Shown: one piece after another, positions 1 to 64,000 of the stretch
Layout of the letters: each line of letters starts with the position of its first letter
Position numbering within the stretch: position 1 is the stretch's first letter
NCBI RefSeq assembly: GCF_035084215.1
Contig: NC_090351.1
Location: forward strand, 33,542,001-33,606,000
Length of the DNA: 64,000 nucleotides
DNA from: Heptranchias perlo
Lineage: Eukaryota
Direction of reading: 5' to 3'
The notes under the pieces: generated by a model
The model's input: only the letters and a program-made list of their open reading frames with translations
What the model was told of the DNA's origin: nothing
The model's database searches: none
Translations under genes and position numbers: made by a program

Positions 1-1
1 G

Positions 2-8402
<8,401 letters not shown>

Positions 8403-11280
8403 ATGGACCAGAACCAAAATGATTGAAAGAAGGACCAAGTTGTCTGAAACCTCATGAGAAGAATGTATAGTAGGAGCCAGCCTAGTGGTTTGAATGCTCA
8501 CTAAATGTATTTGAAGAGCATTTCTGCACTCCTAGGCATATTATTTCTTTAACAGCCTGGTCTTTTGCGTGTATTTTCTTTTCTGCACTCTTCTAATTAT
8601 AAATGAGTGTTTTGATTTCTAATTTACTGCCGAGAGGTGTAACTGTCACATTATATTGTGACCGCACAGTCTCCATGAAATCACTTGAGCCTGTATATGA
8701 TTGATGTGCAAACAAATAGTACTGTAATAATTTAAAAAATTATCTTTTTTTGTTTGCTTTGTTTTCCTGTTTGTTTTAGTCCAAGACCTGAGCTTTAAGC
8801 TCAGTTCAAACTGTTCCAAAGGATTCTCTTGTTTTTACTATATGTTTTTTTTTTAATCTGTTCTTGGTGGCAATCGAAGCCTGTTTGGTAATTGCCAGTA
8901 CAGTTGTAAGATACTCATGTCTTTTCAGGAGCCAGTGCTGACTGTAATAAATGATGAGTATCAACTTTTAAACAAATCCGATTCAGTACTAAAGCAGCTG
9001 TGAATATCACTGTGTAGCCAAAAAAAATGTGAATGGTTTTGTTTATGCAGAATTTCAGTTCACGTCTCTTTTCATGCAATGCTAGCCTTACTTGTGCGCT
9101 TTAATATATTGACACCACTAGATGTTACACTTCAGGACACGAATCATTACGAATCAAGCAAAGAAAATTAGAAGCTTACGTCTGTCGGTTCAACAGGGAA
9201 AATAATTTTAAGGTGTCAGTATTCTAATTCTAGTCGGTTACATTTTGACAGAATCATATTGGAACAAGTTTTGTCATAAGATTGTGCCAAATGGAGTTTG
9301 TGGTGACGAGCACTAATCTGGTTGAGTCTTGATGGCTTCATATTCCACAGACACTTGCTGTATACAAACACACAAAACATTTCAGCGATTATGTACTGTT
9401 TGTGACAGGGCTTTTTTTTTGTCAATGCATTTTCTGGACCATGAACAAGCACTGGATTCTACTGGTGACCTCTATTAATACCATGGGTTTTATGCCAATG
9501 AGCCTCTAAGGTTGTATACCCAACAGTGGGACCAGAAAATACTTTCACTCCAGTTACATGAAAAAGATATATTTTAAAAAAATAATAAAGAATTTAAAAA
9601 TCATTGTAGAAACATGAAGGATTTTTCAATCAAAGAATTGCTTCTGTGTTGTCTTATGTCAATTGATCTGGGTGAGAATGACTCCAATTTGTTAATTTCT
9701 GATGTGCAATGCAGCATCCTGATACAGATGCATGTGAGAAAGTTTAGAACTGTGAATGGTTAAGTCTGTTTCCTGTAACTGTTTGTTCATTTGATTAAAG
9801 TTAGATTATTAAATAAGAAAGGAGGGGAAAGGTCTCCCTTGCAATATTTTTAGGACTGCTACTGTCTCAACTTGCAGCAATATGTGCAAAACCAACTTAC
9901 TATATTTGATTTGTGATGCAGATTTCCTAAAGACATTGATCTTGTTCCCTTTTCTGAATACGTTTGAATAATATTTCATGTCTTTTCTGATCCTTACTGG
10001 CCCAAGTTTTCCTAAACGTGACTCTGTTTCCCCCCCCATTCTGTTTGCTGTAATGAATCTGTTGCTTATGTATTGTGTTTTCCTGGATTCCCCTCCAACT
10101 TTGTGCACACATATAGTTTATGTAGACACCACCACAAAAATAGATGGGTTGGTAATGCTGTTCTGAAATGGCACCAAAGCTAATTGCTATATGAGGAATC
10201 TTGAGTATGGAATGGATTGGTCCCTTTAAACAGTAGGATATTGACCTCCCATCTATCCTTGTTGGGGAGGGAGTTGCCAGATCTTGCAGAACACTTTTTG
10301 GGAGCTCCATCCCAGGAGGGTAGGGAAATACCAGGACCTGTCTTACTTACCAGAAATGCATAATCTTACCGCCAGTAATGGGAGATTAGTTGTGGAGAAG
10401 TCTGATGCACATTGTCCTGGAAACTAAAGTGACAAAAAGTGTGGACATTAGTGGACCAGTCTTTTAAATTAGGAACCTTGACTACAATAATCAGTGAGCT
10501 GAGAGATGCACTTTAGCTTCAACTTCCATTAATTTAACAGACTTAACCATTTTTTCCCTCCATCATACGTGCTATGTTTGCTGGACTATATAATGTGTCC
10601 ATTGCAGCCTCCGTATCACTGCCAACTTCAAGTAAATAATTCCCAAAATATCATCTTAAAAGCTGGCAATTAAACTTCTGCTCAATGAATATTATGGTCA
10701 AACATTTGATAAATGCTAATACAGTAATGCTGTGAGACTGTAAAAATTCCAGTCAATATGTTCAATCTTAATATATAAGTAGTCCTGCTTTGGCCATAAA
10801 ATCTTATTTTTCAAAATGTTACGATATCTCCCGGAGATAAAAAAAAGAGGAGGAAGAGAGAAAAAATTGGTAAGTAGAACAGTCCATTTCAACTTCATGC
10901 CAAAAGGTGCCACCACTTCTAGCCCTGGAAATGGAAGTTCTAGTAGATTAGATGCCTTTTAAATAGGAGCATCCCTTGGCGGTCCAAAGCATTTTTTAAT
11001 AATCAGGCAGTTCCCTTAAATGATTGTTACCAATAATGGGAATTAGCTGTATTTACATTTGCAGTGTTGCTGGTGAAAATAAGCCTGAATAGCTGCTGTT
11101 TATTCTGTAATAATGTAGAATTTATGTATTATCTACGCTTAATAAATGTGGAAATTCATGTTTTAATTTCACAATCTTAAAGGGACCTCAAATTATGGAA
11201 TTTGTGTTTGAAAGCAGGCACACTAAACAACATTGAATTATCTTCCTGCCTTTTTAAACACCCCAAACATTAATCCACAA

Positions 11281-11530
11281 TAAAAACAGAAAATTCTGGA
11301 AACACTTAATGGGTCAGGTAGCATCTGTGGAGAAAGAAACAGAGTTAACGTTTCAGGGCGATGACCTTTCATCAGGGAAAAAGGAGGGCAGCATGGAAAA
11401 GAACAAAAGAGAGAGGTCTGTGATAGGATGGAGGGCAGGAGTGATTAAATAACAAAAGTGCCGAACGGTGAAAGGTAAAATGAGGTGATAAGGAGACAAG
11501 TATAGAAACATAAAATGGGTCCAGAGGGGG
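11281..11530 (-). mobile_element. PLE-derived short repeat with a degenerate hammerhead core
   Basis: Minus strand CTGATGA-aaggtcatcgccct-GAAACGTT-aactctgtttctttctccacagatgct; stem I is mismatched. Confidence 0.6.
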
Positions 11531-11555
11531 TGTAAATGGTTGCAGCAGAATAGCA

Positions 11556-11678
11556 CACGGACTGCAGCGGTTCAAGGCGGCAGCTCACTACCACCTTCTC
11601 GGGCAATTAGGGATGATTAGCTATAAATGCTGGCCTCGCCAGAGATGCCCACATCCCATGAACGAATTTTTAAAAAAA
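11556..11678 (+). mobile_element. 3' tail of the LINE family found at 53791-57044
   Basis: cacggactgcagcggttcaaggcggcagctcac...gatgcccacatcccatgaacgaat plus A-tract; matches the reverse complement of 53791-53910. Confidence 0.8.
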
Positions 11679-14600
11679 GCAGGGGAGGAGGGAAGCATGG
11701 ATAATCTGGCAACGGCGGGTAGGCTACCATGACCCAGCAGTGTGGCAGAAGAAAGGCAGGTAGACCCCAGGGATGCGGACCACCCTGCCGGTTGTGTATC
11801 GTGGTGCACGGAGACAGACAATGAGGTGTTCTCATTGAATGTTCTATCATGCATCAAACCTTGCACAAAAATCAATCCCTGCTAATAAAAGGTTATGAAT
11901 TGTTGCTACAGTGAGAGTCTGAACAGCACGATTGTTAGAAGAGACTATCCTAATTATACAACAGAAAAAGAAACACAAAAGACGCACTAATTATATCCGC
12001 CCATACACTCCAGCCAATGGACAGAAACACAATTTTTTTTGTAATTTATTTTGAAGGGCCGTAGAAAGGGTACCAGCTGGCAGCTACAGTACTATTAAAA
12101 TTTTCTTTCGAGATAATCAGTACTTTTCTTGGTACATCTGTGATGGGTGGTTATTTTTATTAACATTTCTTTATGCTTTGTCTCGCTAAGAATAGGGTTT
12201 TGTTTTCTTATATTGACTTTTTTTCCCCCTACTTCATCTTAATTATTGGGTGTACAACTTACAAAAATTGTACCTGATTTGCTTATGATATCTATTTCTA
12301 CTCGGGATAAGGTTTTTGAATTCTTTAAATATACCCAGTAATTATCCCAATAGAAAACAAAGATACAGTAATCCAGAGAAGATATCTGCTATTGCAACAA
12401 ACTTTACAGCTGAAGTATTGAATTGTGTCATGCTAGGAACAGATAATTCTTATACAGTTTGGCACAGCTGAGAGACACAGGTTAATGAAGCATGAGCCAG
12501 GGACAGGAAAAAGATGTATTTTTATATTTTTTGTTCTTCTGTGTCCCCTGTACTGACTTAAAGGAAAGATAACTCTTCTGGTATTTACAAACCACTATGG
12601 TTTTTTCCTATGTAGTCCTATAAAGATCCATCTCTGCAGTAGCATGAGGTGTCAATGCATTAAAGAGACATCAAGCAGGACAATCTTCTACAGCAGGTAC
12701 AATTGGTGGCATGGGTATCCACGTTTGTGGTGTTTTAAGTGACCAGTTAACTGGGGTAAAAGTTTTGTGTGGGGTTTTTGCTTTACAGCCTTTGCTGGCA
12801 ATATTTGGTGTAAACCTGGAAAATCTTTTCATCCCTCTTCTCCCCCCCGCCCCCCTACCTCATACCTTGCTAGCCTGCTAAAACTAAGTTCTGCTCAAGT
12901 AAACAGTGATGACTACTCAATGGAGCGGACACTTTCTAGGGTAGCCCTCCTTTACATGAATCCAGTGGATTTTCTCCACTCACAGACACTCAGAATGGCT
13001 GTGTATAGAGCTTTATGAACTAGCCCTGTGACCAGCTATAATTGTTTTAAAAAAAAATCTCTAACTTTCAAAATTAAGAGTAGGAAGGAGTTCCATGTGT
13101 GAGTATATATTTGCTGTGGCACGTACCAGGTAATGGAACGCACCAGGTAATGGTATGCACTAGGCAGGTCACTCTTCTAGAAGCATGTTTTTCATAGGAA
13201 TACCAATTCTGACCACAAGCAGCTAAAGAACAATACACTCCTCACACTTGGAGTTCTAGTGAAAATCCAGATTAAATATTCATGGAAGGGAGACAGGGGT
13301 GGGGATATGGTTCTGAGGAAGCTGAGTTAGTTTTGGTGCATCTGTTGTTATTGGCTCATGTCAAATCTTAATGGAGACCTATTAAAAACTTTTAGCAGAT
13401 ACAAAGTGGGGATAATGAAATCCATTGCCTTGTAGACCCTACAGCATTTTGATGATATTAGAAAGAACAAATACCTGCTTTGTTACACATTGGTTACAGC
13501 TACTTTTGTGGTCGCCACCGCTTAGATCACACATAGCAGTGGTTTTGTTCTTTTTATGAATTTTCTCTCCATAAGCTCCTGCTCAATGTTTTGATTTGGT
13601 CTCCTGGCTCTAATGCAAGTGGCTTTAAAAAAGAAAAAAAGTACAAACAATTAAGGCAAATCCCAGAAATAAACCAAATAACATTCACAACACAAAATCT
13701 CTCTGTTAATTGAATAATTATCACAATAACGAAAACACGAGAAACTTATCCTTTGAGCTTTAAACTGTAATGGATATATGATAAGTGGCCAACTGGCTCA
13801 CCACCTTATTGATAGCAGTCCATTATATGGGTTGATTTCATTTGTGATGAAAGCCTTGTGATTCATTACCTTATGTAATGCATGTGAATTACACACCCAT
13901 CTTAACTTGTGAAAGAAACCCATTAGTACCAGCACTAGTGCAGTATCCTGTTGGATAACTTCTGAAAACCTGCAGAATTGTAACTGTGAACTTGGTGACC
14001 AAAACTTCTCTGGAAGTTTGGATTATTTATATTGTATATGTTGTATTTTGGATGAATATAAAATATGACCACTGAAGACAAAGGAAGTTGGGGGAGGGGA
14101 AGGACACTGCCCTGGGTGGATTTTTTCATTTTGTGGTTTTCACAGCAGTTTGAGACAGTAACTTACTGTCACTGTGGTAAGACCTGACCTCTGTCCAAAT
14201 GCAAAGTCAGTGTCATCATCTGAACTGGATATTGGGCTTAAAGAGAGTTTAAAATAGCCAGTGCAGTTTCTTAATTTGGTAAAACTCATGGTTTTCAGCC
14301 TGGTTTCTCAAAGGATTTTTTTGGGATCAGACAATGGCTTGAAAAAAACAAAAGGTTACTGGGCAAACTAGCAGTGTGGAGTCTTACTGAATTTCAGCTA
14401 ATTGAGAAAAACTTGATATATTCAAAGTAGGAAACACTTATTGCTCTACATATTATTTGATAATTTTCTATTGCATACGACCTTTTTAATTGCTGTACTA
14501 TGGAGAGTAGTAGATGAAAAATGTAATTAACCTTAATAAAGGTCTCCTAAACAACCATCATGTTTCATACGCACTTGACTTTTCCATTCTTTTCCATCCC

Positions 14601-15927
14601 CTCCCCCATCCAAAAGTTTAATTGTGTTTTTCTTTTGTTCTATATTATTGTCTTGCCTTGTTTCGGTGCTCTGAGACTGAGGGCCATCCTTTAATCACAA
14701 TGGAAGGATAATAATTGTTAAACTCTGATCATAGTGCTGTTTCTAGATAACCTAACCCAAAATCTTTAATGGTGACAGCAGATTTTGATTGTGCCTTTAT
14801 TAACCATGACGATCAGATGAATTGTTGTTTCAATGTATCTTATGGCACTATTAGATTTCCTGTTACTCTGAGATCTGGAGTGTCGTGTCTCATGTTTACT
14901 GCTGCCACACTGCAACATAAATGTGTTGGTTTTTGCCCATTTCTGTAGCAGCAACTTCATGAAAGCAATATATCTCATGATTGACACCAGGTTTAAAAAA
15001 AAGTTACATACCTATTCTGAAAACCACATGTCTAACATATTTGTAATACTATTTACCTACAGAAGCAATAGTAATTCACTTCAGGTAACTCACTGGTCAT
15101 AAAGTGCTTTGGGGTATTTTGAGAGACCTAAGGCACTATCTAAATGCAAATTTACTGTTCTAAACATTTTACTAAATTTGCTTAAGAAGCAAGTAATTGT
15201 GTTCTTTCCTCTCTAAAACATCTTACCATCAGCTGTTTACACTTAAAATCATTTTGAGGAGAGAAGAATAAATAAAAACTGCAAATTCCCCCTGAAAGAG
15301 TAAAAATATTTTATCAGTTATTTACATGAATGTAAAAGATTTATTCTTCCCTGCACAGTGGATTTGTAGTCCAATATTGAAGTTATCAGCTGTACTCCAT
15401 CCTTGAGCCAAATGAGTACAAAGCAAACTTATTCGCAAGCCTTTACCTGTGCCAATTTTGACCTCAGTCACTAGGACTCATACGAGTGTTCCCCCTCGTA
15501 CTTCACCACCCCCCCCCCCCCCCCCCCATTCTTTTTCCCTGTAGGGAAAGTTTGCTATCTTCTGAAAGCATAGTGCTGTGGGAAATCATAGGTGTGAACC
15601 AATGTCCTGCTGCTCGGTGACAAATGTCACGTAACTCTGAATATTGAGTCACTATCCTGTTTGTGTATCCGAGCTGGTGCACCAACAGGAAGGAGTGAAA
15701 TGGCCATGAGCTGTGTGGTTCCACTTTAGATGGCATTTTTTCTAATCGTAGTGAGATCATTTTAAACCAAACACTTGCATAATTATAAAACAAACAGCAT
15801 GAAAAATGAAGAGTGCTCCTCAGACTACAAAGCAATGGTGAAAAGTGAACTAGAAACCACCACAGTAAATAGATAATTGTAAACAATTTTACAACACCAA
15901 GTTATAGTCCAGCAATTTTATTTTAAA

Positions 15928-15966
15928 TTCACAAGCTTTCGGAGGCTTCCCCCTTCGTCAGGTGAA
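15928..15966 (-). ncRNA. Minimal type I hammerhead ribozyme (PLE pLTR)
   Basis: ttcac-CTGACGA-a-GGGGG aag CCTCC-GAAA-gc-TT-gtgaa. Confidence 0.8.
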
Positions 15967-16281
15967 CGATGTGAAATGAAATCCTCGAAATGAAATCGCA
16001 TTTATAATTCACAGAACAATGCTTGGTGAGATACAGACAGTTTTTTCAACTGCCCGTTGCCAAGGCAATCAGTGTGCAGACAGACAGGTGTTACCTGCCA
16101 GGTCTCACAGAATATACAAATCACCAAAAAAAAAACAACAAACAAAAAAAAACAGAGATTGAGAGGTAGAAACATAGAAAAGACAGCAACTGACCCGTTA
16201 TATTAAAAACAGATAACATTTGTTCGCTGGTGGGGTAACGTGTAGCGTGACATGAACCCAAGATCCCGGTTGAGGCCGTCC

Positions 16282-17718
16282 TCATGGGTGCGGAACTTGG
16301 CTATCAATTTCTGCTCGACGATTTTGCGTTGTCGTGTGTCTCGAAGGCCGCCTTGGAGAACGCTTACCCGAAGGTCGGTGGATGAATGTCCATGACTGCT
16401 GAAGTGTTCCCCGACTGGGAGGGGAACCCTCCTGTTTGGCGATTGTTGCGCGGTGTCCGTTCATCCGTTGTCGCAGCGTCTGCATGGTCTCGCCAATGTA
16501 CCATGCTCTGGGGCATCCTTTCCTGCAACGTATGAGGTAGACAACGTTGGCCGAGTCACAGGAGTATGAACCGTGCACCTGGTGGGTGGTGTCCTCTCGT
16601 GTGATGGTGGTATCTGTGTCGATGATCTGGCATGTCTTGCAGAGGTTACCATGGCAGGGTTGTGTGGTGTCGTGGACGCTGTTCTCTTGAAAGCTAGGTA
16701 ATTTGCTGCGAACGATGGTCTGTTTGAGGTTGGGTGGCTGTTTAAAGGCGAGTAGTGGAGGTGTGGGGATGGCCATAGCGAGGTGTTTGTCCTCATTGAT
16801 GACATGTTGAAGGCTGCGGAGAACATGGCGTAGTTTCTCCGCTCCGGGGAAGTACTGGACGACAAAGGGTACTCTGTTGGTTGCGTCCCGTGTTAGTCTC
16901 CTGAGGAGGTCTATGCGATTTTTTGCTGTGGCCCGTCGGAACTGTCGATCGATGAGTCGAGCGTCATATCCCGTTCTTACCAGGGCGTCTTTCAGCATCT
17001 GTAGGTGTCCATCGCGCTCCTCCTCGTCTGAGCAGACCCTGTGTATTCGCAGGGCCTGTCCATAGGGGATGGCCTCTTTGACGTGGTTAGGGTGGAAGCT
17101 GGAAAAGTGGAGCATCGTGAGGTTGTCCGTGGGCTTGCGGTAGAGTGAGGTGCTGAGGTGCCCGTCTTTGATGGAGATTCGTGTGTCCAAGAAAGAAACT
17201 GATTCTGAGGAGTAGTCCATGGTGAGCTTGATGGTGGGATGGAACTTGTTGATGTTATCGTGTAGTCTCTTTAGTGATTCCTTGCCGTGGGTCCATAGAA
17301 AGAAAATGTCGTCGATGTATCTGGTGTATAGTGTTGGTTGGAGGTCTTGTGCAGTGAAGAAGTCCTGCTCGAACTTGTGCATGAAAATGTTGGCGTATTG
17401 GGGTGCGAATTTGGTCCCCATGGCTGTTCCGTGTGTTTGGGTAAAGAACTGGTTATCGAAGGTGAAGACATTGTGATCCAGGATGAAACGGATGAGTTGT
17501 AGGATGGCGTCTGGAGATTGGCTGTTGTTGGTGTTGAGTATTGATGCTGTCGCAGCGATGCCGTCATCGTGGGGGATACTGGTGTAGAGTGCCGAGACGT
17601 CCATCGTGGTGAGAAGTGTTCCTGGTTCAACTGGTCCGTGGGTACTGAGTTTTTGTAGGAAGTCTGTCGTGTCGCGACAGAAATGTAGGAAGTCTGTAGT
17701 GTCGCGACACACCTCCAC
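16282..17718 (-). pseudogene. PLE RT/GIY-YIG ORF, 5'-truncated, with a +1 frameshift near 16421
   Basis: Ends QEGSPPSRG..., whereas sister arms read QEGSLPVGEHF...GLNRD; extra G in gggaggggaacc. Confidence 0.85.
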
Positions 17719-18502
17719 TACTCGCCTTTAAACAGCCACCCAACCTCAAACAGACCATCGTTCGCAGCAAATTACCTAGCTTTCAAGAGAACAGCGACCA
17801 CGACACCACACAACCCTGCCACGGTAACCTCTGCAAGACATGCCAGATCATCGACACAGATACCACCATCACACGAGAGGACACTACCCACCAGGTGCAT
17901 GGTTCATACTCCTGTGACTCGGCCAACGTTGTCTACCTCATACGTTGCAGGAAAGGATGCCCCAGAGCATGGTACATTGGCGAGACCATGCAGACGCTGC
18001 GACAACGGATGAACGGACACCGCGCAACAATCGCCAAACAGGAGGGTTCCCTCCCAGTCGGGGAACACTTCAGCAGTCATGGACATTCATCCACCGACCT
18101 TCGGGTAAGCGTTCTCCAAGGCGGCCTTCGAGACACACGACAACGCAAAATCGTCGAGCAGAAATTGATAGCCAAGTTCCGCACCCATGAGGACGGCCTC
18201 AACCGGGATCTTGGGTTCATGTCACGCTACACGTTACCCCACCAGCGAACAAATGTTATCTGTTTTTAATATAACGGGTCAGTTGCTGTCTTTTCTATGT
18301 TTCTACCTCTCTATCTCTGTTTTTTTTTGTTTGTTGTTTTTTTTGGTGATTTGTATATTCTGTGAGACCTGGCAGGTAACACCTGTCTGTCTGCACACTG
18401 ATTGCCTTGGCAACGGGCAGTTGAAAAAACTGTCTGTACTCACCAAGCATTGTTCTGTGAATTATAAATGCGATTTCATTTCGAGGATTTCATTTCACAT
18501 CG

Positions 18503-18541
18503 TTCACCTGACGAAGGGGGAAGCCTCCGAAAGCTTGTGAA
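18503..18541 (+). ncRNA. Minimal type I hammerhead ribozyme (PLE pLTR)
   Basis: ttcac-CTGACGA-a-GGGGG aag CCTCC-GAAA-gc-TT-gtgaa; palindromic AGCT stem III. Confidence 0.8.
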
Positions 18542-18847
18542 TTTAAAATAAAATTGCTGGACTATAACTTGGTGTTGTAAAATTGTTTACAATTGTCAAC
18601 CCCAGTCCATCACCGGCATCTCCACATCATGACATAGTAAATAGATAGAGAGAGTCCTGATCTAATTTCATGAGAAGAAAATGTAAATGATGCTCCATCC
18701 ATTCCCATTTCTCTCCTTGCCAAGTTCAGAAGACCCAACGTTCTTTGAGTTTCTGAACAGCTGTAAGTAGTAGAGCAGCATAATTCAATGAGGTCCTACT
18801 ACAGATGGAGTGTACTTGTGGTTCATTTCTCAACTAATATAGACTAT

Positions 18848-19838
18848 GGTAGTCATGATGTGGAGATCCGGTGATGGACTGGGGTTGACAATTGTAAACA
18901 ATTTTACAACACCAAGTTATAGTCCAGCAATTTTATTTTAAATTCACAAGCTTTCGGAGGCTACCTCCTTCGTCAGGTGAACGATGTGAAAATGAAATCC
19001 TCGAGATGAAATCGCATTTATAATTCACAGAACAATGCTTGGTGAGTACAGACAGTTTTTTCAACTGCCCGTTGCCAAGGCAATCAGTGTGCAGACAGAC
19101 AGGTGTTACCTGCCAGGTCTCACAGAATATACAAATCACCAAAAAAAAAAGCAACTGACCCGTTATATTAAAAACAGATAACATTTGTTCGCTGGTGGGG
19201 TAACGTGTAGCGTGACATGAACCCAAGATCCCGGTTGAGGCCGTCCTCATGGGTGCGGAACTTGGCTATCAATTTCTGCTCGACGATTTTGCGTTGTCGT
19301 GTGTCTCGAAGGCCGCCTTGGAGTACGCTTACCCGAAGGTCGGTGGATGAATGTCCATGACTGCTGAAGTGTTCCCCGACTGGGAGGGAACCTTCCTGTT
19401 TGGCGATTGTTGCGCGGTGTCCGTTCATCCGTTGTCGCAGCGTCTGCATGGTCTCGCCAATGTACCATGCTCTGGGGCATCCTTTCCTGCAACGTATGAG
19501 GTAGACAACGTTGGCCGAGTCACAGGAGTATGAACCGTGCACCTGGTGGGTGGTGTCCTCTCGTGTGATGGTGGTATCTGTGTCGATGATCTGGCATGTC
19601 TTGCAGAGGTTACCATGGCAGGGTTGTGTGGTGTCGTGGACGCTGTTCTCTTGAAAGCTAGGTAATTTGCTGCGAACGATGGTCTGTTTGAGGTTGGGTG
19701 GCTGTTTCAAGGCGAGTAGTGGAGGTGTGGGGATGGCCATAGCGAGGTGTTTGTCCTCATTGATGACATGTCCTCATTGTCCTCATTGATGACAGCCTTC
19801 AACATGTCATAACTTGGTGTTGTAAAATTGTTTACAAT
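18848..19838 (-). mobile_element. Second PLE insertion (GIY-YIG plus 3' end) with a short inverted terminal piece
   Basis: ORF 19168..19740(-) is an intact EN domain; inverted ataacttggtgttgtaaaattgtttacaat at 19809-19838; TSD aatatagactat at 18836-18847 and 19836-19847. Confidence 0.92.
18943..18981 (-). ncRNA. Minimal hammerhead ribozyme (PLE pLTR)
   Basis: ttcac-CTGACGA-a-GGAGG tag CCTCC-GAAA-gc-TT-gtgaa. Confidence 0.8.
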
Positions 19839-21360
19839 ATAGACTATCACCTGGCTATCTTCAGCCAGTTCCTCTATCACGGAAGGAAGGCTTAGTCGGC
19901 ACTGGAAAGATTCCCAAGGGCCTTGAATATGACTTGATAAACCACTTTGACAATCTTCTTCGAGAAACTTCTCAGTCTAGGACGTACATAGTCTAGTTCA
20001 ATAAAATGCATAAATATAAGTGAGAACAAAATAGTGCAAAAAACAGTTTATTTCAAAATATTTATACAAGGCATAATATATCAACATAATATTCAACACA
20101 AGATAATTTTCATGACCAAAACTAAAGATTTAATATATTTTGCATGCAGTTATATTTTATTAATGAATGAAATTTGGATATCTGATGGACATAAGCTAAG
20201 TAGAAGTTGTCCGGTCCATTGAATCTGATCCCACCACTACCCTAACCTTCCCAAATTACCTGATTTTTTTTCTTTATTTTGGTGCTTAACAGTTTGTTCC
20301 AAACGCTCCTTTGAGTGAAGAAGCTCATGATATCTGTTCCAAATGTACTTTTCATCAATTTAAATTTGCGTCTTTTGGCCCTACTCTCCTGATTTACTTT
20401 AAAGTAATATTTTTGGTTTAGCTTGCCTATACCATTTTAAAATGCCATTTAATTTTTTTTATACCTGGATGGAGTTCCCCCAACCCCATTAAATGCTTTT
20501 TTAAACTGGAGCTTCATTAAATAATTGTGTTGTTTTTAAAATATCTCAAAATATGATTGGAAAGAAGCATTCAACTAGAACACAAAAACATTACTTTCTC
20601 TGCAATTTTGATTTGTTTCACTGTGTTGTTGTCCCTTTTTCCCCTCTTCCCCCATTTCCTTAAGAAGTACTAAAACTCCACAGTCCTCAGGTGAGTTGAG
20701 ACATCTACTATCATCCCCTGTCCAATAACACAGATACAGTCCTTGAGCATTCAGCCTCTCCCTCCCAACCAAAATATCCAAATACAGGATAATTTGCAGG
20801 CCCCTGATGTGTTAAGGCTCTGGGGATTTCTACGGCCTACTAAAAGAATATTTCTCAGTACCTTTGCAAACCTCCTAAATTCAACAAAATCAGATCTTAT
20901 AAAATTCTGGACAGCTATCGCTCAAAATCAATCCAGTTCTAATTTTTCAACATGGTCAAGGTGACTCTTAATGACGGGAAAGTTTAACAATCTAAAGCAG
21001 AAGATGCTGGAGATACACAGGAGCCTAATCAGAGCTGAAGGACAAAGGCAAGTTGGTTAACATTTTGATGTAACTTTTGATCAAGTTCAAGGGTGAAAGG
21101 ACGTAATCAAAAGGAAGGTAGGTGAGGGAGATCAACGAAAAAAAAGTGGGCTTATTGGCCCTAATAGTCATTTCCTTTTCCTTGAAGTTCTTGTTTTGTT
21201 ACACTCAGCCTGCTCAAAAACTTAGGATTAAAATCAGATGGGGCGTGGGCAACCCTAATTTCCCCCCCAAACTGCAACCCCATTTCTCTCGCAGTCCTTT
21301 ACAATTCAGGGAGCTCTCCACATTCCTGTGGAAATTTCGTTTTGTCTCGCTGTTGCACAT

Positions 21361-21895
21361 TGTGATTTTTTTTACCACATGAGGGGACAGACCCAGTTTC
21401 AACCTGAGGTGGTATACCTTGCTGCAACATTCTTGGGCTGTGGGGAGGGATATGCTTCTCGATATCTTGGAGGCTAAATGTGGAAAACAGAACCCAAATG
21501 TTTAGTACGCATTTCTTATGAAATAAAAGTTCCACATTTTTGCCGGCGTTCATTGGCAAATGATAAAAGAATGAATTTTCCATTGCCAATTCATTTTTGT
21601 TACTAATATTTCAGAGTTAAATTCTGATGCATTACAAAAAAAAACAGATTAACAAGGGTCTGTTTGGTATTGCTGTCATTCTTTTATCATTTGCCAATGA
21701 ACTCTGGCAAAAATGTGGAACTTTTATTTCATAAGAAATACATACCAAACATTTGGGTTCTGTTTTCCACATTTTGCCTCCAAGATATCCCTCCTCACAG
21801 CCCAAGAATCTTGCAGCAAGGTATACCACATCAGGTTGAAGCTGAGATCTGTTAGCTGAGATCTGTTCCCTCATGTGGTTTAAAAAATGATCACA
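21361..21895. repeat. Imperfect inverted repeat (about 215-bp arms, about 100-bp spacer), probable MITE/foldback element
   Basis: 21361-21573 is the reverse complement of 21676-21895; mirrored ORFs 21299..21589(-) and 21664..21855(+) share FFYHLPMN.GKNVELLFHKK. Confidence 0.8.
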
Positions 21896-23148
21896 GCTTC
21901 ACTGTTGTGGGAATTAGCTGAACAGAGCCCAGCACTTCCCTGAGGGGAAATATAAATCAGAAGGTCAATCATTCTGAACCACTTGTGAGAGTCTTCTAAC
22001 CTCTGGGCCATCCTTTCAGCTGGAGACGGTTTGTGGCAGAAGGGAGGAAGTTGAGAAGAAAACAAAAATTAGGGAGAGGAGCAAAGATTTTTTTACTCTT
22101 CTCTCTTTCTTTATCTTCATCTTTATTTCTTTCTCCCTCTCTCTCCTTTTTTCTCTCTTTGTTATTGTTTCTCTTTTCTCTTTTCTTCCCTACAATTGGA
22201 CAGTTTATCAATGCCAGTTCATAATGAAGTAGGGTAAAGAGCTGTCTGCGGAACACTTTCTAAATGTCCGTTGATTAATTTCATGGCTATTTAATACTCC
22301 AGAGAGAATCAGCGCCTTTTGGGGACAAAGGAAGTGATTTTAAAAAATCATACCCTTATTTTTGAACAACATAAAATCATATACAAAATTAAGATGTATG
22401 CATCAGGTTTGCCGATTGCCAGTCTTGCATATCATTCTCACCATGAAAAGTCTTGATCATTTATCCATTAGACTAGCCAGTGTAAATTTTGTCTGCCATT
22501 CATTTTAAAAAGTCTTAATCCATCCTATTATTGTAACCACAAGCATTTTTGTCTTTTAGAAATTATTGTCTGATCGCATATTTTGGACTATGTGTGATCA
22601 GTCACATGCTTCACGAGCACACTATTAAGTGTGAAACAGAATTTGAAAAACCAACCAGCTTATAATATTTGGGATGAAATAGCAGTTTGTGAGGTGGGAC
22701 AGCAGAATCTCCAGTTTGCAGCTGCACAGTCACAGGTTTTCGGCTGTGATTCCCAACACGCTGATCCCAGTTTGTTTTTTGAGGGTAGTCATAGAGCCGA
22801 GGCTGATTTGTCACAGAAAGAAGGGAAAACTGAGCTGCTCTTGTGTATCTCCCCATGCTGGACATGACATTACATTGGTAGATACCCCAGAATAGTTGTT
22901 TATTCTGTCCTCCAGGTAGATGTAGAGCACAGGAAGAATTCAAGTGAAAGTTTAAAAAATAATAATTTCAAAGTGCATTCAAACTCAGTTGAAAACTGGG
23001 TTTTAATAGATCTCTGACATATATTGCATCTTATTGCTTGTTAATAATTGGATTACAATCATTTTGGAATGTCTGAAATGAAAATATATATAGAAATGAT
23101 ATTAACTTAATAAGAAAATACTATATATAAACTCAGGATGTAATTGCA

Positions 23149-23328
23149 CTAGGATTTGAATGACAGTGTAGAGTATTCCACTGATTCTGAAGAATTGATC
23201 TTGATGCCTCCATGTTGCTTTTTCAAATCCTTCAAATTGGCGTAAGTTGCAGAATTTCCCTCCGTCTGAGCGGAAGGTTGAATGGTTACGGTGGAATATG
23301 TAATCATATCTTCAGCTTCTCTGTCAAA
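23149..23328 (-). CDS. Gene A terminal ITIM exon
   Basis: FDREAEDMITYSTVTIQPSAQTEGNSATYANLKDLKKQHGGIKINSSESVEYSTLSFKS*; ITIMs ITYSTV and VEYSTL. Confidence 0.9.
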   Translation of the reverse strand, partial: FDREAEDMITYSTVTIQPSAQTEGNSATYANLKDLKKQHGGIKINSSESVEYSTLSFKS

Positions 23329-26300
23329 CTAAAATAAATCCATCAGTCAGATGCATGAAACTGTGTAAAGGTGATCAGAGTCTCACATAGCATGTACATT
23401 GAATCAATTATCTCTCAATCAGGAATGGTTGCTTGTGTGTTTTATGCATATATTTGCTAACTCTGACATTTAGCATTACAGCACCTCGAATTTTGCTCCA
23501 AGTGGGTTATTCCAGACCTCCTCTTGAGTATGCTGACTACCTGCTGATTCTAAATGATTGGAAATCATTAAAAGATTGGGGATTTTACTGTAAGTATGAA
23601 GGCAGCCTTGCTTGGAAACTATACCGCTTTCATTTTGTTTGTTGTGATGATCTATCTTGAAGTGAAGGAGCCAGAGTTGGGTTGGCTGAGCACTGCAACA
23701 AAGTGCCATCACCATGTCCTGGTGGCTGAGTGAGCAGCATATACCTTTCATTAGATGTACACACAACAGAACTGCCGCAAATTGTGCAAGCTCCTTTGAA
23801 TAGTACCACAATCATCCTACCCACTTGCTTCATGAGCCTTTATGAATAGTGTCAATTCTTGTGTGTCGACAGTGAGAACTGGGTCTAGCAAAGGAGCCTG
23901 TATTAATCAACAAGACCAGCTGTGCAGATATATTCGGCTTGCATCTCAGGTCACTGCTGTAACCACATCAAGTGGTGTAGATCTGTATCTCTTTTATAGC
24001 TCTAATATGATGCATGTATCAACATTAGCCTTTGTGCACTGTGTAATGTATTAATAGAAGTTCTACAATTATTGCAAAATTAAATGTTAGATGTAGAATG
24101 GCCATGGATTATATCCCAACTGATAAAGTTATAAGCACAGGATCAAATGATGCTAACTGGCTGCTAGGAAGAATATAAGAGTACTTCAAGGTGGCCAAAT
24201 TTCCCTCACTTTGGCCTCTGTTCTGTAAGAGGAGCAGGAGTAGGCCATATGGCCCCTCCAGCCTGCTCCGCCATTCAATATGATCATGGCTGATCTTCGA
24301 CCTCAACTCCAGTTTCCGGCCGATTCCCCCATATCCCTTGATCCCCTTAGAGTCCAAAAATCTATCGATCTCAGTCTTGAATATACTCGACGACTGAGCA
24401 TCCACAGCCCGCTGGGGTAGAGAATTCCAAATATTCATGACCCTCTGAGCGAAGAAATTGCTCCCCATCTCAGTCCTAAGATTTGCTTGTAATCTATTTT
24501 TCTCATCCAAGGTCCTAACACCTACTCAAATCTTTGTATTATCTGCGAATTTGTTGTTGGTTGCCCCAACACCTCGATCCAGATCACTGATAGGACCATT
24601 GCTCTTCGTCATCTCTAACACCAATCCCTGCAGGACTCCACTAGTAATTGGCCTGCCGCAGAACCACTGCCGTTAACAATAACCTTCTGTCCACGAGAAT
24701 GCAACTCCATTTCTACATCTAACCCAAAATCTGCCCACTGATCCCAATTATTAAAGAGCCTTGTGTGGCACCTTGTCAAAAGTGTTTTGAAAAGCAAGGT
24801 GCACAATATGTCAACATAGTTGCAGTCATTACTTTAGGGCATTTGTAGCTTATTGAAGAAATGAAGAAATAATATGGTAAGAAATTGCAAAACAAAAAAA
24901 GTGGAGCAATATATCATTACCTTATATTACATGCCATTCTTACCTTACTGACAGTGATGGGAGGTTCTGGGTTTTCATTATTACCTGTAAAATAAATGAG
25001 ACTCACTTGGAACAAGAATGCTCTCATTCACTTTCACCAGCACTATTCTAGTCTGAAATGCAAAGCACTGCAAGAACCTCAATCTCTCGCTCTGGTTCAC
25101 ACTCACGCTCACCCACACGCATCAAACCAACCACGTTCTTCTAACCTACTCCAGGAAGCTACAACCACTTGTTGCATCCTTGTCACATGAAGGAACAACC
25201 ACTTCCTTCAGAGTGTTGCACAAGATTCAGTTGAGCATAGCACACTGCGATATCTTTTGGCTTGTGCTGCATTTAAACCTGACTCATGGACTATTTTTTT
25301 CCCCTCTCTTCCCCAAATAATTTAATCTCCTGATGGTGATGAGTAGCATCTTCTGTTTTAGATTTCTGAAAACGCTGTGAGATTTCTCCCTGACATTGGA
25401 GAGCTTTTCAGTGCTTTTTCTGCAATCTGCTGAGAAAAAACTCGAGGCTCAAATGATATCACAAACTGAGAGGGATGCAAAAGTTTGATCTGAATCTGTG
25501 AGACGAGATTACGGCCTTCAATCCATTGACACATACTGGATAGTCTTCAAAAATGCTGCATATGCACAACAGTTAATTTATTTTTTATGTTTAGAATTTA
25601 CCAATTTCATGAACTATATGCAAGTTCCATCATATGACAAAATCCTCCTTATCACTAATTTTTCTCCACAATAGCTTACAGAATGATTCATGATTTGGTA
25701 CACTTTATAGAAAGGATCCTGAAAGGTGGATTACAAAACAGTAATCAGCCAAAGAGTTCACATGATAAATACTGCAACAGTATTTGAAAACCAAGATTCA
25801 ATTACTGTGTGCGCTATTTCAATGGCTCAACTGGTTAGGACAGTGAATAGCTGAGCTGTATAAACCTGGCTTTGTTCCTTGGACTGTGATGAATTAATTG
25901 ATATTGATGGGATCTGTGATAGGGGTTTCACAAATGGCTTCAGCCCCCCAAAATTAGAGAGAGAAGAATCGGTTAGAGCTCCTGCTCCTAGCTGCTATCC
26001 AGTAATTCCCGCTAGAAGTGCGGACATTGGGCGAGAACAGGATCAGCCTCCACTGTGATGCCCCTCGCAGTTGAATAGCCTGCTGACATTCACTGCCTAG
26101 GCTTATGTGTGAAGAATGGCCGAGGTGCGACAGTCAGTGACTTCAGGAGAGGAGAAGGAGGGGGAGAGAGAGGAAGAAAAACAACTGAGTGTCTGTAATT
26201 GTGGACATTGCATGAAATTATTGCAAATTCTGCTGCTGTAGTTGGGTGATGATATTAAATGAGTCAGGACCTCACACAATATTATGTTCCTTTGGATGGT

Positions 26301-29300
26301 GAATTACAATGAAGTTTCTCTCCCCCTGACTCCAGGAACGGAAAGCCTGCTGTGTTCACTGTAGTTCTTGTTATCTTTTACTTTGTTTACTTTATATTTT
26401 TTATATGTCAAAACAAGTACTAACAATATTGACCAAAAGTGTGCCCGCGCTATGTGCAGAACAAACTCGAGGGGCTGAATGGCCTACTCCTGTTCTTATG
26501 TGTCTTCAATGAGAAAGCAGTTCTTTTCAATTTCATATTAATGTTTTATTATTGTTCTATAATGCTAAACAATTGCTGTTTCTATTTGCATATTTATTGC
26601 AGAAAAAATGTTTTGTTGGCTACTTACCCTTATCTTTGGCAGTTTTCATCCTTTTCTTTCTCCATATAAGTAGAACCATCAGTGATAAGATTAATAGTCC
26701 CAGCACAGCTGAGAGGATGATGTACCATGTTTGTTGGGCAATTTTACTAAAAAATTAAAGTGGAATAGATGAAACTAAGGCTTTGTACATACAATAGAAC
26801 AAGTGAAAGTATCTCTAATACTTAGTAGATTGAACTAAAAAGAGGAATTGGTCTTAACTGTAATTATTCAAGAGCTAAAAGATGACCTATGTTCTGGTGA
26901 AACTATCTCTCACTGTTGAAACTCTGGGCTGAGGTGTGAGGCTTCCCTTGATGGAGGGAAGTCAAAGAAAGCGGACATACATAGCTCACATACTATCCCC
27001 AACTGACCGATTATTGTCAGGGCCTGGGAACATTTTGATCCCTAGCTTTTGCATTGATTGTATCGAATGGGAAGACAATTAATAGAAGAAGTATGGGGAA
27101 AAGTACAGCGCAAAAAAGGACATTGTGTGGACTGTGGTAGTTTTAAGGACATCAGCATTACTCATGAGGACAGCAGAACTGTCTATTAACTGTGACTTCA
27201 ATCAGAATGATTCAAGTTTTGTTATTTTGATGACAACTGTTAAAATCTTACCTTTTGATATTGATGCTAACTGTGGGGGTGGTGGATATGACCTCAGTAC
27301 TTAATGTTGGTCTTCTTGCTGTTTTAGGGGATTTATTAAAGAAAATATATTATAACAACGCAACAAATAACTGATAACCATCCACAACACAACATAACTT
27401 CCATCTTCTTCAAACCTTACGGTACCTAAGAAGGAGAATGCGGTGGGGTGGGAGGGAGGAAGACATTTTTTATTCACTCTATCACTGGCTGATTAAGTTT
27501 CATTTTCCTCTTGCCTTAAGACAATAGGTCAAATTCTGGATGGATGAACGAAGATGGGCTGAATGGACTTCTTTGTCCTTAATTATCGTGTGATCTTGTG
27601 AAAAGGAAGCCTGAGGAAAAGCTGGATTCTTAGTGGCAGAAACAACAAATGTACATTTTGAGGGGACTTCAAGAGTGGCTAACAGTGTTAGAAGGGCATC
27701 AAACTTAAACCCTTTCTATTTATTTTTATGAAGTTATTTGTGTAAGTTTCTATACTGTATATGTACATTTGTCCCTTGTTCTGTGTACTTCTGGCCTGAC
27801 GCCATTGTTAAGAGGATGGGTGGACTGCTTACTCTGAGGCCACCATCAATGATCCCTCTAGTCAGTCACTAGGAGGTGCCAGAAAGCACCCAGGCATGAT
27901 TCCACTCTCCAATATTTCCCTCCCTTGTGCTGGAAGATGCCACTCAACGCCTCACTGTTTAATCTGGCCAAACTAAAAAATGAGATAGAGTTTATGCTGC
28001 TTTCAGTCCAATATAATTTCCTGTTCTTTGCCATGGAAGGCCTGCTCTCCTTCCTTCATAAGCTGAATGAATTACAGCGCTGGACCAGCGACTGAAAGAA
28101 ATAGGAACAACCCTGGCTTCATTCACTGTCCATCCTAACACTGTATTCATTCAAAGTAATTCCAACTCATGATTTAAGTCCAGATTAAGATGACAATCAA
28201 TATAAATTTACTGAATTCTATGTATTGCCGGAAACAATAATTTAACTAAACTTTATGATATAAATCAAGTATTGTACAATATGTATGTGCAACAAGATGT
28301 AGAGAAGATGTTTCCACATGTGGACAAGACCAAAACCAAGGGTCATAAATATAAGATGGTCACTAATAAATCTAATAAGGAATTTAGGAGAAATGTCTTT
28401 ACCCAGAGGGTGGTTAGAATGTGGAACTTGCTACCACATGGAGCAGTTGAAGTGAAAAGAATAGATGCGTTTAAGGGGAAGCTGGATGAGTACATGAGGG
28501 AGAAAGGAATAGAAGGATACGCTGATCGGGTTAGATGAAATAGGGTGGGAGGAGGCTCGTGTGGAGCATAAACACCGGCACAGACCAATTGTTTCCGTGC
28601 TGTAAATTCTATGTTATTCTATGTAACACCAATTGAATTACAATAATTTTATATTGATTCTTACCATTCGAAATGTTCAGGACTTTAACCTGTGCAATCT
28701 CTACTTCAACTATTTTTGCTGCTCCACACCAGTACTCTCCTCCATCTCTTTTACGAATGTTGCTCATGGTAACGGCAAAACGCTGATCATCGTTAGTAGT
28801 GATTGATGCTCTGCCTTTATACAGATTTTGCACATGTCCATCAGAGCTGGCTATGGAGGTGCACTCATTTACAGAGGTTACTTTACACAATAATTTATTA
28901 TAGTCTATAAACTGCTCCGTGTACAGACACTGTACAGTGACTGCTTTTCCCGTTATACCATTGATCTGTGATTTGATTGGTGTCCATAATTCTGTTCGTA
29001 AATTAATAAAAAAACATTAAAAGTTTAAAATGCTGAAAAACGGAACATATTTTGTTGAACAAAATATACAATAAATGATCCAATCATTGAAAATGTCAAA
29101 AATGTTCATACTTAAGAACACAGTCACAGTGCTCAGTGGGCCTGTGTTCGGTCCCTGCCCGTTCTAATACTATATTTATTAATGGCCTCTATTTTGAACT
29201 GTATTTAAGAAGTAGGTCAGTCTAAATTTGGTAAATCCTTTCTGTATTGTGCTACTGCAGTGTAAACAAGAACATGTTAGGGTACATTTTCTAAGTCCAT

Positions 29301-32300
29301 GGAAGGTACCTAACTCCAGGCATGTTATACAGTGGAGGTCAGGAATAAGTTCAGGAAAGAGACCTGAGGATAGTTTTGGTTGCTAAAGATACACAAGCAA
29401 TGTGAGTTTGCTATTTGGAAGTCAAATAGAGTTTTAGGTGGTACTGCGAGAACCATTGAATACAAAATTGGTTACATAAGGACATCTGCCCTTGGGGTAT
29501 TGAGGGTGAAATCAATGGAAAAGAAAATCTGCAGACGCTACTTTCTGCGAATTGTGAATTTTTTTTGTTTCTGTATGACATTATTTATAATTGTGCCAAG
29601 TGTTTTTTTTTGCTACTATCCAGACCTTTATGTACAATGTGGAGAACAAAATATAGGACTGTAATATGTTCAATTACAATGAAGACAGGCTGCCGATTCG
29701 CTATCACCCATTTTACGCAACTGCCCCAAGAGCCATTTCACCCCCATTCGGGCCTAAATTCATTAGCGCCCAAAGTCGAGTGCGACATGCAGCCAAGGCG
29801 CACCAGAACGGAGAGGCCCGAGGACCATCCGAAATTAGGGGAGCGGGAAGGAGGCAATCGAGGTGGGGGTGGGTGGGTGGGGGTGGTGGTTGTATGAGCG
29901 CGGGCCGACAGCGGCTGCAGTCTTAATGTGGCAGTAGGAGGAGGACTCCTGCAGGCTTCTTCCAAGGCCTCCAGCGGCGCCGCTGTAGAGCCTGAAAAAG
30001 TAGTCGAAGCTTGCCTCCAACTCGCCTTAACCAATTTCGTGAACGGGTCTGGAAATGGGTTTCAGGAGGCTCATTTCAATATTGAAATGAGGACTGTGCT
30101 CATTTCAGGCGGCCGCCATTGCCGCCTTAAAAAAAAAGGCCCTACCGAATTCAGCAGTGGCTTGGGCACATATGGAAATGAAGGTTATTTTACTGTGGAG
30201 ACACAGGGGCTTGGATGGAATATGATTTAAGGTTTGTAAAATGATTGAGGGGAAAGGATACTGTCTGTTTAGATAGGTTAATGGAAATGGAGTTAATAGT
30301 GGGAGCCCGTGATCATACGTTAATAAGCTGAGCTCATAACGTGGCCCATACAGTCCCTGAACAGCAGCAATCCTGGTGTCACTGCACCCGGACCATATTA
30401 TCAGCCCTATTATCTTCCGATAAATTCTTACCTGCGAAAACCTTTAGCAGTATCACATCTAAAATATTGATATAATCTGCATTTTGATGTCCACACCAGT
30501 ACGTTCCTGTATCTCTCTCCTGAAGTCGTGTTATGGTAACGGAAATTAACCCATTGTCTTTGGTGATTGATGCTCTTCCACTATACTCTCTGTGCACAAA
30601 TCCCTTGGTGCTCACTATAGTAACGCATCTCCTCTTGGAAACTGCTTTACACCAGCTGTAGATGCCTTGGTTCACAGCCTGCGGACACTTCACTGTGACC
30701 GTTTCTCCCACTGCCGCTTTCATCACCATCGATGCAATTTGTGGCCACAAACCTGTTGGTGAAATTTAACGTCAGAAAGCTTAAAGTATCACAACAATCA
30801 ATTTTACCCAGCTCTTCTGGTAGAACACAAATAACAAATGCAAAGTCTTACACATGGGGAACAAAAAAAAAATCCAGGAAGCGACTATTGCTTAAATGGA
30901 AAGAAAATAATGTGTATGGAAAATGAAAGAGATCTGGGGGTCCTGATTGACAATAAATTGAAGCTTTCTCAACAACGCTCGGTGGCAGTGAGTAAAGCAA
31001 ATCAGATGTTGGGATGTATTAAAACGTCACTATTGAGCCGAAGTGGTGAGGTAATCCTGCCATTTTATAAATCATTGGTGCGACCGCACTTGGAATACCG
31101 TGTGCAGTTCTGGTCACCACATCACATAAAGGATATTGCAGCTATTGAAAGGATACAGACGAGAGCAACCAGAATGATTGAGGGATTGGATTATGAGGAG
31201 TGATTATGTAAATTGGGCATGTTCTCACTGGAAAAGAGAAGGTTGAGAGTTGATATGATTGCTGTTTCTCTTGGTCCCGAACAGTAGAACCAGAGAACAC
31301 GGCCTGTGCTTGAAGGGGGGCAAATTCAAAACCAATTTGTGGAAACATTATCTCAGTGAGCGAGTGGTTAATCTATGGAACAGGCTCCCTAGGGAGATGG
31401 CGGAAGCAGGTAGTATTGACTCATTTAAATGTAAATCAGATAGATTTCTTACAGAAAATAATATTTTCGGATACGGTGTATGAGTAATTTGAGACATGAT
31501 ATATGTTAAGTGTAGCATGCTTGGGAGGAACAGGTGGCAATGGTTCCAAAAGCTCTCCACCACTGGGGGTTTCCTCACCCCATATCTGGGTCTGTTGTAG
31601 ACTAATTGAGAGAGATTGATTGCTATGATTAGTCAACAACTCCATTATCGTTTTATCATGCGATTACCAGGATGGTAGAAGGTGAACTAGATGGACCTTG
31701 GTCTTTTTTCCTCAAGCAATTCTCATGTTCCTATCAATCTGCTGCAACACATGGGCCCGTATTCTCCTTGTCGTGTTTAAGATTTTCCAGCAGTAAGTCC
31801 TCAAATTTGCCCCTAAAGTACTACCTCCTGAAATGACACATAGGTGGTAATTTTCCGAGTACTCGTTGGCAGCGAGGAACCAGTGACTATTAGAAAGTTG
31901 CTTTTCCGATATGTCCTGGTGGCGGACGAGACTCTCGCTATCAGGATGTACTCGAAAAATGTAGGCAATCATCTGTTTATAAATCGAATGGAAGTCTTAA
32001 TTGTTAAAGTAAATCTGTGTACTTTGGGGATATGGATACAGGTCATAGCATCGAGGCGTTGGGCTGTGCACCAATGACAAAGAAGCACTCTTTAGTCCGC
32101 TGTCACGATTATGGGGACATTGGGAAACCAATAATTCGTTCTACTGAGCAACGTGACAGATATGGCTTGAGACATAACTTTGGAAGCTGCTGGCTGGCTG
32201 AGTGTGAGGTGGATTTAGCAAGGCTCTGAAAGGTGCTGGAAACATATGAAACCAGTCGGTATGGGCTTTGTGGGATTTAACTCATCACTCCAAACCCTCC

Positions 32301-33429
32301 TACTCATGCAGGTGTAACTAAGAGTGATTTACAGTTAGTGCAGTCACTAACTGTAAATCACTATCAGATTGATCTGTGGAGCCATTACAACGTCCTTAAG
32401 TGACTAAGGAAGCTTCACTTTTCATAATATCACTGTGCAGGTACCACTATACTGTCTGGCAGCATAGGCTGAGGTGGGTTATAACTTGCAGGAGAACCCG
32501 CTAATGGAAACAGAGCGGGAAAGTGATGTGCTTTTACTCAGTAGGCCAGCTCGGGAGCTCAACAATCAAATGATCTTTGATTAAATGAACAAACTATCAG
32601 TAAATGATATGTTACAACAACAACAACTTGCATTTAATATAGCGCCTTTAATGCAGTAAAAGTCCCAAGTTAAGAATAAACAACTTGAAATCTTAGAACG
32701 TGACGTTCATATTCACTTTACATTCCACACTGTAAGTTTATCTTCACTACTGTAGAAACCTGAGGACGGTTATTTTGTGCTGTTCGTCTCTGAATAGAAC
32801 TACAATCTAAATTTTGACGAAGGGCTTAAACCTGAAATGTTAGCCTGCCTGGGCCAATTTTCACCTGGCCAAATTGGCATTGTTGGAGTCGGTAGACTTA
32901 CTGCCCCGTTAACGTCGATGTCTGGCAGCCGCCATTTTAAAAGGGGCCTTCCTTTGTTATTTTGGGCAGTGGGCCTCTTGATAATGCAAATCGTACTCAC
33001 CCCTTCATATTCCTGTAATGTCCTACAATATCCCTCCGTCCACTTCCTTGATGGAACTCTCCATTCCGCTGACTCAAGCTTCTTCTGCATTGTCTCCTCC
33101 CTTTGCCCCACCATTGATGGCTGTGCCTTCAATTAGGTCCAACTCTCTGGAATTCCATCCCTAACCCCCCCTCCTCCTCCTCCTCGCCAGCAGCCTCTCC
33201 TCCTTTAAGACCCTATTTAAAACACATCTCTTTGACCAAGCTTTTGGCCACCCCTCCTAATCTCTCCTCATTTGGCTCGGTGTCCGTGTTCTTCACACCG
33301 CTGTGAAGCGCTTTGAGCCTTTTTTTTAATGTTAAAGACACAATATAAATGCGATCTGTTATTCTAAATATATAATTGGATAATCTTACTTGATATCAAA
33401 GTGAGGAACAGCAGAGCAGAGAACTCCAT
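23149..33429 (-). CDS. Gene A: pIgR/CD300 (CMRF35/MDIR)-like inhibitory receptor with two V-type Ig domains, 364 aa
   Basis: Seven exons with canonical splice sites and consistent phases: leader 33429-33390, Ig1 30752-30432, Ig2 28991-28665, stalk 27318-27252, TM 26746-26628, cytoplasmic 24984-24944 and ITIM exon 23328-23149. Total 1095 nt with no internal stop. Confidence 0.9.
24224..24812 (-). mobile_element. CR1 LINE fragments
   Basis: FFAQRVMNIWNSLPQRAV plus CR1 tail (24224-24480); RT pieces (24500-24812). Confidence 0.8.
24944..24984 (-). CDS. Gene A short cytoplasmic exon
   Basis: GNNENPEPPITVSK; ttttacag| and |gtaaga, phase 1-0. Confidence 0.8.
25822..26125 (+). mobile_element. tRNA-derived SINE (degraded)
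   Basis: A-box-like TGGCTCAACTGG at the 5' end; related antisense pieces near 3240-3330 and 42960-43030. Confidence 0.45.
26628..26746 (-). CDS. Gene A transmembrane exon
   Basis: WYIILSAVLGLLILSLMVLLIW followed by RKKR stop-transfer; 119 nt, phase 2-1. Confidence 0.9.
27252..27318 (-). CDS. Gene A S/T-rich stalk exon
   Basis: ARRPTLSTEVISTTPTVSINIK; aacag| and |gtaaga, phase 1-2. Confidence 0.82.
28291..28626 (+). mobile_element. CR1 LINE 3' end
   Basis: TKGHKYK...FTQRVVRMWNLLP plus tail with attctatg repeats. Confidence 0.85.
28665..28991 (-). CDS. Gene A Ig V domain 2
   Basis: GKAVTVQCLY...KLLCKVTSVNEC...YKGRASIT...DGGEYWCG; phase 1-1, 327 nt. Confidence 0.93.
29685..30152. mobile_element. 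GC-rich non-autonomous DNA-transposon-like remnant
   Basis: GC/CpG-rich block in an AT-rich intron; no credible ORF; family not determined. Confidence 0.4.
30432..30752 (-). CDS. Gene A Ig V domain 1
   Basis: GETVTVKC...WCKAVSKRRC...YSGRASIT...DTGTYWCG; extra Cx7C pair typical of CD300/pIgR/TREM; phase 1-1, 321 nt. Confidence 0.93.
30832..31732 (+). mobile_element. CR1 LINE 3' part with long 3' UTR
   Basis: ERDLGVLID...YKSLVRPHLEYRVQFWSP...ERVVNLWNRLP; the 3' UTR end recurs at 35275-35360. Confidence 0.88.
32323..32362. repeat. Perfect 18-bp-stem hairpin
   Basis: agtgatttacagttagtg-cagt-cactaactgtaaatcact. Confidence 0.9.
33055..33362 (+). mobile_element. L2 LINE 3' fragment
   Basis: caccattgatggctgtgccttc...ctctggaattcc...ctgtgaagcgcttt...tataaatgc; same tail as 37530-37764. 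Confidence 0.7.
33390..33429 (-). CDS. Gene A leader exon MEFSALLFLTLIS
   Basis: accATGG Kozak context, 40 nt, phase-1 |gtaaga donor. Confidence 0.85.
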
Positions 33430-33482
33430 GGTTTCCAGTGAGGATATCTACGTGTTGGTTAAAGGTTCTGTACTGAATCGAT

Positions 33483-33556
33483 CATTTCCTCATAGATTTG
33501 CAAATATCTTCGCAATATGATATAGGATAAGAGGTATTGACAAATCTTCCTGTTTC
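33483..33556 (-). promoter_or_regulatory. Candidate myeloid-type promoter of gene A
   Basis: 54-127 bp upstream of the ATG: GAGGAAAT and AACAGGAAG (ETS/PU.1-like) and ATTGCGAA (C/EBP-like); motif match only. Confidence 0.45.
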
Positions 33557-36084
33557 ACAACTTGATGTGTAGCAGTTTGAGGACGTTGTCGTTTCTTGGC
33601 TGACCGTTGACAAACTACAACTTTAAATAAAGGTGTACACGCCCAAAGGAAAGGGATGATAAATATGAAAATCCCTTTTCAATTTGAATCTCTGGTGTTT
33701 TTTTTTTCTGTATTCTGTATTAAAGGAGAAAATAATGCTTTTGTGCTTAACCCAGTAAAGCATTTCAAGTGCACCCCTTTTAGGGCCTTGACCAGCAATT
33801 TCAAGGGACGAGAATCAATGTGAACTGGTATCCAGAGAGTGTAAAGAGGAGCTGGACTGAGGGCTTAACTGTATGACGTAGCAATTCAAACTGGGGTACG
33901 CTAGGAGATTTGTGAGGGGATCCAAGGAGTGCCTGAGTTGATCAGATTTCTATTCTTTTGTCACCAGAGTTCTGTGCGTTTAAGTGACCAATAGAAATAC
34001 CTATACAGAGTCTTCAATTGCAGAGGCTTAGGTGCCATATTCAAAAATTTGAAAATTAAAATTTAATAAGGCCACCGGGCCTGCCACGACCAAATTCTGC
34101 AACCCCGCCCCTTCCAAACAGACTCCCCGGTGGAAAATGCAAATGACCCTCAGGCTGGAGAATTGTGGGGGCGGGGTCTAAGGTACATCCCCGTGCCAGG
34201 TGCAAGTCCTGCCACACCACACTTCCAAAGACGTAACAGACTAGCGGAGGATCCAGTTTGAAATGTACTGAGGAAGTTCTTCTTTTACCTCAATGTAAGA
34301 CAGACACCAGTCACAACTCCTGCTGTAATGACTTACTGCACGGTTCTCAGTTAAACTAATAAAGATGATTCACCCGCGGTTACTAATCATTCAGATAATG
34401 CTCCTTGGGTGCAGGAGGCTGACCTCCTCCTGGATGGAGAGACTTTCCCTTTAGTCTCAACTCTGAAACCATCAACTCCAAAGGATGTTAAGCTTGGTTC
34501 ACTATCAGTGTTGGTTTATGTGTAACATACTTAACTACTGCACTTGGGTTATCTATATAGACCAATAATGCATTGTGCTTGTCGATCTTGTTTGTACATC
34601 AGCTGTTCATGTTTACAAAGTGTTTCTATGCCTGAACAAAGTAATGGCTGTATTCTTGAAGTAGGTAAATGTTAGTGTCTGGGGGAAGAGAAGATGCGTT
34701 GGAGGAGGGTGAGACCCTTTGCCTGCACTCTCCCCGTTGACCTGCTCGTTCCCTTTTTGGAGCAGGTGGACTTTGCCAGCATCCTCTGTTTTAATTCAAA
34801 CCAGATCCCCAGGTTTTCTGTTTTCCATCTCTCCCATTTCCTTAGGCCAGTGAGGTGAGGCATAGGTGGGCTCCACTGGTGGGGTCCAAGCATGGCATGT
34901 GTCCTGGCCCTCCCCTCCCCTCCCCTCCCCTCTCCTCCCCCCCCCACCCCACCGCTCTCAGGGCAGAACAAGTTTCAGGGCTGGCAGGTGCCAATGATGC
35001 TCCCACAGTGGCACACCTGCTCCATGAGGTGCCCTCCTACTGACCTGAGCAAATTCAAGGCCTTCCTCATTGTTTTTTATATTTATATTAAGATTTTATA
35101 AATGTTGACCATCTATTCTCTCCACAAATGCTGACTGTGTTTCCAGCTTTTCCTGTTTTTGTTTTAGATGTCCAGCATTTAGCTCTTTATTGAAATCAGT
35201 AAACCATGTTGTTTGCTTATTGCATGTGGAACTGTACCTTGTTTGAAAATACAATAGCGTTCCCATTGGAACTCCATTATTGTTGTATCATATCATTACC
35301 AGGATGGTAGAAGGTGAACTAGCTGGACCTTGGCCTTTTTTTTTATCTAGCAATTCCTCTGTTATTCTTCATGCATCGCAGCCTTGTTAAGTTTTATCCC
35401 TGTGTATCAATAAGCATTAAGCAATTTATAGTTAAAATGAAATACACCCTCCAACATTGCTTTCAGCCTGAAGAAAAACAACTGTGATGGAGTGAGCTGT
35501 TAATGGGTTAACATACTGGATTAACATACAGGCTGGGAGACCAGCTCCTAATCTCAACATTTGCTGGCATCCACAACTGGGCCTTCTGCAGATGGCAAGC
35601 TTTGATCTTGGATAACCAGTCGTAGGAAGTCCTGAGTGGAGGCAAAATGCTCAGCCGACTGACTGAGGTTCAGTGGTCCTTGCTCACTGACCAGGGGAGT
35701 CGCTGGGAGAAGAAGGGAGATTTTTGGCCATCCTGCCCGCCAGAGGTCGGGTTGAGTGGCTTGTGGGATACAAAGGAGAGATGGAGGGACTGTGACAGCC
35801 GGATTGATTGGAACAAAAACAAATTAAAATTACTCAGTGACCTGGGATCTCAGCGATTAAGTGTTTGAATCATTTCTGCTCAGAGGGTCGCATGTTACAG
35901 TGCCAAAGTTACCAGCCATTCAGATTTGCTTTGTTTGTTTTGTCAGTTCCTAGTTGCATCACTAGATGGAGTGCTACACCACAGTAAGATATTTCATGAT
36001 GTGGAGATGCCGGTGATGGACTGGGGTTGACAATTGTAAACAATTTTACAACACCAAGTTATAGTCCAGCAATTTTATTTTAAA

Positions 36085-36123
36085 TTCACAAGCTTTCGGA
36101 GATTTTCTCCTTCCTCAGGCAAA
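36085..36123 (-). ncRNA. Minimal hammerhead ribozyme (PLE pLTR)
   Basis: tttgc-CTGAGGA-a-GGAGA aaa TCTCC-GAAA-gc-TT-gtgaa. Confidence 0.78.
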
Positions 36124-36936
36124 TGTTTCAAGAGCTCCTTGAAGCCTACGCATTTATACATATTGAACAATACATGGTGTTTACAGACTGCCCCTGCAAC
36201 TGCCCGTTGCCAAGGCGATCACCGTGTTCAGACAGAGAGGTGTCATCTGCAGAACCCCCGAATACACATTCAACAAAAAAACAAACAGGGAAAAAAAACA
36301 GAAAAAAAAAACACAGAGAGAGGCAGAAACATCCGGAAGGCAGAGAGAGCCAGCAAATGACCCATTATATTAAAAACAGATAACATTTGTTCGCTGGTGG
36401 GGTAACGTGTAGCGTGACATGAACCCAAGATCCCGGTTGAGGCCGTCCTCATGGGTGCGGAACTTGGCTATCAATTTCTGCTCGACGATTTTGCGTTGTC
36501 GTGTGTCTCGAAGGCCGCCTTGGAGTACGCGTACTCCAAGGCGGCCTTCGAGACACACGACAACGCAAAATCGTCGAGCAGAAATTGATAGCCAAGTTCC
36601 GCACCCATGAGGACGGCCTCAACCGGGATCTTGGGTTCATGTCACGCTACACGTTACCCCACCAGCGAACAAATGTTATCTGTTTTTAATATAATGGGTC
36701 ATTTGCTGGCTCTCTCTGCCTTCCGGATGTTTCTGCCTCTCTCTGTGTTTTTTTTTCTCTGTTTTTTTTCCCTGTTTGTTTTTTTGTTGAATGTGTATTC
36801 GGGGGTTCTGCAGATGACACCTCTCTGTCTGAACACGGTGATCGCCTTGGCAACGGGCAGTTGCAGGGGCAGTCTGTAAACACCATGTATTGTTCAATAT
36901 GTATAAATGCGTAGGCTTCAAGGAGCTCTTGAAACA

Positions 36937-36975
36937 TTTGCCTGAGGAAGGAGAAAATCTCCGAAAGCTTGTGAA
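36937..36975 (+). ncRNA. Minimal hammerhead ribozyme (PLE pLTR)
   Basis: tttgc-CTGAGGA-a-GGAGA aaa TCTCC-GAAA-gc-TT-gtgaa. Confidence 0.78.
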
Positions 36976-37217
36976 TTTAAAATAAAATTGCTGGACTATA
37001 ACTTGGTGTTGTAAAATTGTTTAAGATATTTCATACCTGGAAGGAAAATTCAACATTGGCTAAAATAAGGAAAGTTTTCACGGGAAGTAGTTAGGCGACA
37101 GTTAGAAAATTATTCATAGCTTTGAATGCCCGATTATAGAAAGGATGTTTAAACAATTGTTATTATCATGGGCTGACTGCATAGCATGCAATTCCCCTGC
37201 AGAGTTTATAGATGAGT

Positions 37218-37764
37218 TGCCAATTCCAATGCTCTCCTGGCCAGCCTCCCATTTTCTACCCTCCCATAAATTTGAGCTCATTCAAAACTCTGCTTTTCGT
37301 ATCCTAACTCGCACCAAGTCCCGTTCACTCAGCACTCCTGAGCTCACTGACCTACATTGGCTCCCGATCCGGGAATGCCTCGATTTTAAAATTCTCATTC
37401 TTGTTTTCAAATCCCTCCATGGGCTCACCCCTCCCTATCTCTGTGACCTCCTCCAGCGCTACAACCGTCCGAGATCTCTGCGCTCCTCCAATTCTTGCCT
37501 CTCGCGCAGCCCCGATTTTAATCGCTCCACCATTGGCGGTTGTGCCTTCAGCTGCCTAGGCCCAAAGCTCTGGAATTCCCTCCCTAAACCTCTCCCGCCT
37601 CTCTAAGACACTCCTCAAAAACGACCACTTTGCCCGAGTCACCTGTCCTAATATCTCCTTATTTGGCTTGGTGTCAAATTTTGTTTGATAACGTTCCTGT
37701 GAAGCACCTTGGGACATTTTACTACTTCAAGGGCGCTATATAAATGCAATTTGTTGTTGTTGTT
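37218..37764 (+). mobile_element. L2 LINE 3' part
   Basis: IQNSAFRILT...LHWLPIRECLDFKILILVFKSLHGLTPPYL...GPKLWNSLP and a (TTG)n tail. Confidence 0.88.
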
Positions 37765-37982
37765 GAGTTTCTCCTGCGCTCCTGTCATGCATCTCTTGGT
37801 AGTTGGTTTCAGAGTGCTATTGGCAGAGGCTTAGTACACAGTGGTTTGTTCATTATTTTAGCCCAAGGAATAATGTGTGGTGTATAAGGGGATGTTACAG
37901 AGGATATATCACATATTTGTTTGAAATTACCATGGTTTTCCTTCATCCTTGGTCAGCATGAAAGTGCAATCATGTCTTTTGG

Positions 37983-38290
37983 CTAAGATGTTAAACCGTG
38001 GCCCAATCTGCCTTCTCATGTGGATGTAAACCCCATAGTGATAGTCAAAGAAGAGCAAGAGGTTTCTCCTAGTGCCCTGGCCAACATTTATCCCTCAACT
38101 AACATCATTAAAACAGATTGTCTGCTCATCTATCTCATTGCTGTTTGTGGGACCTTGCTGTGTGTAAATTGGCTGTCACATTTGCCTACATTACAACACA
38201 GTACTCTTCAAGAGTACTTCATTGGCTGTGAAGCACTTTGGGACATCCTGAGGATATGAAAGGTGCTATTTAAAAACAGTTCATTTGTTT
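37983..38290 (+). mobile_element. Deu-domain-type SINE (SacSINE1-like)
   Basis: gatgttaaaccg...gtggatgtaaa...ctggccaacatttatccctcaac...cattgctgtttgtgggaccttgctgtg core and an L2-like tail. Confidence 0.7.
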
Positions 38291-40091
38291 GTTCTTTCTT
38301 TCTATAACACAAAAAAGCATGACAGCAAAGAGAATCCCAAGCAGTATCTTGTGAGCTGTCAGCACAAGTTGTCTGGATGGATAAAGGAGAAAGTGATCAA
38401 TCGCTGTATTTCCCTATCATTCTACATATGACTGGAGAAATCACTCATGTCTGGTGTCCTGTGTATGTCTCAGTGTCAACACTACTACCTTATAACAGTG
38501 ACTACACTTCAAAAAGCACTTCATTGGTTGTAAAGTGCTTTGGGACAGCCTGTGGTCGTGAAAGGCATTATATAAATGCAAGTCTTTCTTTCTACCCGGA
38601 GCATATTCTACGGAAATGTAAAGCATACAATTTCACTGAGAGGTGGGTGAGTTTTTCATCTACTGTTGCAAAAGCACCAATATTAAACCGGGCTTGTGCT
38701 GATGATAGAATAGCTCCCATATGATATGCATGAAATAAGTCAAAGGTATGTGTATCAGTGTTGTATATCGTGTATCTCCGTTTTCAAATTTACAGTCAAT
38801 ATTTTTGATTTCTTTCCATTCACAAGCTCTGTCTATACCATCATACATGCATACACATATATAAAAAAGTCGAGCCATTATCAATGATTGTCAAAGTTAC
38901 AATCTATAATAGAAAACTGCATGCCTCGGGTGCATTTCTATACTTGATGCTTCCCCATTTCTTCTTCTTCACATTTTTCTGTTTTCTAACTGCCACACAT
39001 CATGTATCACACTTTTTAAAAAAAAATTATAAAGAAATGAAAATAGTCATTTAAACTGTACAGAGAAACTCTCCAGGAACTTAAACAAGTCGGAATATCT
39101 GCAGCCTTTTAATTGACATTACCAATCACACTTTTTTAAAAAAAACAAAGCCAGGGAGAATCTTTGTCAGGGAGGTAACTGGAAGTATAAATATAAGGGG
39201 TAATTCCGCAATCCATCACTGCCAGAGGGGAGCTTCACTCACATGGAGTGCTATTCAGAGAACCACGGTTTTTCTGTTGATGCAGAATTAACCCATTTGT
39301 GAAACGGAAGCATTTTGTGATCCTGGCCACATCTCAATACAGGTTTGTTAGACAAACTATACTCCTCATGTATCTTTATTTTTGCTGTTTCAAATTTAAA
39401 GCTATTTCTCGGCATATCCTGCTGACTCGGTGTGTGAATGAACCGCCCAGTGTGGAGACATCTGCACCAGGAAGGTACCCATTGAATGCCGGACCTGTGC
39501 TGAATTTAATGACCACCCGAACAGAATAGGTAATCAGGGCCTCAGTTCAATACCTCACCTGAAGGACAGAACTTTTGACAATGTAGCATTCCCTCTGTAC
39601 CGAGTTGGAATGTCAGACTAGGCGACACGTTCAAATCCTGGGGAGTGGCCCTCGAACTCGCAACCTTCCAACTCAGAGGTGAAAATGCCACTAGCTAATC
39701 AAGTTAACAATGAGATATCATTGTTATTTAGTGAGAGGGCATGTGTGCATTTGTGTATTTCTGCTTTTTTACATGCTTGATCTTTACAAGATGTCTGTTT
39801 GTTTCAAATGATAATGACATATTTTAAATGCTAGGGGAAAAAAATGAACATTCAAAGGGTTAAATCTGCATTGATGACCAAAGCTGTAATCGCTCAATAG
39901 AAAAACTGACATGACAGTCACTCAATAGGTTTGTACAGACAAAGACAAATGTATAAAAAAATTGCTTTAAATCACATCTAAGCTCACTGGACAGTCTTTC
40001 TGAGAAACACTAGAACAGGAGGTGTTCTTTTGAAGACATGTTCAAGGTGGAATTGTATAGAAAAGCACTCACATTGTTTTGGGTCTTTTCA

Positions 40092-40268
40092 TTATGCTTT
40101 CAAAAGAATTGTTGAATATTTTACAGTTTCCGAAGCATCTTGACCACTGGGTGACCGGTAGGTTTCTTGGGCTTTAAGATCCTGAACATTAACGTAAGTA
40201 TCTTCCCTGTCTGCTCTGGGGCGGATCTTCACAGTGGAGTATGTCACTTCATTATCTTCCTTAGAAAA
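40092..40268 (-). CDS. Gene B terminal ITIM exon
   Basis: FSKEDNEVTYSTVKIRPRADREDTYVNVQDLKAQETYRSPSGQDASETVKYSTILLKA*; ITIMs VTYSTV and VKYSTI. Confidence 0.9.
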   Translation of the reverse strand, partial: FSKEDNEVTYSTVKIRPRADREDTYVNVQDLKAQETYRSPSGQDASETVKYSTILLKA

Positions 40269-43200
40269 CTGAGACACATGGAAAACTGTCACCACAATAA
40301 TGGCACGGCGTCAACCAAACTCACAGCTTTTATCGGAACCAATGAAACTTGGATCTGCAAATGTTCTGTGTTATTGTCAACTGTACTGGTTACATATATT
40401 TACAGAAGACCAAATTTCCGTCATTCATTTCTGAGGGAGATTATACTCTTTTTTTTTAAATCTTGAGAAACTTGGGTGAAGGGCCAGAATGGTCACCATT
40501 ACCAAGGTTGAAAAGAATGGAAGAGAAGCTGAGGTAAGTCAGAAACTAAAGAAAGAAAGACTTGTATTTATGTAATGCCTTTCACGATTTCAGGACGTCC
40601 CAAAACGTTTTACAGCCAATTAAGTGCTTTTTGAAGTGTAGTCGCTGTTGTAATATAGCAACCAATTTGTACCGAGCAAGGTTCCAGAATGAGATAATGA
40701 CCAGATAATCTGTTTTAGTGATGTTGGTTGAGTGATAAATATTGGCCACGATACCAGGAAAAACCTCCCCTGCTCCTCTTCTTCAAATAGTGCAATGGGA
40801 TCTATTACATCCACCTAAAAGGGCAGAAGGGGCCATGGTTTAACGTTGCATCTGAAAGACGGCAACTCCGACAGTGCAGCACTCCCTCAGTTTCTGGGGT
40901 GTGACATGAACCCACAGCATCTGACTCAGAGGCAAGAGTGCTACCACAGCTGATACCTAATGTTTGGGTGCTGGAAAACTTGGTTTTGAAAGCCTGTAGA
41001 CTGTGTGAGAAAAAGACTTAAGGGAGTTAAGGCGGCTAATAATGTGACCAGAGTGCCATGCAGTAAAATCGAGGCCCTCGGTAGATTAGTCTCTGAGCCT
41101 GAGTGGGGGAGAGGAGGCCACTACCAGGTCCTCTGCCTCCATGGGAGGAACTCTGGGCCTTAACCACCATTTCCTGGGGTAGGGTTGCCAACCCTCCCGA
41201 ATTGCCTGGGACTCTCCCAGAATGGGGCATGCTGCTCGCGGCCTGCAAGTTCTAAATTTCGTGCCTCCCCCATCTCCCTAACAAACCCCCCCTCCCGACC
41301 CCCGCCACCGGCTAGTGCAGAGAACCTGGCGAGGTAAACATAAAATCATAGAAAATAGGAGCAGGAGTATGCCATTCGGCCCTTCGAGCCTGCTCCGCCA
41401 TTCAATATGATCATGGCTGATCCTCTATCTCAATACCATATTCCCGCTCTCTCCCCATACCCCTTGACGCCTTTTGTGTCGAGAAATCTATCTAGCTCCT
41501 TCTTAAATAAATTCAGTGACTTGGCCTCCACAGCCTTCTGTGGTAGAGAATTCAACAGGTTCACCACCCTCTGAGTGAAGAAATTTCTCCTCATCTCAGT
41601 CCTAAATGTCCTACCCCGTATCCTGAGACTGTGACCCCTCGTTCTGAACCACCTAGCCAGGCGAAACATCCTCCCTGCATCCAGTCTGTCTAGCCCTGTC
41701 AGAATTTTATATGTTTCAATGAGATCCCCTCTCATTCTTCTAAACTCGAGTGAATACAGGCCTAGTCGGCCCGATCTCTCCTCATGTGACAGTCCTGCCA
41801 TCCCAGGAATCAGTCTGGTGAACCTTCGCTGCACTCCCTCTATGGCAAGTATATCCTTTCTTAAGTAAGGAGACCAAAACTGCACACAATACTCCAGGTA
41901 TGATCTCACCAAAGCCCTGTATAACTGCAATAAGACATCCTTGCTCCTGTACTCAAATCCTCTTGCAATGAAAGCCAACATACCAAATGCAATAACGTTT
42001 GCAGATATCACGCGATCGGACATCGTGTGGTCCCAATATTGTGTGATCAGACCTCCAGGAGTGCCTCCAATCAGAGTTGGCAACCCTGTCCTGGGGCCTA
42101 CTGCCACCTTCCGCATCTATGGGTCTGACGTGGCATCATCTTACCTTGCAGATTACTGCAGGATTTTCCGCATCAGTAATGTTCTGTTCATTTGTGCCTA
42201 TAAAATAAAATTATAATTAAAACATCATTTTATAATAAGAATTTTATTGTGCTCAAACATGCAAAGATTCCTGATGGGTTTTATTCATTTAAGCAATGTT
42301 TGATATGTGTTTTATGGAAAACTTCATACATCCAGTTTATTATATGCTTTAAAGGAACTTTACTATCTGATAAAAAGAAGAAGGAAATTGCATTTATGTA
42401 GTGCCTTATCACATCTTCAGGAGGTCCCATTGGATTGCTGAATCCATTGGTTGCTAAAGAACTTGATTCATAAATTAGTCTATTTCAGCATAACATTACA
42501 CCTCTTGCAAAAACTCAAAGTGCCTCAGCAGGGCACAAAGAAGTAGATTTTCCTATTGCTGCGTCTGGGCATATTGGATCACATGGGTGCAGCGTTTCAG
42601 AGGAGAATCGGGTAGGGATGAGCGGGCACCCATAAGGGGGCCTATCCAAACTTCTTCTATGTGCTGTGCCTAGGTGATCCAATATACCCAGGCACAGTAA
42701 GAGGGAAATCTGCCCCACTATGGTGTAATCTCCTTACATTGTTTGAGTTAAAATGAACTGAAACAAACATAGTTTTCTCATTGGTGACAGTGGAAAGTCA
42801 CTGGAGGTAGCCTGATTTTGTTCACTTGTGAATAACCATTCTTTTTTTCCTTTCAGACATTTATTTTGCTAATTTGCTCCCCCCCCCTTTCCCCCCTGTC
42901 TTCTGTAGATGTTGACTTTAGCTGGCCTACAGTTCCACAGCTACCAGCTATCCTCCAATACTTTGCTCAAGTGGCAATTCTTTTGTGAGTGAGCCGACTA
43001 TTCAACCACGGAAGACATCGCAGCTCACGGAAGTCCCTCATCTCTGCTTTGCCGTGCTCCCCAAAATCCCAGCTGAAATGTGAACTCCCTGTGCAGGGAA
43101 TTGCATAGGTGAGTCTGGGCACAACCACTTCTGGTCGTTACACGAGATCTCAGTTTTTATATAACATTTTCTATTCCAATTGAATACTGCAAAATCTTGA

Positions 43201-46200
43201 AATATTGAATTGTGTTTAAAACCACTTGAGATGTATTGAATTTAAACTTGATGTATGTTCCTGCCCTGCAGTGTTTTCCCCCTGTGTGCTAGCCTTAGTC
43301 TAATAGTTCTTTGCATATATAAACATGAAATGATTAGAAAATGTTGGAAAACCTTCTTCCTTTGGATGAGACGTTAAACCGGGGCCCTGCCTGCCCTCTC
43401 AGATGCCCGTAAAAGATCCCATGGCACTATTCAAAGAAGAAGCAAGGGAGTTCTCCCTGGTGTCCTGGCCAATATTTATCCCTTAACCAACATCGCTAAA
43501 ACAGATTATCTGGTCATTTTCACATTGCTGTTTGTGGGATTTTGCTGTGCGGAAATTGGGTGCACTGTTTCCCTACATTACAACACTTCAAAATATTTAA
43601 TTATAGGAAAACCCTTTGGGATGTTTTCAGGTTGTGAAAGGGGCTGTAGAAATGCAAGTTCTTCTTCGTAGATATTTTAAACACAGTTGCTCTTGATTTT
43701 TATTTTGTTGTATTGGACTGAACTTACCACTGTTCTTCTGCTGTTTTGTTTTTGCACAAAGAATGACAGCAGCAACGAGCAGCAGGAAGACAATAATCAC
43801 CACGACTGCTGAAAGGACAACCTGCCATCGAGTCACAGCTTCCTTACTGCAAAATACAAGCGAAATATGTGGAGCATGAGATCGACAGAGCGGAGGTAAT
43901 TATAAAACAAGAACAACTTTATTCCTCTCCAGTCTTGTTCATCGTGTTTCAATCAGATAAATGAGAAGTGCATTTGATCATTGCTATATCTGTACCTCTA
44001 AATGGTGTAAGTTAAATTCTAGAAATTTATGAAATAATCCAACCACTCTATCGATATTTAAGGAAATACAATGGCCATGGAATGACATCATACAAAGGTT
44101 AGTGTGTGAACATTTAATGTGTTCCGACTAAATTCCGTGGCTATATTAACGGAGGCTTATTAAAAGCAAATTAACGCTTCTGATAAAATAGGAATTTAAC
44201 ACAAATGCGTTAAATTGTTGCTAATGTGCTGACATCCTCGGTCCAAGTAATTAGACCTTGAGATGCCCACAGTTTAAGTGTGCAGCTTGGCTCAGTTGGT
44301 AACACCTTTGTCTCTGAGGCAGAAGTTTGTGAACTCAAGCCTCACCATCGTAGTGCCAAGAGGTGCTTTCTTTCGGAGGAAAGGTTCCACCTGCCTGCTT
44401 ACATGGATGTAAAAGATCTCAAGGGAGAAAAGGGAACATCCTTCTGATGTGCTGATCAACATTCATCCCTCCAGAGGATGGGAATCAATATGGATTCAGA
44501 AGGAGAAAATCCTGCATGACCAACCTCCTTGACATCTTTGAGGAAGCAACGTCCCAGTGGACTGTGGTAAGTCCTTGAGCTGCTGTTTAGGTGCTTTCTG
44601 TCCTAAGCAACAGGCTGGCAATTGTCAAAATAGGTTTCTATTGTTGACCTTTTGAATAAAAACTGGTTTTGCTGCCTCAGGACTTGTTGCAGAATGCTAA
44701 TTAGTCTTTTACACGTAGTGATGGAGGCCATATTCAGTAACTTGTCACTCCCCTTTTTTGCGATGTAACTTATTTGGAAGCAGGCAGGAGGAAACTATCA
44801 CAAGCCTCCTTGACAGTTATTGGTCATTCCTGAGCCACAAACACCAGTTTCCCTAAAGTCAGAAACCCCCCTCCCCCAATCGTACAACTGCCTCACACCA
44901 CCTGGAATACAAAAGGGAAGCCTCACATTCGAACCAGCACCCCCTTCTATTCCTGCTCCAACATTCTTCATACCAACACTTGTTTTCCCTTTTCCTGAAC
45001 TTTTCCATACTTGCTGTTTGGCATCACGGTTCCACTCGCTCGCCTGCTCCCTCCCTCCGTGCAGGCTGCAGGGGTGCCACGACTGCTGCATGAGTGCTGC
45101 TGCCAGCCTAACCATGACCCAGCAGTGCAAGCTCATTCACAGGGGATGGAATCTTTAAATGAACATGAAGACCACTGCCATGCAAATCACTTGTACATTA
45201 AGTATTTACCACTCTTCATCAGGAGGTGTCCAGACCAAAATCTCGTCCTATTACCTGAAAAAAAATTGAATTCCTTCTGGCTCTTCCATGGGGATTTAAC
45301 TATACCTTCCCCATTTAATGGTGCTGGTGCTGTTCAGGCCCAGACAGTGCCCTGATTTCCTCTTCTGTCTGGCCCTGCGCCCAGGATTGCATCTGTTTCA
45401 TTATAATATGGCCCCATGAGGAAGCTCGAATGCTGAAGATGTCAGCGTAGCAATGCGCACGTCTGATGTGCTCTGCAATAATTGCTCCCGCACTGCAGCA
45501 GGGGAGGAAGATCAGCCTCTGGGCATCCTACAGAGAACATGTGAAGGACATCTCAACACGGCACCGTGCGGAAAATGTAATGCTGCAACTTTTATTTAGT
45601 TAATCACCTTCAAAAAAAAAGGGTGGGGATTGTCAGAAATACTTGAAATCTGCTCCATCCGATGCAAAGTACCAAAACGAAAAGGAATAGAATCTATTAT
45701 AAGTTTCACCAAGGATAGAATCATGGAATCATAGAAGTTTACAACACGGAAACAGGCCCTTCGGCCCAACATGTCCATGTCACCCAGTTTATACCACTAA
45801 GCTAGTCCCAATTGCCTGCACTTGGCCCATATCCCTCTATACCCATCTTACCCATGTAACTGTCCAAATGCTTTTTAAAAGACAAAATTGTCTACTGCCT
45901 CTGGCAGCTCGTTCCAGACACTCACCACCCTTTGAGTGATGGTGACGCTCCGTATTGTATTTGTCTCTCCAGGTCAGCATTTTAAAAATGCTCCAGTGGG
46001 TTATTCGCAGAATACTTTCATAGTTTTGGTAAAGATGCACAATATTGATTTCAACCTTTTGAGAGACTAACCTGACTGTTCCAGTGCTGTGAAAAGAAGT
46101 GGTGAGAGATGTCGCGACAGAAGCCTCAGTAGTCCTTGCTGTCCTCGTGGTTGGGCCCATTGTTGACTTCCGTGCTGGGGCTAAAATAGATGAACTTGCT

Positions 46201-49200
46201 GGACACTTAATCACTAAAGCATTTTTTGTATACAGTCTACTCCTCTTAATTTAGTTACTTAAATAATCTGATAAATCATTTTTTAGCACTGAATTCCCAC
46301 TTTGTGTTGTTTATGTTGCTTAATTCAAATGATCAATGCATTCAAAATAATTAAATCATTCAGTTTTTTTTTTAGGGCAAAAAAATGACCCAATTAGCAG
46401 AGCTAGACTGTGTGGCACAAAAAGATGAAATTAGAAGCAACAGCAACAAAGTACATGACCCATGAATGGTGGTTACTGGGTGTGTATATATAGTGCTGAT
46501 TCTCCTCCTCCTGACATAGTGTGAGTTGGGCGGAGGAATTGATCTCCGAGCGATCGATTACCATTGGGGAAGTGACACGACAACAACAACACAACAGCTG
46601 GCAGGTAAAACCTTTCAGTCGGGATATTTTTGCCAGCCCATTTCCACCCCCCTCCCCCACCCCTTCCTGATGGAGTGGCAAGTTGTTGCGCTGGAAATCC
46701 ACTGTCCCCATGGTCAGGGCACCCCAGTTGTGCCACAAATGGGTGCCCACCCATTTTATGCAAATGAACCTTCCCCCTGGGATTTGGCACAGGGTCATTG
46801 TCAGGGCAGACGGGTGGGAATTTCTGGGCTCATATATTTAAATTTGATCACAATAAACTAAATAGAAATATATTTGTCATCTTACTTTCAGAAACTTCTA
46901 ATTTGATAGAAATCCTTTCATTCATTTGAAATGTTGACCGTGCTATCACACACCAGTACAATCCTTCATCACTCTTCAGTAGGTGATTCATGGTAACTGA
47001 AAATATCCCTTGTGTTTTATTATCAGTCAGTGATACTCTTCCATGTTCTGGATGATCAGTAGAAACCACAACAGGACGTGAAAAAAAGTAAGTTTGACCT
47101 TTACACCATTGTTTAACATGGTCCTTGTAAATCAGATCATAGCGACAGTCCACAGTGACCGATCCTCCCACTTCTCCGTCAACCTTCTTTGGTCCAGTTA
47201 ATTGATATGACCCTGCGGGCATATTATTGATTGATTACATTATCAGAAACAACGAGAACAGTATTTAACTGAATAAACACTGCTGTTCCACTGTTAAAGC
47301 AGTCTGGTTGTTTGCAATTATCGATCAAATTCCATTTTTAATATCAAATTCCTTGTGTTGATTCTCATATCACCAACATTGTTACTCAAATTACAGCCTA
47401 TACAGAGCTTTTGGGGCGTGATTTTTCCAATATGGGGGCCTGTGACTTCCTGTTGTCTGCTGGGTGTGAGGCCAAATTCCCCGCTGGTTGTGCATTCTGA
47501 GAAAATTATCCTTGCCGTCATTGGAGATTGATAGTCTTTATTTACGCCGATTATCGCTTTTAAGTGAGACTAAAAAGCTCATTTAAATCCCAGATTTTTT
47601 CATTCTTTCTAACCGGTTCTCTCATTCTGCTCATTTCTAAGCTCAGTTATTTTATTTCACTTGCAAAGAGTAGTGATCTAATTGAATGGCGGAACAGGCT
47701 CGAGGGGCTGAATGGCCTTCTCCTGTTCTTATGTTCCTATGTTCCACTCTCTACAGTCTAAACTGTTTTTTTAAAAGTGGATCTAAACCTATTTCATCAA
47801 ATATTTAGTTTGCACGGATCTGATTCAGATGGCTCTCATTAAAATTTCTTCACTTTAGATTTCCCTGTGCTATTAGTCAGTCCTTCAATGAGAGGACAGA
47901 GAGCTGACCTGGTTAGAGGCTGTTACCGATAGTTCCCTGTAAATCACTACTAGGAAGTATGAGCAAAATTTTGGCATCCTGTCATCGGTCACCATATGCA
48001 GTCCATGTGCATATTGCAAGTCGTTGACCTCACATCTTGCGAGGTTGCTTATTCCAATATTATTCATGCATTCCCTACATGGATTAGGCACTGAGCAGGG
48101 GGCATAATTTCTGTGGGGACAGGATATCCGACACAGCAACAGGCTTAAAGGGACAGCAAAAATTGTCCAAAAATTGAGTGCATGACCTAGGTAATAATTG
48201 AGCTGCCAAATTACCCGACCCCTTGTCCGAGGACTTCACAGGAACTAGTGAGCAGGCAGAGCCAGGCTGCCCCTGCACCAGCAGAAGAGCAGCAGTGTGG
48301 AGTGGCCCCTTAAGGAGACATTTTGACAGAGCCTGAGAGCCTCCTCGATCTCAGGTGGCTCTCGTGGACACCCAGCTGGCTGTCACCCCACAGACCCCTG
48401 CCTTAGGGCTTCCTCTAAGAAGAAGCAGCATTAGACTAGGTGGGGGAACATGACAATCACCAACTGGTAGGAAAGGCAAGCACCAAGGTAGCAGACACTT
48501 GTTACAGAGACACAATTGGAGATCTGGAAAGTAAAGAGCTTTCTGCACAGCAGCTGTTGAGGTGAGAGGAATCAGAGAAGATGAAAGATATTTTGGACAG
48601 AGATGGAGTGGGGTTTTAGTGGCCCCTGGTGCTTGACATTTATTCAGGGTGAGATGTTTGTGTGGATTGGAAAGGCAAGGCTTCGATTTAGCTCAGGTGA
48701 ATAGTATTTCCCTGGCAGTGGTGACAGAGCCCAGTGGAGCTATCTCCTCTGCTTCCTCTGCCTCCCAATCTGTGACCTCCTGTATGTTTGTTTTGGCTCC
48801 CAGCTGGAGCTCCTCTGGGTGATTTCCTCTTTCCAAGTCAATGTTATGCACGATTCAGCAAACCATTACAATCCTGAAAACTTTGGCAGGTAATGCAGGA
48901 TGCTCCTTGAACTGTCCTGTCATCGGCATTCTCAATAATTGCCTTGGTGATGGCATGGGTCTCATTATATCTTCTCTCAGCTGGTGCACTGGAATGGTGC
49001 AAAGGAGGCATCAGACAAGGCAGCAGTGAGTATCCTTGGTCGCCAATGAAGCACTTCTTCACTCGTTGGGAATTTGCAATCAGTGGTGGAATACATGCTG
49101 CAGAATGAGGGCATCATGTTAGCAGCCTGGGAATTTGGCAGTCACTTGCCTGATGTGACGATGATGGTTGCGGACCAGCTGCATATTGATGAAGCAACAT

Positions 49201-51115
49201 CCCTTCTGATTCACATCTGGGCCTGTCCTGTCAGAAGGAGCCTGGAGGGACTACATGGGTTTTTGGATATCCAGCCTAAAACACAGTGCTCAGGCCTATA
49301 CCTCCCTGGGCTCCATGGAGAACTTTCAAACAAGGGATTTGCCATTTGTTGCATGCACCTATGCACTGCAGACTGGCTAATGTTACATATACCTCAAGCA
49401 AAACCCTGGAAGGACCCAAGAGGCAAAAAGGTTCAAGACAATGGTAACGTCAACAGCTGGAGGGAAAGCCATGTTTGCCCTGGACTGTGGTTGAAGGTTC
49501 TAAGCTCCCCATACCACCTTCCCAGCAAACCGCAGGTGTCAAACACACTGCTCCTTGCTGTTTCAGCAAAGTTGAACGATTAAGCCAAATCTTTTCCCCA
49601 AGATCGATGATTGTCCTGTTATCAAAATTGCTCTTGGTCACTTTAAAAAATGGATTGTTTTTATTCATTCTTGGGATGTGGGCGTCATTGGCGAGGCCAG
49701 AATTTATTGGCCTGAGAAGGTGGTGGGCCTTCCACTTGAACCACTAGCAGTTTAATGCAACTCAGGCCACTTCAGAGGGAAGTTAAGAGTCAACCATGTT
49801 GGTGTAAGGATGGCAGGTTTCTTTCCCTAACGTACATTAGAGAACCAGTTGGGTTTTTACAACAACCCAACAGCTTCATGGTAACTTTTACTAATAACAG
49901 CTATTTATTTCCAGATTTTTAAAACTGAATTCAAATTCTCAGACTTCCACAGTGGGATTCGAACTCACGCTCTCTGGATTATTAGTCTAGGCCGACTGGA
50001 TTACTAGTCTGGTAAGATAATCACCACACTATCCGTACCCATTGCCTCCAAAATACAGCCTTCAAAGTCCAGTGCCCACTTTTCAGGCAAACTTGAGGTA
50101 GACGTGACAGGAAAATTGGTTATCTTTTGGTGCAGGAAAGCAATGAGAAATAAATGCAGCGTGAAGGCTGGAAGGTTAAAATACTTTCTTTGTGGAACTG
50201 TTGGTTTGGCAACACACCAAGAGCATCATGGATGATTCAGTTGAGGATGTTATCTATGTGCACTGGTGTCAAACAGAGCGTTCGGTGAATCTAAAGATAG
50301 GTGTTGTAGGGCTAGTCCAAAAAACGACAGGAGGAGGTTTATCAGCTCTGAGCTGGTACTGAGAAATATGATCATTTAAATGCAAGTAAACTCACAAGTC
50401 ACAAAACAAATTGCTTCAACAGCAATTACATTATTTGAGCTTCAGTTGCTGGATAAAGCACAGTGTGAAGAAACACTCAAGGCTCTGATGCAATTCAATT
50501 TTTGGTAACATCTAATCTTTTAGAAGAAGTGAGATATTGCTGATATTTCTTTAAATGTAATTGAACTGAAATAATGGAGCATGGTGATTTTTCTTTTGAA
50601 AAGAACTTCTGTTTTAAAGTCTGATATTTCACACAGTTTGCATTTTAAGAGACAATGTTCGAGGTTCAACATTTTTCTGTGCAGTCTGTAGAGAGAAGTG
50701 CCTTGGGACGTTTCACTACGTTAAAGGTGCTGAATAAATGCAAGTTTTTTGTTGTAAGCCTAAAAAGAAATGAAGTTCGCCTCTTGGCATTGATGAGGAG
50801 CCGGAGTTTCAGGTAGGACAGAGCTGCAAGAGGGCCGAAAGAATCAGATGCAGCGGGAAAGCACAGAAAGAAGCGAAGGTGGATTGAAGATGCTGGAAAA
50901 GCACATGGATATTACAACAACAACAACTTGCAAGACCGTGGGTGGTTTACCTTTAGCTGACTGCACCAAAACTCCAGATTAGTCAGTCAGTCGAAGTTTC
51001 TGGTCTTCATCTCCTCTGATTACAAAAGTACTTTTTAGTAACAGTAAAAAAACAAGATTTAAAAGAAAGACTTACCTGGTGCAGAAGTCAGAATCAAAAG
51101 AGCAATTAATTCCAT
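40092..51115 (-). CDS. Gene B: CD300/CMRF35 (MDIR)-like inhibitory receptor with a single V domain, 274 aa
   Basis: Six exons with canonical splice sites: leader 51115-51076, Ig 47212-46886, stalk 46180-46072, TM 43846-43728, cytoplasmic 42197-42145 and ITIM exon 40268-40092. Total 825 nt with no internal stop. Confidence 0.9.
40548..40958 (-). mobile_element. Deu-domain-type SINE, near full length
   Basis: Reverse complement of the core at 37983-38290, with a tRNA-like head near 40900-40958. Confidence 0.72.
41180..42088. mobile_element. hAT-type MITE containing a nested CR1 fragment
   Basis: TIRs tAGGGTTGCCAAC and GTTGGCAACCCTg; 8-bp TSD tcctgggg at 41172-41179 and 42089-42096. Confidence 0.85.
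41346..41990 (-). mobile_element. Young CR1 LINE 3' part
   Basis: ORF 41430..42116: LYRALVRSYLEYCVQFWSP...RRMRGDLIETYKIL...FFTQRVVNL. Confidence 0.92.
42145..42197 (-). CDS. Gene B short cytoplasmic exon
   Basis: GTNEQNITDAENPAVICK; ttttatag| and |gtaaga, phase 1-0. Confidence 0.8.
43358..43668 (+). mobile_element. Deu-domain-type SINE
   Basis: Same core as 37983-38290. Confidence 0.7.
43728..43846 (-). CDS. Gene B transmembrane exon
   Basis: WQVVLSAVVVIIVFLLLVAAVILC-AKTKQQK; 119 nt as in gene A. Confidence 0.9.
45716..45938 (-). mobile_element. CR1 LINE 3' end
   Basis: atagaatcatggaatcatagaag tail and cagacactcaccaccct (RVVSVW). Confidence 0.75.
46072..46180 (-). CDS. Gene B mucin-like stalk exon
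   Basis: TPARKSTMGPTTRTARTTEASVATSLTTSFHSTGTV; phase 1-2. Confidence 0.85.
46886..47212 (-). CDS. Gene B Ig V domain
   Basis: LTGPKKVDGEVGGSVTVDCRY...KQWCKG...GRVSLTDNKTQGIFSVTM...DEGLYWC; phase 1-1, 327 nt. Confidence 0.94.
48840..49230 (-). pseudogene. PIF/Harbinger DDE transposase relic
   Basis: Minus strand NQKG..INMQLV...KFPGC*HDALIL and IGDQGYSLLPCLMPP...ERRYNETHAITKAIIE, HARBI1-family motifs with stops and frameshifts. Confidence 0.8.
49657..50040 (-). mobile_element. tRNA-headed SINE sharing both head and tail with the LINE at 53791-57044
   Basis: B box GAGTTCGAATCC; body matches 56715-57044; tail matches 53791-53900. Confidence 0.8.
51076..51115 (-). CDS. Gene B leader exon MELIALLILTSAP
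   Basis: gcaATGG, 40 nt (same size as gene A leader), |gtaagt donor. Confidence 0.85.
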
Positions 51116-51219
51116 TGCTGTGGACAGTTTCTGGTGGGTGAATTCACCCTGGGCAGACATCGTATTTTAGCTGTACTGTGTTTGAATCGGTTGGTTCCTT
51201 ATACTGTATTTGAGTTGGT

Positions 51220-51263
51220 CACTTCCTTATTCATATAACAGTTGAGTAGACCAGTTCCTCTTT
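51220..51263 (-). promoter_or_regulatory. Candidate PU.1/ETS promoter of gene B
   Basis: AGGAAGTG (51227-51220) and AAAGAGGAACTG (51263-51252), 105-148 bp upstream of the ATG; motif match only. Confidence 0.55.
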
Positions 51264-52167
51264 CACAGTAAGGAAATATAAAGAAAAGGTTTGTGGCCCT
51301 GACTAAAGGACTAGGTTGTTATTCTAGGTGTTTTGGGGCCTTTTACCCTCTATAACATTCTGAAGTTTACATGTAAAGTAGAGCAATCTGCTTAATTTTC
51401 AGCCATATTTGTGCATTACTATAATGAATTGTATTGAGATACAATACTCTTGTATACTCCACTCACACATTCACAATTCTTCTGCATGCGTTCTCACACG
51501 TTTATAAAAAGAAAACATTATCTGCTGAATCAATCACCATGACAACACAACAATGACGACTGAGAAAAATTTTCCACCGGCAGGAAAATAACCGTCCAAT
51601 CAGAATTCACCCACAATTATTGGGAATTATTACCATAACGACCAGAATTAAATCACTTGTGATCTGTGAAGATGACTTTTCCCCACTTTCTGACTACAAG
51701 TGGTATTTGTGCTGTTTTCAATCCATGTAGGCCAGGATTGAGCCAGGTTGGAGAAATTAATGGGCGTAAGGAATCTCCATGAGCAATGGAGCACATATAG
51801 GACCTCTTGCAGCTCTGTCCTACCTTAATCTCTCGTACATTTTTAGTATAGGCTTCTGTTATTGATTTTGTTGGCAATTTATGATTTTTTTTTCAAATTT
51901 CTTTGGAGAATTTCATTTTCTAAAAGTATGTTTATGTGGAACCTAAATGAGTCGTACGATATCTTCTAATTAACAGGAATGCTGGTGATTGAAGCATTTA
52001 CAAGACTTTAGCAGAATAAATGAGGGGACATGAAAAAGGAGATCTTACAATGTCAACTTTGATGGGAGCTGAATGGCATCTAAGTGAAAAGTCCCTAGTG
52101 GTTGGCATGCCAACTTATTGATGGTTTTGAAGTGCCTCAATATATTAATGGTTGAAGTGGTACAAGG

Positions 52168-52930
52168 TTTTTTTTATTTGTTCATGGGACGTGGACGTCG
52201 CTGGCGAGGCCAGCATTTATTGTACATCCCTAATTGCCCTTGAGAAGGTGGTGGTGAGCCGCCTTCTTGAACCGCTGCAGCCTGTGTGGTGAAGGTTCTC
52301 CCACAGTGTTGTTAGGTAGGGTGTTCCAGGATTTTGACCCAGCGACGACGAAGGAACGGTGATATATTTCCAAGTCGGGATGGTGTGTGACTTGGAGGGG
52401 AACGTGCAGATGGTGTTGTTCCTATGTGCCTGCTGCCCTTGTCCTTCTAGGTGGTCGAGGTCGCAGGTTTGGGAGGTGCTGATGAAGAAGCCTTGGCAAG
52501 TTGCTGCAGTGCATCCTGTGGATGGTACACACTGCAGCCACAGTCTGCTGGTGGTGAAGGGAGTGAATGTTTAGGGTGGCCAATCAAGCGGGCTGCTTTA
52601 TCCTGGACCGTGTTGAGATTCTTGAGTGTTGGAGCTGCACTCATCCAGGCAAGTGGAGAGTATTCCATCACACTCCTGACTTGTGCCTTGTAGATGGTGG
52701 AAAGGCTTTGGGGAGTCAGGAGGTGAGTCACTCGCCGCAGAATACCCAACCTCTGACCTGCTCTTGTAGCCACGGTATTAATATGGCTGGTCCAGTTAAG
52801 TTTCTGGTCAATGGAGTCCCTCCGGATGTTGACGGTGGGGGATTCGGCGATGGTAATGCCGTTGAATGTCAAGGGGAGGTGGTCAGACTCTCTCTTGTTG
52901 GAGATGGTCATTGCCTCGCACTTGGCTGGT
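52168..52930 (-). mobile_element. 5'-truncated LINE copy (same family as 53791-57044)
   Basis: AGQRLGILRRV...YKAQVRSVMEYSPLAW; AATAAA and poly(A) tail. Confidence 0.9.
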
Positions 52931-53790
52931 GAAAGAAGGCTTGCCAAAGAGGCCAGCAGGCACCAGGGATGAACCAGCATGATGCCACCAACTGTACGCA
53001 GGCTGTAACATGGAACTGCCTGGCACTGACAGTGAGAAATAGGATCAGCAGCATGGAGCCGGTTGCTTATCTGTGCCAGCTACTGCCCCCATCATCTCCT
53101 TCCTCAACTTAATATGTGATTGTTTTGTGTAAAATAGATTTCTTAACTATTTCTCAATGTTAATCTCTAACAGTCGCCCCTTTGTAGGAACTTGGGAATA
53201 AATTCCCCAGAATCCACACCTCTCCTGGTTAGCATCACATACTATCTTGAGCCATTTGCTCTTCTCGTCTCAGTTTCATTTGATTCATATCACACATCAT
53301 GAAACAGACAAAGAAAATCATAAAACATCGTACAGAAAGCTGGGTAGAGGGGGTCCGGAGGTCTTTGATTAGAATCTCCCCCTGCGTTTTCCCAATGTTT
53401 GAGGTGGTGGCCAGCTTATAAAGGACATTGTTTAGTTTCGGCAAGGACACAACCCTCTCCGAGAGAAAGCTTTTAATTAATCATTCTTCACTACTCTTTC
53501 CTGACTTTCACTAAATTGTGCATTGATCCCTGATTGGTACCCTTTGGTGGGTTGTTCCCTGGCGAAGTATGTTTCTCGTGGGTGGAATCACTTGTCCTTT
53601 CTCCCTAACCCCTTGATTCCCGTTATCATAAATTTTATTGTTACCACCTCGGGCACTGATTTTAGACCCCAATTGGTGGTGTAATTTTCCTGTTCATGCC
53701 TCATACACTCAGTAGCTTCCTCGTGTCCAATTAAGTTACATGTCCCCATAATATTATCATTTCACCTCGGTTATGAGCTCTGGAGGAACC

Positions 53791-56700
53791 TTTTTTTTTA
53801 TTCGTTCACGGGATGTGGGCGTCGCTGGCAAGGCCGGCATTTATTGCCCATCCCTAATTGCCCTCGAGAAGGTGGTGGTGAGCCGCCTTCTTGAACCGCT
53901 GCAGTCCGTGTGGTGACGGTTCTCCCACAGTACTGTTAGGAAGGGAGTTCCAGGATTTTGACCCAGCGACAATGAAGGAACGGCGATATATTTCCAAGTC
54001 GGGATGGTGTGTGACTTGGAGGGGAACGTGCAGGTGGTGTTGTTCCCATGCGCCTGCTGCCCTTGTCCTTCTAGGTGGTAGAGGTCGCGGGTTTGGGAGG
54101 TGCTGTCGAAGAAGCCTTGGCGAGTTGCTGCAGTGCATCCTGTGGATGGTGCACACTGCAGCCACAGTGCGCCGGTGGTGAAGGGAGTGAATGTTTAGGG
54201 TGGTGGATGGGGTGCCAATCAAGCGGGCTGCTTTATCTTGGATGCTGTCGAGCTTCTTGAGTGTTGTTGGAGCTGCACTCATCCAGGCAAGTGGAGAGTA
54301 TTCCATCACACTCCTGACTTGTGCCTTGTAGATGGTGAAAAGGCTTTGGGGAGTCAGGAGGTGAGTCACTCGCCGCAGAATACCCAGCCTCTGACCTGCT
54401 CTCGTAGCCACGGTATTTTTATGGCTGGTCCAGTTAAGTTTCTGGTCAATGGTGACCCCCAGGATTTGATGGTGGGGGATTCGGTGATGGTGATGCCGTT
54501 GAATGTCAAGGGGAGGTGGTTAGACTCTCTCTTGTTGGAGATGGTCATTGCCTGGCACTTATCTGGCACGAATGTTACTTGCCACTTATGAGCCCAAGCC
54601 TGGATGTTGTCCAGGTCTTGCTGCATGCAGGCTGGGACTGCTTCATTATCTGAGGGGTTGCGAATGGAACTGAACACTGTGCAGTCATCAGCGAACATCC
54701 CCATTTCTGACCTTATGATGGAGGGAAGGTCATTGATGAAGCAGCTGAAGATGGTTGGGCCTAGGACACTGCCCTGAGGAACTCCTGCAGCAATGCCCTG
54801 GGGCTGAGATGATTGGCCTCCAACAACCACTACCATCTTCCTTTGTGCTAGGTATGACTCCAGCCACTGGAGAGTTTTCCCCCTGATTCCCATTGACTTC
54901 AATTTTACTAGGGCTCCTTGGTGCCACACTCGGTCAAATGCTGCCTTGATGTCAAGGGCAGTCACTCTTACCTCACCTCTGGAATTCAGCTCTTTTGTCC
55001 ATGTTTGGACCAAGGCTGTAATGAGGTCTGGAGCTGAGTGGTCCTGGTGGAACCCAAATTGAGCATTGGTGAGCAGGTTATTGATGAGTAAGTGCCGCTT
55101 GATAGCACTGTCGACGACACCTTCGATTCTCAATCATCAGCAAAGTGAATGAAAAGATGGGGCGGTAATTGGCCGGATTGGATTTGTCCTGCTTTTTGTG
55201 GACAGGACATACCTGGGGCAATTTTCCACATTGTCGGGTAGATGCCAGTGTTATAGCTGTACTGGAACAGTTTGGCTAGAGGCGTGGCTAGTTTTGAAGC
55301 ACAAGTCTTCAGCACTACAGCCGGGATGTTGTCAGGGCCCATAGCCTTAGCTGTATCCAGTGCACTCAGATGTTTCTTGATATCACGTGGAGTGAATCGA
55401 ATTGGCTGAAGACTGGCTTCTCTGATGGTGGGGATATCGGGAGGAGGCCAAGATGGATCATCCACTCGGCACTTCTGGCTGCAAACGCTTCAGCCTTGTC
55501 TTTTGCACTCAGGTGCTGGACTCCGCCATCATTAAGGATGGGGATGTTTACAGAGCCTCCTCCTCCTCCTCCCATTAGTTGTTTAATTGTCCACCACCAT
55601 TCACGACTGGATGTGGCAGGACTGCAGAGCTTTGCTCTGATCCGTTGGTTGTGGAATCGCTTAACTCTGTCTATATAGCATGTTGCTTCCGCTGTTTAGC
55701 ATGCATGTAGTCCTGAGTTGTAGCTTCACCAGGTTGGCACCTCATTTTTAGGTACACCTGGTGCTGCTCCTGGCATGCTCTTCTACACTCCTCATTGAAC
55801 CAGGGTTGGTCCCCTGGCTTGTTGGTAATGGTAGAGTGAGTAATATGCCGGGCCATGAGGTTACAGATTGTGCTGAAATACAATTCTGCTGCTGCTGATG
55901 GCCCACAGCACCTCATGGATGCCTAGTTTTGAGCTGCTCGATCTGTTCTGAATCTATCCCATTTAGCACGGTGATAGTGCCACACAACACGTTGAATGGT
56001 GTCCACAGTGCGAAGACAGGACTTCGTCTCCACGAGGACTGTGCAGTGGTCACTCCTACCAATACTGCCGTGGACAGATTCATCTGCGACAGGTAGATTG
56101 ACGAGGACGAGGTCAAGTAGGTTTTTCCCTCGTGTTGGTTCACTCACCACCTGCCGCAGGCTCAGTCTGGCAACTATGTCCTTCAGGACTTGGCAGCTCG
56201 GTCAGTAGTGGTGCTACTGAGCCACTCTTGATGATGGACATTGAAGTCACCACCCAGAGTACATTCTGTGCCCTTGCTACCCTCAGTGCTTCTTCCAAGT
56301 GGTGCTCAACATGGAGGAGGACTGATGGTGGTCATCAACAGGAGGTTTCCTTGCCCATGTTTGACCTGATGCTATGAGATTTCATGGGGTCCGGAGTCAA
56401 TGTTGAGGACTCCCAGGGCCACTCCCTCCTGACTGTATATCTCTGTACCGCCACCTCTGTTTGGTCTGTCCTGCCAGTGGGACAGGACATACCAAGGGAT
56501 GGGACGATGGCTGAGAGTTATGATTCTGTGAGTGTGGCTATGTCAGGCTATTGCTTGACTCGTCTGTGGGACAGCTCTCCCAATTTTGGCACAACTCACT
56601 AACATCTGGGGACGAGGACTTTTCAGGGTCAACTGGGCTTAGTTTGCCTTTGTCGTGTCCGATGCCGGGTGATCCATCCAGTTTTATTCTTATTATGACT

Positions 56701-57044
56701 TTCTGTGGCAAGATTGTACAACTGAGTGGCTTGCTAGGCCATTTCAGAGGGCGATTCAGAAGCAACCACATTGCTGTGGGTCTGGAGTCACATATAGGCC
56801 AGACCGGGTAAGGACGGCAGGTTTCCTTCCCTAAAGGAGATTAGTGAACCAGATGGGTTTTTATGACAATCCGGTAGTTTCATGGCCACCATTACTGATA
56901 CTAGTTTTTTTAATTCCAGATTTTTAAAAATTTAATTTAAATTCCCCAGCTGCCGTGGCAGTGATTTGAATTCATAACTCCGGATTATTAGTTCAGGCCG
57001 CTGGATTACTCGTCCAGTAACATAACCACTATGCCACCATACCC
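53791..57044 (-). mobile_element. Near full-length, frameshifted APE-RT LINE (CR1/L2 group) with a tRNA-like 5' head
   Basis: EN remnants (PKLGEL, PTRGKNLLDLVL, GRSDH), RT motifs (QFGF, LDIKAAFDRVWH, GVPQGSVLGP, FADD), poly(A) at 53791; A box TGGCATAGTGG at 57036-57026. Confidence 0.9.
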
Positions 57045-58199
57045 ATTATCTGTGCAATTGTGCTCCGGGGAGGGAGCTGTGAGAGATACATGCAATAAAG
57101 CAAATCAATCACTGCCTCCCATCCCTGTCATTTCCCCTCGTACAAACATCATCTTCACTCCTTCAAGTCCAAGCAATGCAAACTCAAGCATATGATGGTG
57201 CACAACTGACCCAATCATCAATCAGTAGATCTGGCTCAACCACGGCAAGCATTAATTTGTTTCACTCTCGATACAAGCTTTAGGTCTGTCTTAGATTTTT
57301 TTTTGGTACAGCGATGCTGGTGACTCCCATAAGCATTCTGAACATCTTGTGTTCAGGAGTGTACCCGCACTGGCCAATATCTAATTATACATTGGTGTAA
57401 CAAGAGCACCTCATAGTGACTAGATCTGGAAGACTTGTCTTTCACAAGTGCCTCATGCAACTGAAAAAGACCTTTGTGAGATCTAGCCAGATAAGAGTTG
57501 TTAATCTGTTTCATTTTACAGTGAACATACAGAGTATCAGTTATAATCAAGCCTCATTGAATTTTCATATTTGTGAACCATATCATAAACCATGTGCCCT
57601 GTCCTTTCAGGGGCTGATTTACTTGTTTTTAACATTGCCTTTCATTCTGGACAACTTCTAACTGAAAAAAACAGATGTCCTACATCTTAGCTGCAAGTTC
57701 CAGGCCCAAGCCTGTACTTCACAATCCCCTGACCTGACTTCTCATGTCTCCTTTTCCCTTTGTGTTCCCAGTAAGTGGGAGGGTTGTCCCTCTGATTTCT
57801 TCTCCATTCAATGATTTGCCAGTCAATAAGACATACTACTGATCACCTCTCCCCCCACCCCCCACCTTGGAATACAGGCTTAAGGAAGCCATTTCTGCTC
57901 TTCTCCAAATGAATAGAGGCCATCCTGACTTAATGAGCCTGGGACTAGTCAAGTGACCCTCATTGTCTTAGCTAAAGTAGACTATGAGCGACTTCATTCC
58001 ACAAACTGGCTTATCAAGCTTTAATACATAGCTTTGATGCCTGGCTTATTAGCAGACAAACAGTTTATCTCAGTGGCTGAAACCTGTAGGTTTTTAAACC
58101 TGTGCAAAATAACTTTGTCTTAAAACACAACAGCCAAACATAATTCATTCCTAAATCCTTTCCGTGAAGAAGAAAAACAACTGGAGTGGGCCATTATTG

Positions 58200-58625
58200 A
58201 GTCCAGTGACACAGGCATGATCAAGTGGACAGCTCTGTATTGGATGGCATTGAGTTTAGTTAGTGTTGTTGTGGTGCATTCACCCAGGCAAGGTGAGAGT
58301 ATTTGAACAATTGAGCCTTTTGATGGTGTAGGGACTTTGAGGGGGTCAGGAAATGATCCACTTGTCACACAGTCTTCAGCATCTTTTGTAGCGACAGTTC
58401 AGTTAAGCTTCTAGTCAACGGTACCCTCCAAGATGTTGATGGTGGGGGACTTGGCATTTTTGGTGCCATTGACGGTCAGGGGGAGGTAGTTGTGATTTTC
58501 TCATTGGAGAATGCCAATGCCACTTATGTGGTGTGAATGTTGCCAGCTACTTGTTGTCCAGGTCATGCTGTAGGCTGGCATGGGCTGTTTCATTATCAGA
58601 GGAATTGTGAATGGAGTTGGGCGCT
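58200..58625 (-). mobile_element. Old degraded copy of the same LINE family
   Basis: Diverged match to 54200-54680. Confidence 0.65.
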
Positions 58626-59876
58626 GTAGGATACAATAATTTTTTTCTCTGCTTGTAAAATAATAGTCCCGTAACCATTTCAGGTTTATCTGAGCTGATC
58701 GCTTAGCAGTCATGTTGATAATATGCACAGAATATGTAAATATGTACCATGCAATATAATGGCGAGATACCTGGTGTTAGACCAAAAGTACACTTGACCA
58801 AAAAAATATGTTGGGTCAACAAGTTGAGTGTTGGTAGCCGTCCCCATGCCTTGTTCTACTTCTACAGCAGAGAAGCGTCATTATTTAAGAGGTTTCCCCT
58901 TCAAAATTCAGACTTGAATTTTAACATGGGTACTTTTAGGGGCAGAGAGAACTTGGCACAGTCCAGTGAACTGGTTCACTAAACCATGTTACTTTAGCAT
59001 GCAATTTTGTTATCGTCACAAACCTTATTATAGAGCTGTATTTTCCTACTTTGAATGGGCTATGGTTTTCAGAGAATGATTGCACAGCCTAATGAAAAGT
59101 TCTTTGTACAGCACTAGAATTTTATTTTTTTTTCTTTCTTGTATCACAGAAGTTATCCCAATGAATGTACATTCTGGGCCTACGTTAAGTCTAGCAACAT
59201 TCCATCGTAATTGGCTACATAAAATACATTACCTGACATGCCACCCTGAGTATCACCTCACCTCAGTATAATCAAATATCCACAGAAAGATTGTTACCAA
59301 ATGTCAGAACTTTCATTGTTTAGGTGATGGTTTATTAGCAAAAATATTCAATTTGTTAACAGATTCAACCTCAGTCTCCTGTTGCCATTGTATACAGTGA
59401 TGTGCATTTAATTTGACATGTGATCAATCGACATAATAAACACAATCAATGACCCGATAAGTCTGTCAAAAAACATCTTGCAACGCAATGGTTTTAGAAA
59501 AAAAATTTATAAAGGCAGTTGGGGGCAGTTTACGTCTACTCTGTAAAGCTAGAAATTATTGTTGGCCTCATCAGTCGATGAGCACGCAATTCGTCCGTAT
59601 GACACGTCCTGTCTGCTACTTTAACGCAGATATTAGCCCATTTATTTTAAGTGTTAACACGTCTGCTGAAATAGTGGATTGCAATCCAGAAGCGTTAAGC
59701 ATTCACCTGTTAATAACAATGAGAGTAATCTCTGAGCCACATTTCTTCAAAAACGGCGCAGGCTGTAGAATTGAAGCTGTCAGCTGAGATGAAGACATTG
59801 ATAAAAATGGAACTAAGTACTTCAGACTGTCCTTATAAAGTTAGAAAGTAAGTTTAAAGTATCGGTAACAGAAGCA

Positions 59877-60050
59877 TTATGATTGAAATGCAAGAGTAGG
59901 ATATTGAATTGATTCTGAAGCATCTGCAGCCTCCTACTGTTCATGATGAGGCTTCTCATAAATATAAGTGGGGAAGTCTTCTTGTATCTGAGTGCTGAAT
60001 TTGCTTGTTGCCATGTCATATGTGATATCTTGTCCATCATCTCTGAAAAA
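59877..60050 (-). pseudogene. Gene C: decayed ITIM exon of a third CD300/pIgR-like paralogue
   Basis: ttttaaaag|FFRDDGQDITYDMATSKFSTQIQEDFPTYIYEKPHHEQ*EAADASESIQYPTLAFQS* aligns end to end with the terminal exons of genes A and B; internal TAG at 59936-59934. Confidence 0.85.
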
Positions 60051-60234
60051 CTTTTAAAAAAGCATTTATAAATGATTGTTGCCATACTACAGTGTGTCGA
60101 TTGATTTCAAATAGAAGAAAATTTAACACTTGTGATTGATAAAGGATTCTGTTATAAAATGCTGCATTTTATTTTGTTGTACTTTCTTCCATAATTTCGT
60201 TGAGAAGCTGGAATAAATTAGAAGAAGGACTTAC

Positions 60235-60284
60235 CCATACAACTTTTCATTGTGCCCACAAGAATTTTTTAATAAGTTTTGTTT
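60235..60284 (-). CDS. Gene C putative short cytoplasmic exon carrying a stop codon
   Basis: catacag| and |gtaagt; 50 nt, compatible with phase 1-0 like the 41- and 53-nt exons of A and B; reads ETKLIKKFLWAQ*. Confidence 0.55.
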
Positions 60285-61414
60285 CTGTATGAATATATGA
60301 ATATAGCATAAAAACTTGGTGTCCAATTGATCCATGCTAACCACTTGGTTCTATCAGTCACATGGATCGTAGGGATCAGTTAGTTCCAAGAATCACATTA
60401 TACAATAAACACAGAAGGCAGCCATTACACCTCCACACCAAAAATTGAAAGTTGAAAGCTTAGGCCTGGTCAAGTTCTGGGCCCCTCATAAGCCTTGGAC
60501 TCAATTTATGAGCAGATGCAATCAGGGGTAACAGATGCTGAAGTCGACTCAATGTTTAACACTGCATGTTTCTTGTCCTCTCACCTCCCATGGAGACCTG
60601 GAATCCAATTGGGGCTCCAAGCTTCTAACAATTGTAGAAATGATCTTTTCTTGGGAGTGGAAGACTGGTGTGTGTTATTTTGTTATGTTGTCAAGTAATT
60701 CCTAGTTCTAGGCTATGAACCCTCAGCTCAAGCTCCAGGAGGCATCAAGGAGTAGGTGAGGGGGAGCCTGGGACAGAGTGACTGAGAAGGTGGAAAGGGA
60801 TCAATGAAGAAGGGTCAGGGGGAGCCAGCAGGGACACTAGGAGGCAGTGAAGAGGGAGATTAGGGTTGGCAGGTTGTTTGGGATAAGGTTGGGACCAGAA
60901 GGGATCAAACTGGGGATAATACTGCACCACCTAACTCATACCAAGAGCCTGATGAAAATTAAGCTCTAGAGTTTAAAATAAAGTTACAAAGATAAGAAAT
61001 TTAACACGCAGGCCAGGATTCTCCTCCCAGCTGCAGCACCAGAGGGGGCAGCTGGGCAGTTAAAGGGGCAGAAAGGTGTTGAAGGTTGGCACATTGACTG
61101 CTTTGTAGGCCTCGGCAGAGACTAAAGCTTATAAAGCAAGGTAAGTGGGGACCAGAATGAAGGGGAGGAGGCCCCTACAAGGCCCTTTCCGTCTGTGGGG
61201 AGACTTTAGGGCTGTTACTGCTGCTTCCCGAGACCTACTGTCAACTTCTCTATGGCGACCCTGGGAAGCAGCGGTAACAAATGAGGACAAGGAGGGAAAT
61301 CAGGCAGGATTGGGGGTGATAATCCAGCCCACACATTTTTTAAAGTATTAAAATAAATGAGCTTTACTTCATATTGTTTTCCTGGCTGTAATTAGAATGA
61401 TTAATTATTTAAAA

Positions 61415-64000
61415 TTTGGAGGGGGAGGGCGAACAGCCAGCTGTTGTGGTGCACATAGGCACCAACGATATAGGTAAAAAAGGGGATGAGGTCCTAAAAG
61501 CAGAATATAGGGAGTTAGGAGGTAAATTAAAAAATAGGACCTCAAAGGTAGTAATCTCAGGATTGCTGCCAGTGTCACGTACTAGTCAGAGTAGAAATAG
61601 GAGGATATTTCAAATGAATACGTGGCTAGAGGAATGGTGCAAGGGGGAGGGATTCAAATTCCTGGGACACTGGAAACGGTTCTGGGGGAGGTGGGACCAG
61701 TACAAACCGGACGGTCTGCACCTGGGCAGGGCCGGGACCGCTGTCCTAGGAGGAGTGTTTGCTGGTGCTGTTGGGGAGGGTTTAAACTAAAGTGGCAGGG
61801 GGTTGGGAACCTGAGCAGGGAGAGAGAGGAAAGCGTAACAGGAAGGGACAGAAGGTATGGAGTAATAGGTAAAGTGTTAAAAAAGGAAAAAGCAGGAACT
61901 AAGCGTCACAAAACAGATTTGAAAGTTCTTTATCTGAATGCACGTAGCATTCATAACAAAATGGACGAGTTAACGGCACAAATAACTACGTATGGGTATG
62001 ATCTTGTGGCCATTACAGAAACATGGCTGCAGGGTGACAACGACTGGGAATTAAATATGCCAGGGTATTTAACAATCAGGAAGGACAGGCAGGAAGGAAG
62101 GGGAGGTGGGGTGGCTATGTTAATAAAGGAAGGAATCACTGTAATACAGAGAAATGATATTGGGACAAAGCATCAAGATAATGAAACAGTTTGGGTGGAG
62201 ATAAGGAATAATAAGGGAAAAAAAACATTAGTGGGCGTAGTATATAGGCCTCCTAATAGTTGCAACTCTGCTGGAAGAAGTATTAATCAGGAAATAGTCG
62301 GGGCATGTAATAAGGGAACAGCCATAATTATGGGGGATTTTAATTATCATATTAACTGGACAAATCAAATTGGGCAGAGCAGCCTTGAGAACGAGTTCAT
62401 TGAGTGCATCAGGGATGGATTTCTTGAGCAGTATGTAACTGATCCTACAAGGGGGCAGGCAACCTTGGACCTGGTCCTGTGTAATGAGTCAGGATTAATT
62501 AATAATGTCCTAGTTAAGGATCCCCTTGGAACGAGCGACCACAACATGGTTGAATTCCATATCCAATTAGAGGGTGAGAAGGTTGATTCTCAAACAAGCG
62601 TACTGAGCTTGAATAAAGGAGACTATGATGGTATGAGAGCGGAATTGATTAAAGTGGACTGGGAAAATAGATTAAAGGGTAAGACGGTACATGAGCATTG
62701 GTGTTCATTTAGGGAGTTATTTTACAACTTTCAAAATAATATATTCCACTGAGGAAAAAAGGGTGTAAAAGCCATCCGTGGCTAAGTAAAGAAATCAAGG
62801 ATAGGATCCGACTAAAAACAAGGACATATAAGGTAGCCAAACTTAGTGGGAGGATAGAAGATTGGGAAGTCTTCAAAAGACAGCAAAAAGTAACTAAAGG
62901 ATTGATTAAGAAAGGGAAGTTAGATTATGAAAAGAAATTAGCAAAAAATATAAAAACAGATAGCAAGAGTTTCTATAGTTATATAAAAAGAAAAAGGGTG
63001 GCTAAGGCAAACGTAGGTCCCTTAGAGGATGAGACCGGGAAATTAATGGTGGGAAACATGGAGATGGCAAAAATGCTGAACAAATATTTTGTTTCAGTCT
63101 TTACAGTAGAGGACACTAAGAATATCCCAACACTGGACAAACAGGGGACTCTCGGGGGGGAGGAGCTAAATACGATTAAAATCACTCAGGAGATGGTACT
63201 CAGTAAAATAATGGGACTCAAGGCGGATAAATCCCCTGGACCTGATGGCTTACATCCTAGGGTCTTGAGGGAAGTGGCAGTAGGGATTGTGGATGCTTTG
63301 GTGATAGTTTTCCAAAATTCCCTGGACTCAGGAGAGGTCCCGGCAGATTGGAAAACTGCTAATGTAACACCGTTATTTAAAAAGGGTAGTAGGCAGAAGG
63401 CTGGAAATTATAGGCCAGTTAGCTTAACATCTGTGGTGGGTAAAATTTTGGAGACTATTATTAAGGAGACAGTAACGGAACATTTAGATAAGCATAATTT
63501 AATAGGACAAAGTCAGCATGGCTTTATGAAGGGGAAGTCATGTCTGACAAATTTGCTTGAGTTCTTTGAGGATATAACGTATAGGGTGGATAAAGGGGAA
63601 CCAGTGGACATAGTGTATTTAGACTTCCAGAAGGCATTCGACAAGGTGCCACATAAAAGATTATTACTTAAGATAAAAAATCACGGGATTGGGGGTAATA
63701 TTCTGGCATGGGTGGAGGATTGGTTATCGAACAGGAAGCAGAGAGTTGGGATAAATGGTTCATTTTCGGACTGGCAACCAGTAACCAGTGGTGTTCCACA
63801 GGGGTCGGTGCTGGGTCCCCAACTCTTTACAATCTATATTAACGATTTGGAGGAGGGGACCGAGTGCAACATATCAAAATTTGCAGATGATACAAAGATG
63901 GGAGGGAAAGTAGAGAGTGAGGAAGACATAAAAAACCTGCAAGGGGATATAGACAGGCTGGGTGAGTGGGCGGAGATTTGGCAGATGCAATATAATATTG
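61415..64000 (+). mobile_element. Young CR1 LINE: end of ORF1 (SGNH esterase), then ORF2 endonuclease and RT running off the window
   Basis: ORF1 VVHIGTND...DGLHL; ORF2 LYLNARSI, ITETW, GDFN, SDH; 1-nt frameshift near 62740; then QHGF, FQKAFDKVPH, PQGSVLGP, KFADD. Confidence 0.95.

Follow-up and report, generated by a model that had tools for sequence, protein, structure and literature searches.

In CD300a and CD300f, clustering by ligand leads to phosphorylation of ITIMs by Src kinases and to the recruitment of SHP-1 and SHP-2. The closest system described in cartilaginous fish is that of the clearnose skate MDIRs, which the sections of PMC3031540 devoted to them present, with reference to Cannon et al. 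2006 (PMID 16738934), as multigene activating and inhibitory double-disulfide V receptors of variable domain number, similar to CD300, TREM and pIgR. The second, C-C' cysteine pair of these V domains is spaced as Cx6-9C according to an excerpt of bioRxiv 2022.04.21.489081, and Flowers 2021 is cited for the family name in an excerpt of PMC11955638. Our literature search found no paper on a cluster of this kind in the shark Heptranchias perlo, with Cannon 2006 and Flowers 2021 lying outside its coverage.

We analysed a 64,000-nucleotide stretch of the H. perlo genome (the window), in which a tandem array of receptor genes, here called A, B and C, had been proposed. The locus is real, of the already known skate MDIR kind, and automatically annotated in RefSeq; what is gained is a set of curated members of a known family, a correction of the annotation, in which C and B become two genes, and a division of the cluster into five ancient lineages whose predicted ligand sites differ. 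Six-frame translation revealed three Ig-like frames on the minus strand, and reading of the DNA gave a gene A of seven exons encoding 364 amino acids and a gene B of six exons encoding 274 amino acids, both on the minus strand with GT-AG boundaries. The gene A protein is identical to H. perlo RefSeq XP_067863715.1 (P0020), and the coding part of gene B is contained in XP_067863879.1 (P0003). The same-strand arrangement, the two V domains of A, the single one of B and the exon sizes and phases of the original prediction were all borne out, and both genes are spliced as it had foreseen. Their exons are:

33390..33429, minus strand: gene A leader exon, 40 nt; a contig of run X2 contains the joint 30750/33388
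30432..30752, minus strand: gene A V1 exon, 321 nt, phase 1-1, with a Cx7C C-C' cysteine pair; Pfam V-set E 8.8e-13
28665..28991, minus strand: gene A V2 exon, 327 nt, phase 1-1, with a Cx7C pair; Pfam V-set E 1.7e-8
27252..27318, minus strand: gene A Ser/Thr-rich stalk exon, 67 nt, phase 1-2
26628..26746, minus strand: gene A uncharged transmembrane (TM) exon, 119 nt; helix 251-287 in the structure model
24944..24984, minus strand: gene A short cytoplasmic exon, 41 nt, phase 1-0
23149..23328, minus strand: gene A last exon, with tyrosine motifs ITYSTV, ATYANL and VEYSTL
51076..51186, minus strand: gene B first exon, comprising a separate 5' UTR that reaches at least 51186 and a 40-nt leader at 51115-51076
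46886..47212, minus strand: gene B V exon, 327 nt, phase 1-1; Pfam V-set E 2e-14
46072..46180, minus strand: gene B stalk exon, from DNA reading and an X2 contig
43728..43846, minus strand: gene B uncharged TM exon, 119 nt
42145..42197, minus strand: gene B short cytoplasmic exon, 53 nt, phase 1-0, present in P0003
40092..40268, minus strand: gene B last exon, with tyrosine motifs VTYSTV, DTYVNV and VKYSTI

All three V exons of A and B scored above the Pfam V-set cut-off, and the strand pattern was also present in the structure model of A, a low-confidence model (pLDDT 54) that shows both V folds and the TM helix and has pIgR as its first fold match. The V2 domain of A carries a leucine in place of the C-strand tryptophan.

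The predicted splice junctions were compared with contigs from four runs (X1-X4), all of which contain gene B. As the RNA status of these runs, all from one sample, is a guess and not on record, it is the joints that skip introns which constitute the actual evidence of splicing. A single X2 contig joined all six junctions of gene A at the predicted GT-AG sites, while X3, X1 and X4 joined four, one and none of the six, respectively. For gene B, one X2 contig running from the 5' UTR (51186) to the last exon directly abutted three of the five junctions and showed a 52-nt gap at the place of the 53-nt short exon.

The C-C' cysteine pair had been expected throughout. It is present in A-V1, A-V2 and both V domains of C (Cx7C each), but the assembled gene B has only three cysteines in its V domain, with an arginine (Arg59, position 47078) at the C' cysteine site. 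The expressed allele carries a cysteine there (Cx8C) in all three runs covering position 47078; the hallmark is therefore absent from the assembled B and present in the expressed allele. Gene B is thus polymorphic at a structural cysteine, the bond itself being a prediction. The contigs differed from the assembly at four coding positions of B, each difference changing a residue, which are too few for a call on selection, and both alleles were seen among the runs at positions 46960 and 40147.

The tails of A and B each hold two ITIM-consensus motifs and a middle YxN motif behind an uncharged TM segment, the combination expected of the inhibitory member of a receptor pair. Both genes are intact and spliced, and we consider it likely that their products, which cross the membrane once, dampen leukocyte activation through their tail tyrosines. 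By analogy with CD300a and CD300f, their phosphorylated ITIMs would recruit SHP-1/2 and so oppose activating signals, including those of relatives with an arginine in the TM segment (Arg-TM), which would themselves signal through an adaptor of the FcR-gamma type.

Such relatives lie outside the window. A genome search returned 17 matches on contig C30 at 33.57-33.91 Mb and one at 28.75 Mb. The cluster spans about 345 kb, and the window covers one end of it. Annotation beyond base 64000, as had been suggested, recovered the rest of gene C and a cluster of about 15 genes. In a census of 454 kb, made up of the window and the 390 kb that precede the genes upstream, we counted 18 V exons, 11 C2 exons and 10 Arg-TM exons of the activating type and located the leaders of 14 genes, together with four ITIM-type tails and one or two V domains per gene. 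From the window outwards, the gene order is:

genes A and B: in the window, with ITIM tails
gene C: two V domains and a short tail
gene D: ITIM tail; TM exon not located
gene E: Arg-TM
gene F: V-C2, uncharged TM and a tyrosine-rich tail
eight G genes: V-C2 and Arg-TM
gene H: leader not found

The seven G units compared were 96.1-99.98% identical over 15-17 kb, a near-identity that could be inflated by assembly error, and the V domain of F was 90% identical to that of G. From these sequences, F and G would be a classic pair of an inhibitory and an activating receptor, of which the activating one has recently multiplied. Within bases 1-64000, profiles gave no Arg-TM match at 10 bits and no C2 match at 15 bits, and a hidden activating splice form in the window was rejected; in this assembly, genes A and B are without an activating twin. 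The proposal of an elasmobranch paired-receptor locus is nonetheless upheld by the shark species, by the activating-type partners upstream and by the grouping of skate MDIR3 and MDIR5 with genes F, G and H.

RefSeq automatic models already cover these genes under the name 'polymeric immunoglobulin receptor-like', with several G units chained into three-module models. The exons of XP_067863715.1 and XP_067863716.1 (gene A) and of XP_067863879.1 (C and B) are identical to ours for A and for the coding part of B, but the last of these fuses C to B, whereas the contigs support B as a separate transcript. Gene C itself extends far beyond the window: its leader exon, both of its V exons and its stalk, TM and short exons are located up to about 42 kb past base 64000, and the following parts fall within the window:

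59877..60050, minus strand: gene C last exon, whose coding part closes with an in-frame TAG at 59936-59934; behind it, a remnant of the final ITIM segment continues in frame
60235..60284, minus strand: 50-nt exon-like piece in the last intron of C, absent from P0003 and with no support found

The range originally marked ends with this piece, but it is not the short cytoplasmic exon of C, which sits about 7 kb upstream. Gene C has an uncharged TM segment, and its final ITIM is lost, which sets it apart from the inhibitory receptors A and B.

The original prediction regarded this tail as broken. Two related readings would go with that view, namely that C is a decaying pseudogene, for which the in-frame TAG speaks, as does the ITIM remnant that can still be recognised downstream of it (74% identity to A over 50 nt), or that C and B make one read-through protein as in XP_067863879.1, a fusion that RefSeq proposes for this species and likewise for the basking shark (P0003, P0001). 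However, the remaining exons of C are open, and the models of C-type orthologues stop no more than 0-8 residues from the end of C, without the final ITIM, in all six informative species, sharks and rays alike (including two catsharks, the zebra shark, the little skate and a stingray, with the fused basking-shark model left out), so that the short tail is not a fresh lesion. As for the fusion, the RefSeq join lies at 51157, inside the 5' UTR that B contigs carry beyond this position; it would need an intron that is not GT-AG, and no C-to-B joint was present among the 15 of 121 contig joints shown. We therefore find both the pseudogene and the read-through protein very unlikely. C and B are separate genes, the contigs supporting B as its own transcript, and C is best read, from its sequence and those of its orthologues, as a conserved short-tailed subfamily and an old sister of A and B. 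The contig pieces listed do not span the stop of C and have no bearing on its expression.

The assignment to the CD300/pIgR-type family held up well, as V-set domains, the second cysteine pair and the closest solved relatives all agree with membership of the double-disulfide V family (CD300/TREM/pIgR). The best matches among solved structures were domains of CD300, pIgR, FcmuR and NKp44, with one scFv (50 bits) among them for A-V1. CD300lf was the best single-domain match of B (71 bits), A-V2 (54 bits), C-V2 (83 bits) and G (74 bits); for A-V1, the best single-domain matches within the family were pIgR D1 (47 bits) and FcmuR (44 bits), with CD300lf at 31 bits. TREM2 reached only 27-32 bits.

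A profile search retrieved skate MDIR3 (P0063) and MDIR5 (P0118), which share the V-C2 module and 50-60% identity with G, MDIR5 also having the Arg-TM of G. The domains of MDIR3/5 grouped with those of F, G and H (support with G and H 100/98 and 99/98), and these genes are orthologous to skate MDIRs by their V-C2 module, Arg-TM and 46-60% identity; the cluster is therefore the MDIR locus, of which the window contains three further lineages. Grouping with cloned MDIRs, of which MDIR3 and MDIR5 were compared, is thus seen for F, G and H, but the domains of A, B and C were only 31-38% identical to these two and did not group with them, and unlike the skate MDIRs the window genes have no C2 module. 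We would accordingly place A, B and C in the MDIR locus without naming them orthologues of a particular MDIR. A representative search, 10 of whose 150 rows were named, gave no closer relatives of gene A.

The likeness to CD300a and CD300f (CMRF35-like) extends to a V domain with Cx6-8C, a stalk, an uncharged TM segment, a three-tyrosine tail with a terminal ITIM and the existence of activating relatives. In contrast to them, there are two V domains in A and in C, the CDR3 Gly-x-Asp is missing from A and B, and the activating partners in the cluster carry an arginine near the outer end of the TM segment where those of CD300 have a central lysine. Nor are these genes strict CD300 orthologues: the CD300 rows and a newt protein formed their own group, and no shark lineage was its supported sister.

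According to the original prediction, A, B and C had diversified by duplication and Ig-exon shuffling. A repeat search linked three V exons (family D14) and three last exons (family D19), and the common exon sizes and phases, together with the recent duplication that is real elsewhere in the cluster, would fit recent copies in the lineage of this species. Against this, the domains of A, B and C are only 27-48% identical to one another, their introns are alike only at repeats, and each gene falls into a separate cross-species clade (support 98-100), all three across sharks and B and C also in rays. A, B and C are therefore old, and we see next to no chance that they are recent shuffles. Within the family, domain number does change and TM-tail modules are swapped, but this shows in comparisons of species and in the G array beyond the window. 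A-type models have two, three or six V domains and C-type models two, three or four; A-type (P0102, P0022, P0135) and B-type (P0011, P0012, P0014) ectodomains are joined to Arg-TM in other sharks. These models come from automatic annotation, and some of them run neighbouring genes together. The cluster would evolve by birth and death while the ancient lineages A, B, C, D/E and F/G/H persist, with unequal crossing-over in same-phase introns altering domain number and placing one ectodomain on either tail type.

The lineages also differ at the predicted ligand site. In CD300lf, the CDR3 Gly-x-Asp (Gly96, Asp98) holds Ca2+ and phospholipid or phosphocholine (excerpt of PMC6166816). We found this motif, in a register inferred from Trp89 and rodent CD300, in 10 of 10 C-lineage domains listed but in none of the 16 A-lineage or 19 B-lineage ones; it was also present in F, G and H and absent from the MDIR3/5 domains (0/5). 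A and B therefore likely have a ligand other than phospholipid, and the predicted ligand is probably a protein, while C would serve as a tether or decoy that binds lipid and exerts no braking effect. These ligand assignments are less certain than the reading of A and B as inhibitory receptors.

In a rival reading, the two V domains of A could bind polymeric IgM (or IgW) in the manner of pIgR or FcmuR, with the ITIM tail providing inhibition by antibody feedback. Favouring this, A-V1 scores higher against pIgR D1 and FcmuR than against CD300lf, pIgR tops the fold matches of the A model, and IL10 and C1orf116 lie on the same chromosome. In the domain trees, the A domains and the 28.75-Mb gene stood beside pIgR D1-D4 (96/95 under LG+G4 with 67 rows, 89/80 under a mixture model with 38 of those rows; a first tree of 124 rows used a quick method), and a topology uniting all cluster domains in one clade was marginally rejected (p-AU 0.039 with one long row left out, and 0.037). 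A-V2, on the other hand, prefers CD300lf to pIgR D1 (41 bits); the trees comprise 110 columns with long branches and no TREM, NKp44, FcmuR or FCAMR rows, their support under the better model is unstarred, and fold ranks favour multi-domain targets at a TM-score of 0.27. The domains of A thus lean weakly towards pIgR D1-D4 and the other cluster domains towards CD300, and we judge it quite unlikely that A is an immunoglobulin receptor of this type.

The chromosomal setting bears on the same question. C1orf116 (28.23 Mb) and an IL10-family gene (28.88 Mb) share contig C30 with the cluster and with NFYA (35.29 Mb). We take C1orf116/IL10, NFYA and the otopetrin pair (OTOP2/3) to be the markers of the human PIGR, TREM and CD300 (17q25) neighbourhoods, respectively. 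The otopetrin pair is on contig C26, at odds with CD300 synteny by this one presumed marker. NFYA lies 1.4 Mb from the cluster, and the TM segments of A, B and C are uncharged, where TREM and NKp44 would, as we assume, sit beside NFYA with a lysine in the TM segment (Lys-TM). For pIgR, FcmuR and FCAMR, presumably located between the IL10-family genes and C1orf116, the corresponding interval lies 4.7 Mb from the cluster and is occupied by a different, single V gene with Lys-TM (28.75 Mb). The cluster genes share with pIgR, FcmuR and Fc-alpha/mu-R the V-domain type, tandem domains and the chromosome with IL10 and C1orf116, and differ from them in having ITIM tails instead of a sorting tail and one or two domains instead of four or five.

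A broader form of the idea, which we hold to be unlikely, is that the cluster keeps domain lineages older than the pIgR/CD300 split, A being a pIgR-side ITIM receptor for shark polymeric IgM and the lone Lys-TM gene the counterpart of the FCAMR/PIGR founder; if true, it would give named candidates for immunoglobulin receptors in cartilaginous fish. To our knowledge, no immunoglobulin receptor of this family has been demonstrated in sharks, for which reason binding of IgM by A or by the gene near IL10 would raise the importance of the locus. Flowers 2021 is said to describe one shark cluster of double-disulfide receptors as syntenic with PIGR, and its supplements may already contain these synteny and tree results. 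Near 34.185 Mb we noted a candidate cytokine exon, and a search for STRIP gave a weak match with stops. On one side the cluster borders AMP deaminase, GST and AdoHcyase genes, on the other a G-alpha gene and a CCDC48 gene, a set that we take to resemble the human 1p13.3 block.

The Arg-TM V-C2 genes of the same cluster (the G genes) lie outside the window on its own contig, where eight were assembled:

G000:C30, about 33.76-33.90 Mb (L016-L029): the eight G genes

Their V protein is the same in five of the eight, and unit identity reaches 99.98%. The RefSeq models P0040 and P0041 chain G units into three-module proteins, yet each unit carries its own leader and TM exon. Read-through splicing, or an assembly that inflates the array, may play a part here. 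A sturgeon pIgR-like model, P0209, has a TM segment resembling the shark Arg-TM and also the CDR3 Gly-x-Asp, which hints that the activating module is older than the split from bony fish.

A single V gene maps elsewhere on this contig:

G000:C30:28,751,463-28,757,024 (L040:5463-5789, L045:909-1024), plus strand: lone V gene in the C1orf116-IL10 interval

This interval corresponds to the human PIGR/FCAMR position. The gene retains the C-C' pair and lacks the B-strand cysteine, and in Atlas an 'Fc-alpha/mu receptor-like' cluster ranked second (0.93). Its TM exon (116 nt, phase 2-1) encodes a central Lys of the DAP12 type; we infer that the V and TM exons belong to one gene.

Within the window, gene B differs between contigs and assembly by four residue changes (F57L, R59C, L98W and S257N):

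Window 47082, 47078, 46960 and 40147: contig/assembly differences in gene B

The C' cysteine, absent from the assembled copy of B, is likewise missing in three other sharks' B-type models (P0006, P0011/P0012, P0013). As for gene C, if a 50-nt piece (60284-60235, minus strand) were spliced to 60050-59790, the last exon would shift frame and stay open beyond the in-frame TAG (59936-59934); no support was seen for the splicing-in of this piece. An unspliced 677-nt contig from X2, a run of one sample presumed to be RNA, lies directly past C's stop (59145-59821, minus strand) and is possibly C's 3' UTR.

Mobile elements occupy several parts of the window:

15850-19780 and 35990-37030: retroelement, nearly identical direct and inverted copies
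52160-56840, minus strand: LINE-like endonuclease/reverse-transcriptase frames, between C and B
61601-64000, plus strand: LINE-like endonuclease/reverse-transcriptase frames, within gene C's last intron

The retroelement, presumably Penelope-like, carries a 481-aa reverse-transcriptase-like frame, and its copies include a 255-nt perfect-spacing palindrome (36275-36784).

Two further features concern other gene types:

About 34.18 Mb (L099:1009-9189, L100:150-560), plus strand: exon-like pieces that encode a signal peptide and a Ser/Thr-rich region
Window 41-133, 5539-5616 and 5727-6026, plus strand: final exons of a gene resembling adenosylhomocysteinase (E 5.5e-15 to Pfam AdoHcyase)

Neither Pfam nor Atlas gave the exon-like pieces an identity; their position would suggest a CSF1-like gene. 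The adenosylhomocysteinase-like gene and the receptor cluster are oriented tail to tail.

Follow-up and report, generated by a model that had tools for sequence, protein, structure and literature searches.

Gene C of Heptranchias perlo, one of a tandem cluster of Ig-receptor genes, has lost both of its ITIMs: one by substitution and the other through a stop codon that leaves the motif behind in the 3' UTR. The loss is real, and mammalian paired receptors are known to lose ITIMs in this way, by a stop that strands the motif in the UTR. Here the change occurs in the oldest lineage with antibody immunity, apparently with an age of hundreds of millions of years. Judged from its sequence, C is probably a non-inhibitory, adaptor-free receptor that captures a ligand and is sorted or internalised via its remaining tyrosines. 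ITIM loss without a turn to an activating receptor with a charged transmembrane (TM) helix would be a third outcome, kept in a stable orthologue. An initial annotation of this DNA had recognised a third paralogue in which both ITIMs were gone, and explained it by a 50-nt exon and a short-tailed activating or decoy partner of the neighbouring genes. That reading mistook the exon and likely also the function.

The window, by which we mean the whole 64,000-nucleotide stretch analysed (NC_090351.1, positions 33,542,001 to 33,606,000), contains the minus-strand genes A (23149..33429) and B (40092..51160) and the 3' end of C, all within the cluster. A further 200 kb past the window was also read. 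Window numbering is continued there and marked 'ext'; adding 33542000 gives the position on NC_090351.1. Paralogue A has two IgV domains, B has one IgV domain and an uncharged TM helix, and the tail of each carries two ITIMs and a YxN motif. With domain 1 of C as the query against the genome, 17 of the 18 matches fell at 33.57-33.91 Mb of NC_090351.1. Further Ig copies reach 33.91 Mb of this contig, and a lone related IgV exon lies on it about 4.8 Mb away from the cluster (28751472-28751738, plus strand).

The cluster is flanked by an AHCYL-type gene (adenosylhomocysteinase 2/3), whose 3' end lies at window 1-6020 on the plus strand, and on the other side by a G-alpha-i gene, also on the plus strand. 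In human 1p13, GNAI3 and AHCYL1 adjoin and TMIGD3 is nearby; the Tweety genes adjoin the human CD300 locus. A search with this one marker, Tweety, gave matches on four other contigs and none on NC_090351.1. The cluster may be a shark expansion at a 1p13-like position rather than the CD300 locus. Upstream of C, gene E carries an arginine in its TM helix (WSVLRW, ext 145359-145264) with a stop immediately after, and at least three further TM exons (ext 226787, 243713 and 260493) have the same helix arginine. These tandem genes are near-identical to E and spaced by about 17 kb, and two Ig domains compared are 91% alike. By their sequences, the genes with an arginine in the TM helix are likely the activating members.

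The evidence for ITIM loss lies in the terminal exon of C. RNA data came from three runs (X1, X2 and X3) of one sample in one study, kept as contigs, and contigs drop rare forms. The splice site at 60050 and the contigs define an exon that runs on the minus strand from 60050 to about 59144. Its coding part, 59934..60050, consists of 38 codons and a TAG (59936-59934), and its translation equals residues 310-347 of the protein model XP_067863879. Behind the TAG, 59877..59933 is an untranslated relic of the ancestral tail end, with 18 sense codons in frame, and the rest of the 3' UTR occupies 59144..59876; individual contigs end at 59216, 59144 and 59145. The exon starts in phase 0, as in A, B and D, and its 174 nt to a TAA (59879-59877), the ancestral or family stop, are in register with the paralogue stops. 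Colinearity with the terminal exons of A (23328-23149) and B (40268-40092), noticed from the start, is thus borne out, and it extends to D, which lies outside the window.

Within this exon, the proximal ITIM has degenerated to ITYDMA (60026-60009), and a perfect ITIM, IQYPTL (59909-59892), survives behind the TAG, just as the initial annotation described. Contigs of X1 and X2 cover the TAG with no other letter and run contiguously through the relic; X3 has a hole at 59822-60013. The ITIM pattern [ILVS]xYxx[ILV] is absent from the translated tail, and its sole match lies behind the stop. A further change reported among the losses, from TYANL or TYVNV in A and B to TYIYE, stands as a change, with TYIYE at 59969-59955 within FPTYIYE (59975-59955), but not as an ITIM loss: TYANL and TYVNV fall outside the pattern and match YxN. 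Is the sequence behind the stop truly a remnant of the tail? Over its last 48 nt, 34 positions are identical to A, 32 to B and 32 to D. None of 5855 background windows from the introns and UTR of C is as good, the maximum being 25-26 of 48, so the homology is real.

The rest of the gene lies past the window, also on the minus strand. In the RNA contigs a stalk exon (ext 80869-80809), a TM exon (ext 68894-68788), a 56-nt cytoplasmic exon encoding NPVY (ext 67046-66991) and the last exon are joined. Where contigs run off the last exon, at 60051, their loose end matches the 3' end of the 56-nt exon some 3 kb past the window in all three runs; the contigs place the last intron of C at 60051..64000 and on to 66990. 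The joints between the TM exon and the 56-nt exon are GT-AG-ended in every run, and the contigs therefore represent spliced RNA. A single 1771-nt contig of X1 covers the TM, 56-nt and last exons, and the same joints are seen in X2 and X3. The leader (ext 106451-106403) and the two Ig exons, IgV1 (ext 90203-89874) and IgV2 (ext 87105-86782), were placed from DNA and XP_067863879, not from RNA. Together, the seven exons have AG/GT ends and yield an open frame of 347 amino acids equal to residues 1-347 of XP_067863879, with a type I layout of leader, two IgV domains, stalk, TM helix and tail. The Ig exons, whose intactness had been left to be checked, are intact: both domains score above the Pfam V-set cut-off in an open frame. 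The charged Lys, Arg or Glu that had been anticipated in the TM exon is missing from the exon now found, and the helix has no charged residue at all. The tail comprises 64 residues with four tyrosines, in NPVY, ITYDM and FPTYIY among its motifs. Because a stop in the last exon is outside the NMD rules, NMD is not at issue for C.

XP_067863879 is named 'polymeric immunoglobulin receptor-like', and its residues past 347 are gene B. The fusion is rejected: X1 and X2 contigs continue past the TAG, and no canonical acceptor could be matched to the fusion junction. The annotation needs correction, as the fused C and B model conceals the stop and also the fact that C and B are separate genes; most of the shark models examined have fusions of a similar kind. 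Such fused models (D with C, or C with B) appear in many chondrichthyans and are likely false multi-TM 'pIgR-like' proteins.

What, then, of the 50-nt stretch? It lies in the last intron at 60235..60284 on the minus strand, and the letters that suggested an exon with strong splice sites are all present: AG before it, GGTAAGT at its end and, 12 nt ahead of the donor, a TGA. Its status as an exon is not borne out, however: the RNA skips it in three of three runs. Contigs of all three have neither a joint nor a loose end at 60284 or 60235. The 60235-60050 junction that had been predicted is missing from them, and 60050 joins the 56-nt exon instead. A 277-nt X1 contig (60186-60461) passes both edges of the stretch unspliced; this contig differs from the assembly at 60368 (C to A on the plus strand), possibly a heterozygous site. 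The GTAAGT string occurs nine times in the 46-kb span of C. The true counterpart of the small cytoplasmic exons of A (41 nt) and B (53 nt), which run from phase 1 to phase 0, is the 56-nt exon, in the same phases. It follows that the ETKLIKKFLWAQ frame, with its stop, requires the TM exon to skip the family exon. To allow for the stretch in any frame, four alternative splice products were translated next to the RNA-supported one, and RNA supports none of the four; inclusion in phase 0 with an AG at 60043 was rejected, likewise without RNA support. The stretch is likely a pseudo-exon. As contigs drop rare forms, a minor isoform containing it may exist.

Orthologue models of C were compared from nine sharks (Heptranchias perlo included), rays and the chimaera Callorhinchus. 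The tree has 25 rows, with each gene type represented once per species; isoforms, several D-type tails, near-duplicates from Chiloscyllium plagiosum and Mobula hypostoma, and a Pristis model without the last exon are omitted. The chimaera groups with all 13 elasmobranch C rows (100/99), and the group follows species-tree order, with a warning from the tool of long branches meeting. At the family positions, no elasmobranch C tail has an ITIM (0/13); B tails have at least two in six of six species, and A has two. Two Scyliorhinus C tails fit the ITIM pattern at another position (SLYKDL). Not one of the 14 C-type proteins has D, E, K, R or H in its TM helix.

The ends of the orthologous tails, which are gene-model ends rather than DNA, bear on the age of the loss. 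Eight of the 13 models, from five galeomorph sharks and three rays, end four residues past the Heptranchias stop; the skate model is four residues longer again, that of Mustelus terminates early, and two fused models were cut at KEPI. The chimaera protein has a long tail with NLYSTV and VEFSTL, in which YSTV is kept and the distal Tyr has become Phe. Protein searches found no other squalomorph orthologue, and a tail profile run against 206 proteins found no more C-type tails except isoforms of species already found. By parsimony over these ends, truncation came before the shark-ray split, which dates cited in a passage of PMC8010645 put at more than 350 million years ago. The ITIM loss thus likely predates that split; a fresh switch from inhibitory to non-inhibitory in this genome is contradicted by the orthologue models of sharks and rays, which share the loss.

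The tail of C is 55-69% identical to those of the eight other sharks, near the 57-73% of the Ig domains. YD[MVI] is found in all nine sharks and FPxYI in eight. NPxY occurs in six of 13 C tails, the proximal tyrosine in none of four rays, and the skate is without YI; rays have shed most of the tyrosines. This makes a fixed signalling motif less credible, and the tail motifs are not essential everywhere. In the ectodomain, an NR in the loop before KYWC of domain 1 is present in seven of nine sharks and absent in the chimaera, and ray orthologues have domain-2-like domains only, in one to four copies.

How old is the stop itself? It could be young in the Heptranchias lineage, or even a polymorphic allele, following an ancestral squalomorph C with a working distal ITIM. 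The chimaera (Tyr to Phe), the rays and galeomorphs (stop at +5) and Heptranchias (TAG at +1) would then have lost the motif separately, with the same present protein as the result. Private changes affect 8 of 40 informative sites in the relic, compared with 9 of 40, 12 of 43 and 11 of 41 in the coding ends of A, B and D. Second codon positions of the relic are identical to A at 16 of 16 and to B at 15 of 16, no frameshift occurs up to the ancestral stop, and genuine UTR past the family stop cannot be aligned (13-18 of 48). Heptranchias also has an Asp codon, ancestral and as in B, where other species stop. The Asp codon and the lack of excess decay in the relic fit a single old loss poorly. 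Against a young stop, rays and galeomorphs would have to stop at the same codon independently, and the Heptranchias branch is short (0.096, and 0.18 from the shark-ray fork). A literature search yielded no neutral rate for sharks; if 0.09-0.2 neutral changes per site are assumed, 15 sites would all stay unchanged with a probability of 0.26-0.05. Slow evolution may explain the preservation of the relic, and we consider a young stop unlikely. Good preservation would also suit a relic that is still used: alternative splicing, in frame, to the AG within the stop, or readthrough of the TAG, would then give a minor ITIM isoform. The 56-nt exon joined to 59933 would be in frame and end in IQYPTL. Yet the three runs contain no such joint or loose end, the pyrimidine tract before the TAG is poor, and no fetched orthologue model reads the relic, the chimaera's long tail excepted; TAG-G is not known to be leaky, which counts against readthrough. 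Use of the relic seems to us quite improbable. The same holds for its corollary, that one gene gives rise to a non-inhibitory and an ITIM-bearing receptor by a single-exon paired-receptor switch, closed in other sharks and rays. We prefer an old loss, in which the proximal ITIM would have decayed and the tail been cut in the shark and ray ancestor, Heptranchias then gaining a further stop four codons earlier.

As to function, the reading we favour is a ligand-capturing receptor that, from what is known of the family, would neither recruit SHP-1/2 nor couple to DAP12 or FcR-gamma, with NPVY, YD[MVI] and FPxYI as putative trafficking or weak-docking motifs. Since arginine-TM genes exist upstream, an activating role is likely filled by others. 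The initial annotation had instead included the 50-nt exon in the gene, so that C would pair with A and B as an activating receptor with a short tail. The stretch is indeed bounded by an AG and a consensus donor, and a direct joint to the TM exon would provide the frame. But the RNA skips the stretch or crosses it unspliced, no aligned orthologue model has such a peptide, and the uncharged helix, found in 14 of 14 C-type proteins, speaks against adaptor-coupled activation. Nor is the tail short, with its 64 residues and four tyrosines and the 50-nt exon skipped in every run. Pairing with A or B fares no better: the Ig domains of C are 33-48% identical to those of A, B, D, E, F and G, too low for a paired partner, against 51% between C's own two; genes further along the cluster, compared with domain 1 of C only, are 38-43% identical. 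Taken whole, the proposal is highly improbable. The word 'decoy' could still apply in the loose sense of a non-inhibitory binder. A plain pseudogene, which had been named as the alternative, would account for an in-frame stop ahead of a perfect ITIM; it is contradicted by the open seven-exon frame, the spliced RNA, the stop in the last exon and the orthologues in 12 other elasmobranchs and the chimaera, and we give it next to no weight.

A receptor that binds or transports immunoglobulin, of the pIgR or Fc-alpha-mu-R type, is a rival of another kind. Like C, pIgR has no ITIM and an uncharged TM helix; the NPxY motif of C, its related IgV domains, its database name and the NR in the loop before KYWC of domain 1, resembling domain 1 of pIgR, offer a weak lead in the same direction. 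The top PDB matches of the C domains are pIgR and CMRF35-like proteins. Both domains have a second cysteine pair in the C-C' region (KYWC...SC and KYLC...SC); by these V-set domains and its type I layout, C belongs to the CD300/TREM/pIgR-type IgV receptor superfamily. Domain by domain, however, the best structure is CMRF35-like molecule 1, at 97.8 and 83 bits, and mammalian pIgR domains reach at most 52 bits. The NR loop of C is one residue shorter, the chimaera is without NR, and the rays retain domain-2-like domains only. On these comparisons an immunoglobulin receptor appears very improbable. If C did bind immunoglobulin, or if the relic were used, this would be relevant to how antibody responses are tuned and moved in sharks. 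The ligand-capturing, non-inhibitory receptor is still the reading we hold.

Several known systems invite comparison. Activating KIR, Ly49 and Siglec-14 derive from inhibitory genes, with ITIM relics left in the 3' UTR by nonsense change. They gain a charged TM helix and keep a near-identical ectodomain, whereas C has neither, and its ITIM loss is likely far older than these pairs. In the CD300 family, CD300A and CD300LF are inhibitory and CD300C is activating. C shares with this CD300/CMRF35-like family an IgV domain in which KY[W/L]C is followed by an extra cysteine pair, and has CMRF35-like molecule 1 as its best match, and the cluster is likewise a tandem mix of ITIM genes and charged-TM genes. 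C differs in having two Ig domains, neither an ITIM nor a charged TM residue, and no close ectodomain partner. Like C, the CD300-type receptors CD300LG and TMIGD3 have no ITIM and an uncharged TM helix; the database calls one D-type orthologue TMIGD3-like. According to PMC12447643, the tail of CD300C is short, its signalling relies on a TM glutamate, and gene conversion keeps CD300A and CD300C alike. The domains of C, by contrast, are only 33-48% identical to those of its neighbours. By family description, the most likely counterparts of the cluster are the MDIRs of skate (modular domain immune-type receptors, reported by Cannon et al. 2006). PMC3031540 describes the MDIRs as a multigene family with activating and inhibitory members, like CD300, TREM and pIgR. 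PMC4016189 found no PIGR homologue in shark genomes. A search of the open-access literature found no paper on the cluster or on gene C.

Some minor features of the locus deserve mention. The leader exon of B (51160-51076) has two in-frame ATGs, 45 nt apart, and an N-terminal extension bearing FTHQK recurs among B-type models of other sharks and rays. Part of the last intron of C is a multi-copy repeat with no strand assigned (61415..64000, on to 64925), labelled CR1 in the initial annotation; self-comparison gives up to 23 overlapping matches to it. Elsewhere in the window, 15850-19730 and 35990-37023 contain a repeated reverse-transcriptase element, presumably Penelope-like, whose end resembles GIY-YIG; its several copies are 96-100% identical. 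Two copies form an inverted pair at 36037-37023, with zero spacer at 36529/36530.
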